DNA from: Eledone cirrhosa
Lineage: Eukaryota
Direction of reading: 5' to 3'
Assembly (NCBI GenBank): GCA_964016885.1
Contig: OZ024740.1
Span: 338,086,001 to 338,150,000 of the forward strand
DNA length: 64,000 bases
Part shown: one piece after another, positions 1-64,000 of the stretch
How the letters are laid out: each line of letters opens with the position of its first letter
How positions within the stretch are numbered: the stretch's first letter is position 1
Program-made: the position numbers and the translations under genes
Notes under the pieces: model-generated
Seen by the model: the letters and a program-made list of their open reading frames with translations, nothing else
Told to the model about the DNA's origin: nothing
Databases searched by the model: none

Positions 1-376
1 CGTGAATCTGAGAGGGAACTATCTCTACATATATATAAAACTGTAGTTGTCTGTGTGTGTGTCCTCATTTTTGCAAAGTCTATACAAATCCACATTTCTA
101 CTCCGATTGACTTCAAACTTGCATTTATTTATTCCTTGCGGTCTAAAGATATTAACTGCAGCTTTTATTTTTCAATTTTCTGTTGTTAAAGGGGTGTTAG
201 GCGCCGGTTATCGATCTCCCTCTCTCTTTCTTAGTCTGTCTTTTTAGATAGATAGATACAAAGCTATAACGTCGCGCCCTTATAATATCTGTCTGTATGT
301 CCGGCTGTCTGCATTACGACATTATGAAAACATTGTTCTCATTGCTGACGTATTATTTTCGCTATTTTCCGTTCAT

Positions 377-550
377 TGCCAGGGAACGTCTTCACGAACC
401 AAAGTATCGTCTTCCTGTTTTCCTTCGGTTGCAAAGTTTTTCGAAATATTTACTTCTGCGTTCACAGATTGATTTTTTTAGTTTCAGAAGATCTCGTTAA
501 GGGTGAAAGCAGCTATTCTTTGCTTAAACTTTAATCTGTTATTTTAATAT
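377..550 (+). repeat. Dispersed retroelement 3' end ending in (TA)n, carrying an HHR-like fold; nested in the Helitron
   Basis: Near-identical copy at 44861-45032; both run into (TA)n. Confidence 0.8.
464..539 (+). ncRNA. Type I hammerhead-like fold, variant core CAGAAGA
   Basis: Stem I ACAGATT..AGTTT/AAACT..AATCTGT; core CAGAAGA (485-491); stem II ctc-gttaa-ggg; GAAA (505-508); stem III AGCA/TGCT; putative CUU site. Confidence 0.5.
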
Positions 551-794
551 ATATATATATATATATGATTATATATTCGTGTACAGATATTATTGCATAC
601 ACAAAAACAAAATATAAACAAACGTATTTATTTCACGAAAGAACAGACGGCTTATCGTCATCGTTACTGCCGATATGCCACCCAAAAAGTCCCACTACTT
701 TTAGCACAAAGCCAGCAATTACATAGTGCCACCAGAACGTGCTGCCACCAGAAGAGCACTTGAAATAGACAACCAACGAACCATTCGCCGAACC

Positions 795-920
795 GTGTCA
801 GCTTTGCAATGTCTATCAACAAATCCCAGGGTCAGACCATAGCTGTTGCTGGTTTCTTTTGGAAGAGTCATGTTTTTCACATGGGCAACTATATGTTGGC
901 TGCTCAAGAGTGGGAAGCAA
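795..920 (+). pseudogene. Helitron RepHel helicase motif V/VI fragment (frameshifted)
   Basis: Translates FAMSINKSQGQT and, after a frameshift, VFSHGQLYVGCSRVGS, the PIF1-family C-terminal signature. Confidence 0.85.
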
Positions 921-1311
921 GACAAATTTCTTTGCATATGCCCGACACGGAAGAACAAGGAACATTATGTACAAGGAGGTGCTACAATCATTGTTTAGGT
1001 AGACGAGACAGAAGGGAATATACACGATTGACTGAAGAAGAACGAGACTGTGTTAGTAGTACGACCAACGGCTGCTATCACACCAACAGCTGCAAAAGCA
1101 AGAACAAAAAAGAGAGGGAACGCAATTACATGCTTTTGAAAAATGTTAATGGAAAATTATTTGCCTAAGCACAAAATGTAGACACCATCCTCAGGCAGAG
1201 GTATTCCGTATTTCTCTGTACTATTTCAGAAAGGAGGGATAAACATGCCAATCTATGTTTAGAAGCCCGAGCAACGCCAGGCCATTCTGCTAGTATATAA
1301 TATATTAGAAA

Positions 1312-1362
<51 letters not shown>

Positions 1363-1399
1363 CTGAGAAATTGTGAGAAATGCAAATTGATAGATAGCT

Positions 1400-1850
1400 G
1401 GCTGCAGGCATGGCAATGTATTTAAAAGTTCAATGCAAATGAAACATAACCACATTCAATCCCCCACCCCTAAAAAGACAACTTGGAACTGTCAAAATCC
1501 ACCCACTTGTCTGTTTAATAGATTCTGTCTCTCAAAAAAGTTGTATACTGAAAATAACTATGGAGATTTAACTGCAAATACTTTCAAGAGTCGTTATTGT
1601 CAGCACTTTCACTGATAGAAAATGAGGAAGACCATAAATTCCATACGTCTGTCTTAATTTGTCTGGAAAATCAGATACCAGATAGTTACATGTCCACCAA
1701 TGACATGGAATATTGTCGATAGAGCCATTTCATACTTCAATCTATCACAGAACTGTAGAATTTGCTTAACAGAAAAGTTTCAGATCATGAAGTAATATCT
1801 TTTAACTTGAGATTAGAAGTATTATCTATCTAATTATCACCCCTAGAGGA
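1400..1850 (+). pseudogene. Degenerate Penelope-like GIY-YIG endonuclease fragment
   Basis: Motifs NCQNPPTCLFNRFCL, TANTFKSRY..H, FVWKIR, WNIVDRAISY and CRICLTEK, interrupted by stops. Same motif order as 13066-13440 and 46537-47091. Confidence 0.7.
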
Positions 1851-1854
1851 GGTT

Positions 1855-2197
1855 TCTCTTGGATAGTGTCCAACCATCGACTTTTAGTGCTCTGCACCTT
1901 TTTATGCAGCTGTCATCCTCATATGCATCACATGTCCATACCAACGCAACTTCCTCTCCTGCACACCGCATTTAATTCCTCTTATGCTCACTCTCTGTCT
2001 CAATTCGTTCATGCTTTGCCGTTCACGTATATAACTTACACATCCATCAGAGCATGCAAGCTTCATTTCTTTCTAATCCAAGCAAGTCTTCTGCACACAA
2101 CACCCAGGTCTCACTACCATGTAACTTTGTTGTTCGTATACACGCATCATATAGTCTGCCTTTCATTTTGAGGGAAAAGCCCTTTGCAGCTAGCAGT
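1855..2197 (-). pseudogene. RTE-clade LINE ORF2 3' fragment
   Basis: KGFSLKMKGRLYDACIRTTKLHGSETW; homologous to 34010-34650. Confidence 0.75.
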
Positions 2198-2474
2198 GGT
2201 AAATATAAATAAATATATATATAAATATATAAGCAATCTAAAATTCTGCAATATAATACGAACAGCATTAAAAGCACCTTTATATAACCAAAATATTATA
2301 TTATCACTCACGATAATTATGAAGCAATAATTTAGGTTGGGTGGGGTGTAATCTCTCTACCAGAACACAGAACGACTGCCATCCCAAATTATACACTAAT
2401 TAGACTAGTCAGACCCTTCACAACTGGTCGTCTATTAATATACAGAAGAAACTTGCATAATTGACATTCGTAAA

Positions 2475-2735
2475 CAGGGCCTGATTTAATGGGAGGCAAA
2501 GGGGGCAATTTCCTCGGGCCGTCTGCAGTGGCGGTGAGTTGGGGCACCAGTGACGGCCGTAGCAATTTATTTGTGCCCTCAACTGGCCTTTTTAGTATGG
2601 GGGGGAGGGTGTAGAATTTTTGAATTTAATACCTGTATGTATAACTTTTCAATTCCAATTAGTGGGGGAGGGGTGCTGTGTATTCTATTTTTTTCTAGTG
2701 TGTGACCCCCCTCCCCCCATCTAAATCCCACCCTG
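2475..2735. mobile_element. hAT-type MITE
   Basis: Imperfect TIRs CAGGGCCTGATTTA / TAAATCCCACCCTG, flanked by the perfect 8-bp TSD TTCGTAAA (2467-2474 and 2736-2743). Confidence 0.8.
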
Positions 2736-2743
2736 TTCGTAAA

Positions 2744-4850
2744 GTAGTAAGAAACAACACTATACAAGAAATGCAGTCTCTCATTTAATACTCTCACAAA
2801 TATCATCATTGGTGGGAGTACTCAAACTCAATGTCTCCTCGTCTGCAAAATACTTCAAATAACAAGAGAGGTAACATAATATTGTCAGAATTAAACTCTA
2901 TTTTCATCCTAAACATTCAACACTAACACATAATTCACCAAATCAGCTGCAACAAATCTTTCATATAAATTATCTTGTGCTCCACACACTTAACTACCAC
3001 AACCGCTTTGTAAACATTACCCCCAACTTTCTCCAGACAACCTATCAATTATCACAAAAACACACTCGCACATCAATAAACAAAGGAAAAAACACTTTAA
3101 AAAACTTCAAAAAAGCACAATGAAACAAGCTTCATCAAGGAACCAAATTAAGGTTTTCAGAGTTCAACAACGCTACAACCACAATAGACACTGCAGTATA
3201 TACATTCAACAAAGAAATTATAGACTTATCTAAACAAAAAACATTCCACAAGGCAACATAAAACTACAACCCCAGTTACACACCAGAAATAGCCAACCTC
3301 ATAAAAACCAGAGACAACCTTAAGCACAATAGATTAAAACAATGCACCACAGAAATAAACTCCGCATCAAACTATTAAACTAGGAAATAACAAAATAAAA
3401 ATATACGACAAAAACCCCAGAAAACTGGCAAACATCTGTATTTCAGAGTAATTAGTAGCATCAACAATAACTATTTCGTCCCCTTCCCCATGTCACAAAA
3501 CAAATTCAAATTATATAACCATACTGCAGCACCAGGCAAACGCCTTTATCAAATACTTTTGGAAATCACCTGCTAAAAGAAAACAGGAACATAAAACAAA
3601 GGAATACGGACAACCAGCATAAAACCTGATTTTGACCTTGTCTTCCTTCCACTAGAAATAAAAAACGCAATAATAGAATAAAAAAAAAGAAAAAAATACT
3701 AGTAGCTTGAATGAGGGTGGTCTACCGCTGACATTTTTATAGGGGCGGTACTTTTGTCTCTTGTATATTATAGAGTATGTGGAAGAGGGGAGTGGAAAGC
3801 TCAAGGGCTGTCGTGAGCAGCTCACACTTTAGCTACGCCACTGATCCCCGGGTCAGACAAAATCATAAACATACACCTAAAACATATAGGGATTGAATGA
3901 ATCCCTACAATGATCAAGACCTACAACTACCTATATCAATAACGTAAAATTTGCTGAATCTGGAAGCTGGGTAAAATTATAACAATTTTAAAGCCAACAA
4001 AAATCCAAATGAAGTAACATCATATAGACCCACAGTCCTCCTATGCATACCCTTAACAAAACTAGAAAGTCTAATTCTTGACACCACCAACCCACACGTC
4101 TCTCTTTCTCTTTTAAAATCACAACAGCCAATACCCGCATTACCGACAAACAAACACAGAAAATACATAGTGTCTTTAACAACAACAATAATAATTGTTT
4201 CTTCTTTTTGGCACAAGGCCAGCAATTACCCAGTGCAATACTGGTACTTTATTTTATCGACCCCGTAAGGAGGAAAGGCTAAGTTAACCTCGGCGGGATT
4301 TGAACGCAGAATGGCAAGGGCCGTAACTATGCGTCAAAGCATGGCGTCCGACTCTCTACCGATACTGCCAATCCACCGCCCTAACAACAATAATAATAAA
4401 ACCTTCCACAAGTGCTATTCTAACCAGCAAAGCTTCTGGCCTTATTTCTCACGATCTGCTTGTATGAGGAATACACATCCTAAGAAATAACACAGAATGC
4501 TGGCAAGCAAACTATCTCTCAGGCAACTAAGCTTACGAAGTGTGCATGGACGACACTTACAAAATGTACAACTTACTGAATAGTGTACTATAGAGATCCA
4601 CCTTCTCACCCATTCTTTGCTACCTATACCTATACGATATAGTAAAGATATCTCTACAAAACATAGACGGTCTCATACGTTGATGAAATTGTGCTCAAAT
4701 CCCCCATTCTCCAGACAACAAAACTATTCTCTAATCCTACGTAAATTCTATAAATAGCTGGCTCCTCAAGAACAGATTTAATGTAGCCCCTGCCAAATCT
4801 ACTGTCACCTCTCTTACTAACTACACAAGAGAACATTCAATATCACCAGC
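2744..4850 (+). pseudogene. Highly decayed non-LTR retrotransposon ORF2 (I/Jockey-like), interrupted by a SINE
   Basis: WKLGKIITILKP..SYRPTVLLCIP..KLESLI (RT N-terminal region) at ~3960-4080; SPIL..Y and SYVDEI (YADD-like) at ~4600-4690; A-rich sense strand. Confidence 0.6.
4193..4381 (-). mobile_element. tRNA-derived SINE (family A)
   Basis: A box TGGCAGTATCGG, B box G.GTTCAAATCC, core GCCTTTC.TCCTTACGGGGTCGATAAAATAAAGTACCAG, tail GTAGAAACAATTATT. Flanked by AACAACAATAATAA direct repeats. Confidence 0.85.
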
Positions 4851-5019
4851 CCACACATTCAACTATATAAGCATTCAACACAGACGATAACAATACTAAG
4901 TGTTACACTATACCTCTCTGCATCACACTATTTTAAACTACATTACATCACACCACATTTCACCTCACCATGCTACTTTGCGTTTCGTTAAACTGGGCCT
5001 CCTTACCACATTACGTTCA

Positions 5020-5192
5020 ACCAGCCCGACGGGCAGATGTCCCACCCACTTTGGGGTGGGTGAGAGATGTCTTCTCTTGTGAAAATGAGTATATCTTTCA
5101 TTATGTAAAATCTCCCCATTTTGCTTCATTTCTCCCCGTTTTGGGGCACTCCTTTTCATAGTATTGTCCGTTTGGGATTTTAGATGTTGGCA
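5020..5192 (+). repeat. Unclassified dispersed repeat
   Basis: TCCCACCCACTTTG.GGTGG.TGAGAGATGTCTTCTC...GTTTTGGGGCACT also occurs in reverse complement at ~28468-28600. Confidence 0.65.
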
Positions 5193-5227
5193 GTTCTGCT
5201 ACACCAAACTACATTATATTATTATGA

Positions 5228-5542
5228 TTTGAGTTCAAATGCCGCCGAGGTTAACTTTGCCTTTCATCCTTACAGGGTCGATAAAATAAAGTACCAGTAA
5301 TACACTGGATAATTGCTGGCTTTGTGCCAAAAGTAGAAACAATTATATTATATAGACGTGGATTGGCAGTATCGGTAGAGGGTCGGACGTCATGCTTTGA
5401 CGCATAGAATTACGGCCCTTGCCATTCTGAGTTCAAATCCCGCCGAGGTCAACTTTGCCTTTCATCCTTACGGGGTCGATAAAATAAAGTACCAGTAATG
5501 TACTGAGTAATTGCTGGCCTTGTGCCAAAAGTAGAAACAATT
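5228..5542 (+). mobile_element. Two tandem family A SINEs (5'-truncated 5228-5345; full 5355-5542)
   Basis: Same A/B boxes, core and tail as the other copies. Confidence 0.85.
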
Positions 5543-6066
5543 ATATATACTACACCACACCATAGTTGACATACTATACTGCATGAGGCCACGCTACACA
5601 GGATCATTCTGCACAACACTGCATTCCAATACAGCACACTACACTTCATTGAAAGAAACATATATCATTGTTGTCGCATGTCTATCAGCAACAACAGTCG
5701 TAGCAGTAGCAATTACAGCAATAGCATGGAAAATCAAATTACAATCGCCGCCCGTAATCGAGTATGACTTGGTTGTATGTAACATACTTTCACTTTGGAT
5801 TTCATGTGCCCATGCAGTCACGAGCAGACACCCTCTCGACACTTTCCTTTGATCCAACAGAACATCCAGGATGTGATAGCTGGAACGAGAGATGGTTGCA
5901 TCAGCTTTGAGCTGATTCTTTCGTTATCTACTCCGTAAGGACGAGAAACAAAGTGAACCTCGACGAGATTTGAATTCAGAAGAGATGGACCTGAAACAAA
6001 TAACTAACGCTCTAATAACTCGGCCAAATTGACTGTCTTAGCAATAACATGAAACATATCGATAAT

Positions 6067-6488
6067 AATTGTTTCTACTTTAGGCACAAAGCCATCAATT
6101 TTGTGGGAGGGGAAAATCGATTAAATCGAACCCAGTACATTACTGGTGCTTTATTTTATCGACCCCGTAAGGATGAAAGGGAAAGCTAACACTGGCGGGA
6201 TTTGGACTCAGAACGGAAAGAGCCGTAACTCTATGTTGTAAAGCATGTTGTCCGATGCTCTACCGATTCTGCCAATCCACCGCCCTAACCATACCGATAA
6301 TAATTGTGTCTACTTTTTGGCACAAGGCCAGCAATTATGCCAGTGCATTACTGGTACTTTATTTATCGACCCCGTAAGGATGAAAGGCAAAGTTAACCTC
6401 GGCGGGATTTGAACTCAGATCATAAAGGGAGGTAACTCTATGCTGCAAAGCATGGCGTCCGACCCTCTACTGATACTGCCAATTCACC
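6067..6488 (-). mobile_element. Two tandem family A SINEs (6067-6285 and 6302-6488)
   Basis: Reverse complement of the family consensus. The first copy carries an extra GGGAGGGG..CGATTAAATCGAACC segment. Confidence 0.85.
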
Positions 6489-7447
6489 AATAACATGGGG
6501 CAGAATGATAACCAAGACATAACACAATAACATTAACAACAGTAGCCACAGCAACAGCATTAGTCATAATAATAAATAGCAACCAGAACGAAGATAACAA
6601 CAACAACAATCATATTAACAATAATAAGAGATACATCAAAAGCAACTGCAAACAAAAGCTCGAGTACAACTATCATAATAGCAACGACGACAACAACAGT
6701 AATGACAAGATAACTAACTGGAAACAGAAAGTGGCGAATGGGAAGAAAGAGAATGAAGAAAGCAATGAAGTCTGTGTTCCGCCACATATCACTCTTGTGC
6801 CAATAAAAGAACAGAATATTATTAGTAGTATTTATAAAAATAAATAAATAAATATCATTATTACTGTTGTTATTGTAGTTGTAGCTATTATTCAACTGAA
6901 CTAAATATAAAAACACAATTAAACATTGATGAATAAACAACGAAAAAGAAAAAAAGTAACAAATGAGGTGATCAATGGAAATGGATATGTATGTATATGT
7001 ATATGTGTGCGTGTGTGTGTTTATATGTGTATATATATATATTTTCACTGTGCTTTTTTCTCTTGAACAATTTTGTGGTATTGGATTTATATTATTGAAT
7101 CAGTTCTTTGGAAAGCAAACCACTAAAATCAATTAGTCTGAAATGAAAGCTAAATTTCACGAAACAGCGACAAGTTAATTTGCATGTGACACCGTTGAAA
7201 CTAAAAGTCAATTGTGTGTTTAATGCAATATATATGCTGCATGTATTTCTATTTTTGTGTGAAAATAGTAAAGGAAATGTGAAGTTTACAAACAATCTTC
7301 TCTCAAATGGGAAATATGCTTTTCAAATTGTTTCGTCCAAAATAGCTGTGGAATGTTTCAGCTTGTTTCTATTGGGAAGATATTAACAGAATATATCTAT
7401 AAGGAAGTCATCCAAGATGTCTCTGGTTTTAAATTTTAGTTGGTTAA

Positions 7448-7618
7448 TTATTCTAGCGCATCTAGTGTACCGACGTGTTTGAAGTAAATAGTCTTTTGCC
7501 GGTGCATGAAATGCTTGATATACTGTTTGAGCTGTTGACTGGTAAGATCAAGGGAATTGACGTTCAGTTTGAACTGATGATTGGTGTGGTCGTCACAGTC
7601 CATGCTCATCATGGATTT
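7448..7618 (-). CDS. Candidate terminal coding exon of an unidentified host gene
   Basis: Acceptor ttttctctgtgaacataatttaacttgcAG, then an open phase-0 frame KSMMSMDCDDHTNHQFKLNVNSLDLTSQQLKQYIKHFMHRQKTIYFKHVGTLDALE*. Non-repetitive and more GC-rich than its flanks; no homology recognised. Confidence 0.4.
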   Translation of the reverse strand, partial: KSMMSMDCDDHTNHQFKLNVNSLDLTSQQLKQYIKHFMHRQKTIYFKHVGTLDALE

Positions 7619-9675
7619 CTGCAAGTTAAATTATGTTCACAGAGAAAACTGTGGCAGTAATTGAGAATCGAATTTAGTTTTAGTACAGTCCTATTCTGAA
7701 ACAGTATAATGTCGACATAGTAATCATTGAGGATATAAATGCAAATATCTATGAAACGAAAATAAAATCCCAAGTGGTTAATACAGATACAATAAAATCT
7801 TACTTATATTGGTATGGGCGAAAGCAACGTTAAAATCATTTCCTCAATCTTAAATCTAAATTCAGAACAAGAAAAAGAGGAATGCTACATTCTTATCCAG
7901 ACGTTTATGGTACATAAAAGATCGATGTATTGACTATTTTCATATGAACTGGTCAATCAACGAACACAGAACACTCTAAATAGGGTAAGGCAATACCAAT
8001 TATTCACTGCATAGAACCATAATGTAATGACCTATTAAACCAATAATAGACGAGAATCTGAATTTGTGGTGTTAACGGAATAGTTATGGGCTGGTCGTAC
8101 TAATTTGGTGTATCTGCTTGTATTGATGTTTATACACCTGTATCAATGAGTGTCTTTCATAACTTAAATTCATTTGTTAGATGTGAATGCAGGAGATACT
8201 TGATTAACATAGCCAAAATATAAATGCGGAAATGTTATATTCTTAAGTGCAAAAAAGTGCTACGAAAGCATATAAGTAATTTTTACAAGGTCTGACACTG
8301 TTTAATGCAATTTCAAACAATATACATAATAAAATGTATTACCGTGTATGTGAAATCGTATCATAGGAGGGACTTTCTTAAATGCATTGTTATGCTGAAC
8401 TACTGGTAGCTGGTGACGGTAAATCATTTTGCTAAGATAAGAGCTTTTGTTAGGCGGTAGAATTCAATAATATCAAATTATGTGAATTTGTACGACGTTT
8501 TGTTCAAATGTGATGCATTGGTCTTGTTGCTGGTCTAATTTAGGAATTGATATTTCCTAGCAAATATTTTGCTCACCGCGCCTATATTTTAATGTGACGA
8601 TATTAATTGAACAGGAATATTATTCACACTTCTGACTGCACCTGTCTTGCACCAGAGCTTTTAAAAAGTAACTTTGAAAAGTAACTTTGAAACGTCTAAC
8701 CACCGGAAGTAAACACAGTTCAGGATCTTAACAGATTTATTAATGGTTGATGATTAGTATTTTCTAGCCTTACATACATCATCGTCTGAATGGTGAATTG
8801 GTCAACTTAAATATACAACATTTATTACCTCTATGTTTGGATATCGGGGTCTGATTCTTTTTTTAATAGGAAACCACACTCAAGTAACTATATATACATG
8901 GTTGGATTGGGATTGCTGTATTCGTTTACTTTATTTTGATGTTGGGTAGAGTAATGAGAGAACATACATATTACTTTATTTTTATGTTGGGTGGAGTATG
9001 TCAATATATATATTTCTCTTTCACACATATTTTACAGTCTTCTCCCCTTTTCGTCTCCTACAATATATTTATCTCACACTCTTCCCTCTCTTTTATTTTT
9101 TATTTACATTAGTAAAGCCTCGGAAATAATCAAACGTTTGCGATAAAAGACCGAATTTCTTTCCTCACAATTATGTATATTGATTCATGAAATTACATTT
9201 TTGGGTGATTACGCCAACTGTTGATGTAAATAGAAAAGATGCATGTTTTTCTACCAACTGATACAATATAGGATGTTTATTTAATGTCATTTTATATAAC
9301 ATATGGAGAATATCTTGTGGGTTTCGAAAGGAGTTTTGAGGAAACTTAATGAACCAACAAACCTGAAGAAAAGAATTCAGAACAGATGATAAAATGGACT
9401 TTTAACATAAAATTACGTACACTGATTTTTGTTATGTCATTTAAAATAGATTCTTCCAACGTATAATTACGACCTGAAACAGCTGCAGAAAATAAAATAA
9501 AAAAATCACAGGAAATTCCAAACTTTGTGGGAAACAGCGATGAATAAAGTTTACTGTGTATCAGTTAGTGATATAACATATACACTAATTCACAATTATA
9601 TATAACGTTTACTAAAATCATATTTGTGTTTAATGTGTCGTATATTTTACATGTATGTATGAATATGTATATAAA

Positions 9676-9930
9676 GGAGTGTGACTTAGTGGTTCGGGCA
9701 TTCGGCTCACAATCATATGGTCGTGAGTTCGATTCCCGGCGGCGCGTTTTATCCTTCAGCAACAGACTTTATTTCACGTTGATTTAGTCAGCTGAGTTGT
9801 ATCTGTAATCTCCCTAAGTAGACGTGTGAAGATGGAATGCTCAATGAGTTGCTCGTGAATTCCACGAGCTGGCTGTTCCGTTGATCGTATCCACTGGAAT
9901 ATTCGTCATTGTGATCGACGAAGTGGTAAT
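9676..9930 (+). mobile_element. tRNA-derived SINE (family B)
   Basis: A box TGACTTAGTGG, anticodon-like CTCACAA, B box GAGTTCGATTCC, followed by a non-tRNA body. Confidence 0.7.
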
Positions 9931-10829
9931 TGTGTATGTATGTATCATATATAAATCAGTATTTACTGTGGAATATCATTAATTTAAAATTAACTTTGGC
10001 CTTGTGCCAAAAGTAGAAACAATTAATTTAAAATTAACTCTGTCTTTCATTGGTAATTCCACTTTGAATGAAACTAAATTCCTTAATGTATTGAAAATTA
10101 TTTTTTATTAAATACAATGAAACAGACACAATCTTAGTCGATGAAATATTTTCAGCTCGCTTTATTACACACGTGAAACCCTACCGTATTATTTTTATTT
10201 AGTATGCAGTACGCTTCCGTGGTGTGTGTGTGTGTGTTTTAAGCCATGTAGTTGATACACATTAATAGCTTCGCTATATTCTCTCTATTTCTATATTCAT
10301 TGATTGCAGATTTGCCAATTGAGTAGAATATGCTTCGCAATGAAGGTCTAATAATACGGAAATGTGTCCGTTGCTTCCCTTTGTTAACTCTAATCTGTAT
10401 TGTCTGAGTTGCTTAAAATTTTGATCAACTGACATTATTAGAGGCTTGGAGGTTTTAGAATTTTAATACTATTAAAAGCATTTTTTGTTTACTAATTGTT
10501 TTGGATAATGTCAATTACTCTGGTTTTTAAACTCGCTATATTACATGTCAGCCATTACCGATGTTGGTTTCTGGACACTTGATTTTTCACGGTCACAACT
10601 TTCCCTTTATTTGGTTTCATTAATGGAGTGGCAGACCGTTAGAGCATCAGGCAAATGCGTAACAGTATTTGTTCCGGTTTAAGTTCAAACCCATCGAGAT
10701 GAACTTTGCCTTTCATTCTTTCGAATACTGGGATCGATGTAACCGACTTCCATAAATTGCTGGCCTTGTGCCTCAATTAGAAATATTGCTGTTCATATTG
10801 CTGATTCTTTTGTTTTGATACTACTTTGA

Positions 10830-11590
10830 CGCTAAACTCCGCCAGTTGCAGACTGCGCATCAACATGAGATATTTTTCTCCACAAAGTTCGATACCCAGC
10901 CGCATAGTTTAAAGAGCAAAGATCAAGTCAAGTCTAGTCCATAGGTTGATATTATCAAGCCATCGTTTTGGCTGCCGGCCTCTGCTTCTCTCACCAGCCA
11001 ACTTTCCTTCCAGGCATAACCTACTCACACCACTAGTTGATCTTTTTATATGACCGCATAGTTTGAGTACTCTGGACTTGACAATTGATGTAATTGGTCT
11101 AAGTCTGGTAATGTTGAGCAGCTCACTGATACAGATATGGTCGCTGAGCCAATTGCCAGTCATAAGTCTCATGATGTGGTTCTGGAATGTAGAAAACTTC
11201 TGAAGTGACCTTGTCGTCCCATTAACACAGTCAAGACCATATAACACAACCGGTAGGATGTAATTATCGAAGATATTAGCCCTCAAATAATAGGAAACTG
11301 GTTCTTGTTGAAAGCTGCTCAACCTAGAGCGATGCGATACTGCACAGCAACCATTCCATTGTTGTTTGATGATAGTTTGTGACCGAGATATACAAACTCC
11401 GTAACTTCAGCAATTTGCTGGTTGTAGATTGTGAGTTGGAGATTGGCATTGTTTTTATCAGTTGTCATACATTTTGTTTTGGAGATGTTGATGCGCAAGC
11501 CAGCCTCCAGCGAATGTTTGGCCAATACATTCAGAAAGTCTTGCAGATCAGTTCTAGAGTAACTCATGATGGCTAGATCGTCTGCATAGT
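10830..11590 (-). pseudogene. Non-LTR retrotransposon (RTE-like) RT C-terminal fragment
   Basis: YADDL-like start, GLRINISKTKCM, EFVYLG, LPVVLYG, LCGHIKR, GERSRGRQPKRWLDNI. Confidence 0.8.
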
Positions 11591-12617
11591 TTTGATAGTT
11601 AAACTATATTTTTTATTTTCATTTGCTGCTGAATGTGCAAAATGTTTAATCATCATCATTCGACTTTTTGACATTAACATAATGTTTAAAATGGAATTCC
11701 TATATGCTTTATATATCTCAGATAATAGAGACGAAATAATATTTTCATAGATGACATCCCTCACACAAAGTTGTTAAGATTTCTGTCTTTAGTTTCAAGC
11801 GATTCGTATGAATTTGTGTGCCGATAGTTATTTAGAACAGACGGATCTGATGTCTTTGACAACATTTTACACCACATTAGAATGAGACATCGTGTTTAAT
11901 ACGTTTTTGTAAAGAAATCTTAAATAATTGTCAGTAAATAACGAAAGCAATAACTTTTTATATTAACAACAATGATAGCCATACAGAAAAAAATCGGGGA
12001 CTGCAAAAAGTCCAACGAAAGTATACAATACTAACGGACGCAGTATTCTATTAAAATACGTGAAAAATATAGAAATTAACAGCATACAATAGTAAAAGCA
12101 ATCTGTGTTTAATAATTAAAGTATTAATATAGTAACATTTCTGCAAATTTAAAATGGTATTGCTTCAAGTTATTAAGAATTAAAACAATTAAAAATGCAA
12201 ATGAAATATACATACACCCTTGTGTTTATGTATGCACCTCTTCCCTCCCTTTATTTACCTTCTTTCAATCTTTTCCTTTCATTTTCCATTATTTGTGCAG
12301 TTGCGCGTGCGCGTTAAAAGGCCTTTCGATTCGTTTCCAAGGACGCACACACAAACTTACCGCAAATTCAAATATATATATATGTATATATATATATGTG
12401 TTTGTGTATATGTGAATCTTTATATTTAATAATCTCCCATAAGGTTGAGATGCAATTTGGGCAATATTGGGCTGCGCTTTCTATCAACCAGCCCACTCGC
12501 CGTAAGCAACCAATCACACTCTTTCTGACTTGACCACTGCCACGTCACAGTTCTTAGCCATTTTGAATTCGTTTCTGACGGGGATCACTTAAGAAAATTC
12601 TTTGTCCAAATGAGTTT

Positions 12618-12697
12618 GTTTCCTGATGAGTTCGAAGCTCGAGATTTTATGCTTAATAGGATATTTCCGAAAGCGAACGAAACCCTAGGGTAGAAAT
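12618..12697 (+). ncRNA. Type I hammerhead ribozyme, canonical core
   Basis: GTTTC-CTGATGA(12623-29)-GTTCG..39 nt..CGAAC-GAAA(12679-82)-CCCTAGGG-TA-GAAAT. G10.1-C11.1 intact, GUA cleavage triplet, palindromic stem III ACCCTAGGGT. Confidence 0.8.
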
Positions 12698-12987
12698 GTA
12701 ATCCTGGTATGTGTATATGCATTTTTTCTTCTAACTTAATTTTATACCTAATTGTGTATGGTTGACGGTATATTAAATCGATTTCCACGTGCTATTGAAA
12801 TGTTGGGTAAATATTCTATAGCGGTTGGTCGCGAATAGATTGGTGTCATTTATTTATCTACTATTTCTTCATAGGTGCCTTTTAATCTTATAGCCTGGTT
12901 TAATTGATTTTTTGTGGTTAATTATGCTAATTAGGAGAGGAAATGGTGTATATATATTATCAAATGATTCTATGGACATACTTTATA

Positions 12988-13055
<68 letters not shown>

Positions 13056-13065
13056 CTATCTATAG

Positions 13066-13440
13066 TTATGCATCTACTCATGCACCGTCAACACAAACAA
13101 CTCTTGTAAAACATATATCGGCTTTACTTCGAACAGCTTCAAGACGAGATACAACTCGCACCTCCACACTTTCAAAAAACACAATCTAACCAACTCCACT
13201 TCTTTATCTAGCTACGTACACTCTCTGAAAACTAGGAATAGACCATTTACACTGCAATGGGAAGTAGTAGGTAGGGCCTCATCATATAAACCACCGAATA
13301 AATTGTGTAATCTCTGTCTTCTAGAGACCCATACTATAATCTTTTCGAAAGTAGACCTCCTTAATAGAAAGTCAGAGACATTTTCCTCGTGCCAACACCG
13401 ATACCGTCACTCGTTCCATAACTTTAAACCTAGCTGTTAG
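13066..13440 (+). pseudogene. Penelope-like element C-terminal GIY-YIG endonuclease (5'-truncated)
   Basis: Open frame IYSCTV..KTYIGFTSNSFKTRYNSH..STSLSSYV..WEVVGRASSY..CNLCLLE..LLNRKSE..CQHR*. Starts just after a (TA)n tract. Confidence 0.85.
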
Positions 13441-14698
13441 TATATAACAATGTCAGATTTGAATTCCCCACCACCATTAACACTTTACATCTAGGACTTA
13501 TCAGCACCCACAGCTACACACTCCTTGATCAGCCCTTTCCTCTACACAACTCCTATGTATCTCTAGCCTTATACTCTGCAATAACTGTTAGAATTAAATA
13601 TAAAGTTACCACCTTTTGGTATAACTACTGTAGCTTAATTATATTATATACAGTAATGCATATGTAATATGTAGAGACATTTAATGTAATATGTAATAAT
13701 AAACTATATATACATTTATATAATTAAATACTTAAATTAATAACATGTATATAAGGGATCTACCTTTAACAAAGTGTATATACATTTATAATTAAATATA
13801 TAAGAGATTAATTTTTAAACAATAATGTATATTATTACACAAATGATATATCTATTTGGACATATAAACAGCTATACAAATTTCCATAACATATATCTTG
13901 TCCAGTAATGGGACCTTTAATGTATTATAATAAAATACACTGCATTTAAAATCAAGTATAAATATATAGCATTTTGTAATAGAGATTCAATTGTATCACA
14001 TTATAATGTGTATTAGAGGAAAGATTTTAAATAACTGAATTTAATTAGCTAGTTACCTCCCCTTACGCATTAGCTCCCCTTATACATTTCCGGAAATTAA
14101 CCATTCGAAATTCTACCTGTTAAACAACTATAGTCCATGAATAAGAATACAATAAGGCTAATTTACAATCCATTGCTTTAACTAACTTAAAACATTCAAT
14201 ATAAACATTAACTAAAATATAAATCAACATATGTAATGGAAGGGACTGCAAAAACTTTGTTCTTCTCAACACACACAAATTCAAACACTATCAACATACT
14301 ACGTCCACCTTAGATTTTAATACATTACATATTTGCTTAAAATACAGAATTTATTTGTCTATATATGCACATTAACTTTGCTTATTTCCTTCTCATATAC
14401 ATGACTAACGCATGTACACCTTACACACAACTGCATATGTATTGATAATGTACTCTTTCTTTCTCAAAGCTCCTTGCTCAATGCCTATTTAATTATTAGA
14501 CTATTCTCTTGTATTATCTGTTGCATGTATTCCACCCTCTGTTTTTATTTTATTTTGAATTTTTGTACAATTCTCGTAAAATATATGTCGCATCCATTCC
14601 ACCCTGTAAATACGAAACTGTTGCTCACATCATCAATATATATGTATCTATATTATTGTTCAGTTGAATAGAAGGTTAATTACATGTACAAACATTGA

Positions 14699-14752
14699 TA
14701 ATGCTCCGATGACTCCAAATGAGAGTTTGGAAGAAACGATTGTCAGCTATTA
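14699..14752 (+). ncRNA. Minimal type I hammerhead, core CCGATGA (U4C)
   Basis: TAATGCT-CCGATGA-cTCCAAAtgagagTTTGGAa-GAAAC-gatt-GTC-AGCtATTA. Confidence 0.65.
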
Positions 14753-14808
14753 AATGATTTGAACACAACTTTGATAATTGTCTAATTTATTTATTATATA
14801 TATATATA

Positions 14809-14907
<99 letters not shown>

Positions 14908-15097
14908 GTGTGTGTGTCAATATAGCTAATGTTCATATGAATTCATAAATGAAATATATTTGTAAGTAACAAAGAGGTGACGTCAATATAAGGTGTAGAG
15001 AATAATTAATTCTTTACAACAATTTTGGTTTCATCTTCGTGTAAACTTCAGCGGATAAAAGACGATAACTGAAGCTAGAGAGCAAAAGTATTCACTA

Positions 15098-16059
15098 CTA
15101 GCAGTAAAGCCCGGCGTTGCTCGGGGTCGCTCAGTAGCTGTGTTAAAGTTACAATGTTAAGTTTCTTTCTTGGCTTAAAAACTGTAGTGTCTACTGTGCA
15201 GACTTGCATGTGGTGTTTTTGATTAATATTCCCTCAACCAACAATATGCCTTATGAAGTTAAGAAAACATAACGATAACCCGAATGTTATAACAAAAGAG
15301 GATGCTGGGGATAGAAACTGCACTGGTTATTTATTAACAAAGATCGAAAATGTAAACACTGCAACGCAGAGAAAAACATTAGCGTAACCAAATTATCAGT
15401 TATGTCTGTCTGCACGCCTATATCACCTCTCTGCACGACTGTCTGTCTGCACGCCTATATCACCTCTCTGCACGACTGTCTGTCTGCACGCCTATATCAC
15501 CTCTCTGCACGACTGTCTGTCTGCACGCCTATATCACCTCTCTGCACGACTATCTGTCTGCACGCGTATATCACCTCTCTGCACGACTGTCTGTCTGCAC
15601 GACTGTCTGTCTGCACGCCTAACGACGAAATATTTGCTTGTTTTACGTAGTCTTTAAATAGACTTGTTTTCAAGTAAAAATATTGTTTTAAAATGCTTTT
15701 AAATGGAAATGAAGCAAAACGGAAGCTTAGTGTTCGAACTGATGAATTTTGCAGGTCAATATTTTGCTGGCTCGACAACTGTTCGAAACGCTGAGAAAGC
15801 CAGCGTAATTTTTTACGTAAGACGCTCAATGTAAACAGAACAAAGGGAAATAACTGATAACTTACGCTCAAAAATCGATACATTATATTCGATTTCGTCA
15901 CATAGGGTGGGTGAATTTGAAATTTTTTTTTCCGATGTCTTCGCTAGGGCTCAATGTACAAGTATAGCAATTTCGGTGCAATTCCGCGAGAGATTCTAAG
16001 AGGAGATGTGTGCCAAAAATCGATAGACAGACAGACAACCACAGTTTTATATATATAGA
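15098..16059 (-). mobile_element. Non-autonomous Helitron
   Basis: On the minus strand: A|TCTATATATATAAAACTGTGGTTGTCTG ... CCCGAGCAACGCCGGG hairpin ..CTAG|T. Inserted between A and T with no TSD. Confidence 0.88.
15403..15620 (+). repeat. ~37-bp minisatellite inside the Helitron
   Basis: TGTCTGTCTGCACGCCTATATCACCTCTCTGCACGAC, about 5-6 copies. Confidence 0.9.
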
Positions 16060-17224
16060 TTTAAACATTTCCAATAGTATTACGACTTTGCGGAGAATAG
16101 ATGTAACAAAAATACCAATGTATTTTGTTAAGGAAAAGCATTGTTAAAAGGAATGATGTGATAATGCTGGGACATTGACATAGGACTAGGAAAAGTGAAA
16201 TGCTTCCAATTGGAATTGAATGTATGATGAACGCTCGGCTTTCCATTACCCTAAATCCCTCGCTTCAATGAACAAAATACGATCTCATATATACTTTGAA
16301 TGCTGTTGTGAATAAATGAACGAATAATATTACGCAAAGTTACCATGCATATAAGAGAACTCGATCTAGTGAATCTCTACAATGGAGTAATATATGTATA
16401 TATATAGCGAATGCAATCAAACTGATTTGAACCTTTTGTTCCCAAGCTATCTAAATAGGTCACTGAGACCACACACGCTGACCTTTTGGCCTTATAGATA
16501 TTTAATTTCTTTGTTTGGTACTAATGTCACCAAATTGTCCGGATGAATAGTTTTCACGAGGCCATCATCAGATTGTCAGAAGATAACCTATCTTCATAAA
16601 TTAGTCTGTCCTCGGCTGTCAAAACAGTTCGCTCCAATTCACGAAAGACGAGGCAGTTGTCCATAGATTTACTCTGACCGATTGGGGTTTCGGCCTTTAG
16701 GCCAGTGAGTTCTATTAACAAAGGTTAGTTAAATACAAATTTTAACACATTTACTACAGAAATTCACCCCAAACAATCATACAATTCTACCGTGAATTAT
16801 CCTTGCTTTTCCTATATTGTACAATAACATCGAAGCAAGTTATTTAGTAATAAAATTACTAAAGTAGCAGATCTTGTTTATCGTTAATTCACTAGCGCAT
16901 TTCACGCATCGCTTTATATAGGACAGATCAACTTACACATTCGCCCATCAGGCTAACGTTTACTCCTGCAATTCCTGCCATACTACTGACCAATTAATTA
17001 AACAAGGCATCATCAAATTCAAACCCGTTACACCCGGTGAACACAAAGTGTACAACAATCAGTAATATAATTATTTTTACGCGCCACCCACATATTAAAT
17101 GTAAGCCCAAATCACACTTTGGGGGAAGAATACAAGCAAATTGGCTAAAGGAAGTCAATTCTCACCTATGTATTACAGATAATTACTTTATAATAATAAT
17201 AATAATATAATTTTCTATTTCAGA

Positions 17225-17385
17225 GCTCCTACAGTTTGGAAGAGAGGCTGCTTGCAAGTGTATGGACACATGATCATGTGCATTCTGGCAAGAGCATGGA
17301 GGATGTGCGACATGACTTCACTGCAAGATTCGGCAAACCAGCTCCTTCGAAGCGGACGATACTGCGATAGGAACATAATCTGTTT
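17225..17385 (+). pseudogene. Tc1/mariner-type transposase N-terminal HTH fragment (DUF4817-like)
   Basis: SYSLEERLLASVWTH..GKSMEDVRHDFTARFGKPAPSKRTILR*EHNLF. Confidence 0.6.
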
Positions 17386-17604
17386 CTCATTACCTTTTGG
17401 TAGGGAGTGACAAGACTTTCGGACCATCATACATACTTAAGGCGTCGCCAATGCATATTTAGTTGTGGTATCATAATACACCTTGGAGTTCACTGGTAGT
17501 TGGTGTGTAGTATTCTTTATTAGCCGTGAGTACTCTGATAACACAAGTAAATATGAATTGACAACACCTTGTATATAACGGTGTGGCAGAGATAATTCCG
17601 GTCA

Positions 17605-17705
17605 CACACGTCTGATGAGTTATCGATTCCATAGTCGGGCGTCATCCCTACCGATTGTACCTTGAGCTGATCGATTGCGAAACGCGAAGTCTTTCGTCAT
17701 GTGTG
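17605..17705 (+). ncRNA. Type I hammerhead ribozyme, canonical core, extended stem II
   Basis: CACACGT-CTGATGA(17612-18)-GTtATCGAT..ATCGATtGC-GAAA(17679-82)CG..C-GTC(17696-98)-ATGTGTG. 7-bp stem I and GUC site. Confidence 0.85.
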
Positions 17706-17713
17706 ATACACAT

Positions 17714-17893
17714 AATTGTTTCTACTTTTGGCACAAGGCCAGCAATTACCCAGTACATTACTGGTACTTTATTTTATCGGCCCCGTAAGGATGAAAGGCA
17801 AAGTTGACCTCGGCGGGATTTGAACTCAGAATAGAAAGGGCCGTAATTCTATGCGTCAAAGCATGACGTCTGACCCTCTACCGATACTGCCAA
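17714..17893 (-). mobile_element. tRNA-derived SINE (family A)
   Basis: Near full-length consensus match. Further partial copies lie at 17950-18050 (+), 18075-18197 (+) and 18960-19069 (-). Confidence 0.85.
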
Positions 17894-18465
17894 ATGATGT
17901 CACATTAGTACTTCTTTCCAGCTCCTTATTCTTCTTCTTATTATTATTACAGGGTCGATAAAATAAAGTACCAGTAATGCACTGGTTCGATTGAATCGAC
18001 GTTCTCCTCCCCTAAAATTGTTAGCCCTGTGCTTAAATCAAAAAGCATTATTATTAACACTCTCCTTCTTTACGATCTGAGTTCAAATCCCGCCGAGGTT
18101 AACTTTGCCTTTCATCCTTACGGGGTCGATAAAATAAAGTACCAGTAATGCACTGGGATGATTGCTGGCCTTGTGCCAAAAGTAGAAACAATTATTAACA
18201 CTCTCCTTCTTAAGGATATAGACTATAGTGAAATACCAAACATAGAATCCCAATCAGTAGCTGGGCCCAATATTACCATTGTGTGCTCAAATTGGTGAGC
18301 CATCGATAATTAAATGTTACACACCAATACACTACACACACATATCTATCTACCTATTAATATGTGAGTATATATAATAATATGGACTAGGTGTCAAATT
18401 TATATTATGTTTATTCAGGTGTGACGCACGTTTTGCGATTGATCTTGGACAGTCACGGACTGCCA

Positions 18466-18583
18466 ATGCAAACAAGAATTAAAAAATTCTTTCTTTTTGT
18501 TTATAGTATTCTTAGGATCGGTAATTGGTAATCCTAAGGATGCTATAAATAAAAAGAAAGAATTATTTAATTCTTGTTTGCAT
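18466..18583. repeat. 53-bp-arm inverted repeat with a 12-nt loop
   Basis: Arms 18466-18518 and 18531-18583 differ at only 4 positions. Confidence 0.9.
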
Positions 18584-19914
18584 CGAAAGTCCAAAACTTT
18601 TAAAAGTATATATAATCTATAGAAAATATTATATATAGCCTCTATATCTTACCCAGTTACAATTTATATGTCTTCGCTGTTTTTTGTGATGTTTTTAATG
18701 ATATTTTTAAAGGTATTTTTGATGTCTCTTAAACTTTTTTCTGATAGGCTTTATAGGTCTTTTAAATGCATACATACAAATACTTAATATCATCAAATTT
18801 ATACATAGGTATAAGTAATGTTATCAAAATATATACATAACATTTTTATCTTAGAACATATGTAATATATGATGTTCGAAAACCATATATGAAATAATTT
18901 TTCCATATACTACAATTAGAATATAATTTGAAAGTAAATTTGAGACTACGTAAACTAATAATTGTTTCTACTTTAGGCACAAGGCCAGCAATAATCCAGT
19001 GCATTACTGGTACTTTATTTTATCGACCCCGTAAGGATGAAAGGCAAAGTCAACCTCGGCGGGATTTGAAAACTAATAATAATTAGAGTTATCTTTTCCT
19101 TTGAAAAGAAAGATGTTTACATCTAATATCTACGTAACAATTAAACTTTACATAAATATTAAAATTTCGTAAAAGAATATACAAAATAATATACATCTTC
19201 TATACTAAAATAGAATTACTTCCACATTCTTAAGCCATATATTGAAAATGTAAACATACCATAACTCTTCTTATATAAAACCATCTATATCTAACCAAAA
19301 TTATTTATCTATTAAATAAATAATATGTATACTCACCAAAACTATTTATATATATACAAATAACCTCTTATAGTATAATAAAATATACTCATAACAGCAA
19401 TCTTCATAATATTAAAAGGCACCAGTAGAATAGAACCAATCGTATATATAAATACAAGATATCTTTCACATTTTAAATTAATATTCTGTCACTTTAACAC
19501 ATTTATTTATAATTCCAATAAATACTTCCAAAATATATAATTAAATAATAAATTAAATAAAAATAAAAATAATTATTTCATTCTCTCTACACCCTTACAA
19601 ATATGTTCCGGACAATTATATACGTACATTCCTATAAATATTCTGTTAGTAGCTTTAATATCATTTTTTCTTAAAATCTTTCCTTAGATTTTCTTCCACC
19701 CTAATAATCCTATTTCCTTTTTTTATATATAAAAAAAAAATAATCCTAATAATTATTTAAATTTACCTAGTGTCTAAACATAACGATGTTTTTCAGTTTT
19801 AACGTTATCCTCATTAGCATATTCATCTTGTGATTGAAATTTTTCTTCACTATTCAAATAGAACTCACAAGATTAAGTTCTTGTCTGAATATGTCACTAT
19901 CTGTAAACCATCTT

Positions 19915-22900
19915 CCCCCCCCCTTCCCCTCCCAACACAACTCCAAACACTCCAACCCCACCACACACTGACGACCCCACACCACCACAAGATACCCCTT
20001 CACCCAACACCCCCGACCCCATGGAAGTCGTGCAACCCGAACCCCGGGAAGCGGAAAGGTAGGTCTCTACACTCTCCTTTGGCTCTGCCGCCCACATGGA
20101 TGTGTTAAGAGTAGGATGTTTGAATGCACGTGGCCTGGGCTCAACTTGGAAGCAAGCAAAGCTTCTAAATGACCTCAGGTCATGTAGTATAAATGTAATG
20201 GTTATCTGTGAGACTCGAATCAGCGTCGTGCGGCAGCTGGCCCCCACCTTCGATGACTTTGAGGTGCATGCATCACTCTGTCAACCTGGAGGTGAGGGTG
20301 GGGTTGTCGTACTGCTGCAAAAACACCTGGGTCTTGCCGTACAGGTTGTGCACTCGGACCCGGAGGGTCGTTTGTTGGTGCTAGACGTTGGCAGTAGTGA
20401 AAGTGCGGCCTTGAGACTGGTCACCGTCTACTCCCCTTTCGGAGCTGAACGGCCCGGCTTCTTCCAACGTTTGGAGACTTTTCTGGGAACGTCGCGTTCC
20501 CTGCTTCTAGCGGGGGATTGGAATGACATCCTGGATGCACGTTGGGACTATGCAGGAGCATGTCCTAATAGAGGGGGGTGTAACAGCCTCAAGGGGTTAC
20601 TCGACCGTTTTAACTTGGTCGATAGATATCGACTAGATTTTCCAACTGTGCCTACCTGGACTTGGAGAAACCACAGTGGTCAATCTAGATCGTACTTAGA
20701 TAGATTCTTAGTTAGAAGTAAGGATAGGGACATATTAAGCTGTCCAGAAATGCGCACGGTTGGCTACACGGATCACAAATTAGTGACCTGCGTGGTCAAT
20801 CTCGAGAAAACACATAGACAGGGTCCCGGTTACTGGAAACTTAATTTGTCTTTACCGGCAAAAGAGACTTACAGAAACCGGATTAGCAGATTAGTTAAGG
20901 AGAGGTTGACGGGTGCAATCGTCAACAACCGATGGTGGGCATCTCTCAAAAGAGAGATTAGAACAGAATCAATAAGTTATAGCAAGATGTTAGCTGCCGA
21001 TAGGAATAGAAACGAGAAAGAATTAACAGGTAAATTAGAAGAGGCAATCAAGAGCGAAGATGTGGCCAGAATGCTGGCATCGAGGACGGCCTTGAACCAG
21101 TTTTTCGATGCAAAGCACGAAGGCTGCGTCATTCGAAGTAAAATACGTGCTCTAGGTAATGAGGGGGCCAAAGCCGTTGGATGGGCCCGCGTGACAGAAG
21201 CTAAGAGTGGAAATCGATCCACCATCCGGTCGTTGCAAGACGAAGATGGACGGGTGATCCGGGAGCCTAAGCAGATGTGCGAGGCCTTTCAAAGGCACTT
21301 TGCCCGATTGTTCGGGGGGGGGGGGGTCCGGGCGGGGGCGTGGATTTCGATCCATACCTCGACGGCCTGCCGCGTCTCTCGAACGAAGAGGCAGAGTCCT
21401 GCGAGGGACAAATCTCGGCTGATGAGATCGGAGATGCGCTGAGCCAATGCAGCAGACGCAAATCTCCAGGTCTCGATGGTATACCTTACGAACTTTATTT
21501 AGCAATGCCCGTCTTCTTCTCCGAACTCCTCGAAGCGGTCTACTGCAATTGGCAGCAGAATGGGAGAATTCCTTGTTCTGTAGCCAAGGGCGTAGTCACG
21601 CTGGTGAGGAAGGACGAGAACAAGGGGGATAGTATAAATAATTTTCGGCCCATAACCCTGCTAAACACAGAGTTAAAGATTTTGGCCAAGGTGTTAGCAA
21701 AGAGGTTGGCGCTTGTCGTGGGTGGCCTGGTGGGAGATGCGCAGACATGTGCTATCCCATCCAGGTCCATTCACGATAACCTCCACCTCATGCGATACAA
21801 CATAGAGAGGGTTGGCAACAAACCCGGCTTCGGTGGGGCCCTGATCAACTTGGATCAGTCTAAGGCCTTCGATAGGGTCGACCATGGTTACCTGGATGCG
21901 GTGCTAGCGGCGGCTGGGTTCGGTCCTGTTTTCAGAGGCTGGATAACTGCCTTACATAGCAACCACATCTGTTCTAGGATCAAGGTGAGCGGCTACCTTT
22001 CGAAGCCGTTCGAAATCACACGATCCATTCGACAGGGGTGCCCTCTCTCCTCCCTTCTGTACGTATTGACTCTCGAGCCTTTACTGAGGAAGTTGGAGTT
22101 GTTGCAGGGTATCCCCCTGGAACCAGGATTGAGCAAAGCGGTGTCGGCCTACGCCGATGACGTAACAGTAATGGTATCGACCGACTCGGAGATCGAGGTG
22201 ATCGGTACCTTACTGGAGGAGTACGACAGGTTGTCAAGAGCGAAACTGAACCGGGAAAAATCCATCGGGCTGCAACTCGGAACGTGGAGAGGCAGACCGA
22301 TGCCTCCTGACGGTGTCGTCGGACACTGGACGGAGGGCCCGGTAAAGTTGCTTGGGGTCTGGTTTGGACCGGACCTCCAGGTGGAAAAGAACTGGAACGA
22401 GGTTACGAACAAGGTGTTTGCACTAACCCAGAAATGAGCCAAGTGTAAGCTGTCCCTAAAAGGCCGGGCGGAGGTGGCGAACATTTACATAGCGTCCGTC
22501 ACTTACTACCGCCTGACTGTCGTGCCTTGCCCTAAGGAAACACTCACCACCATGGAACGCATGCTCTTCCAATTTCTTTGGAAGAAGCGCCCTCCTATGG
22601 TGAGAAGATCCATCTGCTGCCAACAACCTTCGAAAGGAGGGCTGGGGATGCCGTGGTTGATGATGCGTAGGCACGCATTAAGGCTACGGCACCTACAGGT
22701 ATTCCTCACTGGTCAACCGGTGTGGGCTCCGTTCGTGAAACGAGCCTTTCCGAGACTCGTCTCGCTCACCGAGCTACAGTCCTGGGTCAAGCAAAGATCC
22801 GGAAAACTGGGAGACTGGGACACTGAGTGTGCTCAGGCGCTCAGGGCTCTCTGGCAAGCGGGCCGGGCCATCGGTGGAGAATCCACCTCATCATTCTATA

Positions 22901-23748
22901 AAGGGCTGGTGGCTAGCAGGGGCGATGACACCCTTGGAGAGTCGCTGGACATGGAAGAAGACGAACTGGCCAGCCTGTTCGGTAGGACTTTCGGCCCAGG
23001 ACCAATGGACAACTTCCAGAAGTCACTGGCCTGGCAGTGCTACCGGGGGGCTCTACCCGTTCGAGAGAGGCTCTACAGACACGGGCGCCCGGGCAGGGAT
23101 CCTTCAAAAAAGATTTGCCCTAGATGCGTGCGTCACGAAGAAACCGTTGCGCACGCATTGGTGCAATGTCCGGGCGTGGCTGATCTGTGGGGCTACGCCG
23201 AACGACTGCTGTCGCGGGTGGCGCCGATTAAATTGACCGCCGAGTCCGTGATGACAATCAAACCGCCTCCCCTCTTCACAAAGGAAGCAAAGGCGGTTTT
23301 GCTGTGCGTAATAGCCATGTTGAAAGAGGTTGTTTGGTGGACACGATTGAAAGGTCTGAGGTCAGGCAACTTCCTCTCTGGCCATAGTCTGGTCTACTTC
23401 TTCCGATATCACTTCGGAAGAAGGATAAGAATGGAGAGAGAGGTGCTTGGCCACAGGCAGTTTTATGAAAGGTGGGTGATAGTGGCGAGAATGGCTCGTG
23501 TAAATGGGCCTTCTCTGTATACCATCCTGTAGGTAAAGAAGTAAAGGAGAGGGGAACACCTTCTCCATGTGCTCCCCGGGCAAAGGATTGCACACTTTTT
23601 CGGGGGTGTGTGCAACCCCCATCACGTCCCCTCCCTTTTGAGGTTATTTTCGATTATTTTCATGTTACACCCTTTTTACTCGATTATATGTAAACTCCCC
23701 CTTTGTATTTGTCCCTTCTTTTTATGCCTTTATGGTAAATAAAGAAAT
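19915..23748 (+). mobile_element. Tx1/L1-clade LINE, 5'-truncated just upstream of ORF2
   Basis: 18-bp TSD CTATCTGTAAACCATCTT (19897-19914 and 23749-23766); complete ORF2 domain set; 3' UTR ending AATAAAGAAAT. Confidence 0.92.
20096..23532 (+). pseudogene. Tx1/L1 ORF2 (APE endonuclease, RT, C-terminal Cys/His finger) with one frameshift and one stop
   Basis: LNARGL, ICET, GDWN, SYLDRF, TDH, GYWKLN (APE); PGLDG, FRPITLLN, KAFDRV, IRQGCPLS, YADD (RT); CPRC..ETVAHALVQC. Frameshift around the G-runs at ~21313-21340; in-frame TGA at 22435-22437 at a probable Trp. Confidence 0.93.
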
Positions 23749-23770
23749 CTATCTGTAAACCATCTTTTGT

Positions 23771-23824
23771 ATTTTATCTGATGAGCGCGTACCAAAATGT
23801 TGGTACCTTTGAAATATATATAAT
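23771..23824 (+). ncRNA. Type I hammerhead with its stem I 3' strand disrupted by a SINE
   Basis: ATTTTAT-CTGATGA(23778-84)-..GTACCAAaatgTTGGTAC..-GAAA-TATATA-TA. The flanks match the copy at 48523-48586. Confidence 0.6.
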
Positions 23825-24001
23825 TGTTTCTACTTTTGGCACAAGGCCAGCAATTAACCAGTACATTACTGGTACTTTATTTTATCGACCCCGTAAAGAT
23901 GAAAGGCAAAGTTAACCTCGGCGGGATTTGAACCCAGACCATAAAGGGCCGTAACTCTTTGCTGCAAAGCATGGCGTCCGATCCTCTACCGCTACTGCCA
24001 A
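23822..24001 (-). mobile_element. tRNA-derived SINE (family A)
   Basis: Consensus match. Confidence 0.85.
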
Positions 24002-24030
24002 TATGGTTTTATAAAGATAGCTTCCATTTA

Positions 24031-24084
<54 letters not shown>

Positions 24085-24109
24085 CGTGCGTGCGTGTGTG
24101 TGTGTGTGT

Positions 24110-24754
24110 CGGTTAAAGATACAAAGTAAAACTAGGATACTCCTGCGCTAAGAACATGAAGGCCCACATCACCAGCAGCCCTAGGAGCAACACCCCACCA
24201 GGGCGCTCTTGCCGTAAGCCCGAAGGTTGCCCCCTTCAATAGCAATGCAACACACCAGCTGTGGTCACTTCCAACTGACCAAACCAACCACAGGAGGTCA
24301 AATCCTATGTGGGCATGGCGGTCCCTCAAAGGCTCAAGTATAGACTTCTCCATTCAATGGAAAGCCATCACTTAGTCCAAGCCATACACAAGGGGAAATC
24401 CGTCGTGTGGACTGTGTATTGACGAACGAATAAATATTCTAAAGAGATTATGCAATAGTGATTGCCTAAACACGAGAAATGAATTTTTCACACGTTGTCC
24501 ACACGTCTCGAAACACCTATTGCATAACTACAAAGCTCCGATTGAATGGATTATTGTAAGAACATCAATATTTTTTCTTATCAACTAAAAACTTTTCGGA
24601 CTTTCGCAGTTATCTCCCTTACACCTCTCGCACGCATTTTAGTATTGCCTTCGTGAAGTGACGGGTTTCTGCGCATGCGCGTTCGTACGAGCTGAGGATC
24701 CGCTAAGGTGAAACAATTGTTCTCGGTATGGTGAACTAACTGTTGTGTAACCAC

Positions 24755-24757
<3 letters not shown>
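24110..24757 (+). mobile_element. 5'-truncated, internally deleted Penelope-like element (EN plus HHR), ending in (TA)n
   Basis: KLGYSCAKNMK, CRKPEGCP, KSYVGM, FSIQWKAI, KPY..CGLCIDER..LNTRNE..CPH; HHR at 24681-24736. Confidence 0.8.
24681..24736 (+). ncRNA. Minimal type I hammerhead
   Basis: GTTCgTACGAG-CTGAGGA(24692-98)-tCCgctaaGGt-GAAAC-aatt-GTT-CTCgGTAtggtGAAC. Palindromic stem III AACAATTGTT. Confidence 0.75.
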
Positions 24758-24801
<44 letters not shown>

Positions 24802-24806
24802 ATATA

Positions 24807-27238
24807 TATGATAAAAGGTAGGGAGCCAATGTATCTCCCTGGAGCACTCCAGCCAGTATCTCAAAGAACTCTGTCATCCCATCAGGTGTAATGACTTGGG
24901 CTTTGGTGTTGGTGTAGAGCAGTGATATCAGGTCCACTATCTTCTTGGAGATTCCATAAGCCTGTAAGATCTTCATCAGGCAGTAACGGTCCACAGAATC
25001 AAAGGCCTTCCTAAAGTCAATGAAAACCATGACCGCAGGAAGGCACTTTGCTCTAGCTCCCTCTAATATCCTCCTCAGCATCAGGATATGACTGGTGGTT
25101 GATCTACCCTCTCTGAAGCCGTTCTGGTTGTCCCTGAGCTTCTTCTCCATCTCAGGCTGGATCCTGTTAAGAATCATCCCGTTGAGGGTCTTTGCCACAA
25201 GTGACGTCAGTGACATCCCCCGGTAGTTGTTGGTGTTAGAGAGATCTCCCTTCTTTGGCACTGGGACGATGTTACTGATCCTCCACTGATTCGGGGCAAC
25301 TCCTTTCTCCAGTGCCCCGTTACAGAACCCCAGGATGATATCATCAAAATCACACCTCTTCATCACCTCTGATGCCACTCCATCTTCTCCATGAGCCTTG
25401 CCCTCCTTGATCCTCTTCTTGGCTCTCTGAAGCTCCTCTCTGGTGAAGGGCTCTGTCTCAACATCCAGTTCCTCAAACAGCCGCCTGATCTCCCGAGTAT
25501 TCTGGGCTGTGGAGGGTGGCTCTCCTTGTAGGGTCCTAAAATGGTCTAGCCATTTCCTCTTCCTATCCTCGGGCTCCGTTCCCTGGATCTGACTCGAACA
25601 CCTTCTCTTCCTCCCTGTGATCTCGTTGATGATCATCCAGCTCTCCTTACATCCAGATCTGTCAACCGATCTCTCCACACTTCTGATCTTCTCTATCAGT
25701 GCCTCCTCTCTGACCTCAGTGTAAGCGGTACAGAGTTCTTCCCTCATCACCTCCACAGTCTCCATCCTCTCCTCCGTAGGATCAGCATAGAATTGGTCCC
25801 TGGCAGCTTTCAGGTGTTCTCTGGCTGCACACACTTTTGGGTTTGCAGAGCTGACGTACTTCCCTTTGTTCTTTTTCCTCGGCACCAGGGTTTCACTTGC
25901 TTCAGCCACTGCATTGTAGTGCCCGTACCTCCTCGTCACACTCTCCTCAGTCTATCCAATCTCTCTCTCCTCTGACTCTCCACACAGAGCACTAAACCTG
26001 TTTCTCACTTCCATTGTGAACCTCTCCTGTAGCTTATTATCTTCCTTGAAAGCTCCCCAGTCATAGATTGTTCTCCGGGGCTGAGCCTTGCTCTTTCTTA
26101 AGCTCACGCGGACCTCACTCATAACAAGCCGGTGGTCACTACCCAGTGTACTTAAATAGCTGTATGGTTCGGTGTTCAGAACACTATTCCGCCACTTTTC
26201 CTCACCAGAATGAAATCAATCTGGGACTTGGACAGGTGCATATCTGAGATGTAGGTCCACATCTTCCCCAGATTCTTCCTAAACCTTAGGTTGGTCGCCA
26301 TCAAGTTCGCCTCCAGCAGGGTGTCTCTCAGTAGTCTTCCATTTCGGTTGGTGTTGTTATGGAAGTACCAGCAAGGATCTTCACTGCCCTCCTTACTCAG
26401 ATGTGCTTTGAAGTCCCCCAAAACAAGCAGGATATTGTGTGCCTGAGTGGTGTTGACAGCTCTACAAACCTCCTCATGGAACTCTTCCGCATTCACATCA
26501 CTGTCCCCCTCGGTTGGACTATAGGCTGAGATGACTGTCAGTCTTGGGTTTCCATTGAAGGTCACCCTCAACACTCGCGGGGAGATAGGCATTATGTCCC
26601 TCATCAACAGATTGGTTTTTGCACTGAACACAAAACCCACTCCTCCTACTGCAGCATTTGTTGTGTTCTTCACTGCCGATGTAGTGAAGAGCTGGCTCTT
26701 CTTCCCGATCATCACACTCCTCACGGGCTCATCGTGTAGAATCCTGTGTTCTTGGATCGCAAGTATCTGTATACCACTCTCCTCGAACAGAAGTCCCAAC
26801 TCCTCTCTCTTCTCCAGCGTCCGAATAGTCCTCACATTCAAAGTGCCCATTTTGATGGCTCTTCTGCAGGACAAAACTGCATTCTTTATATTTGTCTCAG
26901 AGACAGCTGATCCATCATCCACTGGCCCTCTCTGTGGCTCTAAGCCAGCAGAGTCATAACGACCAGGCTGCTCCTTGACAGTGTAATTAGGGGCTCTAAC
27001 CCTAGTGCTGTTAGATCGACTCTCCATATTTCTTTTCAATGGCTGACAATACCTTACCGGCGCCACTCGAATAAGGTAGTTATTTAACCCATAAATGGAG
27101 CCCTAACAGGTACTACCACCCCGGGCCAGGGCAGACCTGGGAGTCATGACAACTAAGGGGTAACTCCACATTCCCCACATCTCCTGAACTCCCGAACTGG
27201 AGCCTTGCCACTGGATGTAGTTTAATGTCATACCCAGG
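24807..27238 (-). mobile_element. RTE-clade LINE, inverted 5' part (5' UTR, APE, RT to QGDTLAPYL)
   Basis: GTLNVRT, IQEHR, AYSPT, GDF, QIDFIL, SDHR; VPKKGD..NYRGMSL, QNGFR, IDFRKAFDSV, GVLQGDTLAPYL. At least two frameshifts between 25939 and 26180. Confidence 0.92.
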
Positions 27239-28100
27239 ATATTGTATGCGCCTTGCACTGGAGAAACACCAGGACTCTGGTTTTACTGTAGCACCGGCTC
27301 AGAGCAGGAGAGTTAGGGCGAAAAAGGTATCGGATGCTGAATTTGCCGACGACATAGTTTTGGTGACAAATACAGTGAAGGAGGCAGAGGATTTGATGCG
27401 GGAGGTTGAGACTGTGTCGATGAGTGTGGGGCTGAGAATGAATGAGACTAAAACAAAATATCTGGTAGAGAATGTTGAGAAGCCAGAGGGGATCACTAAT
27501 GTAGGCGGGAAGCCGCTGGAATTGGTTGAGGACTTCCTGTATTTGGGAGCAAAGGTTGGGAATACGGAAGATGATGTGGTTGAGAGGAAGAGCAAGGCCT
27601 GGGCGGCGTGCCACAGCTTGAGATCGGTGTGGAAGTCGGACCTTCGTAGAGACCTGAAAATCCGCCTCTTCATTGCTGTAGTGGAGTCTGTGCTGCTGTA
27701 TGGGTTTGAGACTTGGACACTGACCAAGAAACTCACCCAGATGGTGGATGGGTGCTACACGAGAATGCTGAGGATGGCTCTGAACATTAATCAGTATACA
27801 CTGAGGATAAAAAACTCAGAGCTGTATGGGAGCATCCCAAAAGTCAGCTCAAAAGTGACACAGAGGAGACTGAGGTTAGTTGGACATGCTCACCGACATC
27901 CAGAGTTGACATTGCACTCAGTACTCCTTTGGGAGCCCCTACATGGACACACTAGAAGAGGAAGACCAAGGTTAACGTATGTTGATGCCCTAAGGACAGA
28001 CACTGGTCTGTTGGAGATGCAGGACATGGCAGCGATAATGAGGGACAGAGACCGCTGGAGAGAACTCGTCCATGGATCTCGGGAATTTTACCCGCCTTAG
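27239..28100 (+). mobile_element. RTE-clade LINE, 3' part in sense orientation
   Basis: YCMR..EFADDI, GLRMNETKT, DFLYLG, VESVLLYGFETW, RGRPRLTY. Directly continues the RT broken at 24807; ends in (TA)n. Confidence 0.92.
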
Positions 28101-30696
28101 ATATATATATATATATATATATATAGATATATATATATATATAATATTAACTCATTTATTCACATATCTGATATACTTGTATGCAACAACATAGAGATTT
28201 CAATACAAGAAGTAGAGAACAATTAATTCTCCACAACAAAATATGTAACACAATATCCTATATCAGTTTGTGATTTATGATTATATCGAATTTCTTTCAT
28301 GAAGATCCTATTGTTCTTAATGAAACTAGTTTTACTGGTGAAGGTCAACTGGAAGAAATAGTTGACAATCAAGCTTTTTATTGGATAGGCAAAGAAATAA
28401 AACGAAACTCAGTCATTTGGTGTCAAATTTGTAATAAGATCTACCATTGCAAAATATCTATGTCCCCTTACCCAACCTCTAAAGACCCAAACAAGGAGTA
28501 CCATGAAATAAAGTGCCCCCAAAACGAGGAGAAACGAGAAGACATCTCTCAACCACCGCAAAGTGGGTGGGAGATCTCCTTGTTGGATAGGGAGAGTTGA
28601 CAGGTCTCTGTTTGATAAGCTATTATGCTCCAACAATGTCATATAATTGACATGACAAAGACAGCTTTTTATAACATCTCAAAGCCCCTCACATCAACAA
28701 GACGCAATGGCTTAAAGACCAAGGTGGGATCCCATTTTCGATACTTGGTCGGGTGAAATTGATAACCAAAGAAGTAATGTATTTTGCTTTCTTTAAAATA
28801 CTCGGATAGCCTCATAACAAAAGTTGGGTTCGACGAGAACAACATTAAAATTATATCTTTCTTTGGTAGAATGCACACTGCACATAATTATTGAATATCA
28901 GAGAAAAATATTAAAAACTCGTGAGCTAAAAGGATCAGTACAAAAGTCTTTTAAGAACCGGGAAAGAAGTGTACAGAAAGCAACCAAGACTCAATCTGCA
29001 GCATATAGATAGGATATTAGAGTATTGTATAAAGGTTTTAACTAATAACAAACAAATGTGAAATTACCTTCAGAGAATCTCTTAGATTGTCTTAAGAAAT
29101 ATTATCAATGCTGTTATAATTGTTTTCATTGCTTGGTTGATTCGAAGTAACACCTGTTACTGCTACCATTGATGTCGTTTTTATTTTCAATGTTCAAATC
29201 CCGCTTTAGGTTAGCTTTGCCTTTTATCCTTACAGGGTCGGTAAAATAAAGTACTAGTAACGCTCTGATGTTGATTTCTTGCTGGCCTTATTCCAAATGT
29301 AGAAACAATTATAGAAACATTGGCGTGAACATATGTATTTTGCTTCGTTCCTCACTATCGACTAATTTCGAATGGATTTTTATAATTATTTTTCGGCTTT
29401 TGGACATAACTTTTATTTGCATATATCAGATAAAGCATTTTTTTTTATAGTGTAAGAAGTTCTTTTATATAATTGACTTTTTGTTTTTAAAAAAAACGAA
29501 CATTAATGACCTTTTGAACGTTGTTTTGTTTCGATTAAATTTTTAATGCTGTCGTCATGACAGCAAAATAACACCCACTGAAAGGAAATAAAGACCGGCA
29601 TTTCATGAAACACAACACAAAAAGACAAACGTGCTTTACACTAAAACATAAATTCTATGGGTACGAATATTTATTGCGTACTTCCCAAAACATACTTGAC
29701 GATAGCAACATTAATGATATCACTAACATTTATATACAGATACAAATGTAGCCAGGTGAAACATTTTATAATGGAACTAGTTTTGCTTGTATAGCTGCAA
29801 ACAGTCAACATTTGGATGTGGGTAACTTACTTAAACCAAACACTGGCAACGATGCTTTGGGGAAAATTCAGAAGTGGACAAGGAGAAAGCTTCCAATATA
29901 TGGGATAGTCTTTTTATTATTACACATTATTCATTATATGAATTGTAGTCAACTAGTAAATAGTGTGTGTATTAAAAGAAAAGAGAGAACAAATATTAAA
30001 AGGAAAAAAACTAATCTATCTTGGTTTTACAAAAGAGACGGAGAGGTTTCTCTGCTCACCAAAAACGAATTAAAAAAAGCTTTAGCAAATATTTAGACTG
30101 ACAACTTGTTTATAGAAAAAAAAGGACAAATTATTTATAGAAAAAGAAACTAGAAAATAAACAAAAATAAAGTGGAATAGCATAGTACAAAGGTTTGTCA
30201 GGGGCATTACAAATAATATTGACCCCTGGTTCATTGTGGTCAGAAGAAGTTATCATGATTCCTCAGCACACCAAAGTCATTCCAAAGTTGTGCCCTGTTA
30301 TGGTTGCAGAATCAAATGTTATAAGACTGATGGAGCAACAAAAAGGTATAGTTACACTTATGACAACCAAAACTGATGGCTTTCTTCCCTAAAGAAGTGA
30401 AAAAACAAAAGAAGAGGGAGCGACTGGACACTGCTCCATGAAGATAACCAGTTACAGTCCAGATGTGACAGGTAAATCTGCCTTATTCCTGTTACCCAAA
30501 GTAAATGATGTGGAGGTTCTCTCTCCTGATCTGGAGATAATAGAGACCATAACATGCTTGGTCCCAGAGATAGACACTGTAGCCTCTTCTAACATGTCAA
30601 GCTTGCATTATATGCAAATAAAGATCTCCAAAAATGCATTATTCACAAAGTCTATATATAAGCTATTAGCATATTTACTTCAGTATGGAGTGAGTA

Positions 30697-30745
30697 AATG
30701 TCACTGATGATGGATAAAGATCCTGAAATATTAGTAATTGGTGTT
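30697..30745 (+). ncRNA. Degenerate type I hammerhead
   Basis: AATGTCA-CTGATGA(30704-10)-tGGATaaagATCCt-GAAA-tattagtaat-TGGTGTT. Stem III and the cleavage triplet are imperfect. Confidence 0.4.
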
Positions 30746-32359
30746 CATGCATAGTTACTGGGTAGCTTTGACATGATCAAAGTGAGACTTATGTATGTCT
30801 GTTATACATAAACATATTGTAGATGATTCCATATATGCCACTATTTTTCCAATTATGTATACTTCTATGTTATATTCATTTAAAACTGGCCTGAAGATTT
30901 GCAGTAGCTTTGCTGGATGTGCAATATTGGTGTATGCACAAGTGAGCTGAGAGAAATAGATTTGAATATAGTGTGCAAGAGTGACACATAAGGATAGTGA
31001 TAGTTGTATAAAAAAGTGCCAAATGTTTGAAGTGGAAGACCAAGGAAAGCACGAGACAAAGTTATGAAGAATGACATCAAGAAACTGAACCCTACAAAGA
31101 AGATGACACATGACAGAGCTGACTCATGATATGCCATAATACAAAAATCATGCCCACTAGTATAAGCATTGCAACACTAAAAGTAAGAGTGGTCAGAGAC
31201 TGGAGGCTAGAGTGGTGTTGATTGAATGGAGACAATATAGGGTTTGAATGAACGCGTTTGTCTGGCCAAGCATGTCGCAACCTCTTTAGTACTGGAGTCA
31301 CAATAAAATGCACTCAGTACACCCTGTAAAGTGTTAGTGCTGGTGCCATGATAGAATATACCTAGTCAACCCTGTAAAGTTGTAGTACTGGTGCCTCAAA
31401 AATGGAAGCACATCTGACCATAGAAAAAATGGCAAATATGTAGTGTATAAGCAAGATGAGGTTACTCTGATCTGTCGGATCTTGGACCTCATCAACCCAT
31501 CCAACACATGTTAGTGTGGAAAGTTTATGTAAAATGAATTTGGGCAGATTTTTTTGCATTTAACATCTGTATGTATAACTTATGAATTCCAATTACATGT
31601 GCTAAGCCGACTTTGATATGTAAATTTTAATATTTTGTGTATGAGGGGCTTCCCAAACCTAAAGTGCTCTGGACCCCCAAGGTCTAAATTTGGCCTTGTT
31701 TAACAGTACCACTCCATCCACTTGCAAGGATAGGGACCAAATGGGATCTGAAAATAACTGACACACTATTACAACATTAAAAGAAAAGAAGCGAAAAATG
31801 AATCAAAACAAAAAACTAACTCTGTCAGAAAATACTCAACTGAAACTCCAGGAACTGTTCAAATACACAGTCATCCGAACCAGTGACTGGCATCTGATTA
31901 CTCTTCTATACAAGTTGGAAGAAAACAATCCACATGATATGTGACTGAACCAAGAGTTGAGGATACTGTATCAAGAGCCCTTGATAGACAAACTTTTAGT
32001 TTTAACAATAGAAGTATGCAAAAAACTTACTTTTGTCCAGAGGATGTGTGTTCCTTCATTGATGAATCCACCAAAACACTGTTATGGGTGATTTTGAAGA
32101 TCCTCGAGATGAATACATTGTATAGTGGGCAAGCAGAAATGTGGAGTGCTGTGATGCAACCTAACTAATGGGTATTCACCCACCGAGGGTGGGTAAACCT
32201 AAATATGTTTTCATGTTATGTAATAATATATTTTGTTGAAATAAGTGTAAAAATATCATAAGACATACAATATTTATAACAATTATTATTGTTATGTCTT
32301 TATCCAATTTCAATGCCTTTATTATATAAGGTCTTTGCACCTACTTACATTTTTAAGTA

Positions 32360-32528
32360 CAGTATTTCCCGGTGTCGAAGACGCTACTTTTTTCCTAAAA
32401 TAAGTCTCAAAAAATCTACCATGCATCCTGGAGGCCGAAGGTTGTTTATTATTTTTTTTCAAATTTTTGGTTATCAAAATTAGGGTGCGTCATCGAGGAT
32501 GAAGCAACTTTGGCGCCGAGAAATACGG
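32360..32528. mobile_element. pogo/Tigger-like MITE
   Basis: TA|CAGTATTTCCCGGTGTC ... GGCGCCGAGAAATACGG|TA. Confidence 0.7.
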
Positions 32529-32829
32529 TAACTTTGTTTGTCCAGTTCCACATATTGCATTACACATGTATTTATAATGTTCATTGTATCATATGAACAA
32601 GCTCTTTGTGGCTAGTAAATGAAATGATTATTAGAGCATCAGATGGAGTATTTTGTGGTATTACTTCCAGCTATTTATGTTCTGAATTTTGCCAAGATTA
32701 ACTTTACCTTTTATCTGTCCGAGGTAATTAAGTGAAGTACTGGGGTAGATATAATCATCAACTTTTCTCCTTTCCTCAAAATTACTGACCTTGTTTCCAA
32801 ATTATGAAACATTAATATTATCATTGAAA

Positions 32830-32995
32830 GACAGTCGGACGTCATGTTTTACAGCATGGAGTTACGGCCCTTTACGATCTGAGTTCAAATTCTGCTGAGA
32901 TTAACTTTGCCTTTTATCCTTACAGGGTTCATAAAATAAAGCACAAGTAATGCACTGGGATAATTGCTGGCCTTGTGCTAAAAGTAGAAACAATC
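32830..32995 (+). mobile_element. tRNA-derived SINE (family A), 5'-truncated
   Basis: B box, core and tail match. An older copy lies at 32620-32820, and partial copies at 29190-29310 and 33072-33130. Confidence 0.75.
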
Positions 32996-34007
32996 AACAT
33001 TATTATTGATACTAAAGTACTACTAATGATACTATTGAAAGTACTACTAATGATACTATTGATACTACTAATGTACCAGTAATGCACTGGGTAATTGCTG
33101 GCCTTGTGCCTAAAGTAGAAACAATTATTATTGATACTACTATTGTTATCCTAGTGTGTTTCATGAAAGATGGATGAGAGAAGTGAGATTGGTGAAGCTG
33201 GATGTGTTTGCTTTGACTATGTTTTTCTAATCAGGTCGACAAAAACTAGGAGAGATCACTTTCAATAGCCTTGAGGTGGCAGCATATTCCAGGGTTCTGT
33301 ATGAGGTTTTCCTTGGAATTACCCCAAAGTATCGCCTCCTCTTATTAGAGTATTTAATATATATCCCACTCTTTGTTGTTTTCATTCTTGCTTTGTCTCT
33401 AACGTCATAGGACTCTGTGGCCAATAAAAGAAATCAATATTGTTACTCTATTATACTCTGAAGTAAAGAATTTTACGTCCTGAAATATTAGGACTATTGT
33501 TACTATTTTAATGAATTGTTGGCATCATTATTGTTGTTGTCATTTCTATTGTTAAAAGTGTTGTCACTAGTACTTTTAATGGCAGCAATTATATCTTCCT
33601 CACTGTAGCAGTATATGGGTAAATGTGGGTTTGTGTGTAATGTGCTCACATGTGTGTATGAATACATGTATAATAGTGCATACTCAGATGGACAGATGAT
33701 TTATATACATAGTTGCTAGACCATGACCCTATTTTTGAATGACCAGTTAAAGCTGACTTTATCTAATTATACTTACATTTCCAAATTATATTTAGCTGAT
33801 GTAAATAAAGCAAAAAAGTGAGCTATTGTCTATGATGAGGCTTCTCTAATCTTGTCCCAGGCATAAAACCAACAATTCTGTGTGTTAGCTGAAAGGGAGA
33901 GGGCTCAGCATTTTAATACATTTTTATATTTAGTCTGCACCTAAACCTGAATTGAGTTCTCCACTGGTAAGTGGCCTTTGCAAATTGTGAATGCATTACA
34001 TATATAT

Positions 34008-34650
34008 ATCATCATCATCATCATTTTACGTCCGCTTTTCCCTGCTTGCAGGGTTGGACGCGTCCTATTCAGTACAGCATCTCTCCACTTGTCACGGTCA
34101 TTCGTCATCTCCTCGGTGAATTTCAGCGATCTGAGGTCTGCTCTCACCACCTCCGCCCATATTTTTTGTGGTCTACCACTACTGCATCTTCCTTCTACTG
34201 GGATTTCTTAGCACTTCTTTACCCAGCGGTCATCCTCCATGCGCATCACATGTCCACACCATCTCAGCCTTCTCTCCTGCACACCACAACTTATCCCTCT
34301 TATACCCAGTTTCTTTCTCAACTCGTCTATGCTTGGTTGTTCACGCACATTGATTGCACAACCAACAGAGCATACTAGCTTCATTTCTCTCCAGCCATCA
34401 CATATCTTCTGCAGTTGCTGCCCATGTCTCACTACCATGCAGCATCGCGCATCTCACACAGGCATCATATAACCGTCCTTTCGTACGCAGGGAGAAACCC
34501 TTCTTTGTCAACAGAGGAAGCAGCTCCCTAATCTTCTTCCGACCCATCCTTATTCTAGATACTATGGCCTCGGAACACTCCCCTCCCATGTTAATCTGAT
34601 CACCTAGGTACCGGAAGCTATCAACCGCTTCTATAGAACCCACCTGAATT
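34008..34650 (-). mobile_element. 5'-truncated RTE LINE 3' end with a (GAT)n tail
   Basis: VDSFRYLGD, KGRLYDACVRCAMLHGSETW, RRLRWCGHVMRM, DRDKWR; tail GGACGTAAAATGATGATG. Confidence 0.85.
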
Positions 34651-34709
34651 GGAAAAATGTGTCTATCACTGCGATTACTACTGCCAACTTTCCCTGTACA
34701 TCTACTACA

Positions 34710-34990
34710 TCATCATCATCATCATCATCATCATCGTTTAATGTCCATCTTCCACGCTTGCATGGGTTTGGACGGGAGTTTTCCCACTTAAGGCAAGAGT
34801 GGTTGTCTTGCTCGCATAGGACTGTCTGGCGGGTTTTCTACGGCTGGATGCCCTTCCTAACACCAACCACGTTTACAGTGTGGACTGGGAGGTTTTTACC
34901 ATGTTACCTACATGGCCACATTACAGCGTGGACTGTGTGTTTTTTTTTTGTCGTGACACCTACACGACCTCATTTGTTTCGGACTGGATG
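34710..34990 (-). mobile_element. RTE-tailed SINE-like repeat (AGGAAGGGCATCCAGCC family)
   Basis: Shares the GCA.G..GA..A..GGAC.TTAAA-(GAT)n tail with the RTE. Related decayed copies at ~31290-31540, 36350-36740 (tandem ~120-bp units), 39220-39600, 51000-51170 and 54960-55215. Confidence 0.6.
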
Positions 34991-35097
34991 TTGTGGTACC
35001 AACATAACTTTAAATTGAAAGGGGTGATGTGGACGGGGTGGGGGTAGTGGGACGGGGGTGTATTTTGTTAGAGGAGCCTACTGACTGTAGTAGGTAT

Positions 35098-35178
<81 letters not shown>

Positions 35179-35329
35179 AGTTTATCCTGGGTTCAATGGG
35201 GGTAACCACAGTAAGTAAGGTACTCAATACAAAGCAGAGTATAAATATATAGAAAGGCTTCTACAGGACTAAAACTGTTTCATTCGGGAGAAATCATCAC
35301 AGTCTTAAAAGTTGTAAAGAGGGCAGGAA

Positions 35330-36030
35330 TCTGACACTGTTGGGGAAGTGGGTAGAAATTTCATAAGGTGCACACAGTGTAATCTATGGAGTCAAAAGAT
35401 GTAGTAGGATTACAGGCAGGTTAACAGAGAAGACTGTTTATATGTGACAGATGTACAGGAGAACTGAGCACTAAGTGAGCACATGTGAAATAGATTCACT
35501 CAATTAATCGAGAGACTCCCTAGTTGTTGACACCTTTTGTTACCTAGGGGACCTAATTAGCAGTAGGAGATGATGTTCTGAAAATGATTTAGCAAGAGTA
35601 AGAACAGACTGGAAGAGGTTTAAGGAGCTAGTACTTCTGCTGGAAACAAAGAGCTTCTCTTTCAGAGTGAAAGGTAGACTGTATGATGCCCTGATATGAA
35701 TTGCAATGCTTCATGGCAGAGAGACATGGGCCTTGATTGAAAAAGACCCATGGAGGCTAGAAAGAAATGCAGTGGATATGTAATATTAATGTGCATAAAC
35801 AGTTGCATAAGCAAGTTGAAAGAAAACCTCTGTGTAAGAGAAGTCTGATGCAGTGCGTATGAGAGTAGATTGTGGTCATATGAATATGTGATGTGTATGG
35901 AAATGATAGCTGTATAAAGAAATGCAGAGATGTCTCAGTGGATGGGATCCATGGAAGAAGTAGACCTAGGAAGACATGGGATGAAGTAGTGAATACCATC
36001 TATAGGAAGCTGAATCTTATGACCATGAGG
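35330..36030 (+). pseudogene. Decayed RTE ORF2 3' half with an internal PHD-like finger
   Basis: CTQCNLWS-KRCSRITG..ICDRCTG, VDTFCYLGD, KGRLYDA..MLHGRETW, GRSRPRKTW. Confidence 0.65.
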
Positions 36031-37649
36031 ATTAGCAACATGCCAGCATAAAAATGTGACCTACCTCCTACTCCCCTCACTTTACCTAGGATCACCCCTA
36101 CATTTTTCTGTACCTTCTTATCACTCTTTTAACACTACCACAGCTGTCTTACATTCATGATGTACTTTCTCACCTATTCTCTTCCCCAAATCACCACTTG
36201 AACCCTGACATTGAATTTATCACTATCCACCCACCTCTTGTCACCCATGATATACCTATCATCCTTCTTACCCACCTCTCCATCCTACTACTATTCACTC
36301 CCACTTCAGGTAAAGATGACATGTCAATCAAGTCTATGACTGGCAACCTCCCTAATGCTAGTACTACAATAAAATGCACCCAGCAAACTCTGTAAAGTGG
36401 TTGGTATTAGGAAGGGCTTCCAGTCATGGAAACCATACTAAAAAGGGTTGTGAGGACCATCCAGTCATGTGCTAGGGCCATGAAAAATATACCATGAATA
36501 CTCTATAGGGTGATTGGTTATAGGAAGGTCATCCAACTGTAAATACATGTCAAAAAGGATCAAAGAGACTCTTCAGTTGTGTCAAGGGCATATCAATCTC
36601 ACTAGTATTGGTTATCAACATAATAAACATACTCAATACACTCTGTAAAATGATTGGTGATAGGAAGGGCATCTAGCTGTAGCGAACTTGCCAAAGAATA
36701 TGCTAGAAAGGCTCTTCAGATATGTGAAAGATATGACATTGTCCCTCACACTGGTACCTTCTTAATAACGGGGAAAAGTATGAGGGAGGCAGGCCCCAGG
36801 CCTGTCTGAGAGGTTGTTACATTATATGCAAAACACATTTTATTGTCAATCTATGCAACTGTTGCTTAGAGAGGGAACAGATGTTTAATCATGGTGATGA
36901 TGATATGCAAATTTATGCTTTTATGATATTTAACAAATAAAATATAGCAGATTTTATGTTTATGAAATTAGAAAATGAAAATAACTGAAGAATATATATA
37001 AGTATATGAGTGTATGTGTGTACAATGCAAGTCTGTAACCACCATTGGAAAGAACACCATGCATGAGTAGCTAAATACATTTGCTTATGTTTGTATATAT
37101 ATATATATTTCTGACTGAATATGTATATATATGTGTATGCGTATATATGTGTGTTTGTGTGTAACTACTATTATATTGAACAAAAATACACATATACATA
37201 CAAAACATAAACACACACATACATGCATACATAACCATAAACACACGCATACATAAACAGACACACACATATATACATATACACGTGTGTATGAGTAAAT
37301 ACATGTGTGTATTTGCCCATGTATGTGTGTGTTTATATATCCATGTGTGGTGTGTTTATGTCTATTGAATGTGTTTGTGAGTCTGTATATGTAAAGCTAA
37401 ATATATAAGATGTATATTTACAGTTCCAATGAATGATAACAGAAATATTGTGAAGAAGGCCATGTTTGAACATGGCGATATTGAAAACATTCAGTATTAA
37501 TTGAACTAAGCCATTTAATTTTAAAATGGAAGTCAGACAATTTAAATGCTATATCCTGCACACAGATTCACTGTAGTTAGTACATTCTTGTTTCAGCTGC
37601 AATTATCTTGTACTATTGAGAGCGGGGGTGGGGTGGGGGGTGAAGATAA

Positions 37650-37980
37650 AAGGATGGATAGATAGGAGAGATAGATAAGTGGTTAGATATATAGAGAAGG
37701 AGATTAATATATAAATGGATGGATAGAGAAAGTGATTGATTGATAGACAGACAGACAAACAAACAGATAGATAGATAAATAAATAGATAGACAGATAAAC
37801 ATATAGATGGACAGAGAAATATATAAGTTACTAGAAATAGTGATAGATAGATAGATAGATAAAGGATAAAGATAGATAGATAGAGAGAAAAATAGATAAA
37901 TTGGTAGAAATAGTGATAGATAGATAAATGATAAAAATAGATAATAAAGACAAGTGGGTAGATAGAGGGACGAATAGATG
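37650..37980 (+). repeat. Degenerate (GATA)n microsatellite
   Basis: Direct inspection. Confidence 0.85.
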
Positions 37981-38772
37981 GTTGCTAGTTTGGTAATAAA
38001 ATATTTTACTGTCTGCTGAATGATTTAGTAGCAATAGTGTTAGAAGTGAGGACTATGTTGTATTTGATGAGTCACTTGGGGAGAAAAGTGACATTGTTAC
38101 ATGTTCAAGTCCCATTAAAGAAATTTGGGTTTATTTTACATTTTTATTTAGCTTATTTTTGTAATTATTTTTTTAAACTTAAGACCATTTTGCTTTTAGT
38201 TCGAATTTTAAATTTAGAGTCTATAAATATGCACAGAACAGAAATGACATTTTGAAATGGCAAAAGTTATTATTCTAACAGATATACAGTAGATATTGGT
38301 GCAGGTATGGCTGTGTGGTTAAGATGTTTGCTTTGCAGCTATGTAACTCCAGGTTTGATTTTAATGTATGGCACCTTAGGCAAGTTCCTTTAGCCAGAAT
38401 CATAGCACTTGTAAATGAAATTATGTTATTAGGTTGATGTACAAACTCATCACTGCCAATAAATAACTTGTGAATATATACGTATCATTAATTGGTGCAG
38501 GCAAGCTTATGTGGTTAAGGAATTCACTTTTGGATTTAGTCCCAATGTGTGGCTTCTTGTGCAAAATTTCTTCTATAGTAGAAGACTTGGATTGGTACCA
38601 CAATAAAGTGCACACTCTGTAAAGTGTTTGGCATTCATCTGCAGAAATTGTGCAAAATAGAAAAAAAGCCAATGATCCTGAAAATTATGGTAAATTAATT
38701 TCGGATCTGCTTTAATGATATCTGTTTTATGGATGATTAACTTCTTCTTATCATATGACATATGTACAATAG

Positions 38773-39070
38773 TTAGAGAGGCAGGTCGAGACTGGTGAGC
38801 CAGACCAAGGTGTCATTTGCAGCATTATGGATTGCCTTAATGCTGCTGGGAAAACATCTGATGGAGCAATCCCTAACAACATGCAGTACTGTCTGGTTAG
38901 GGTCCCCATAATCACATATTGAGCTGTCTTTCAATTTCCATCGATGGAGATGATGGGCTGTCCTGGCATGTGTTGTGTGGATATGATTAAATGACACCCA
39001 TTGCTTTCTGGGAAGGTCAAAGCTGGCTGGTTTAGATGTGGGGTCCTGGATGAGGTCTTGATTGGCAAAT
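38773..39070 (-). pseudogene. Non-LTR retrotransposon C-terminus with a CCHC-type knuckle
   Basis: LHRWKLKDSSICDYGDPNQTVLHVVRDC..W..LDLPL*. Confidence 0.65.
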
Positions 39071-39599
39071 TTGGATTCAATGTATGCACATTGTTTGATG
39101 ATTGAATAAAAGCGATCTTTCCCAATTGTATAAAAACTAACAATTCCAACAATAAGGCCTTTACTGATAACAACTATATAAAAATTATCAATAACAATAG
39201 CAAAGCAATATATATATAAAAGGGACCCAATACACAGTGTAAAGTGTTTGGGAATAGGAAGTGCATCAGGCTGTAGAAACCATGAGGATTTTCAGCTGTG
39301 TCAAGAGCATGATAACCTCTCTAGTGTTGGTGTCATGATAAATTTCGTCTAGTGCTCTCTATAGAGTGGTCAATAATAGGAGGGACATCCAGCCATAGAA
39401 AGGTTGCCAAACAAAGGGTCGAAAGGATTCTTCAGTTGTGTCAAGGACATAACTTTCCTAGTGCTGGTATCTTAATAAAATGCACTTAGTGCACTCTGTA
39501 AAATATAGGAACATATGTGAGTTATAGCTCTCTGACCCTTCTGTGAGGTCAGTGATGACCTATCCAACCTTTACTAGCAAGGAAACCTGATGTTAAATA

Positions 39600-40030
39600 A
39601 CGATGAGGATAATTGCAACAACAACAAAAACATCAAAACCATTAAAATGAAAAGTAACAAAAACATAATATGAAAATCAATAATATGAAAATCAACATCA
39701 GCATCATCATCACCAACATCAATAACATCAACAACAACAAAACGATTACAGCAGTGCAGTAACATAAACATCAACAGTAACAACAAAAACACCAGCAGTA
39801 ACAATAATGTTAAGATGAACAGTAATAAAAACACTAAAAATACCATCAATAACAAAACAACAGCAGCCTCAGATTCAACATTGTTAACAACAACAAGACA
39901 TAACATTATCAATAACAATAATAACAAAGTCAGCAAAACAACCGCATTAACCATAGCATCAATAACAACCAGAAAACCAACATCAAGGGCCATAGCTGCA
40001 GCAACAACAACAACAACATTAAGAGCATCA
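39600..40030 (+). repeat. Degenerate (AAC/AAT)n low-complexity tract
   Basis: Direct inspection; similar tracts at 6510-6720 and 55830-56270. Confidence 0.8.
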
Positions 40031-41664
40031 AACTTTCCTTTAATGTTTATATTTAGCTTGAGAAACAATAATTAATGTTGTGAAACCTAGTTTAAATGTA
40101 AAGTAGGGTTCAATCCCCACCCACATCTCTGGGTCAGTCTTTTAGATCAATAAAGCAATATCTTCTAAGACAGATTTTAAGTTCTACCAAATATGCAAAT
40201 CAGGTTCTAAACTGGGTGATTGCACTTATAATTAAAGGTTTGTGTGAATTGCTTTAGAAATATCACGGCCATCTTGTATCCTTAATGGAATTTATATGGA
40301 AACAAAGTAATAAGGGACACTGGTCCTGCCCCACTTCACCTGCATGCAGGCAGCCCTATCTTATTTACATAATGAATGGTATTGACAAGAATTATTGGAC
40401 TAAGGTACTTTGTTTTAGTGTATTTGGTTTTTGTTTTTTCTGTAAATATAATTTTGGTAAATTATTAGACCGAGTTTCTTTAGAATTTCTGCTACACTCG
40501 CATTCACCCCCCCCCCCCCCAAAAAAAAAATATTATGAAATATATATTAAAAAAACACAATAATAAATCCAGAATTTAGCTGTTGCAACACACAACACAA
40601 CTGTACAAAATTGTTGCTGCCAAACTATGCAATTTAAAATTCATTAATGTATGGAACATTAGATATGAAAACAAAAAAATGTAAAAGCACCAAAGAAGAA
40701 AAAAAAATCATTATGAAAATTGCAGAGGAGTGTAGAATGGCAGGATTAGCAAAGATGGATCGTTGAAGAAATGATGGAGTGTTTAGTTTAAGAAAGAAGA
40801 TTAACAAATGAAGAGATTCGGCTGAAAATGATTTTGAAGAAAGAATAACAAAATATATTTGAATAAGAGGATAGAAAAGAGTGTCTTGTTTCTTCAGATT
40901 GGAATTGGAACTTCCTTTCTGGGATGGCATTTCTGCAGGAAATTGAATATTTTGTGCTGAAAGGCCATATGCAAATTCTGTAGGAGATTAAATACACTGT
41001 CTTGAAAACTGGGGACCATTTCTATTTTGAATTAAATTCCATAACATATGGAATACTATTAATGAGTTAATTTCTTGCCAAGTTGTTCAGCATTTCCAAA
41101 ATGTGAAGTCAGGTTTACAATGGACCCCAAAAGTTGTATCATCATTTTATGTCGATTTCTTTAAAGCTAGCATGGGTTGGATGGGTCATTACAGAACAAT
41201 TCAGTATTTAATTGAAGCTATGGTTTTCCTAGAGAGGCGAGGGGTCTGCATCTTGCTTACATGCATTACACTTTTACAGCTGGATACTCTTCCTAATGTC
41301 AACTATTTTACAGAGTGTACTGGATGCACTTTGTTAAGGCACCAGCACTAGATAGATAGTGGGTATTTAAGACATTATATTTAACATGTTAGGAAGTGTT
41401 TGCTTAAAGCTTCTCAAAGGTTCATTATCGTTGTTTTATTGCCTGTTTCTCCAAGCTGGAAATCTTGAAACAATGTTCTATAGCCAAATACAATTCTTGA
41501 TGTCAGTGCATACTTTAATTTTAAGTGTACTAGTAAATTCATGATCTACATCGAATTACTAAGCTGTGAGAAATATTGGGTATGCTGGGCATAAACAAAT
41601 GTTACAACTTGCTTAAATGGTATCAATGCAAAGGTGTACATGGAGATACACACATACAGACACA

Positions 41665-41709
<45 letters not shown>

Positions 41710-41859
41710 TGTTATACTTTGGGAGGGTCATGTTGCCAATAACAAACACACGCACCAGTTGCTTTCACTTCAATTTATTATAATAAATTTATAAATTTAG
41801 GAATTTATAAATTTCCGGTTGGTTGGTTGGTTCCACAACCAGATGGTTGTTTATATATT

Positions 41860-41902
41860 GTCAAAGTTCTTTCGTCACACATTCTGTGACCGCTTCAGTA
41901 AC
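41860..41902 (-). ncRNA. Minimal hammerhead-like fold in the PLE 3' end (A9C variant or decayed)
   Basis: Minus strand GTTA-CTGAAGC-g-GTCACAgaatgTGTGAC-GAAAG-aa-CTT-TGAC, ~200 nt downstream of the EN stop. Confidence 0.5.
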
Positions 41903-42109
41903 TGGGGATTCTTTTCTTTGTTTTTGTGCCTCTCCTTTGTTCTGTCCTACGCCATCTTGTTTCTGTGTGTGTGTTGTGTGCTCAGTCAGCGCATGCGCAT
42001 GCGCCACATCCGGGTGTCTGTGTGTCTTTATATTCGTTTATTTATTTGTTTATTTACATGTTACTGGTTGGTTGTTTGTTCTATGTGCCTGTGTGTTTTC
42101 ATTTTGTCC

Positions 42110-44075
42110 TTAATTGTAAGTTGTGATGTTGCTGTTCCACTCATGTTTTCTATTTAATTTTGGTTGTAATTCTTTTATGTTTATTGCCTCTGTGATTTGT
42201 CTAAACATTGCGTCATTTTTGTGTGTAGATTCTATTTTTATTTCTATGTTCTCTAATTTACCCTTATGTTCTATTTTAGCATGTTGGTAGAGTACAGATG
42301 ATTCTTTACTATCTTGAAGGTCTCGCCAGTGTTCATTTATCCGTTCCCCTACACTATGAGCTGTCTCACCTATGTACACTATATTTTTATCTCTACATTG
42401 TCCTTCAGTACATCTTATGCTATATACTACATTTCTTGTTTTACAGTTAATATGGGGGCTTAATTTACAGGTTATACATTTCTTATATATACAGGGGGGT
42501 CTTGAAAAGGGTATGTCTTGCTAATAAGTGTTTTTATGGAGGTACCTGGTCTTTCTACTATCTTAATATTGAGTTTATGTTTATCTAGGGCCCTTCTAAA
42601 TTTGTAAGCTAATTCACCTCTAGGGGTTGTATCGATGAACATTACACTCTGGTATTTATTGCTATCATACCATGAGTTTATTCTATTAGCCTTATTCCTA
42701 GTTCTTTCTATTCTATTCCAAAATTTGCTCCTATACAAGGGGCAGGTCCCATTTGTGTCATTATTTACCATTTTTTCCCATTTGGTTCTGGCTCCTCTAT
42801 ACACACTGATTTTATCACTCTGATTGTAACCATAGAACTGCATACAGTGGATGAATTGTTGTATGTGTCTCTCTAGTTCTTCGGGGTTGAACATGCGGGA
42901 CACGTTTCTCATCACCCGTACCAAATCCGAAATCAGTATGTTGATTTTGGTATGGTGTGAAACAGCTGAGTTTCGGTGGATAAGATATTTGGAAGTCATG
43001 GGTTTGGCATAATGGGAATGGAGGATTTGTTTTTTGTTATTAATGGTATCTAACCAGAGCTCTGTGTCTAGTACAGGTAATCGATGGTTGGGGTGTTTGC
43101 TTGGGTAGTCTATAGTAACTCTAATACTCTGGTGGATGGAGTTAGCTATTTGCTGGATGCTTTCCATTGTGTTTTTCTCTAATTCCTAACTGTTCTCTAG
43201 TGGGGGTGTTTTAACTACGATGTTTATATCATCAACGTAGCGGGAGTACATTATCATCGTTAAGGGGTCTTCTAATTGTTCTTTAAGTTTAAGTCTACTG
43301 TCCCACCATACCATGAATAAGTTAGCTATGTTGCCTGCAATGCTAACACCAATGGCGGCTCCCTCCTCTTGGGCATATGTTTTTCCATTAAATTTGAACA
43401 TATGTTCCTTAAGGGTTAATTTTATGCTGCCCCCCATCGCATGTGCAATCATTTTCTTTAGTTCATCGTGATTTTCGGGGGCCCGTATGGCTCTGGTCCA
43501 CCTGTTCCATCTATCTGTGTGGGTTTTTTGGCCATTGAGGTAATGGTAGGTGGTCTGCCTCTTGCTGGTCTTGTAGGGCACAGGTTGCTAAGGTCATATG
43601 TGTCTAGGTAATTATTACTTTAGGTAAGTTTAAGTAGGAGTCCCAGCTCACTGGTATCAATCCCACGGAACTCAACATTGCTCTCACTGATCATTTTTCC
43701 ACAGCAAAATCCACGTCAATAGATGGATACAGGGACACAACATCCAAACTACCTATTATGCAGTTTGTTAGGCCCCCTAGATCGGTTACTCTCGCCGATT
43801 CTGCTGAGGAGGTCCTCCGTACTGTCACATACATCTGGGGACATTTCAATGATGGGGCGTGTGATGAGGGAGAGGAAGTAGGACAGTCTGTAGTTACTAG
43901 CAATGTTAGCTCCACAGACTGGGCGTGTTGGTGGTCCCGTGACAGGGTCACTGCCCGTTTTGAAGCCCATACAACGCTGGCACGTCATTGTTCCAGGCCT
44001 GGAAGTTGTTGGCAGTCCTTTTGTTGGGCTGCATTATATTTGTCCACATCACCATATGGGCATTGAGGGCTTTTT
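42110..44075 (-). pseudogene. Penelope-like element RT plus C-terminal GIY-YIG endonuclease, frameshifted, 5'-truncated at (TA)n
   Basis: PPTRPVCGA, GSLDVVSLYPSI, FKFNGKTYAQEEGAAIG, SRYVDD, LPVLD, HYAKPM; CKTRNVVYSIRC..C..VYIGETAHS..RINEH..RQITEA..LNRKHEWN. This EN type differs from the other PLE fragments. Confidence 0.9.
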
Positions 44076-44094
44076 CTCTATCCTCATGCTCATT

Positions 44095-44135
<41 letters not shown>

Positions 44136-44206
44136 GAAGTATTTCCGTAGGAAAGGTAAAGGAAAAGAGAGTGCTCTATGTAGGCTACAGAGCTTTGTAG
44201 TTATGT

Positions 44207-44270
44207 AATAAACAACATAAGATAATTATTTCCCACTGGTAAATGAAATAATTATCTAATGTTGTTTATT
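44207..44270. repeat. 26-bp-arm inverted repeat within a ~160-bp insert between (TA)n tracts
   Basis: AATAAACAACATAAGATAATTATTTC / GAAATAATTATCTAATGTTGTTTATT; one mismatch, 12-nt loop. Confidence 0.85.
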
Positions 44271-44293
44271 CAGAGTCCGTCCTGATCTTTTCC

Positions 44294-44391
<98 letters not shown>

Positions 44392-44618
44392 ATTTAGTGT
44401 AGATCCTGATGGAGATTGAACCCCAGAGCAGGATCTCTACCCTCTCTAATATCACCCACTAGGCCTCCATGTCCTCCATGTCACTATTCCTTAACTTTTT
44501 GAGCTCACTCCGAGTAGAAATTTATAGAGTGCTTTGTGACTGCCTCTGATAATTCGATTGTTCATCTGATATAGAGCAGCTGCAACTTCGTTTATACTCA
44601 TTATTATATATATATATA

Positions 44619-44850
44619 CAGGGTGTATATATACAGGGTGTATTATATATATACAGGGTGTATATATATACAGGATGTATTATTTTTAAAACAAACTACC
44701 ATATAACCCATGGTAACTTGTACAATACATGTCTGAATATAAGTTTTTATTCTTTTTTATAACTTTTATAAATGTTTATAAAGTTTTTACATATTGAGCA
44801 TATGTAAAAATTGTAAATGAAATTGGATGATTCTCTTTTTATACACCCTG
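44619..44850. mobile_element. Tc1/mariner-type MITE with a reiterated left end
   Basis: TACAGG(G/A)TGTAT repeated about 4 times at left; ATACACCCTG at right. Confidence 0.5.
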
Positions 44851-44947
44851 TGTATATATTTGCCAGGGAACGTCTTCACAAACCAAAGTATCGTCTTCCT
44901 GTTTTCCTTCGGTTACAATGTTTTTCGAAATATTTACTTCTGCGTTC

Positions 44948-45023
44948 ACAGATTGATTTTTTTAGTTTCAGAAGATCCCGTTAAGGGTGAAAGCAGCGAT
45001 TCTTTGCTTAAACTTTAATCTGT
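44948..45023 (+). ncRNA. Second copy of the CAGAAGA hammerhead-like fold
   Basis: As 464-539. Stem II is CCC/GGG here versus CTC/GGG there, a pairing-neutral change. Confidence 0.5.
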
Positions 45024-45025
45024 TA

Positions 45026-45114
<89 letters not shown>

Positions 45115-45163
45115 AATAATAATACAAGGACGATTTATTGAGCCTTCATTATGTTTATTGATT

Positions 45164-45248
45164 GGTGACCTGTGTTTCGTTATTGATCAGCTCAAGGTTC
45201 GATCTGTATCGATCTGGCCCGACTCTGGAATCAAAAGCTTGTCAGACC
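45164..45248 (-). ncRNA. Type I hammerhead, extended stem II, core CTGACAA (probable CpG decay of CTGACGA)
   Basis: Minus strand GGT-CTGACAA-GcttTTGAT..ATCAAtaaC-GAAAC-acag-GTC-ACC. The stem II insert is homologous to that of 17605-17705. Confidence 0.65.
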
Positions 45249-45874
45249 TCTGCTGTTGTAATGACAGAATGAACATTTAAAGCATAGAAATGTCTGTAAC
45301 GTTTCATTTTGCATTCATATGGTGGTCAGTTTATGTTGTTTTGATTGGTGGTTTAGCTATGAGGAATGTTTTGGCATGTGTGATAGGTGGGGGGGGGGTG
45401 AGTATAGTGATGAGGTGGTTGTGGGGAGCGATGTTTGATTATGAGTTGTGGGGTGTGGTGTTTTGGCTTATCATAGACATTCTGGCATGAACATGGTGAG
45501 GCAGAGGTGCTGTGTGTGGTATGGATGCGGTAGGGGTGTATGTGATGGGACATGAAAGAGTGTGATGCTGTACTAGGGGTAGGGGGTTTCTGCTGGTCAT
45601 CAGTTTGTTATGGAAGAGTGAGTGGAAAGGAAGAAGGGGAAACATAAGGGAGGTAGGTTATACTAGGTTGGGGTGGAGCTTGTTTGTAAGCTGGTTAAAC
45701 ATCGTTAAAGGGGATTTGCGCTATAAAGAATTAATGAAATAATTAATTATGGTTTGAGATTAGTGTTTGAAAAGACTATAAAAAAATTATTTTTCATTGG
45801 GTGAACCTACAGTAACTTCATGTTACACTTCCTGGATATATATATATACATATATATATGTCTAAAGTCTGTCT

Positions 45875-46015
45875 TAGGCCAGAGGCTCATTAGTCCGGTG
45901 CTTATCCTGGTTTCAAGGCATGAAGTGACTGAGAGTGCAAAACTCCCCCCCCCCCCCCCTGGACAGGATGCCAGTCCATCGCAGGGTTAAATTCCCAGCT
46001 ATGGCTGGTATCCAT
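45875..46015 (-). mobile_element. SINE central-domain fragment (family C)
   Basis: GCTTATCCTGGTTTC..CATGAAGTGACT..CCCCCTGGACAGGATGCCAGTCCATCGCAGGGTTA resembles a widespread animal SINE body; family not assigned. Confidence 0.5.
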
Positions 46016-46239
46016 TCGGGGTCCTGAACATTTTCCTATTACCCACTCTACTACCCTAATATTGAGCACTCTGGAGCGTTATGGTCCACCTGGTTCCTTA
46101 CCACACTTCCTTCGTTATATGTATATATATATAAATATATATATATAACGGAGGAATTGTGGTAAGGAACCAGGTGGACCATAACGCACCAAAGTACTCA
46201 ATACTTAGGGTAGTAGAGTGGGTAATAGGAACGAGTAGG

Positions 46240-46335
46240 ACCCCGACGGCTGAGCTCAAGCCGTTTCGACGGCTAATTCTGGACTAAATGAAAATTTTCA
46301 TCCTGGTATTTGAATAGCCGAGCTTCTCAAGGGGT
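46240..46335 (-). ncRNA. Hammerhead ribozyme, U3-A8 core variant (inverted pseudo-LTR copy)
   Basis: Reverse complement of 48336-48431. Confidence 0.75.
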
Positions 46336-46536
46336 AATTCCATATATGGTAAAAGTGATTGTCACAAGGATTGGTCAAAAGTTTGTTGTTGATACATAAT
46401 AATTCTATCATGGCAATTTGTAGAGGGAAGGGGTAGCTGAACCTGCCAGTAGGAGAAAAAGGGAGAGGGGGTGGAGGAGACCCAGTCATGCGTTGATAGT
46501 GCCGACTACAGCTGGGCATGAGGTCAAAGAAGATAC

Positions 46537-47091
46537 TTTGCACAAAACATCGTCTCCTCTAACAACAAAAAACTCAATCCCTATGGAAGAAATAACCTAA
46601 ATAGCAGTGGAGAGCCGACCAGGAGGTGCAACTGTCCTGATGGATCCATTTGCTCCCTCGACAACAGATGCAGAGATCGTAATGTGATCTACCAGTGCAA
46701 CGTGAGGACGGACACCTCCAACAAAGCTTATATAGGATTAACCGCATGTGACTTCAAGATCCGGCTATACCAACACAGACATACCTTCCGAAACCCGGCC
46801 CGGCGTCACGCCACTACACTTTCGGGCCACATATGAGACCTCAAGGATAACAAAATTACCTATCATCTCACTTGGAGATTACTGTCCAGAGCCAACTCTT
46901 ACACGGGTGGACGCCGTCCGTGCAATTTATGCTCGGAGGAAACTTTACAAATGTTGTTTTCGACGGACCAACTCCTAAACAAGAAAGATGAACTGGTTAC
47001 TGCATGTAAACACAGATTGTGTATGACTTACCTCGCCCTCAAACCCCATAATGACCCGGGGGGGGGGGGGGGGGGTAGACTAGGGCTATAA
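46537..47091 (+). pseudogene. PLE Cys-rich linker plus GIY-YIG endonuclease
   Basis: RCNCPDGSICSLDNRC-RDRNVIYQC..KAYIGLTACDFKIRLYQH..TTLSGHI*DLK..W..ANSY..CNLCSEE..LLNKKDE..CKHR. One TGA at 46834-46836. Confidence 0.88.
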
Positions 47092-47141
47092 CACCCCACT
47101 TGCCGATTTTGTAATGGGTAACCCCTGCTTGCAAAGGGAGA

Positions 47142-47497
47142 CGTAAGATCTTCTTTTATATCTTTTTATCGCTTCCTCTATATTTCCTTCTTCCCCCCAA
47201 TCCTCTTTCTTTGTCGTCGTCCTTTTCATTTTCTCGCACACCCGAGGCAGCCCCTCGGTCCTTTGTAGCCTCAGTACCCCCACCCCCTTCCCCTATTCTA
47301 TGATAGATTTGGCCGACTCCGTAAGATCTTCTTTTATATCTTTTTATCGCTTCCTCTATATTTTCTTCTTCCCCCAGTCCTCTTTCTTTGTCGTCATCCT
47401 TTTCATTTTCTCACCCACCCGAGGCAGCCCCTCGGTCCCTTGTAGCCTCAGTACCCCCACCCCTTCCCCTATTCTATGATAGATTTGGCCGACTCCG
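47142..47497 (+). repeat. Tandem duplication of ~178 bp in the PLE 3' UTR
   Basis: CGTAAGATCTTCTTTTATATC...GATTTGGCCGACTC twice, with a few substitutions. Confidence 0.9.
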
Positions 47498-48335
47498 CTT
47501 TTTATAGCAGATGTGTTAGACCCCGGATACCTGCCTTCTTATCCGATCGCTGCCCCTTTTCCGTGCTTTCTCTATTTCTTAGTGGTATCTTTGCTCTAAT
47601 TTCTCGTATATCAGTATTTATTTTTTTTGCGGGGGGGGGGGGGGGGGGGGGTTCTGAATTAATTTTCCGTATCAAATTTTACATATACTTCGTACGAGCA
47701 TTTATGTAGTTTGCACTAGAATTTTTGTATCGTAGCGGCACCCTTAGAGATAGTATTAGTATTCTTTTTCGGGATTCTGAATTATTATTTCGTATTAGTT
47801 TATTTTTTTGCACTGGGTGGTTGCTGGCCTTGTGCCTGGGGTAGAAACCTTTATTTATTATTTCGTGGTAGTTTCTTTAGTATTTTGGCCCCTCACTTGT
47901 TGACCCGTCACCGTAAGAGATACTCGGTTTATTACTTATACCTCTTAAAGGGGTCTCATTATAATTTCGTCCCACCTAGTAAACCTTTCTTTAGCTTAGT
48001 AGTACCAGTGAGAGACTTGATAGCTGTTTATTGTTTATTTTTTTACATTTAACTGCTTTTTAACACTCTCGGTATTTTTCTATATATTTACCCCATATTG
48101 TTTTACTTATTGTTTCGACTTCCTCCCCCTCCCTAGTATCTTCTTTGACCTCATGCCCAGCTGTAGTCGGCACTATCAACGCATGACTGGGTCTCCTCCA
48201 CCCCTCTCCCTTTTTCTCCTACTGGCAGGTTCAGCTACCCCTTCCCTCTACAAATTGCCATGATAGAATTATTATGTCTCAACAACAAACTTTTGACCAA
48301 TCCTTGTGACAATCACTTTTACCATATATGGAATT

Positions 48336-48431
48336 ACCCCTTGAGAAGCTCGGCTATTCAAATACCAGGATGAAAATGTTCATTTAGTCCAGAATTAGCC
48401 GTCGAAACGGCTTGAGCTCAGCCGTCGGGGT
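48336..48431 (+). ncRNA. Hammerhead ribozyme, U3-A8 core variant
   Basis: ACCCC-TTGAGAA(48341-47)-GctCGGCTATTC..GAAtTAGCCGtC-GAAA(48404-07)CGGCT-tgagctc-AGCC-GTC(48424-26)-GGGGT. Confidence 0.78.
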
Positions 48432-48441
48432 CCTACTCGTT

Positions 48442-48484
<43 letters not shown>

Positions 48485-48522
48485 GTAAAGTTATATTTAA
48501 AATTGTTGGGTTACAATATTCA

Positions 48523-48586
48523 ATTTTGTCTGATGAAGGCATAGCATATTGTTAATATGATATCCCCGAAATATATATAATGAAAT
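48523..48586 (+). ncRNA. Minimal type I hammerhead with a TATATA stem III
   Basis: ATTTTGT-CTGATGA(48530-36)-aGGcATAgCATATTgttAATATGaTATcCCc-GAAA-TATATA-TA-ATGAAAT, lying between TA tracts. Confidence 0.65.
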
Positions 48587-48664
48587 AAATATGGTTTTAT
48601 AAATATAGTTTTCCATTTATTTAATATTGTATATATGTATATATATATGTATGTATATATATAT

Positions 48665-48695
<31 letters not shown>

Positions 48696-48923
48696 GTATG
48701 TATATATATATATATCATCATCATCACCGTTTTACGTCCGTTCTTTCACGCTAGCATGGGTTACATATATATATATATGTATATTTAATCTGTTATTTTA
48801 ATAAATATTTGCTCTTCGGTTCTTATATATTTGATATATATTTTCCTTATCGAGCCCTCTCTGGATTTTAGTCTTCAATTTTATTATTATTACTATATAT
48901 ATGTATATATATATATATGTATG

Positions 48924-48966
<43 letters not shown>

Positions 48967-49161
48967 GTATGTATAAATATATATATATGTGTGGGTGTGT
49001 GTATTTATGTAAAAAACTCTATTATATAAAACTTGGCAAACTGGGATATATAGTATATTTATCTCTGTTTACATATTGAGGGCTCTTTCTTAAGTGATTA
49101 CAACCCCAAATCAAGGCAAATATACATATATACACACACATCTCTCTTTCGCTCTCCCCCC

Positions 49162-49240
<79 letters not shown>

Positions 49241-50019
49241 GTATATGAGTGGATGGAAGATCAAAACACCATGTTATGTGTTCTTTATTAATTAAGAAAG
49301 ATATGAGGAATAATCTTGAATGAATTGGGTAGTTAATTTAACAAATACAAAACTGTTTATGTTAAATCTTCCATCTATGTGAGAATCTTTAAGTTATACT
49401 TCAAACACCAGCTTTGTAATGATAATGTTGATTATATTTCTAAATCCCTCAAAATTCTTGAATATTTTCAAAATTAATTAGAAATTATAAGCATTGTCAT
49501 TCACTAGAAATATGGTAATGAAATGTTTAATCCAGAACTATACAGTTCCTGCCATTTTGATAAATTCAAAAGAAAATAAGTACAACATATTTTTGATAGA
49601 ATTCAAGATAACCATTTTTTAATGGACACATGACATATTGAAGTTTATTCCAGTTACAAACAGTAGAAGGTCAGTTAAGGAATTAAGACATTAATAAAAA
49701 ACATTGCTGAGAATAATTGAGACTATCGGAGCTGCATAATTTTTTATAAACTGAAATACATACAAAAAAGTATGAATTTAGCTAACCTTCTTCGTTAGCA
49801 ATGACATGTTTGGCTTTGAATCTTATCTAAAAATATTTTAACGTGTAGGTCAAAAGTTGTGGTGTTTATTTTAATAAAAAAATACAGATTTACTTAGAAA
49901 AAAAAAATAAAAACATTCAAAGTACCTATGAACCATTTAAAATAAGCTGAATAGCTGCAAAGTTCCAAACCCTGATATAGAAAGAATGTGGCAGTTATTT
50001 ATCATTATTAAAATATATA

Positions 50020-50370
50020 CATCACAACAACCACAAACATAACTGCTATATTAATACTATATTAAACACAATATAGACACCATACAACTACAAACAAATG
50101 TATTAATACTGTATTAATCACAGTATAGACTCCACAACAACCACAAAAACAACTGCTATGCTAATATATTAAACACAATATATATACACTACACAACTGG
50201 TATACTAATCCTATACTAAACACAATATACATACCACATATGTGGAAGCAACTGCTATAGTAATACAATATCAAACACAATATAGACAGTACACAACTGC
50301 TATACTAATACCAATGTAAACACCAATAGACATTGCATAATTGCAAACAACTTCTACATTAATACTACAT
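50020..50370 (+). repeat. Degenerate minisatellite
   Basis: Recurrent CAACTGCTATA(C/T)TAATAC..TATTAAACACAATATAGACAC units. Confidence 0.7.
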
Positions 50371-50629
50371 CACTTGTGTATCCATAGATTACACTGTGTG
50401 CACCTCACAGAATTTCTGCTCACCCCTTTTCAAAACATCGACTAAGGCAAATTCACTAATGGTATCAGCTCTCAGTCCACATTCCCACTTATTAAGACTT
50501 TAGTATTTGTTAAATTAACTTTTGGGGCTTTTGATCCTAGTTTTTTTCCATACCTGGAATTTGGCCTCTAACTCTCTCATGTACTCAAGCTATAAGGACT
50601 ATATTATTAGCATACAGGAGTTCATATAT

Positions 50630-50950
50630 ATACCCCTATATGCCAAATATCTAATACTCATAGCTGTATCCATAGCAGAATTAGAGAAGAAATTCCAAAC
50701 TTGGAAGGATAGTTTGGAAGCAAAGGTTTTTAAAGTCAACTTGGCAAAGACTAAAGTCCTAGTAGGTAGAAAGGGAAACAGGACCCAGATACACTAAGGG
50801 CTTGGAAAGGAGTGGGAAGTAATTCCATCCTATGTCCCAAATGCAAACTATGTGTACACTAAAGATGTAGTGAGATCTCAGGCAAGCTAGCAAAAACATA
50901 GGTTTTATATGTGGTTGATGTACAGGAGTAGTAAGCAGAAAGAACTCACA
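50630..50950 (+). pseudogene. Decayed RTE RT fragment with a PHD-like insert
   Basis: LYAKYLILIA..ELEKKFQTWKDSLEAK.FKVNLAKTKVLV, then NSILCPKCKLCVH*RCS..FICG*CTG. Confidence 0.6.
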
Positions 50951-52015
50951 GGAAATAAGCCCTTTAAAAAAATAACCCAGCCAATGCTATTAGATGGTTA
51001 TTGTGGTGCCACGATAAAAAGCACCCAGTCCACAGTGTAATGTGGTTGGCACTAGGAAGGACATCTGGTTGTAGAAGGCAAGCCAAAATACAGATCCACA
51101 TGAGCAAGACATGGGACTAGCTGTCTAACGTATGCAAGCATGGACAAATAGATGTTAAATAATGATGATGGTTGTATAAATAATATCTATATCAAAAATG
51201 TGAAATTCCCAATAATGTAAAGATTGTGAGTTTTATAGTTAAGAATATTGAGATTCTTTGATGTAGAAATGTTTGCAGGTGACAGAGGGAGATATATATA
51301 GAGAGATAGATAGAGAGATAGAGAGAGTGTGAGTGTGTGTGTAGGTCATGTGAAGTGTGTGTAGTTCAGACTGTAAATGATTTAAATTTTTAACCTCAAC
51401 TATTCATCTATGGGTTGGAATTCCTATTATCTTAACATTAATTGCAGGAGAGTACCGAGTTGTAGCACTCATACCTTTCCCAAGAATCTCGGTTTCATTA
51501 GTGAAGTAAAAGAACATTACTGTTTGGTAGACATTTGCCAAACTATTTTGGCATGTCTCAATTCTCTCAGGATATTACTGGTATAATTCAATGAACTGCG
51601 GATTTAGATTTAAGACACAGAACACAAAGTTTCTGAAACTAAATATCATAATATAAAAGTTTACTGCCTGTTTTTAGTATCTGCCATCTTCCACAATATA
51701 TTACTAGTATTGTTTAATGAACTGTGAATATATAATTTAGAACACAGAACACAAAAAGATCCTGGAAGTAGGTGTCATAAAGTACCAATACTGAGAATGT
51801 GGGCGTCAAGAAAAATGCTGGAATAAAATAAGATCATTGATATTTCCAAGTTATATACTGCACCATTCTGAAGAATTTTACTTAGGAAACCCTTTTATCA
51901 GTTTCTACATGGGAAATGTTGAAGGAGGGAGATTGTTGTTATTGTTATTTTTCATGTTCCACCCATAAGATACCGGGATAAAATAATTATGGTGATTTTC
52001 TTTACTCGGTTTTCG

Positions 52016-52029
52016 GTTGCTATGGTAAC
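52016..52029. promoter_or_regulatory. RFX X-box motif
   Basis: GTTGCTATGGTAAC matches the GTTGCCATGGCAAC-type X-box. It sits in unique sequence with local CpGs, ~105 bp before ATG|GTAATG. Confidence 0.45.
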
Positions 52030-54057
52030 ATACTGCTAGCACTATTGACTGTATGGCAGATGAATTCTTGAAGAAGCACTTTGACAGAGAACAGTCAAAA
52101 GAACATTGAATAAAATTCTATATCAAAGATTTTATGGTAATGATTAGTTTCCTGACAAACTCAACCATTAAAGAAACCTTCTATATGACATTTTAACCTT
52201 ATTTTTATATACTTTTTTCTGTGTGTGAATTCCTGCAGTTTTGCTGTAGTTGTTTGCACTGTTAGCTTAATAGTAACAGGTAGCCAATTGGCAGACTCGT
52301 TAGAGTGTAAGAACAAATGCTTTGCTTCATGTGTTGTGGCTCTCTACACTCTAGGTTCAAATCCCATCAAAGTTAACTTTACCTTTCATCCTTTCAAGAG
52401 TAATAAACTAGTACCAGACAAGGGCAGTAGATTGGTGGAATTGTTAGAGCACTGGAAAAAATGTTTGTAGTATTTGTTTCAGTTCTTTGAGTTCAAATCC
52501 TGCTGTGGTCTACTAATTCATACTCAGTTTATCACCACCACCTGTAAACTTTAGTGCCTTTAGCAGAGTTTACTGTTGTATGTATTCAAACCATATGTTT
52601 GGTTTAAGAATATGTTCCACTCTTCCACCTGTCTTGGAGGCCTTGAAAAAGGTTATAGGTTCTGGCCTTTCCTTTTTGAAAACACAGTGGAAATTGATGT
52701 TTAGAGTTCAGTACATACCTGAATTATTATTCTTTTGTTACAAACTTGTTTCAAACTGTCTCTAGTTCCATGAAATAGAACCAGACATTTTAAAGGATTC
52801 CTATTCAAATTAAAATCTTTCAAAATAATTTAATATAGGAATGTTTTATTAAGTTATATTACCATTACTATCTTAATGATTAAATAATTGATAATTTTAG
52901 TAACCCTTCCCCAAAATTGTTCATGAATTAATTCAAATACAGTGTATTTCATTAGAAATATGGCAATGAAAAAGTAAAATATTTACTAGGGTAAGTGTTC
53001 ATCGATTTTGGGGATGGTAGCTACAGTAGCTATAATATTGTCATGTGATGCTGCTGTTTTTTTTTTTTATTTCGCTCCAGGTTAGCCATAATCCAGCAGA
53101 CTTTTAATCAAAATCGATTGAGACATGATCACTCCATTAATTTTAAGACATACTACATCTCAGACTACAATATCCAAGGTGCTAAGAATAGAACATATTA
53201 GAAAGATTTGGTCCTCTGAATAAGAACTGACTTAGAAAGTAATGACCATCCAGGCCATGTTAACATTGAAAGCAGACCTAAAGTGATGACAGTGATGATG
53301 ACAATAACAGAGAGAGAAGGTGGGGGAGGGGGTGTTGGCAAATTTATTACAAATTTAAAGATGTCTGTCATTTTATAATAAAATAGACAGCCATTTAAAA
53401 AAAATGTAAAAACAAAGCTATAAACAAATAGTTTTATTACAACTTTACAAGTATTCCAACAATTTCACTATTTCTTGTTTTTCCAATAATAATAATAATG
53501 ATAATAATAATATTAATAATAATAATTTTAATTATTATAATGAATCCCCCCACCCACACTTTAGTTCAATGTCAAATATTTATAAGGAAGGGGTATCGGT
53601 TCAGTGGAAACAGATCTCAGAAATTTATTAATACTTATTTTATTTTATTGACCTCTGGAGAAATCAAAGGTAAGGTTCATTTTGGCAGCATTTGAAATTG
53701 GAACATAAAGAGATGTAATTAATATGGCAAGGTATTTTGTCCAGTCCCCTCCTTGTTTTCATGCTCTAACTATAAAAGATGGTAGCTAAAATATTACAAA
53801 TGTCTATAACGTTTACTTATTTCTTATGTGTGAGATTACAATTGGTTAATAAAATAAAACTCAAGGCATTGCTATATTTTCTGGGGGAGACTGCACCAAC
53901 TCTTCCCCTCCCTCTGCCCCTAATTGCTGAAGCTCAAAAGAGCTGACGAAGGAGCTCAACTAGGGGAGGGATGCTGTAAATATGTAACAGCAGATTCAAA
54001 ATGGTGAGGATGAGGATGATGGTCATGATATATATATATATATATATATACATACAT

Positions 54058-54092
<35 letters not shown>

Positions 54093-54150
54093 CACATATA
54101 TCATATATATATAAATACATATATATATACATATATATATACACACACAT

Positions 54151-54208
<58 letters not shown>

Positions 54209-55226
54209 TTATGTATCTTTATCTGTTTATCATTCTCTCTCATTCTCATAGTTTTATATCTGTTTTTCCTCACATGCATAGAGCTACATACTCACCCAAC
54301 ACACATGCACCTATACATACATTATATATATATATACATATACATATATATATATATATATACACGCACACATATATATATATAGTACACAGAAAGACAG
54401 AGATAGAGTGAGAGAAGGAGAGGGAAGGATGCAGGCTGTTGAATACATTTTTTTAATATAGGAACTTTTGAATGAAGAGCAAATACTTTATAGCATTTGT
54501 ACAAAGTAACGTTTTCCTTTAACTCTTCTTTCTCTTTGATGAATAGAATATGCACACAAGAAAAAATATATTCCATTTCTCAATTTCTTTCCTTTTCCTC
54601 AAATTGCCACTTCCTTTAATACGATATTTGTAGTGTTTGAGCATGAGCTGTGTTATGAATTGCTTAAGCCAAATGCAGCCAAAATGAATTACAATTTTAT
54701 ATATTTATTTTTCATACGTTTCATACGTTTTATAATTTATTTTAAATTATATTTGTTCATTTTATTTGGCTTTATAACAACTTTTATTTTCAAAATTAAT
54801 AATCATTTCATTATTTTGTATAAGCACTACACAATTTGAGAACATAAGTACTGGGGTCGATATGATCGACAAAATCAAGGCAATGCTCCAGCATGGATTC
54901 AATTTGATGACTGAAACTGGTAAAAGAATATATATTTTTACACACACACACACACCTGTCCACACCACCCTTACACTGTAAACAAGATATATCCAGCCCA
55001 CACTGTAAAGTGGTCATGTAGGAGTCACGACAAAAAGCATGCAGAACTCACTGTAAATGAGGTTGGCATTAGGAAGGGCATCTAGCCATAGAAACCTAAC
55101 CAGAAACAGTTCTATATGAGTAAGACACTGTCACCTGACCCAGCTTGCCTCAAACCAGACAACCTGTCTAACCCATGTTTGCGTGGAAAAATTGACGTTA
55201 AACAATGATGATGATTATATATATAT

Positions 55227-55257
<31 letters not shown>

Positions 55258-55418
55258 CTGAGAGAAAGAGAGAGAGAAAGAGAAAGAGAGCAAGGGCATC
55301 CAGCCATAGAAACCAAGCCTAAATCAGTTCTATGTGAGCAAAACACGGTCCACCAACCAGGATGTTTCACAACGGGACAGAATGTCTTAACCATATTAGT
55401 GTAGAAAATAAATATTAA

Positions 55419-55625
55419 CCCTTTAATGTTCAAACCGGCCAAAACCGGCCAGAATTTTCTACCTCTTTCTGTTGAAACTGGCTGTAACTGGTCGCTCAAA
55501 CTGATGTTAAGGTATTGTTCTCAAAATAAATACTTTCAAAATCTCATAGATTCGATATTATGTGAGGTAAAGCCTTTACCATGAAAATATAATAGTATAT
55601 ATAAAATAATGTGAATGCTAAAGGG
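55419..55625. mobile_element. piggyBac-type MITE
   Basis: TTAA|CCCTTTAATGTTCA ... TGAATGCTAAAGGG|TTAA. Confidence 0.75.
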
Positions 55626-56442
55626 TTAAACAATGATGATGATGATGATAATGATGATGATGATGATGATGATACAATATACAAAAGTAGACACTTTATA
55701 TATATGTATATGTAAATACTTCTTTCTGTTTCCTTCCCCCCACTCACCTACTTCTCATCTTGATTTAAAATTACAAGAAATCAGTCTGCTTTATTTTTAA
55801 TCAATCTTAATTTAGTTTCATTTTCTCTTGAAGTTGTCATTAATGATGTTAGGGTTATTGTTGGTGGAAGGTGTGGTTATGGTGGTTGCTGTAGTGGTGG
55901 TGACAATTGTAGTGCTGGTAGTAACAGCAGTAGCATTTGTGGTTATAGATGGTAACTGTACTATTCATATTACTAGTGATAGCTATGGTGGTGGTGGTGG
56001 TGGATATAGTCATCTTCATAGAGATATCATTGTTTTTATAATAAACTGATGAATAGCATTTTGTCAAGTGTTTTTGTTACAGTACTGATAATAACAAAAG
56101 CATCAACTATAACAGCATGAGTAGTAACAATAACAATAACAGCAATAGCAAACATAACAACAGCAGCATCATTAATATCAATAACAGCAGCAATAATAAC
56201 AATAAAAATATGAGCAACATCAATAACATCAATAACAGCAAACAATAATATATACAACTGCAATAACATAGTCTACTGCACCCCTCTATTGGTATTCAAT
56301 AAAGTCAGCTAAGGGATAAGAATCGAAGAGGATTTAGTGAGGTATGGTATGTCTATAAGTTACAGAAAGAGTCTATTGAATTATTGGTTAAAGGAGTATG
56401 TTGTGGCTTAGTGAGGAATACTGGAGGTGGAGGTGTCATATA

Positions 56443-56542
56443 CAGGATGTCCCAAAAAACGTATACATATTTTGATTACCAGTACAGGCAATATTTATTA
56501 GAATGCTGTTAAAATGTGTATACATTTATTGGGGACATCCTG
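56443..56542. mobile_element. Tc1/mariner-type MITE
   Basis: TA|CAGGATGTCCCAAAAAACGTATACA ... TGTATACATTTATTGGGGACATCCTG|TA. Confidence 0.8.
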
Positions 56543-56799
56543 TATTATACAGGAATATTTATCTATATTATATATGTTTTATTTACTAGACTGGAGTCAT
56601 GTGAAAGGAATACAACACACAACTCAATTGAGAAATAAAAGCCACATCCATATTATTGTGAACCCAACACCCTAACCACTAAACCATAGCAGGGAGGTAA
56701 CTCCAGAGGGCCAATGTTCTTGACAGGGAGGACTGGGTGTAGTGATTAGTGCAGGGCCTGGAATTGTGGTGGACAAAACAAGTGATGATTGACTAAGGG

Positions 56800-56940
56800 A
56801 GGTGGCACATGACAACCCAACCAGCTCTGAAGAGCAGAAACTGTTGTAGTAGTGGTAAGAAAGGCAGGGAGAGGAGGCACATGACAATCCAACCAGCTCT
56901 GAAGAGCAGAAACTGTTGTAGTAGTGGTAAGGCAGAGAGA
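56800..56940 (+). repeat. 72-bp-period tandem duplication
   Basis: GGCACATGACAA(C/T)CCAACCAGCTCTGAAGAGCAGAAACTGTTGTAGTAGTGGTAAG twice. Confidence 0.85.
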
Positions 56941-59476
56941 AGAGGGAGCATTTTCATAAGTTGGAGGTGGCCAACGTGTGCCTGTGAATAATTGTATGCC
57001 AATTAATCAAGTAGATTTTCTCTGAATGCAGTCTAAGGAATCAGTGTGTGCAGCAGTACCAACACAGACATAGGAGTATTGCTCCATTATGGTAATGAGT
57101 TAACTACTAACCAAAAGTATGGCAACTGAGAAACTTGCCTAACTGTAAGACCATTGTTGTTGCTGTTGCTTACCCCCAAATTACCTCTGATTGAGCAAAC
57201 CTATGATTAAAAGTATTGCCACCATCACAAACTTATATTTTTTTCAGGAATAGTGTACTCCAGACTTTATTATCCAATGATTTTATATTTATCAGTTAGT
57301 CAAGAAGAAGTGCAGTTCCCATGATCTTTGTGTGTATATCTATAGATACACAGCGATACACACATGTGTGTGTGTGTGTGTAGTACACATCAAAATACAG
57401 TCTTTAGTTTCCCAACTATTTATAATAGTCCTTCACATCATAATAGAGGAAATTAAGACTGGCTATTATTGGGAACTTATGTATGCAAATGATCTACTTG
57501 TCATAATTAAAACCATAGAAGAGCTAGTGAGGAAATTCTTGGCATGGAATCAAAGTTGGAGATGGTTGCTTCTGACAGGACTTTCTGGAAGGAGTGTTTG
57601 AGGACACTGCCCCCATGACCCTCTCAGGAATAAATGGAAGAAGAAGAAAAGAAAAAAAAAGAAAGAAGAAGAGTAAAAGATGGGACTAGTCTATTGCATG
57701 ATTAATTCCCAGCTGATCCTTGCACTCTTTCTTTTTAGCCAAGTGGAGTAAAATTAAATGAAATAACCTGCTCAAGGACATATCAAGAATAAAATCTACA
57801 GCCTTACAATCAAGAGCCTTACATCTTAAACATTAGACCATATGTCTTTACTGTTCAATATATATAGTATAATTAATTGTTAATCTAGAAATTGACTTTG
57901 TATTCACCATTTCACTCTCATCCACGCCTCCACTATCAATTGAATTCTGCTGTTCTAAGTTAAGAATATTCCAGGCCACCTTTTTATACCAAGTAGCTTT
58001 ATTGTGTGCTGTTGTTCTTTGTCTCACATCCCATTTACTTACTTTCCTTCTCCTCCACCCTTGTTTCAACCTGAACTCCACCTTTTTCTTTTATCTCACT
58101 TCAGGTGCTGGTGCTTTCTTCTTCTCTCTCCAATTTTAGCTCTTTCTTTGTTGTTCATCTCACACTACACTCTTGACTCTCTCATGTCATCTCTCTCTCA
58201 CCTTCTGTAAACATTCTTCATATAATCTTTATAAATAAAAGATATTCTATGAATCTCTTCTACTTAAAACATGGTGGTGTTTTAACTCTCACTCTTTTTA
58301 TTTTAATTTTATGTTATAGTCCTTCCCACTTTAAGTTAAACACAACATTCTTCTTCTGGTAAATTACAAGCAAAAGCAAACATGATCTCCCCACACATCC
58401 ACATAAACAAGAATGATACAGCACAAAGTTAATCTATAAAAGAAAAGAAGAGATATTGACAGTATGGACATTTTATTCTTTGTCAAGATAGATAAAGAAG
58501 AGGAGGGAAATATTATGAGAAAAATAGTGTTAACAGAGCTTGATTTACAAATCAAAAGGAGAGTGATTGAATAATCCTCACTTGAGTTAGGACAGAAGTA
58601 CTGATCACATCATTGTTATATGAAGATTAACTGAAAACAAACATAATATGACGTGTGTTTGTATATTTATTTATACACACATACACACACTGTGTGTGTC
58701 TGTAACTTCTAATTTTGCACATACAAACACACACACATATATACATAATGCATTTCCTATCTTAGTCATGTTGCATGATAAGAAGTTTTCTTTTCAGTAA
58801 CTAGGTTGTGGGTTCTAATCCTATATTTGTCCCTGTAAATAGTTATTTTTTTAAAGTTACTTATCATCCTGTATATCATTTGTACATATACATTGAAAAT
58901 GTATGTAATTACAGCTTAGAAATAAATGATTAAAATAACATTCTTATCCTTGATAACGTCCATATGTCGTCAGTAATCAACATAAATTAGAGTGTTTCTC
59001 TTATGAAAACCATTAATTTGTCAAAATGCAAATTTCCCAGTTTGTATGATTGTTAATATATTTGGTCATCCTGATATATATGGCATTCCAATACTAAATA
59101 CCCAAAATTAAATATATTCAATACTATTGCCGTCATTATTGATAACACAAGTCCACTAGTATCTTAATATATCAATCTAAATTTATTCGTGGCTCAGTTC
59201 ATTATTGTTAGTTTCCAAATAAAGATTACTAGATCAAATCCAGCCAAGTACTATGTAGAAATCCAAGAATAAGATATTCAGAGATCAAATCGATTGGAAA
59301 CATTGTTTTGATATGAATATTAAAAAAATATTTTATCTCCAAATTTGAGGTTATTAGTTTGAAAAATTATATTATTATTGATAATGCACCCTAGTTGTTT
59401 AGACATGTACTCATGTAATGGCATGAGAAACTAACCAGAACCCATAACTACTCGATGAAGACTGTGGCTTTAGCCT

Positions 59477-60780
59477 CTAGGTTTGTTGGGTTTTATGTGT
59501 CTGTAAATGGCTGGTGCATCTGATTCTGGTATGGAAATAGCAACAGCATGTGGCTTCTTTACAAGTCCAAGTTGGGTTGGCTTTGCAGAGCTCACATTTA
59601 GTTTTCGCTGTCTGGATGAGTGTCCTTTGTAAGGGTATGCCATAGAGGATTGTTCCGAGCAAGCTGTTTGCAGAATTTTAAGTTGATGTTCATGGATTTC
59701 AGTGTTGCTTTCAGACTATTCTTGCAGTGTTTTTTTTCAATCACCAGCTATTCACTTCCCTCTAGCAAGATCACCATAGAGTAGTTGTTTTAGTATGTGT
59801 ATGTTGTTGATGCAGATGACATAGCCTGTCTAACAGGAGTAGCTAAATAGACGTCTTTCATAATTTAGCTGTACATCTTGTACTCTTTTCTTCATTGTAC
59901 CAATAATCTACTCTTTCTCAGCTCCAATTTATACATTGACTGAATTTATAAAATTGTTAATAATTATAATCCATTGTGTATAAAGATAATCTATCGATTT
60001 TGATGATAGATATTCAGTTGTTCGATCAACTGGACTACATACTCATTGAATTTATAGTGTATATAAATGGTATGTGGACTAACAAGTCCACATACCATTG
60101 TGCCCTAAACGTAGTTGTTAGGTTGAATCAGTGTGACATAATATGTGACAGGGTTAGCCTTTTGACTTACAGGTTCATTCCATCTAATGACTTTTCACAG
60201 TTTCTGTTGAGCCAGTTTCATTCCCAAGGCTATAGTAAAAGATATTACACAGTAATACCAAACCTGGGACATCATAGTTGTGAATTAATCTTCTAGAACA
60301 ATAAGTTACCAGAGCAACTGGTTAATATTATCCCTTAGTCGTTGGAGTATTTCCTCAAATGTTTTGTATGAAAATATTAAGATGTGGATCAACAGTGCAG
60401 TTTCCCATGTCATCAAGTTACTCTGTGATGCAATTTTGTTTTAATTAGTTATCAGAGGAGAAGTGTTCATGGCTTCTGTTTGTCCTTTGATATTGGTGAG
60501 ATTAATACTGCTGAAGCCCAGTCTGTTTGGAAACATGGGTGGAGATGCATCAGGATTCTGGTTGAATGTTTGCAACTGAGTGAACTCTACTAAAAGACCC
60601 AAAGAGAAGATGCAAATGTATGCCTGAGGGACATCATGGGCCTAAGACTCACAAGACAAATGAAATGTATGGTCGTACAGTGAGGTTATGATCCTAGGGC
60701 CTCTCTGTATTAGGTTCATCATGGTCTCAGTCAGCTATCCAATCATTCAGATAGTTCCACAAAATATTCTTCTGGATAAT
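59477..60780 (-). pseudogene. Old decayed RTE-like LINE; left (3') end supported, right boundary uncertain
   Basis: C-terminal LKSMNIN..LARNNPLW and a C2H2-like C..FHTRI..SHLQTH. Confidence 0.45.
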
Positions 60781-61476
60781 AAACACTTAAGTGGAAGTGG
60801 TACAAAATTTCAACTAAATTAAAGCTATAAATACTAGAATTTGTAGCAGTCTGTGGTGGGCTACATTAGAAGAAATCAGTTTAATAAATTATGAAAAGTG
60901 GAAAATGTTGGCATACCATAATAATAAGGGAGATCTCACATCTGTATTTTATAAATGCAGCATAATGGGTCTTGGCTAAGTCTGTATACAAATTTTAAAC
61001 ATATGATTGGTAGTCATTGTGGTTCAATGTTTTCTGCAATAAACTACCACCCTGTGTTTTTACTGATTTTGGTCTTGCCCCTTTCTGCCAAAAACAGTTT
61101 AAAGAAATCGAGCAAGAAATATAAAAGTAATGAAAAATACAAAAACAAAAATCAGACGAAAATATCGATGGGAAAAATTGGGAATTGAAGAATCTGCAAA
61201 TCATAGATAGGAAATGTTAAAGAATATGCTGAAACGAATAGTATCAGTATAATTAGACTAAATAAATAGAAACTCATTGAAGAGTGAAATAATTGTCGGA
61301 ATGGTTAATCAATGCCAGGTATGGAAAAGAATCAGTGATGTGTAACTGAAGTATATCAACAGAAAATATGGCCAAATCAACATTTCATTTTATTGGTGTA
61401 GATCTCCAGAGTTTGAAATATAAATGATGTTACTGCAATAACTCATTTGTGTTCATGTTTTTTTTTCATTCACCAG

Positions 61477-61520
61477 GAAGATTTGTGGCCAAACTTCCGA
61501 ATACTTAATAGCGTAGAAAT
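61477..61520 (+). CDS. Candidate 44-nt internal coding exon
   Basis: Acceptor tttttttttcattcaccAG and donor AT|GTAGGT. Only phase 0 is open (EDLWPNFRILNSVE). Confidence 0.25.
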
Positions 61521-61801
61521 GTAGGTTGTTGTTGATGTTGTGGATGATAATGGGATTGAGGTTGGTATTGGTTCATATTTCAAACATTAAAGCAATATTA
61601 GCACGTTCAAACCTCTGACCATGAAAAAAAAAAAAAAAATATATATATAGATAGATATGTATATTTATATACATACACATATAGATAGAAATGTATATTT
61701 ATACACATACACATATATATATGTGTGTGTGTGTATATATATGTGTGTATATATGTATATATATGTATATATATGTGTGTGTATATATATGTATATATAT
61801 A

Positions 61802-61860
<59 letters not shown>

Positions 61861-62221
61861 CCATTGGGACAAAAGATGGCTGTTGATGAAATGATTAATG
61901 GTGTAAAAGTAACTTCAAGGCTGGTCAGAAAAGTTGATGCATTAATAGATATATCTTGCTATAGAAGCTTGCTATTCGGAAGTTTTTCCATGTCAGCCAG
62001 GTATGATATATGTGGTCATTTCTCTCCAGACTAGGTGTCAACAAAACAAGGTGGACAGATTGTCTCTTTATATAAGTGGTCAGAAGCTTGGCATGTCACT
62101 CAATCAATAAGTTGCTCTTTGGCAGATACAGCAGTGAAAGCTGATTGGGTGACTGCAGTTGTCTCATTGGACATTTGCCAATCACTGATCCCCTATAACA
62201 TGACATAGAAACCAAAAGTGC

Positions 62222-62255
<34 letters not shown>

Positions 62256-64000
62256 ATGCACACACACACACATACACATATCATTATATACATATATAAA
62301 CACACACACCATTATATACATATATATATATATAGTACATGCATACACACATACTAACATTCACATCCCCCACCCTCAACAATAGATATGCAAGTATACT
62401 GTACTATTTAAAAACAGCTTTTGATCGTTTTTTATTTCTACAATTTGGCTTTGATCAGTTACTTTTTTTCCCTTTATAAATAGGGGAAAGACCATTTGCT
62501 CTCCAACTTAGCAATATTCAAACCAGATTACACAAAATACTTTTTTGCCATGTGGGATCTCACTTGTATGATCATGGTTGATATTGATATTACCAACACC
62601 AATACCCAGAGCTAACACAGCCATTAAGGTCAGCTAGGTAGTCAGATAAGGCACAACCCTTAGAGACGTACATTACTGAATTTTAAAGAATCCCAGTGTT
62701 ATGCAGATTTGTATAATTAAATGAAATATATAATAATTTCTTGCAATCAATAAATAAATCACTAAAAGATCCTTGGTGCATTGTGGAAATATCCTAAGCA
62801 GTAGAGAGTGTTATATAGTGTTATGACCTGTAACATGAGTTGGTACGGGTGAATGTGAACTGCATAATAGAAAATGCTGGTTTAGTAATTTTCTTACTGG
62901 GGTCAGAAGTGTTTAAAACTAAGTACATCAGCTTACAAAATTATAAGCTGAAATTATTGTTCTTGAAAGACTGGCATGCATAACTGTGAGAATGGAATAC
63001 ACATTGTGTTACTAGTCTAGGGTCCTAAACCCCCAGGTACTGGCTCTGCTAATTCCAATACCAACAGTGCTAGCAAATATGTGAGGCATTTAAGATGATG
63101 TAACTTTTCTTTTCACTTCCTTTAGTCTTTATATTTGAATAAGGATTTTGTTTAAGGTTAGAGGAAAAGTCTGTGATAACCCTTCTATTAGCTATTTGAA
63201 GGCTTTAAAGAATTACTAGGATGAAACTTACTGTGACTTAAACCATGTCAGGACTAAACAACTTCAACAATAGGCTACATTCTTTGACCCCCAAAATGGA
63301 TGTCTCAGACTACTATCTAATATATATATATATTATTGAAACTCAACTCCATTCCTTGGTTAATTTAGATAAAAGAAAGGTGGGAAGAAATACAAAATTA
63401 AATATAGGTGGATGGTGAGGGGAGAAATTCTACACACATGGCTGGATGGTATATCTCAGATACGTCCTACAGACAAGATGATGAAAGCATGGCTCTAGAG
63501 AACAGCCAGTGATGTCTACTGCATTAGCCATCCTATCTCATGAGGGTCTTTCCTTATGTAAGATTCCCTCCTCCGAATTTGGTGGAAGAAAACCACAGTT
63601 TAGGGACTGAGGAAAGAAATTGTTACAGTAATGATTCATCCACACATGCACACATGTGAAAATGTGTATGTACATACACACATCAATTAATATTCTACCT
63701 CTTATGAAGAATGTCAATATCCAATACTAATTAAAAGCCACCACAAAAGAAAGAGATGAAATTTAAACTAACCATCACCTTTACTAAACATTTATATGTA
63801 TCCATAGAAAACAGATTTGACAGAGATAACTCCCAACTACTATCATGTTTAAAGTTAGTAAAGATATCATTGAAAACCATATAAAAATATGTGATAAGGC
63901 ATATTTGACTATCAAACTTGCTTATATACATCTTCTAGCATTCTGAAAGAACACCTAAGAGATACCTCTTGTGCATGTGGTAACAAAATAACTCAACATA

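Follow-up and report, generated by a model that had tools for sequence, protein, structure and literature searches.

The 13 hammerhead motifs of the window (the whole stretch of 64,000 nucleotides of Eledone cirrhosa DNA analysed in this work) are, very probably, type I hammerhead ribozymes (HHRs) lying in the ends of Penelope-like elements (PLEs) and of ORF-less units likely mobilised by PLEs, left there by what is likely target-primed reverse transcription into (TA)n tracts. This reading is based on the PLE genes of families C, F, H and I, the tandem units of family I, the fixed 3' ends joined to TA, and the family B copies longer than one unit. Earlier publications already report HHRs at the ends of PLEs, the targeting of TA, and the derivation of retrozymes from PLEs; the novelty lies mainly in the scale.

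The motifs were searched for with a descriptor (CUGANGA or a covariant 3-8 pair, stem II, GAAA, stem III, UH, and stem I) admitting stems II of up to 110 nt and applied with a score cut of at least 12. The initial annotation had listed HHR folds at 13 sites; according to the descriptor and the family comparison, each of them is indeed a type I HHR family sequence, but only six copies have an intact core (C3 at 12623, 17612, 24692, 48341, 48530 and, on the minus strand, 46330). Three copies carry family-wide variants, i.e., U4A at 485 and 44969 and U4C at 14706, each also present in 19 out of 19 other top copies. The remaining four are damaged relative to their own families: an inserted repeat replaces the 3' strand of stem I at 23778, U16.1 is changed to A at 30704, A9 to C at 41898 (minus strand; intact in 16 out of 19 relatives), and G8 to A at 45245 (minus strand). 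The comparison of all 13 sites revealed four similar pairs and no others (464/44948, 17605/45164, 23771/48523, and 46240/48336), so that the "at least seven" sequence-unrelated families previously proposed become nine; by family majority, the type I core is intact in seven of them and carries a U4 variant in two. The features are the following:

376..546, plus strand: family A end; U4A-variant HHR, C3 485, predicted cleavage after 525.
12400..12989, plus strand: family B, 5'-truncated copy, between two TA tracts, of a retrozyme-like 683-nt unit lacking ORFs and arranged head-to-tail; intact HHR with palindromic stem III, C3 12623, predicted cleavage after 12692.
13066..14794, plus strand: family C, 5'-truncated Hydra-type PLE with GIY-YIG end (13066-13440) and long 3' region; U4C-variant HHR, C3 14706, predicted site 14744; element ends at (TA)n.
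17560..17710, plus strand: family D end; intact HHR with long stem II, C3 17612, predicted site 17698.
23762..23829, plus strand: family E remnant; core intact, C3 23778, stem I 3' strand lost to a SINE-like insertion.
24110..24757, plus strand: family F, 5'-truncated Hydra-type PLE whose broken GIY-YIG remnant spans about 24155-24510; minimal HHR with intact core, C3 24692, predicted site 24721; element ends at (TA)n.
30620..30800, plus strand: family G, old copy of a roughly 300-nt wrap-around unit, 74-89% to relatives, no TA tract; HHR with C3 30704, U16.1 mutated.
41710..44097, minus strand: family H, broken PLE with RT, thumb, GIY-YIG and Cx4CxxC linker, TA tracts at both ends; minimal HHR at 41860-41902, A9 mutated in this copy.
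44860..45030, plus strand: family A solo end; U4A-variant HHR, C3 44969, predicted site 45009; ends at (TA)39.
45109..45260, minus strand: family D end; damaged HHR, C3 45245, G8 mutated.
46017..46116, plus strand: family I, short fragment between the predicted cleavage site and the outer end (+97).
46148..46523, minus strand: family I inverted 5' copy of the end, with an 80-nt "tail"; intact U3-A8 HHR, C3 46330, predicted site 46245.
46523..48443, plus strand: family I, Hydra-type PLE truncated at its 5' end, with CxCx5C linker and GIY-YIG (46522-47061) followed by the 3' region; U3-A8 HHR with intact core, C3 48341, predicted site 48426; element ends 17 nt later at (TA)16.
48485..48630, plus strand: family E solo end; intact HHR with palindromic AU stem III, C3 48530, predicted site 48579.

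Two of the checks suggested for these motifs gave the following results. In the comparison with dinucleotide shuffles, the window has six intact motifs, whereas 200 block-wise shuffles contain 0.045 on average and never more than one, a figure which is post hoc since the descriptor was relaxed twice after the sites had been seen. The Rfam hammerhead models failed to match, since a scan with 4227 families at E ≤ 10 retrieved no hammerhead among its 125 window matches; the Rfam miRNA matches correspond to microsatellites and to the palindrome at 46030-46234, which is formed by the family I fragment 46017..46116 and the inverted copy. The predicted folds, too, speak against the reading given above: the three-way fold is the minimum-energy monomer structure only at 46330 and 48341, both of family I, and none of the 13 window motifs does better than its shuffles, with z between -1.2 and +1.0. 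Five weak descriptor matches (15739, 33832 and, on the minus strand, 2093, 55433 and 62521) were rejected because of a low score or a broken core, and five matches in the L100 satellite, with a score of 11.4, fell under the cut.

Four families are associated with GIY-YIG PLEs, three of them (C, F and I) of Hydra type and one (H) with a Neptune/Nematis-type linker. The HHRs at 14699, 24681, 41860 and 48336 had been described as lying directly downstream of GIY-YIG ORFs; all four are linked to such genes, but the gap is 0.2 kb at 24681 and 41860 and 1.3 kb at 14699 and 48336. A PLE protein was found on the same strand within 1.5 kb upstream in 14 out of 30 loci of family I, 18 out of 20 of F, 12 out of 20 of H, and 5 out of 20 of C (own copy included), in agreement with the idea that PLE ends carry type I HHRs. 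Family I forms tandem 3531-bp units, 99.97% identical, each harboring one HHR and a 784-codon open frame with YxDD and YIG motifs and no Pfam match; the full-length protein has the CxCx5C linker, DKT, and CxxC and CxH around EN, lacks GxKF/Y, and has RWR where the Hydra clade has RWK. Its EN motifs are shared with C and F, at an identity of 41% and 29%, respectively, and the protein motifs suggest that the three families belong to the Hydra clade. The remnants of family H match RVT_1 and GIY-YIG, and the Cx4CxxC linker (CX2-5CxxC type) ahead of EN in the frame 42110-42520 points to a Neptune/Nematis type. The homolog search retrieved marine-type proteins at about 40% identity, the sole named match being from a bivalve, and did not discriminate among clades. 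Tandem units, 5' truncation, an inverted 5' copy, an optional tail and an HHR in the end repeat, all hallmarks of PLEs, are found among the window and genome copies; this anatomy matches the published one (PMC8557442, PMC11167929, PMC3846280).

The other families can be divided into ORF-less units and ends with scarce or no linkage to a PLE gene. Family B shows periods of 680 and 683 nt with one type I HHR per unit, exceeds one 683-nt unit in 12 out of 30 loci, and ends at about +300 (29 copies) or +418 (5); its longest ATG ORF is 56 aa, its circular fold has z = -4.7, no PLE protein match was found, and no PLE gene lies upstream (0/30 loci). By its genomic organization (ORF-less head-to-tail units with one HHR each), it is a putative non-LTR retrozyme, in support of the proposed ORF-less members of the population. 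Family G, wrapping at about 300 nt in three out of 12 loci, is probably another one, and has no PLE gene upstream (0/12). The same holds for the loci of family D (0/20), whose parent element was looked for and not found; the end at 17560..17710, which has no TA tract, is followed by an inserted SINE-like repeat, and the end at 45109..45260 faces, from the other side, the TA tract of the family A end at 44860..45030. Links to PLE genes are weak for family A (2/20 loci), whose end at 376..546 sits inside a non-autonomous Helitron-like element (about 22-1294), and for family E (3/26 blind hits), whose solo end at 48485..48630 is preceded by a short inverted tail piece.

The association with TA tracts is consistent with their role as landing sites. 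A (TA)5+ tract lies within 300 nt downstream of 11 out of 13 window sites, compared to 17% of the window positions, as anticipated by the initial annotation; the exceptions are 17605 (family D) and 30697 (family G). Among the motifs from blind samples of the genome (see below), TA occurs within 300 nt downstream in 99/118 and upstream in 57/116, against a background of 39%. Moreover, the 3' ends of each family correspond to one or two fixed points, each joined to (TA)n, and TA is found at the modal 3' end in most copies of seven families (I 27/28, F 18/19, C 13/19, H 17/19, E 19/19, A 10/19, and B 27/29). TA tracts beside HHR ends are longer than the others (median 24 versus 14 nt; 53 versus 1417 tracts, p about 1e-6), which may reflect either their expansion or the choice of long tracts, since both give the same picture.

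The genome-wide load was estimated from two blind samples (1.19 Mb in total), with 61 intact motifs in 589,600 nt (59 stretches; 1.5 in shuffles) and 60 in 599,800 nt (0.4 in shuffles). Overall, these 121 motifs against about two expected represent an approximately 60-fold excess; they fall into 32 families, in support of a large and diverse ribozyme-bearing population. A PLE gene within 2.5 kb was found for 18 of the 121, a figure which speaks against the PLE reading. The extrapolation to the genome gives ~300,000 intact motifs (95% CI 229,000-389,000), i.e., about 100 per Mb. The largest published count with which this was compared is 126,247 HHRs in axolotl, obtained by a different method (bioRxiv 10.64898/2026.07.22.740005). 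Literature searches gave no counts for hammerhead ribozymes in octopus among the matches listed, although supplements may hold further ones, and no "retrozyme" paper for cephalopods among the best 15 matches; the accessible text of a 2026 Octopus repeat annotation mentions PLEs and lacks the word "ribozyme".

As regards known systems, Hydra-clade PLEs are described as having a C-terminal GIY-YIG, DKT, a CxCx5C linker, CxxC, CxH, canonical HHRs and (TA)n insertion, with partial tandems, an inverted 5' copy and a tail, and as occurring in molluscs and other aquatic invertebrates (Craig et al. 2021, PMC8557442). Family I shares the GIY-YIG, the linker and EN motifs, the HHR, (TA)n, the tandems, the inverted copy and the tail, but differs from that description in its 3.5-kb unit (generally <3 kb in the clade), RWR instead of RWK, an 80-nt rather than 30-40-nt tail, and the combination of a U3-A8 core and a stem III that is stable; HHR copy numbers here far exceed what that article mentions. 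The minimal PLE hammerheads of Cervera and de la Pena (2014, PMC4209133) are likewise type I, with a short stem I, a stem II preceded by an unpaired base, a palindromic stem III, and U3-A8 variants; they too form numerous unrelated families within one genome, occurring mostly as single dispersed motifs, with inverted pairs among them. The counts given there (about 2,000 and 1,300 in Schistosoma, 4,000 in coelacanth, and 9,000 in Xenopus) are to be compared with about 300,000 obtained here by a looser descriptor admitting longer stems II. The animal non-LTR retrozymes (Cervera and de la Pena 2020, PMC7229834; Li et al., bioRxiv 10.64898/2026.07.22.740005) share the ORF-less head-to-tail organization with one type I HHR each, the low GC, the well-paired circular fold and the proposed PLE origin; family B, known here from the genome alone, differs in that its copies are dispersed, stop at fixed 3' points, carry a tail and have TA as target, features which represent the PLE insertion signature directly. 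Finally, with the Poseidon element PAc of Anolis (Frangieh et al. 2024, PMC11167929) there is in common that both target strands are primed and that cleavage is not needed for insertion, and the tail would be explained, as in PAc, by RT starting at either of two internal sites downstream of the HHR. PAc is reported to start at sites non-homologous to the target, whereas here the element sequence goes on with TA at each of the eight start sites inspected, sharing 2-5 nt with the target; moreover, unlike PAc, the 5' ends of family I cluster inside the ribozyme.

The 5' ends bear on whether the ribozymes have lost their role in the transposition of these elements here and persist just as neighbours of RT start sites, which we regard as rather unlikely. 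In ten families tested (leaving out the counts of family A, whose reference contained an unrelated repeat), they show no peak at the cleavage site, and in family I only three out of 80 lie within 5 nt of it; thus, there is no genomic sign of a template produced by cleavage. Family I 5' ends pile up inside loop II of the ribozyme, likely marking the transcript start; it is the only cluster retained, since those of E, C and three other families are at least partly due to subfamily divergence from the reference. Young families with the U4A or U4C variant gave more than 1000 search candidates each, suggesting that full activity is dispensable, and insertion in vitro is reported to be unaffected by HHR mutants (PMC11167929). 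On the other hand, the core is maintained across 32 unrelated families; a self-complementary stem III occurs in 98 out of 121 blind hits, and positions 3-8 covary (C-G 104, U-A 16, A-U 1), while N7 can be any of the four bases. In stem II of family E (23 rows), six out of eight pairs change on both sides (26 cells versus 6.6 in shuffles), a result which concerns this family only and a structure read from the same sequences, and the count of pairs with change alone is not above shuffles (106/500). Taken together, core, covariation and mostly palindromic stems III require that the fold was selected at least until recently.

It was also proposed that the ribozymes would cleave any transcript crossing them in the sense direction, so that each dispersed copy would be an active host-level element shaping the transcriptome; we consider this improbable. 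In family I stem III is stable and the monomer fold is predicted to cost no energy; in addition, at a density of about 100 motifs per Mb, copies with a palindromic stem III could find each other in trans. However, seven out of 13 window copies are variant, damaged or lacking a stem, and the core-open fold costs 1.4-5.2 kcal/mol in the seven non-family-I motifs computed. Furthermore, no cleavage is reported for single minimal HHRs (PMC4209133) and for eight out of nine Xenopus dimers (bioRxiv 10.64898/2026.07.22.740005), and the Anolis PLE HHR needs its protein (PMC11167929). The claim is therefore unsupported, given these deviations, stems III that are mostly short palindromes needing a partner, and published PLE HHRs that cleave poorly or only with protein (PMC4209133, PMC11167929). 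As for chance matches in AT-rich, microsatellite-rich DNA, or assembly artefacts, the weak matches of the satellite and of the window and the lack of an Rfam hammerhead match would fit them, but the excess over shuffles, the multi-copy families and the covariation refute chance, and the family I head-to-head joints, which recur in contigs from raw sequencing runs (one sample), argue against artefacts, making this by far the least credible explanation.

Within the preferred reading, i.e., HHRs left in PLE and PLE-mobilised ends, the element protein would cut a TA tract, and the cut target end would pair with UA at one of the two start sites downstream of the ribozyme. The cDNA would then run through the uncut ribozyme, usually stopping early, which would account for short solo ends and head-to-head pairs being far more numerous than full elements. 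Ribozyme activity is most likely confined to tandem read-through transcripts, either in dimeric form or together with the element protein, and would release unit-length RNA able to circularise and to yield inserts of several units; the majority of the dispersed solo copies are probably passengers with weak activity or none. Only tentatively, a more specific scenario can be depicted, in which this is the largest reported HHR load, about 300,000 intact motifs in at least 50 families, because PLE proteins prime both TA strands and copy the 5' end of their own RNA; the family I transcript would start inside the ribozyme, so that only tandem read-through would assemble a complete, monomer-competent ribozyme, and ORF-less circles (family B) would use the same machinery. 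If so, these loci would represent a direct genomic record of PLE-driven retrozyme insertion.

If a few percent of the motifs did cleave, an orientation bias would be expected inside long introns. The nearly identical tandem units of family I represent very young intact elements. They, together with a ribozyme for which a monomer fold is predicted, dozens of natural variants of core and stems (family-wide U4A and U4C among them), and an ORF-less unit bearing the PLE insertion signature, give direct experimental access to cleavage, transcript start and retrozyme mobilisation in this genome.

The window (G000:C1:338086001-338150000) has a GC content of 37% and harbors many TA microsatellites, in a genome of 3.0 Gb. 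The initial annotation had described 13 hammerhead folds in it; the Rfam search did not retrieve any hammerhead match in the window at E<=10. Detection was carried out with our own type I descriptor, loosened twice before the final version, which retrieved six intact-core motifs scoring >=12 (12623, 17612, 24692, 46330 on the reverse strand, 48341, and 48530) vs. a mean of 0.045 in 200 shuffles of the window. All 13 sites sort into nine families, A (464, 44948), B (12618), C (14699), D (17605, 45164), E (23771, 48523), F (24681), G (30697), H (41860), and I (46240, 48336), so that the claimed diversity holds, with nine families in place of at least seven. The first-look candidates in the nine family searches (1861, 1415, 1323, 1673, 401, 437, 2197, 463, and 39) are not copy numbers.

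The sites other than the six intact-core motifs were judged by comparison with their genomic relatives. Family A carries U4A (485 and 44969) and family C carries U4C (14706), each variant being shared by 19 out of 19 relatives; U4C is described as a natural variant of reduced activity (PMC3088659). The window copies at 41898 (family H) and 45245 (family D), both on the reverse strand, carry A9C and G8A, respectively, and 16 out of 19 relatives of each are intact. At 30704, U16.1 is gone from the palindromic stem III; at 23778, the 3' strand of stem I was replaced through insertion of a repeat. Among the window sites, a minimum-energy three-way junction was predicted for family I only, and predicted folds more stable than shuffles were not found at any of them. 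The neighboring repeats are the following:

19900-23745, near-complete L1/Tx1-type LINE with endonuclease, RT, and zf-RVT spread over three frames; the family E remnant adjoins it at the 3' end
24810-28100, LINE pieces in both orientations (RT and endonuclease-like frames), flanked by TA tracts
17706-17893, 23814-24002, 5220-5555, and others, abundant SINE-like repeat
15403-15601, 37-bp minisatellite
50012-50295, 55-bp AT-rich repeat

Two copies of the SINE-like repeat are inserted immediately 3' of hammerheads 17605 and 23771; the same junction with family D occurs in another stretch (L189). Weak hammerhead matches in a further stretch (L100) were false and derived from a satellite that repeats about every 833 nt.

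Two blind samples of 59 and 60 stretches of 10 kb, picked at round coordinates without looking, extended the excess beyond the window: 61 intact motifs (score >=12) vs. 1.5 in 12 shuffles, and 60 vs. 0.4 in 10 shuffles. No intact motif was found in 62 of the 119 stretches, and the 32 families sampled give a Chao1 estimate of about 50. Weighting by chromosome class, we extrapolated 304,000 intact motifs (bootstrap 95%, 229,000-389,000), a figure that includes duplicated copies but neither motifs of the family H type nor small scaffolds. The six intact motifs in 64 kb are ordinary for this genome. Calling the load a record is provisional, since methods differ between this and the published animal counts and a Schistosoma figure would equal the density found here. 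Published counts include 126,247 in axolotl, >6000 in coral, about 5000 in mussel, and 4,000-9,000 in coelacanth and Xenopus (PMC4209133).

Four families are linked to Penelope-like elements (PLEs), with a same-strand PLE protein match <=1.5 kb upstream in 18/20 (F), 14/30 (I), 12/20 (H), and 5/20 (C) loci. The same search gave 2/20 loci for A, 1/20 for E (belonging to a neighboring element), and none for B (0/30), D (0/20), and G (0/12); among blind-sample family E motifs, 3/26 have a match within 2.5 kb. In family H, frames at 42110-43587 match RVT_1 and GIY-YIG, and the linker Cx4CxxC is of the Neptune/Nematis type, the clade being read from this motif. Full-length family I copies form a tandem array, bordered by TA on either side, with an inverted copy at its 5' end:

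G000:C1:437196001-437216000 (L354 and L355), four intact Hydra-type units of 3531 bp with 99.97% identity, every unit containing a frame of 784 codons

This identity indicates, from sequence, a very recent insertion. In the protein, the presence of DKT, CxCx5C, CxxC, and CxH together with the absence of GxKF/Y corresponds to the Hydra-clade signature as given in PMC8557442, which already links this clade to canonical hammerheads and (TA)n targets. A 177-bp tandem duplication lies within the family I 3' region (window 47142-47497).

In the blind samples, (TA)5+ lies within 300 nt downstream in 99 of the 118 motifs with room downstream, and within 300 nt upstream in 57/116 (39% for random points of the same stretches). 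Within a family, copies share one or two fixed end points, which abut TA (10/19 to 19/19, depending on the family). At 8/8 start sites inspected, the element itself runs on with TA, with a target overlap of 2-5 nt, on which the target end would prime. TA tracts next to hammerhead ends are longer (median 24 vs. 14), compatible with either tract expansion or preference for long tracts.

If cleavage supplied the template 5' end, copies should begin at the cleavage site. Such ends are rare in family I (within 5 nt in 3/80 segments, one being the window fragment at 46017); 46/80 begin 35-45 nt upstream, within loop II; most of these form head-to-head pairs, whose joints vary and in some cases contain extra T runs. 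In the blind sample, 30/51 family I segments begin at -54 to -28 and only 5/51 retain the entire ribozyme; raw-run contigs from one sample carry the same joints. The upper edge of the cluster coincides with an initiator-like sequence. We interpret the cluster as priming on both target strands followed by run-off where the transcript begins, resembling the in vitro behavior of an Anolis protein, which primes both strands (PMC11167929). Alternatively, RT might have stalled at the hairpin of loop II, or self-priming might have taken place on an antisense template (PMC3846280).

Family B consists of head-to-tail units of 683 nt, lacks any ORF >56 aa, and has no match to PLE protein. It exceeds one unit at 12/30 loci; its 5' ends are scattered, and its 3' ends fall at two positions relative to the cleavage site, about +300 (29 segments) and +418 (5 segments). 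Its circular form is predicted to fold more stably than shuffles (z=-4.7). By its sequence features, it appears to be a retrozyme-like unit bearing a PLE signature (fixed start, tail, and TA target). Copies in two stretches (L015 and L095) begin at or <=7 nt from the predicted cleavage site, a number too small to exceed chance. Family G wraps around at about 300 nt, and further ORF-less-looking hammerhead units occur in other stretches (L290, L291, L173, L080, and L067), with periods of 325, 312, 593, and about 425 nt.

At least 8/20 family A copies fit our pattern for a 5' flank of Helitron type. Copy 464 itself lies inside a Helitron-like element, so that this family spread in part as Helitron cargo. 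The element, at window ~22-1294, is non-autonomous, captured a hammerhead-bearing end, and retains a Pif1 helicase remnant (~764-1060, two frames), a 3' hairpin, and CTAG.

Target-primed reverse transcription would pass through the uncut ribozyme; cleavage is predicted chiefly for read-through RNA of tandem units, either in dimeric form or with protein, and would release units, possibly circularized, with family B mobilized in trans. The biology first proposed is largely right and largely published, except that cleavage of any transcript crossing a motif is unsupported. The kinds of element concerned are already known; what is new is their members, the unusual load, and useful mechanistic traces.
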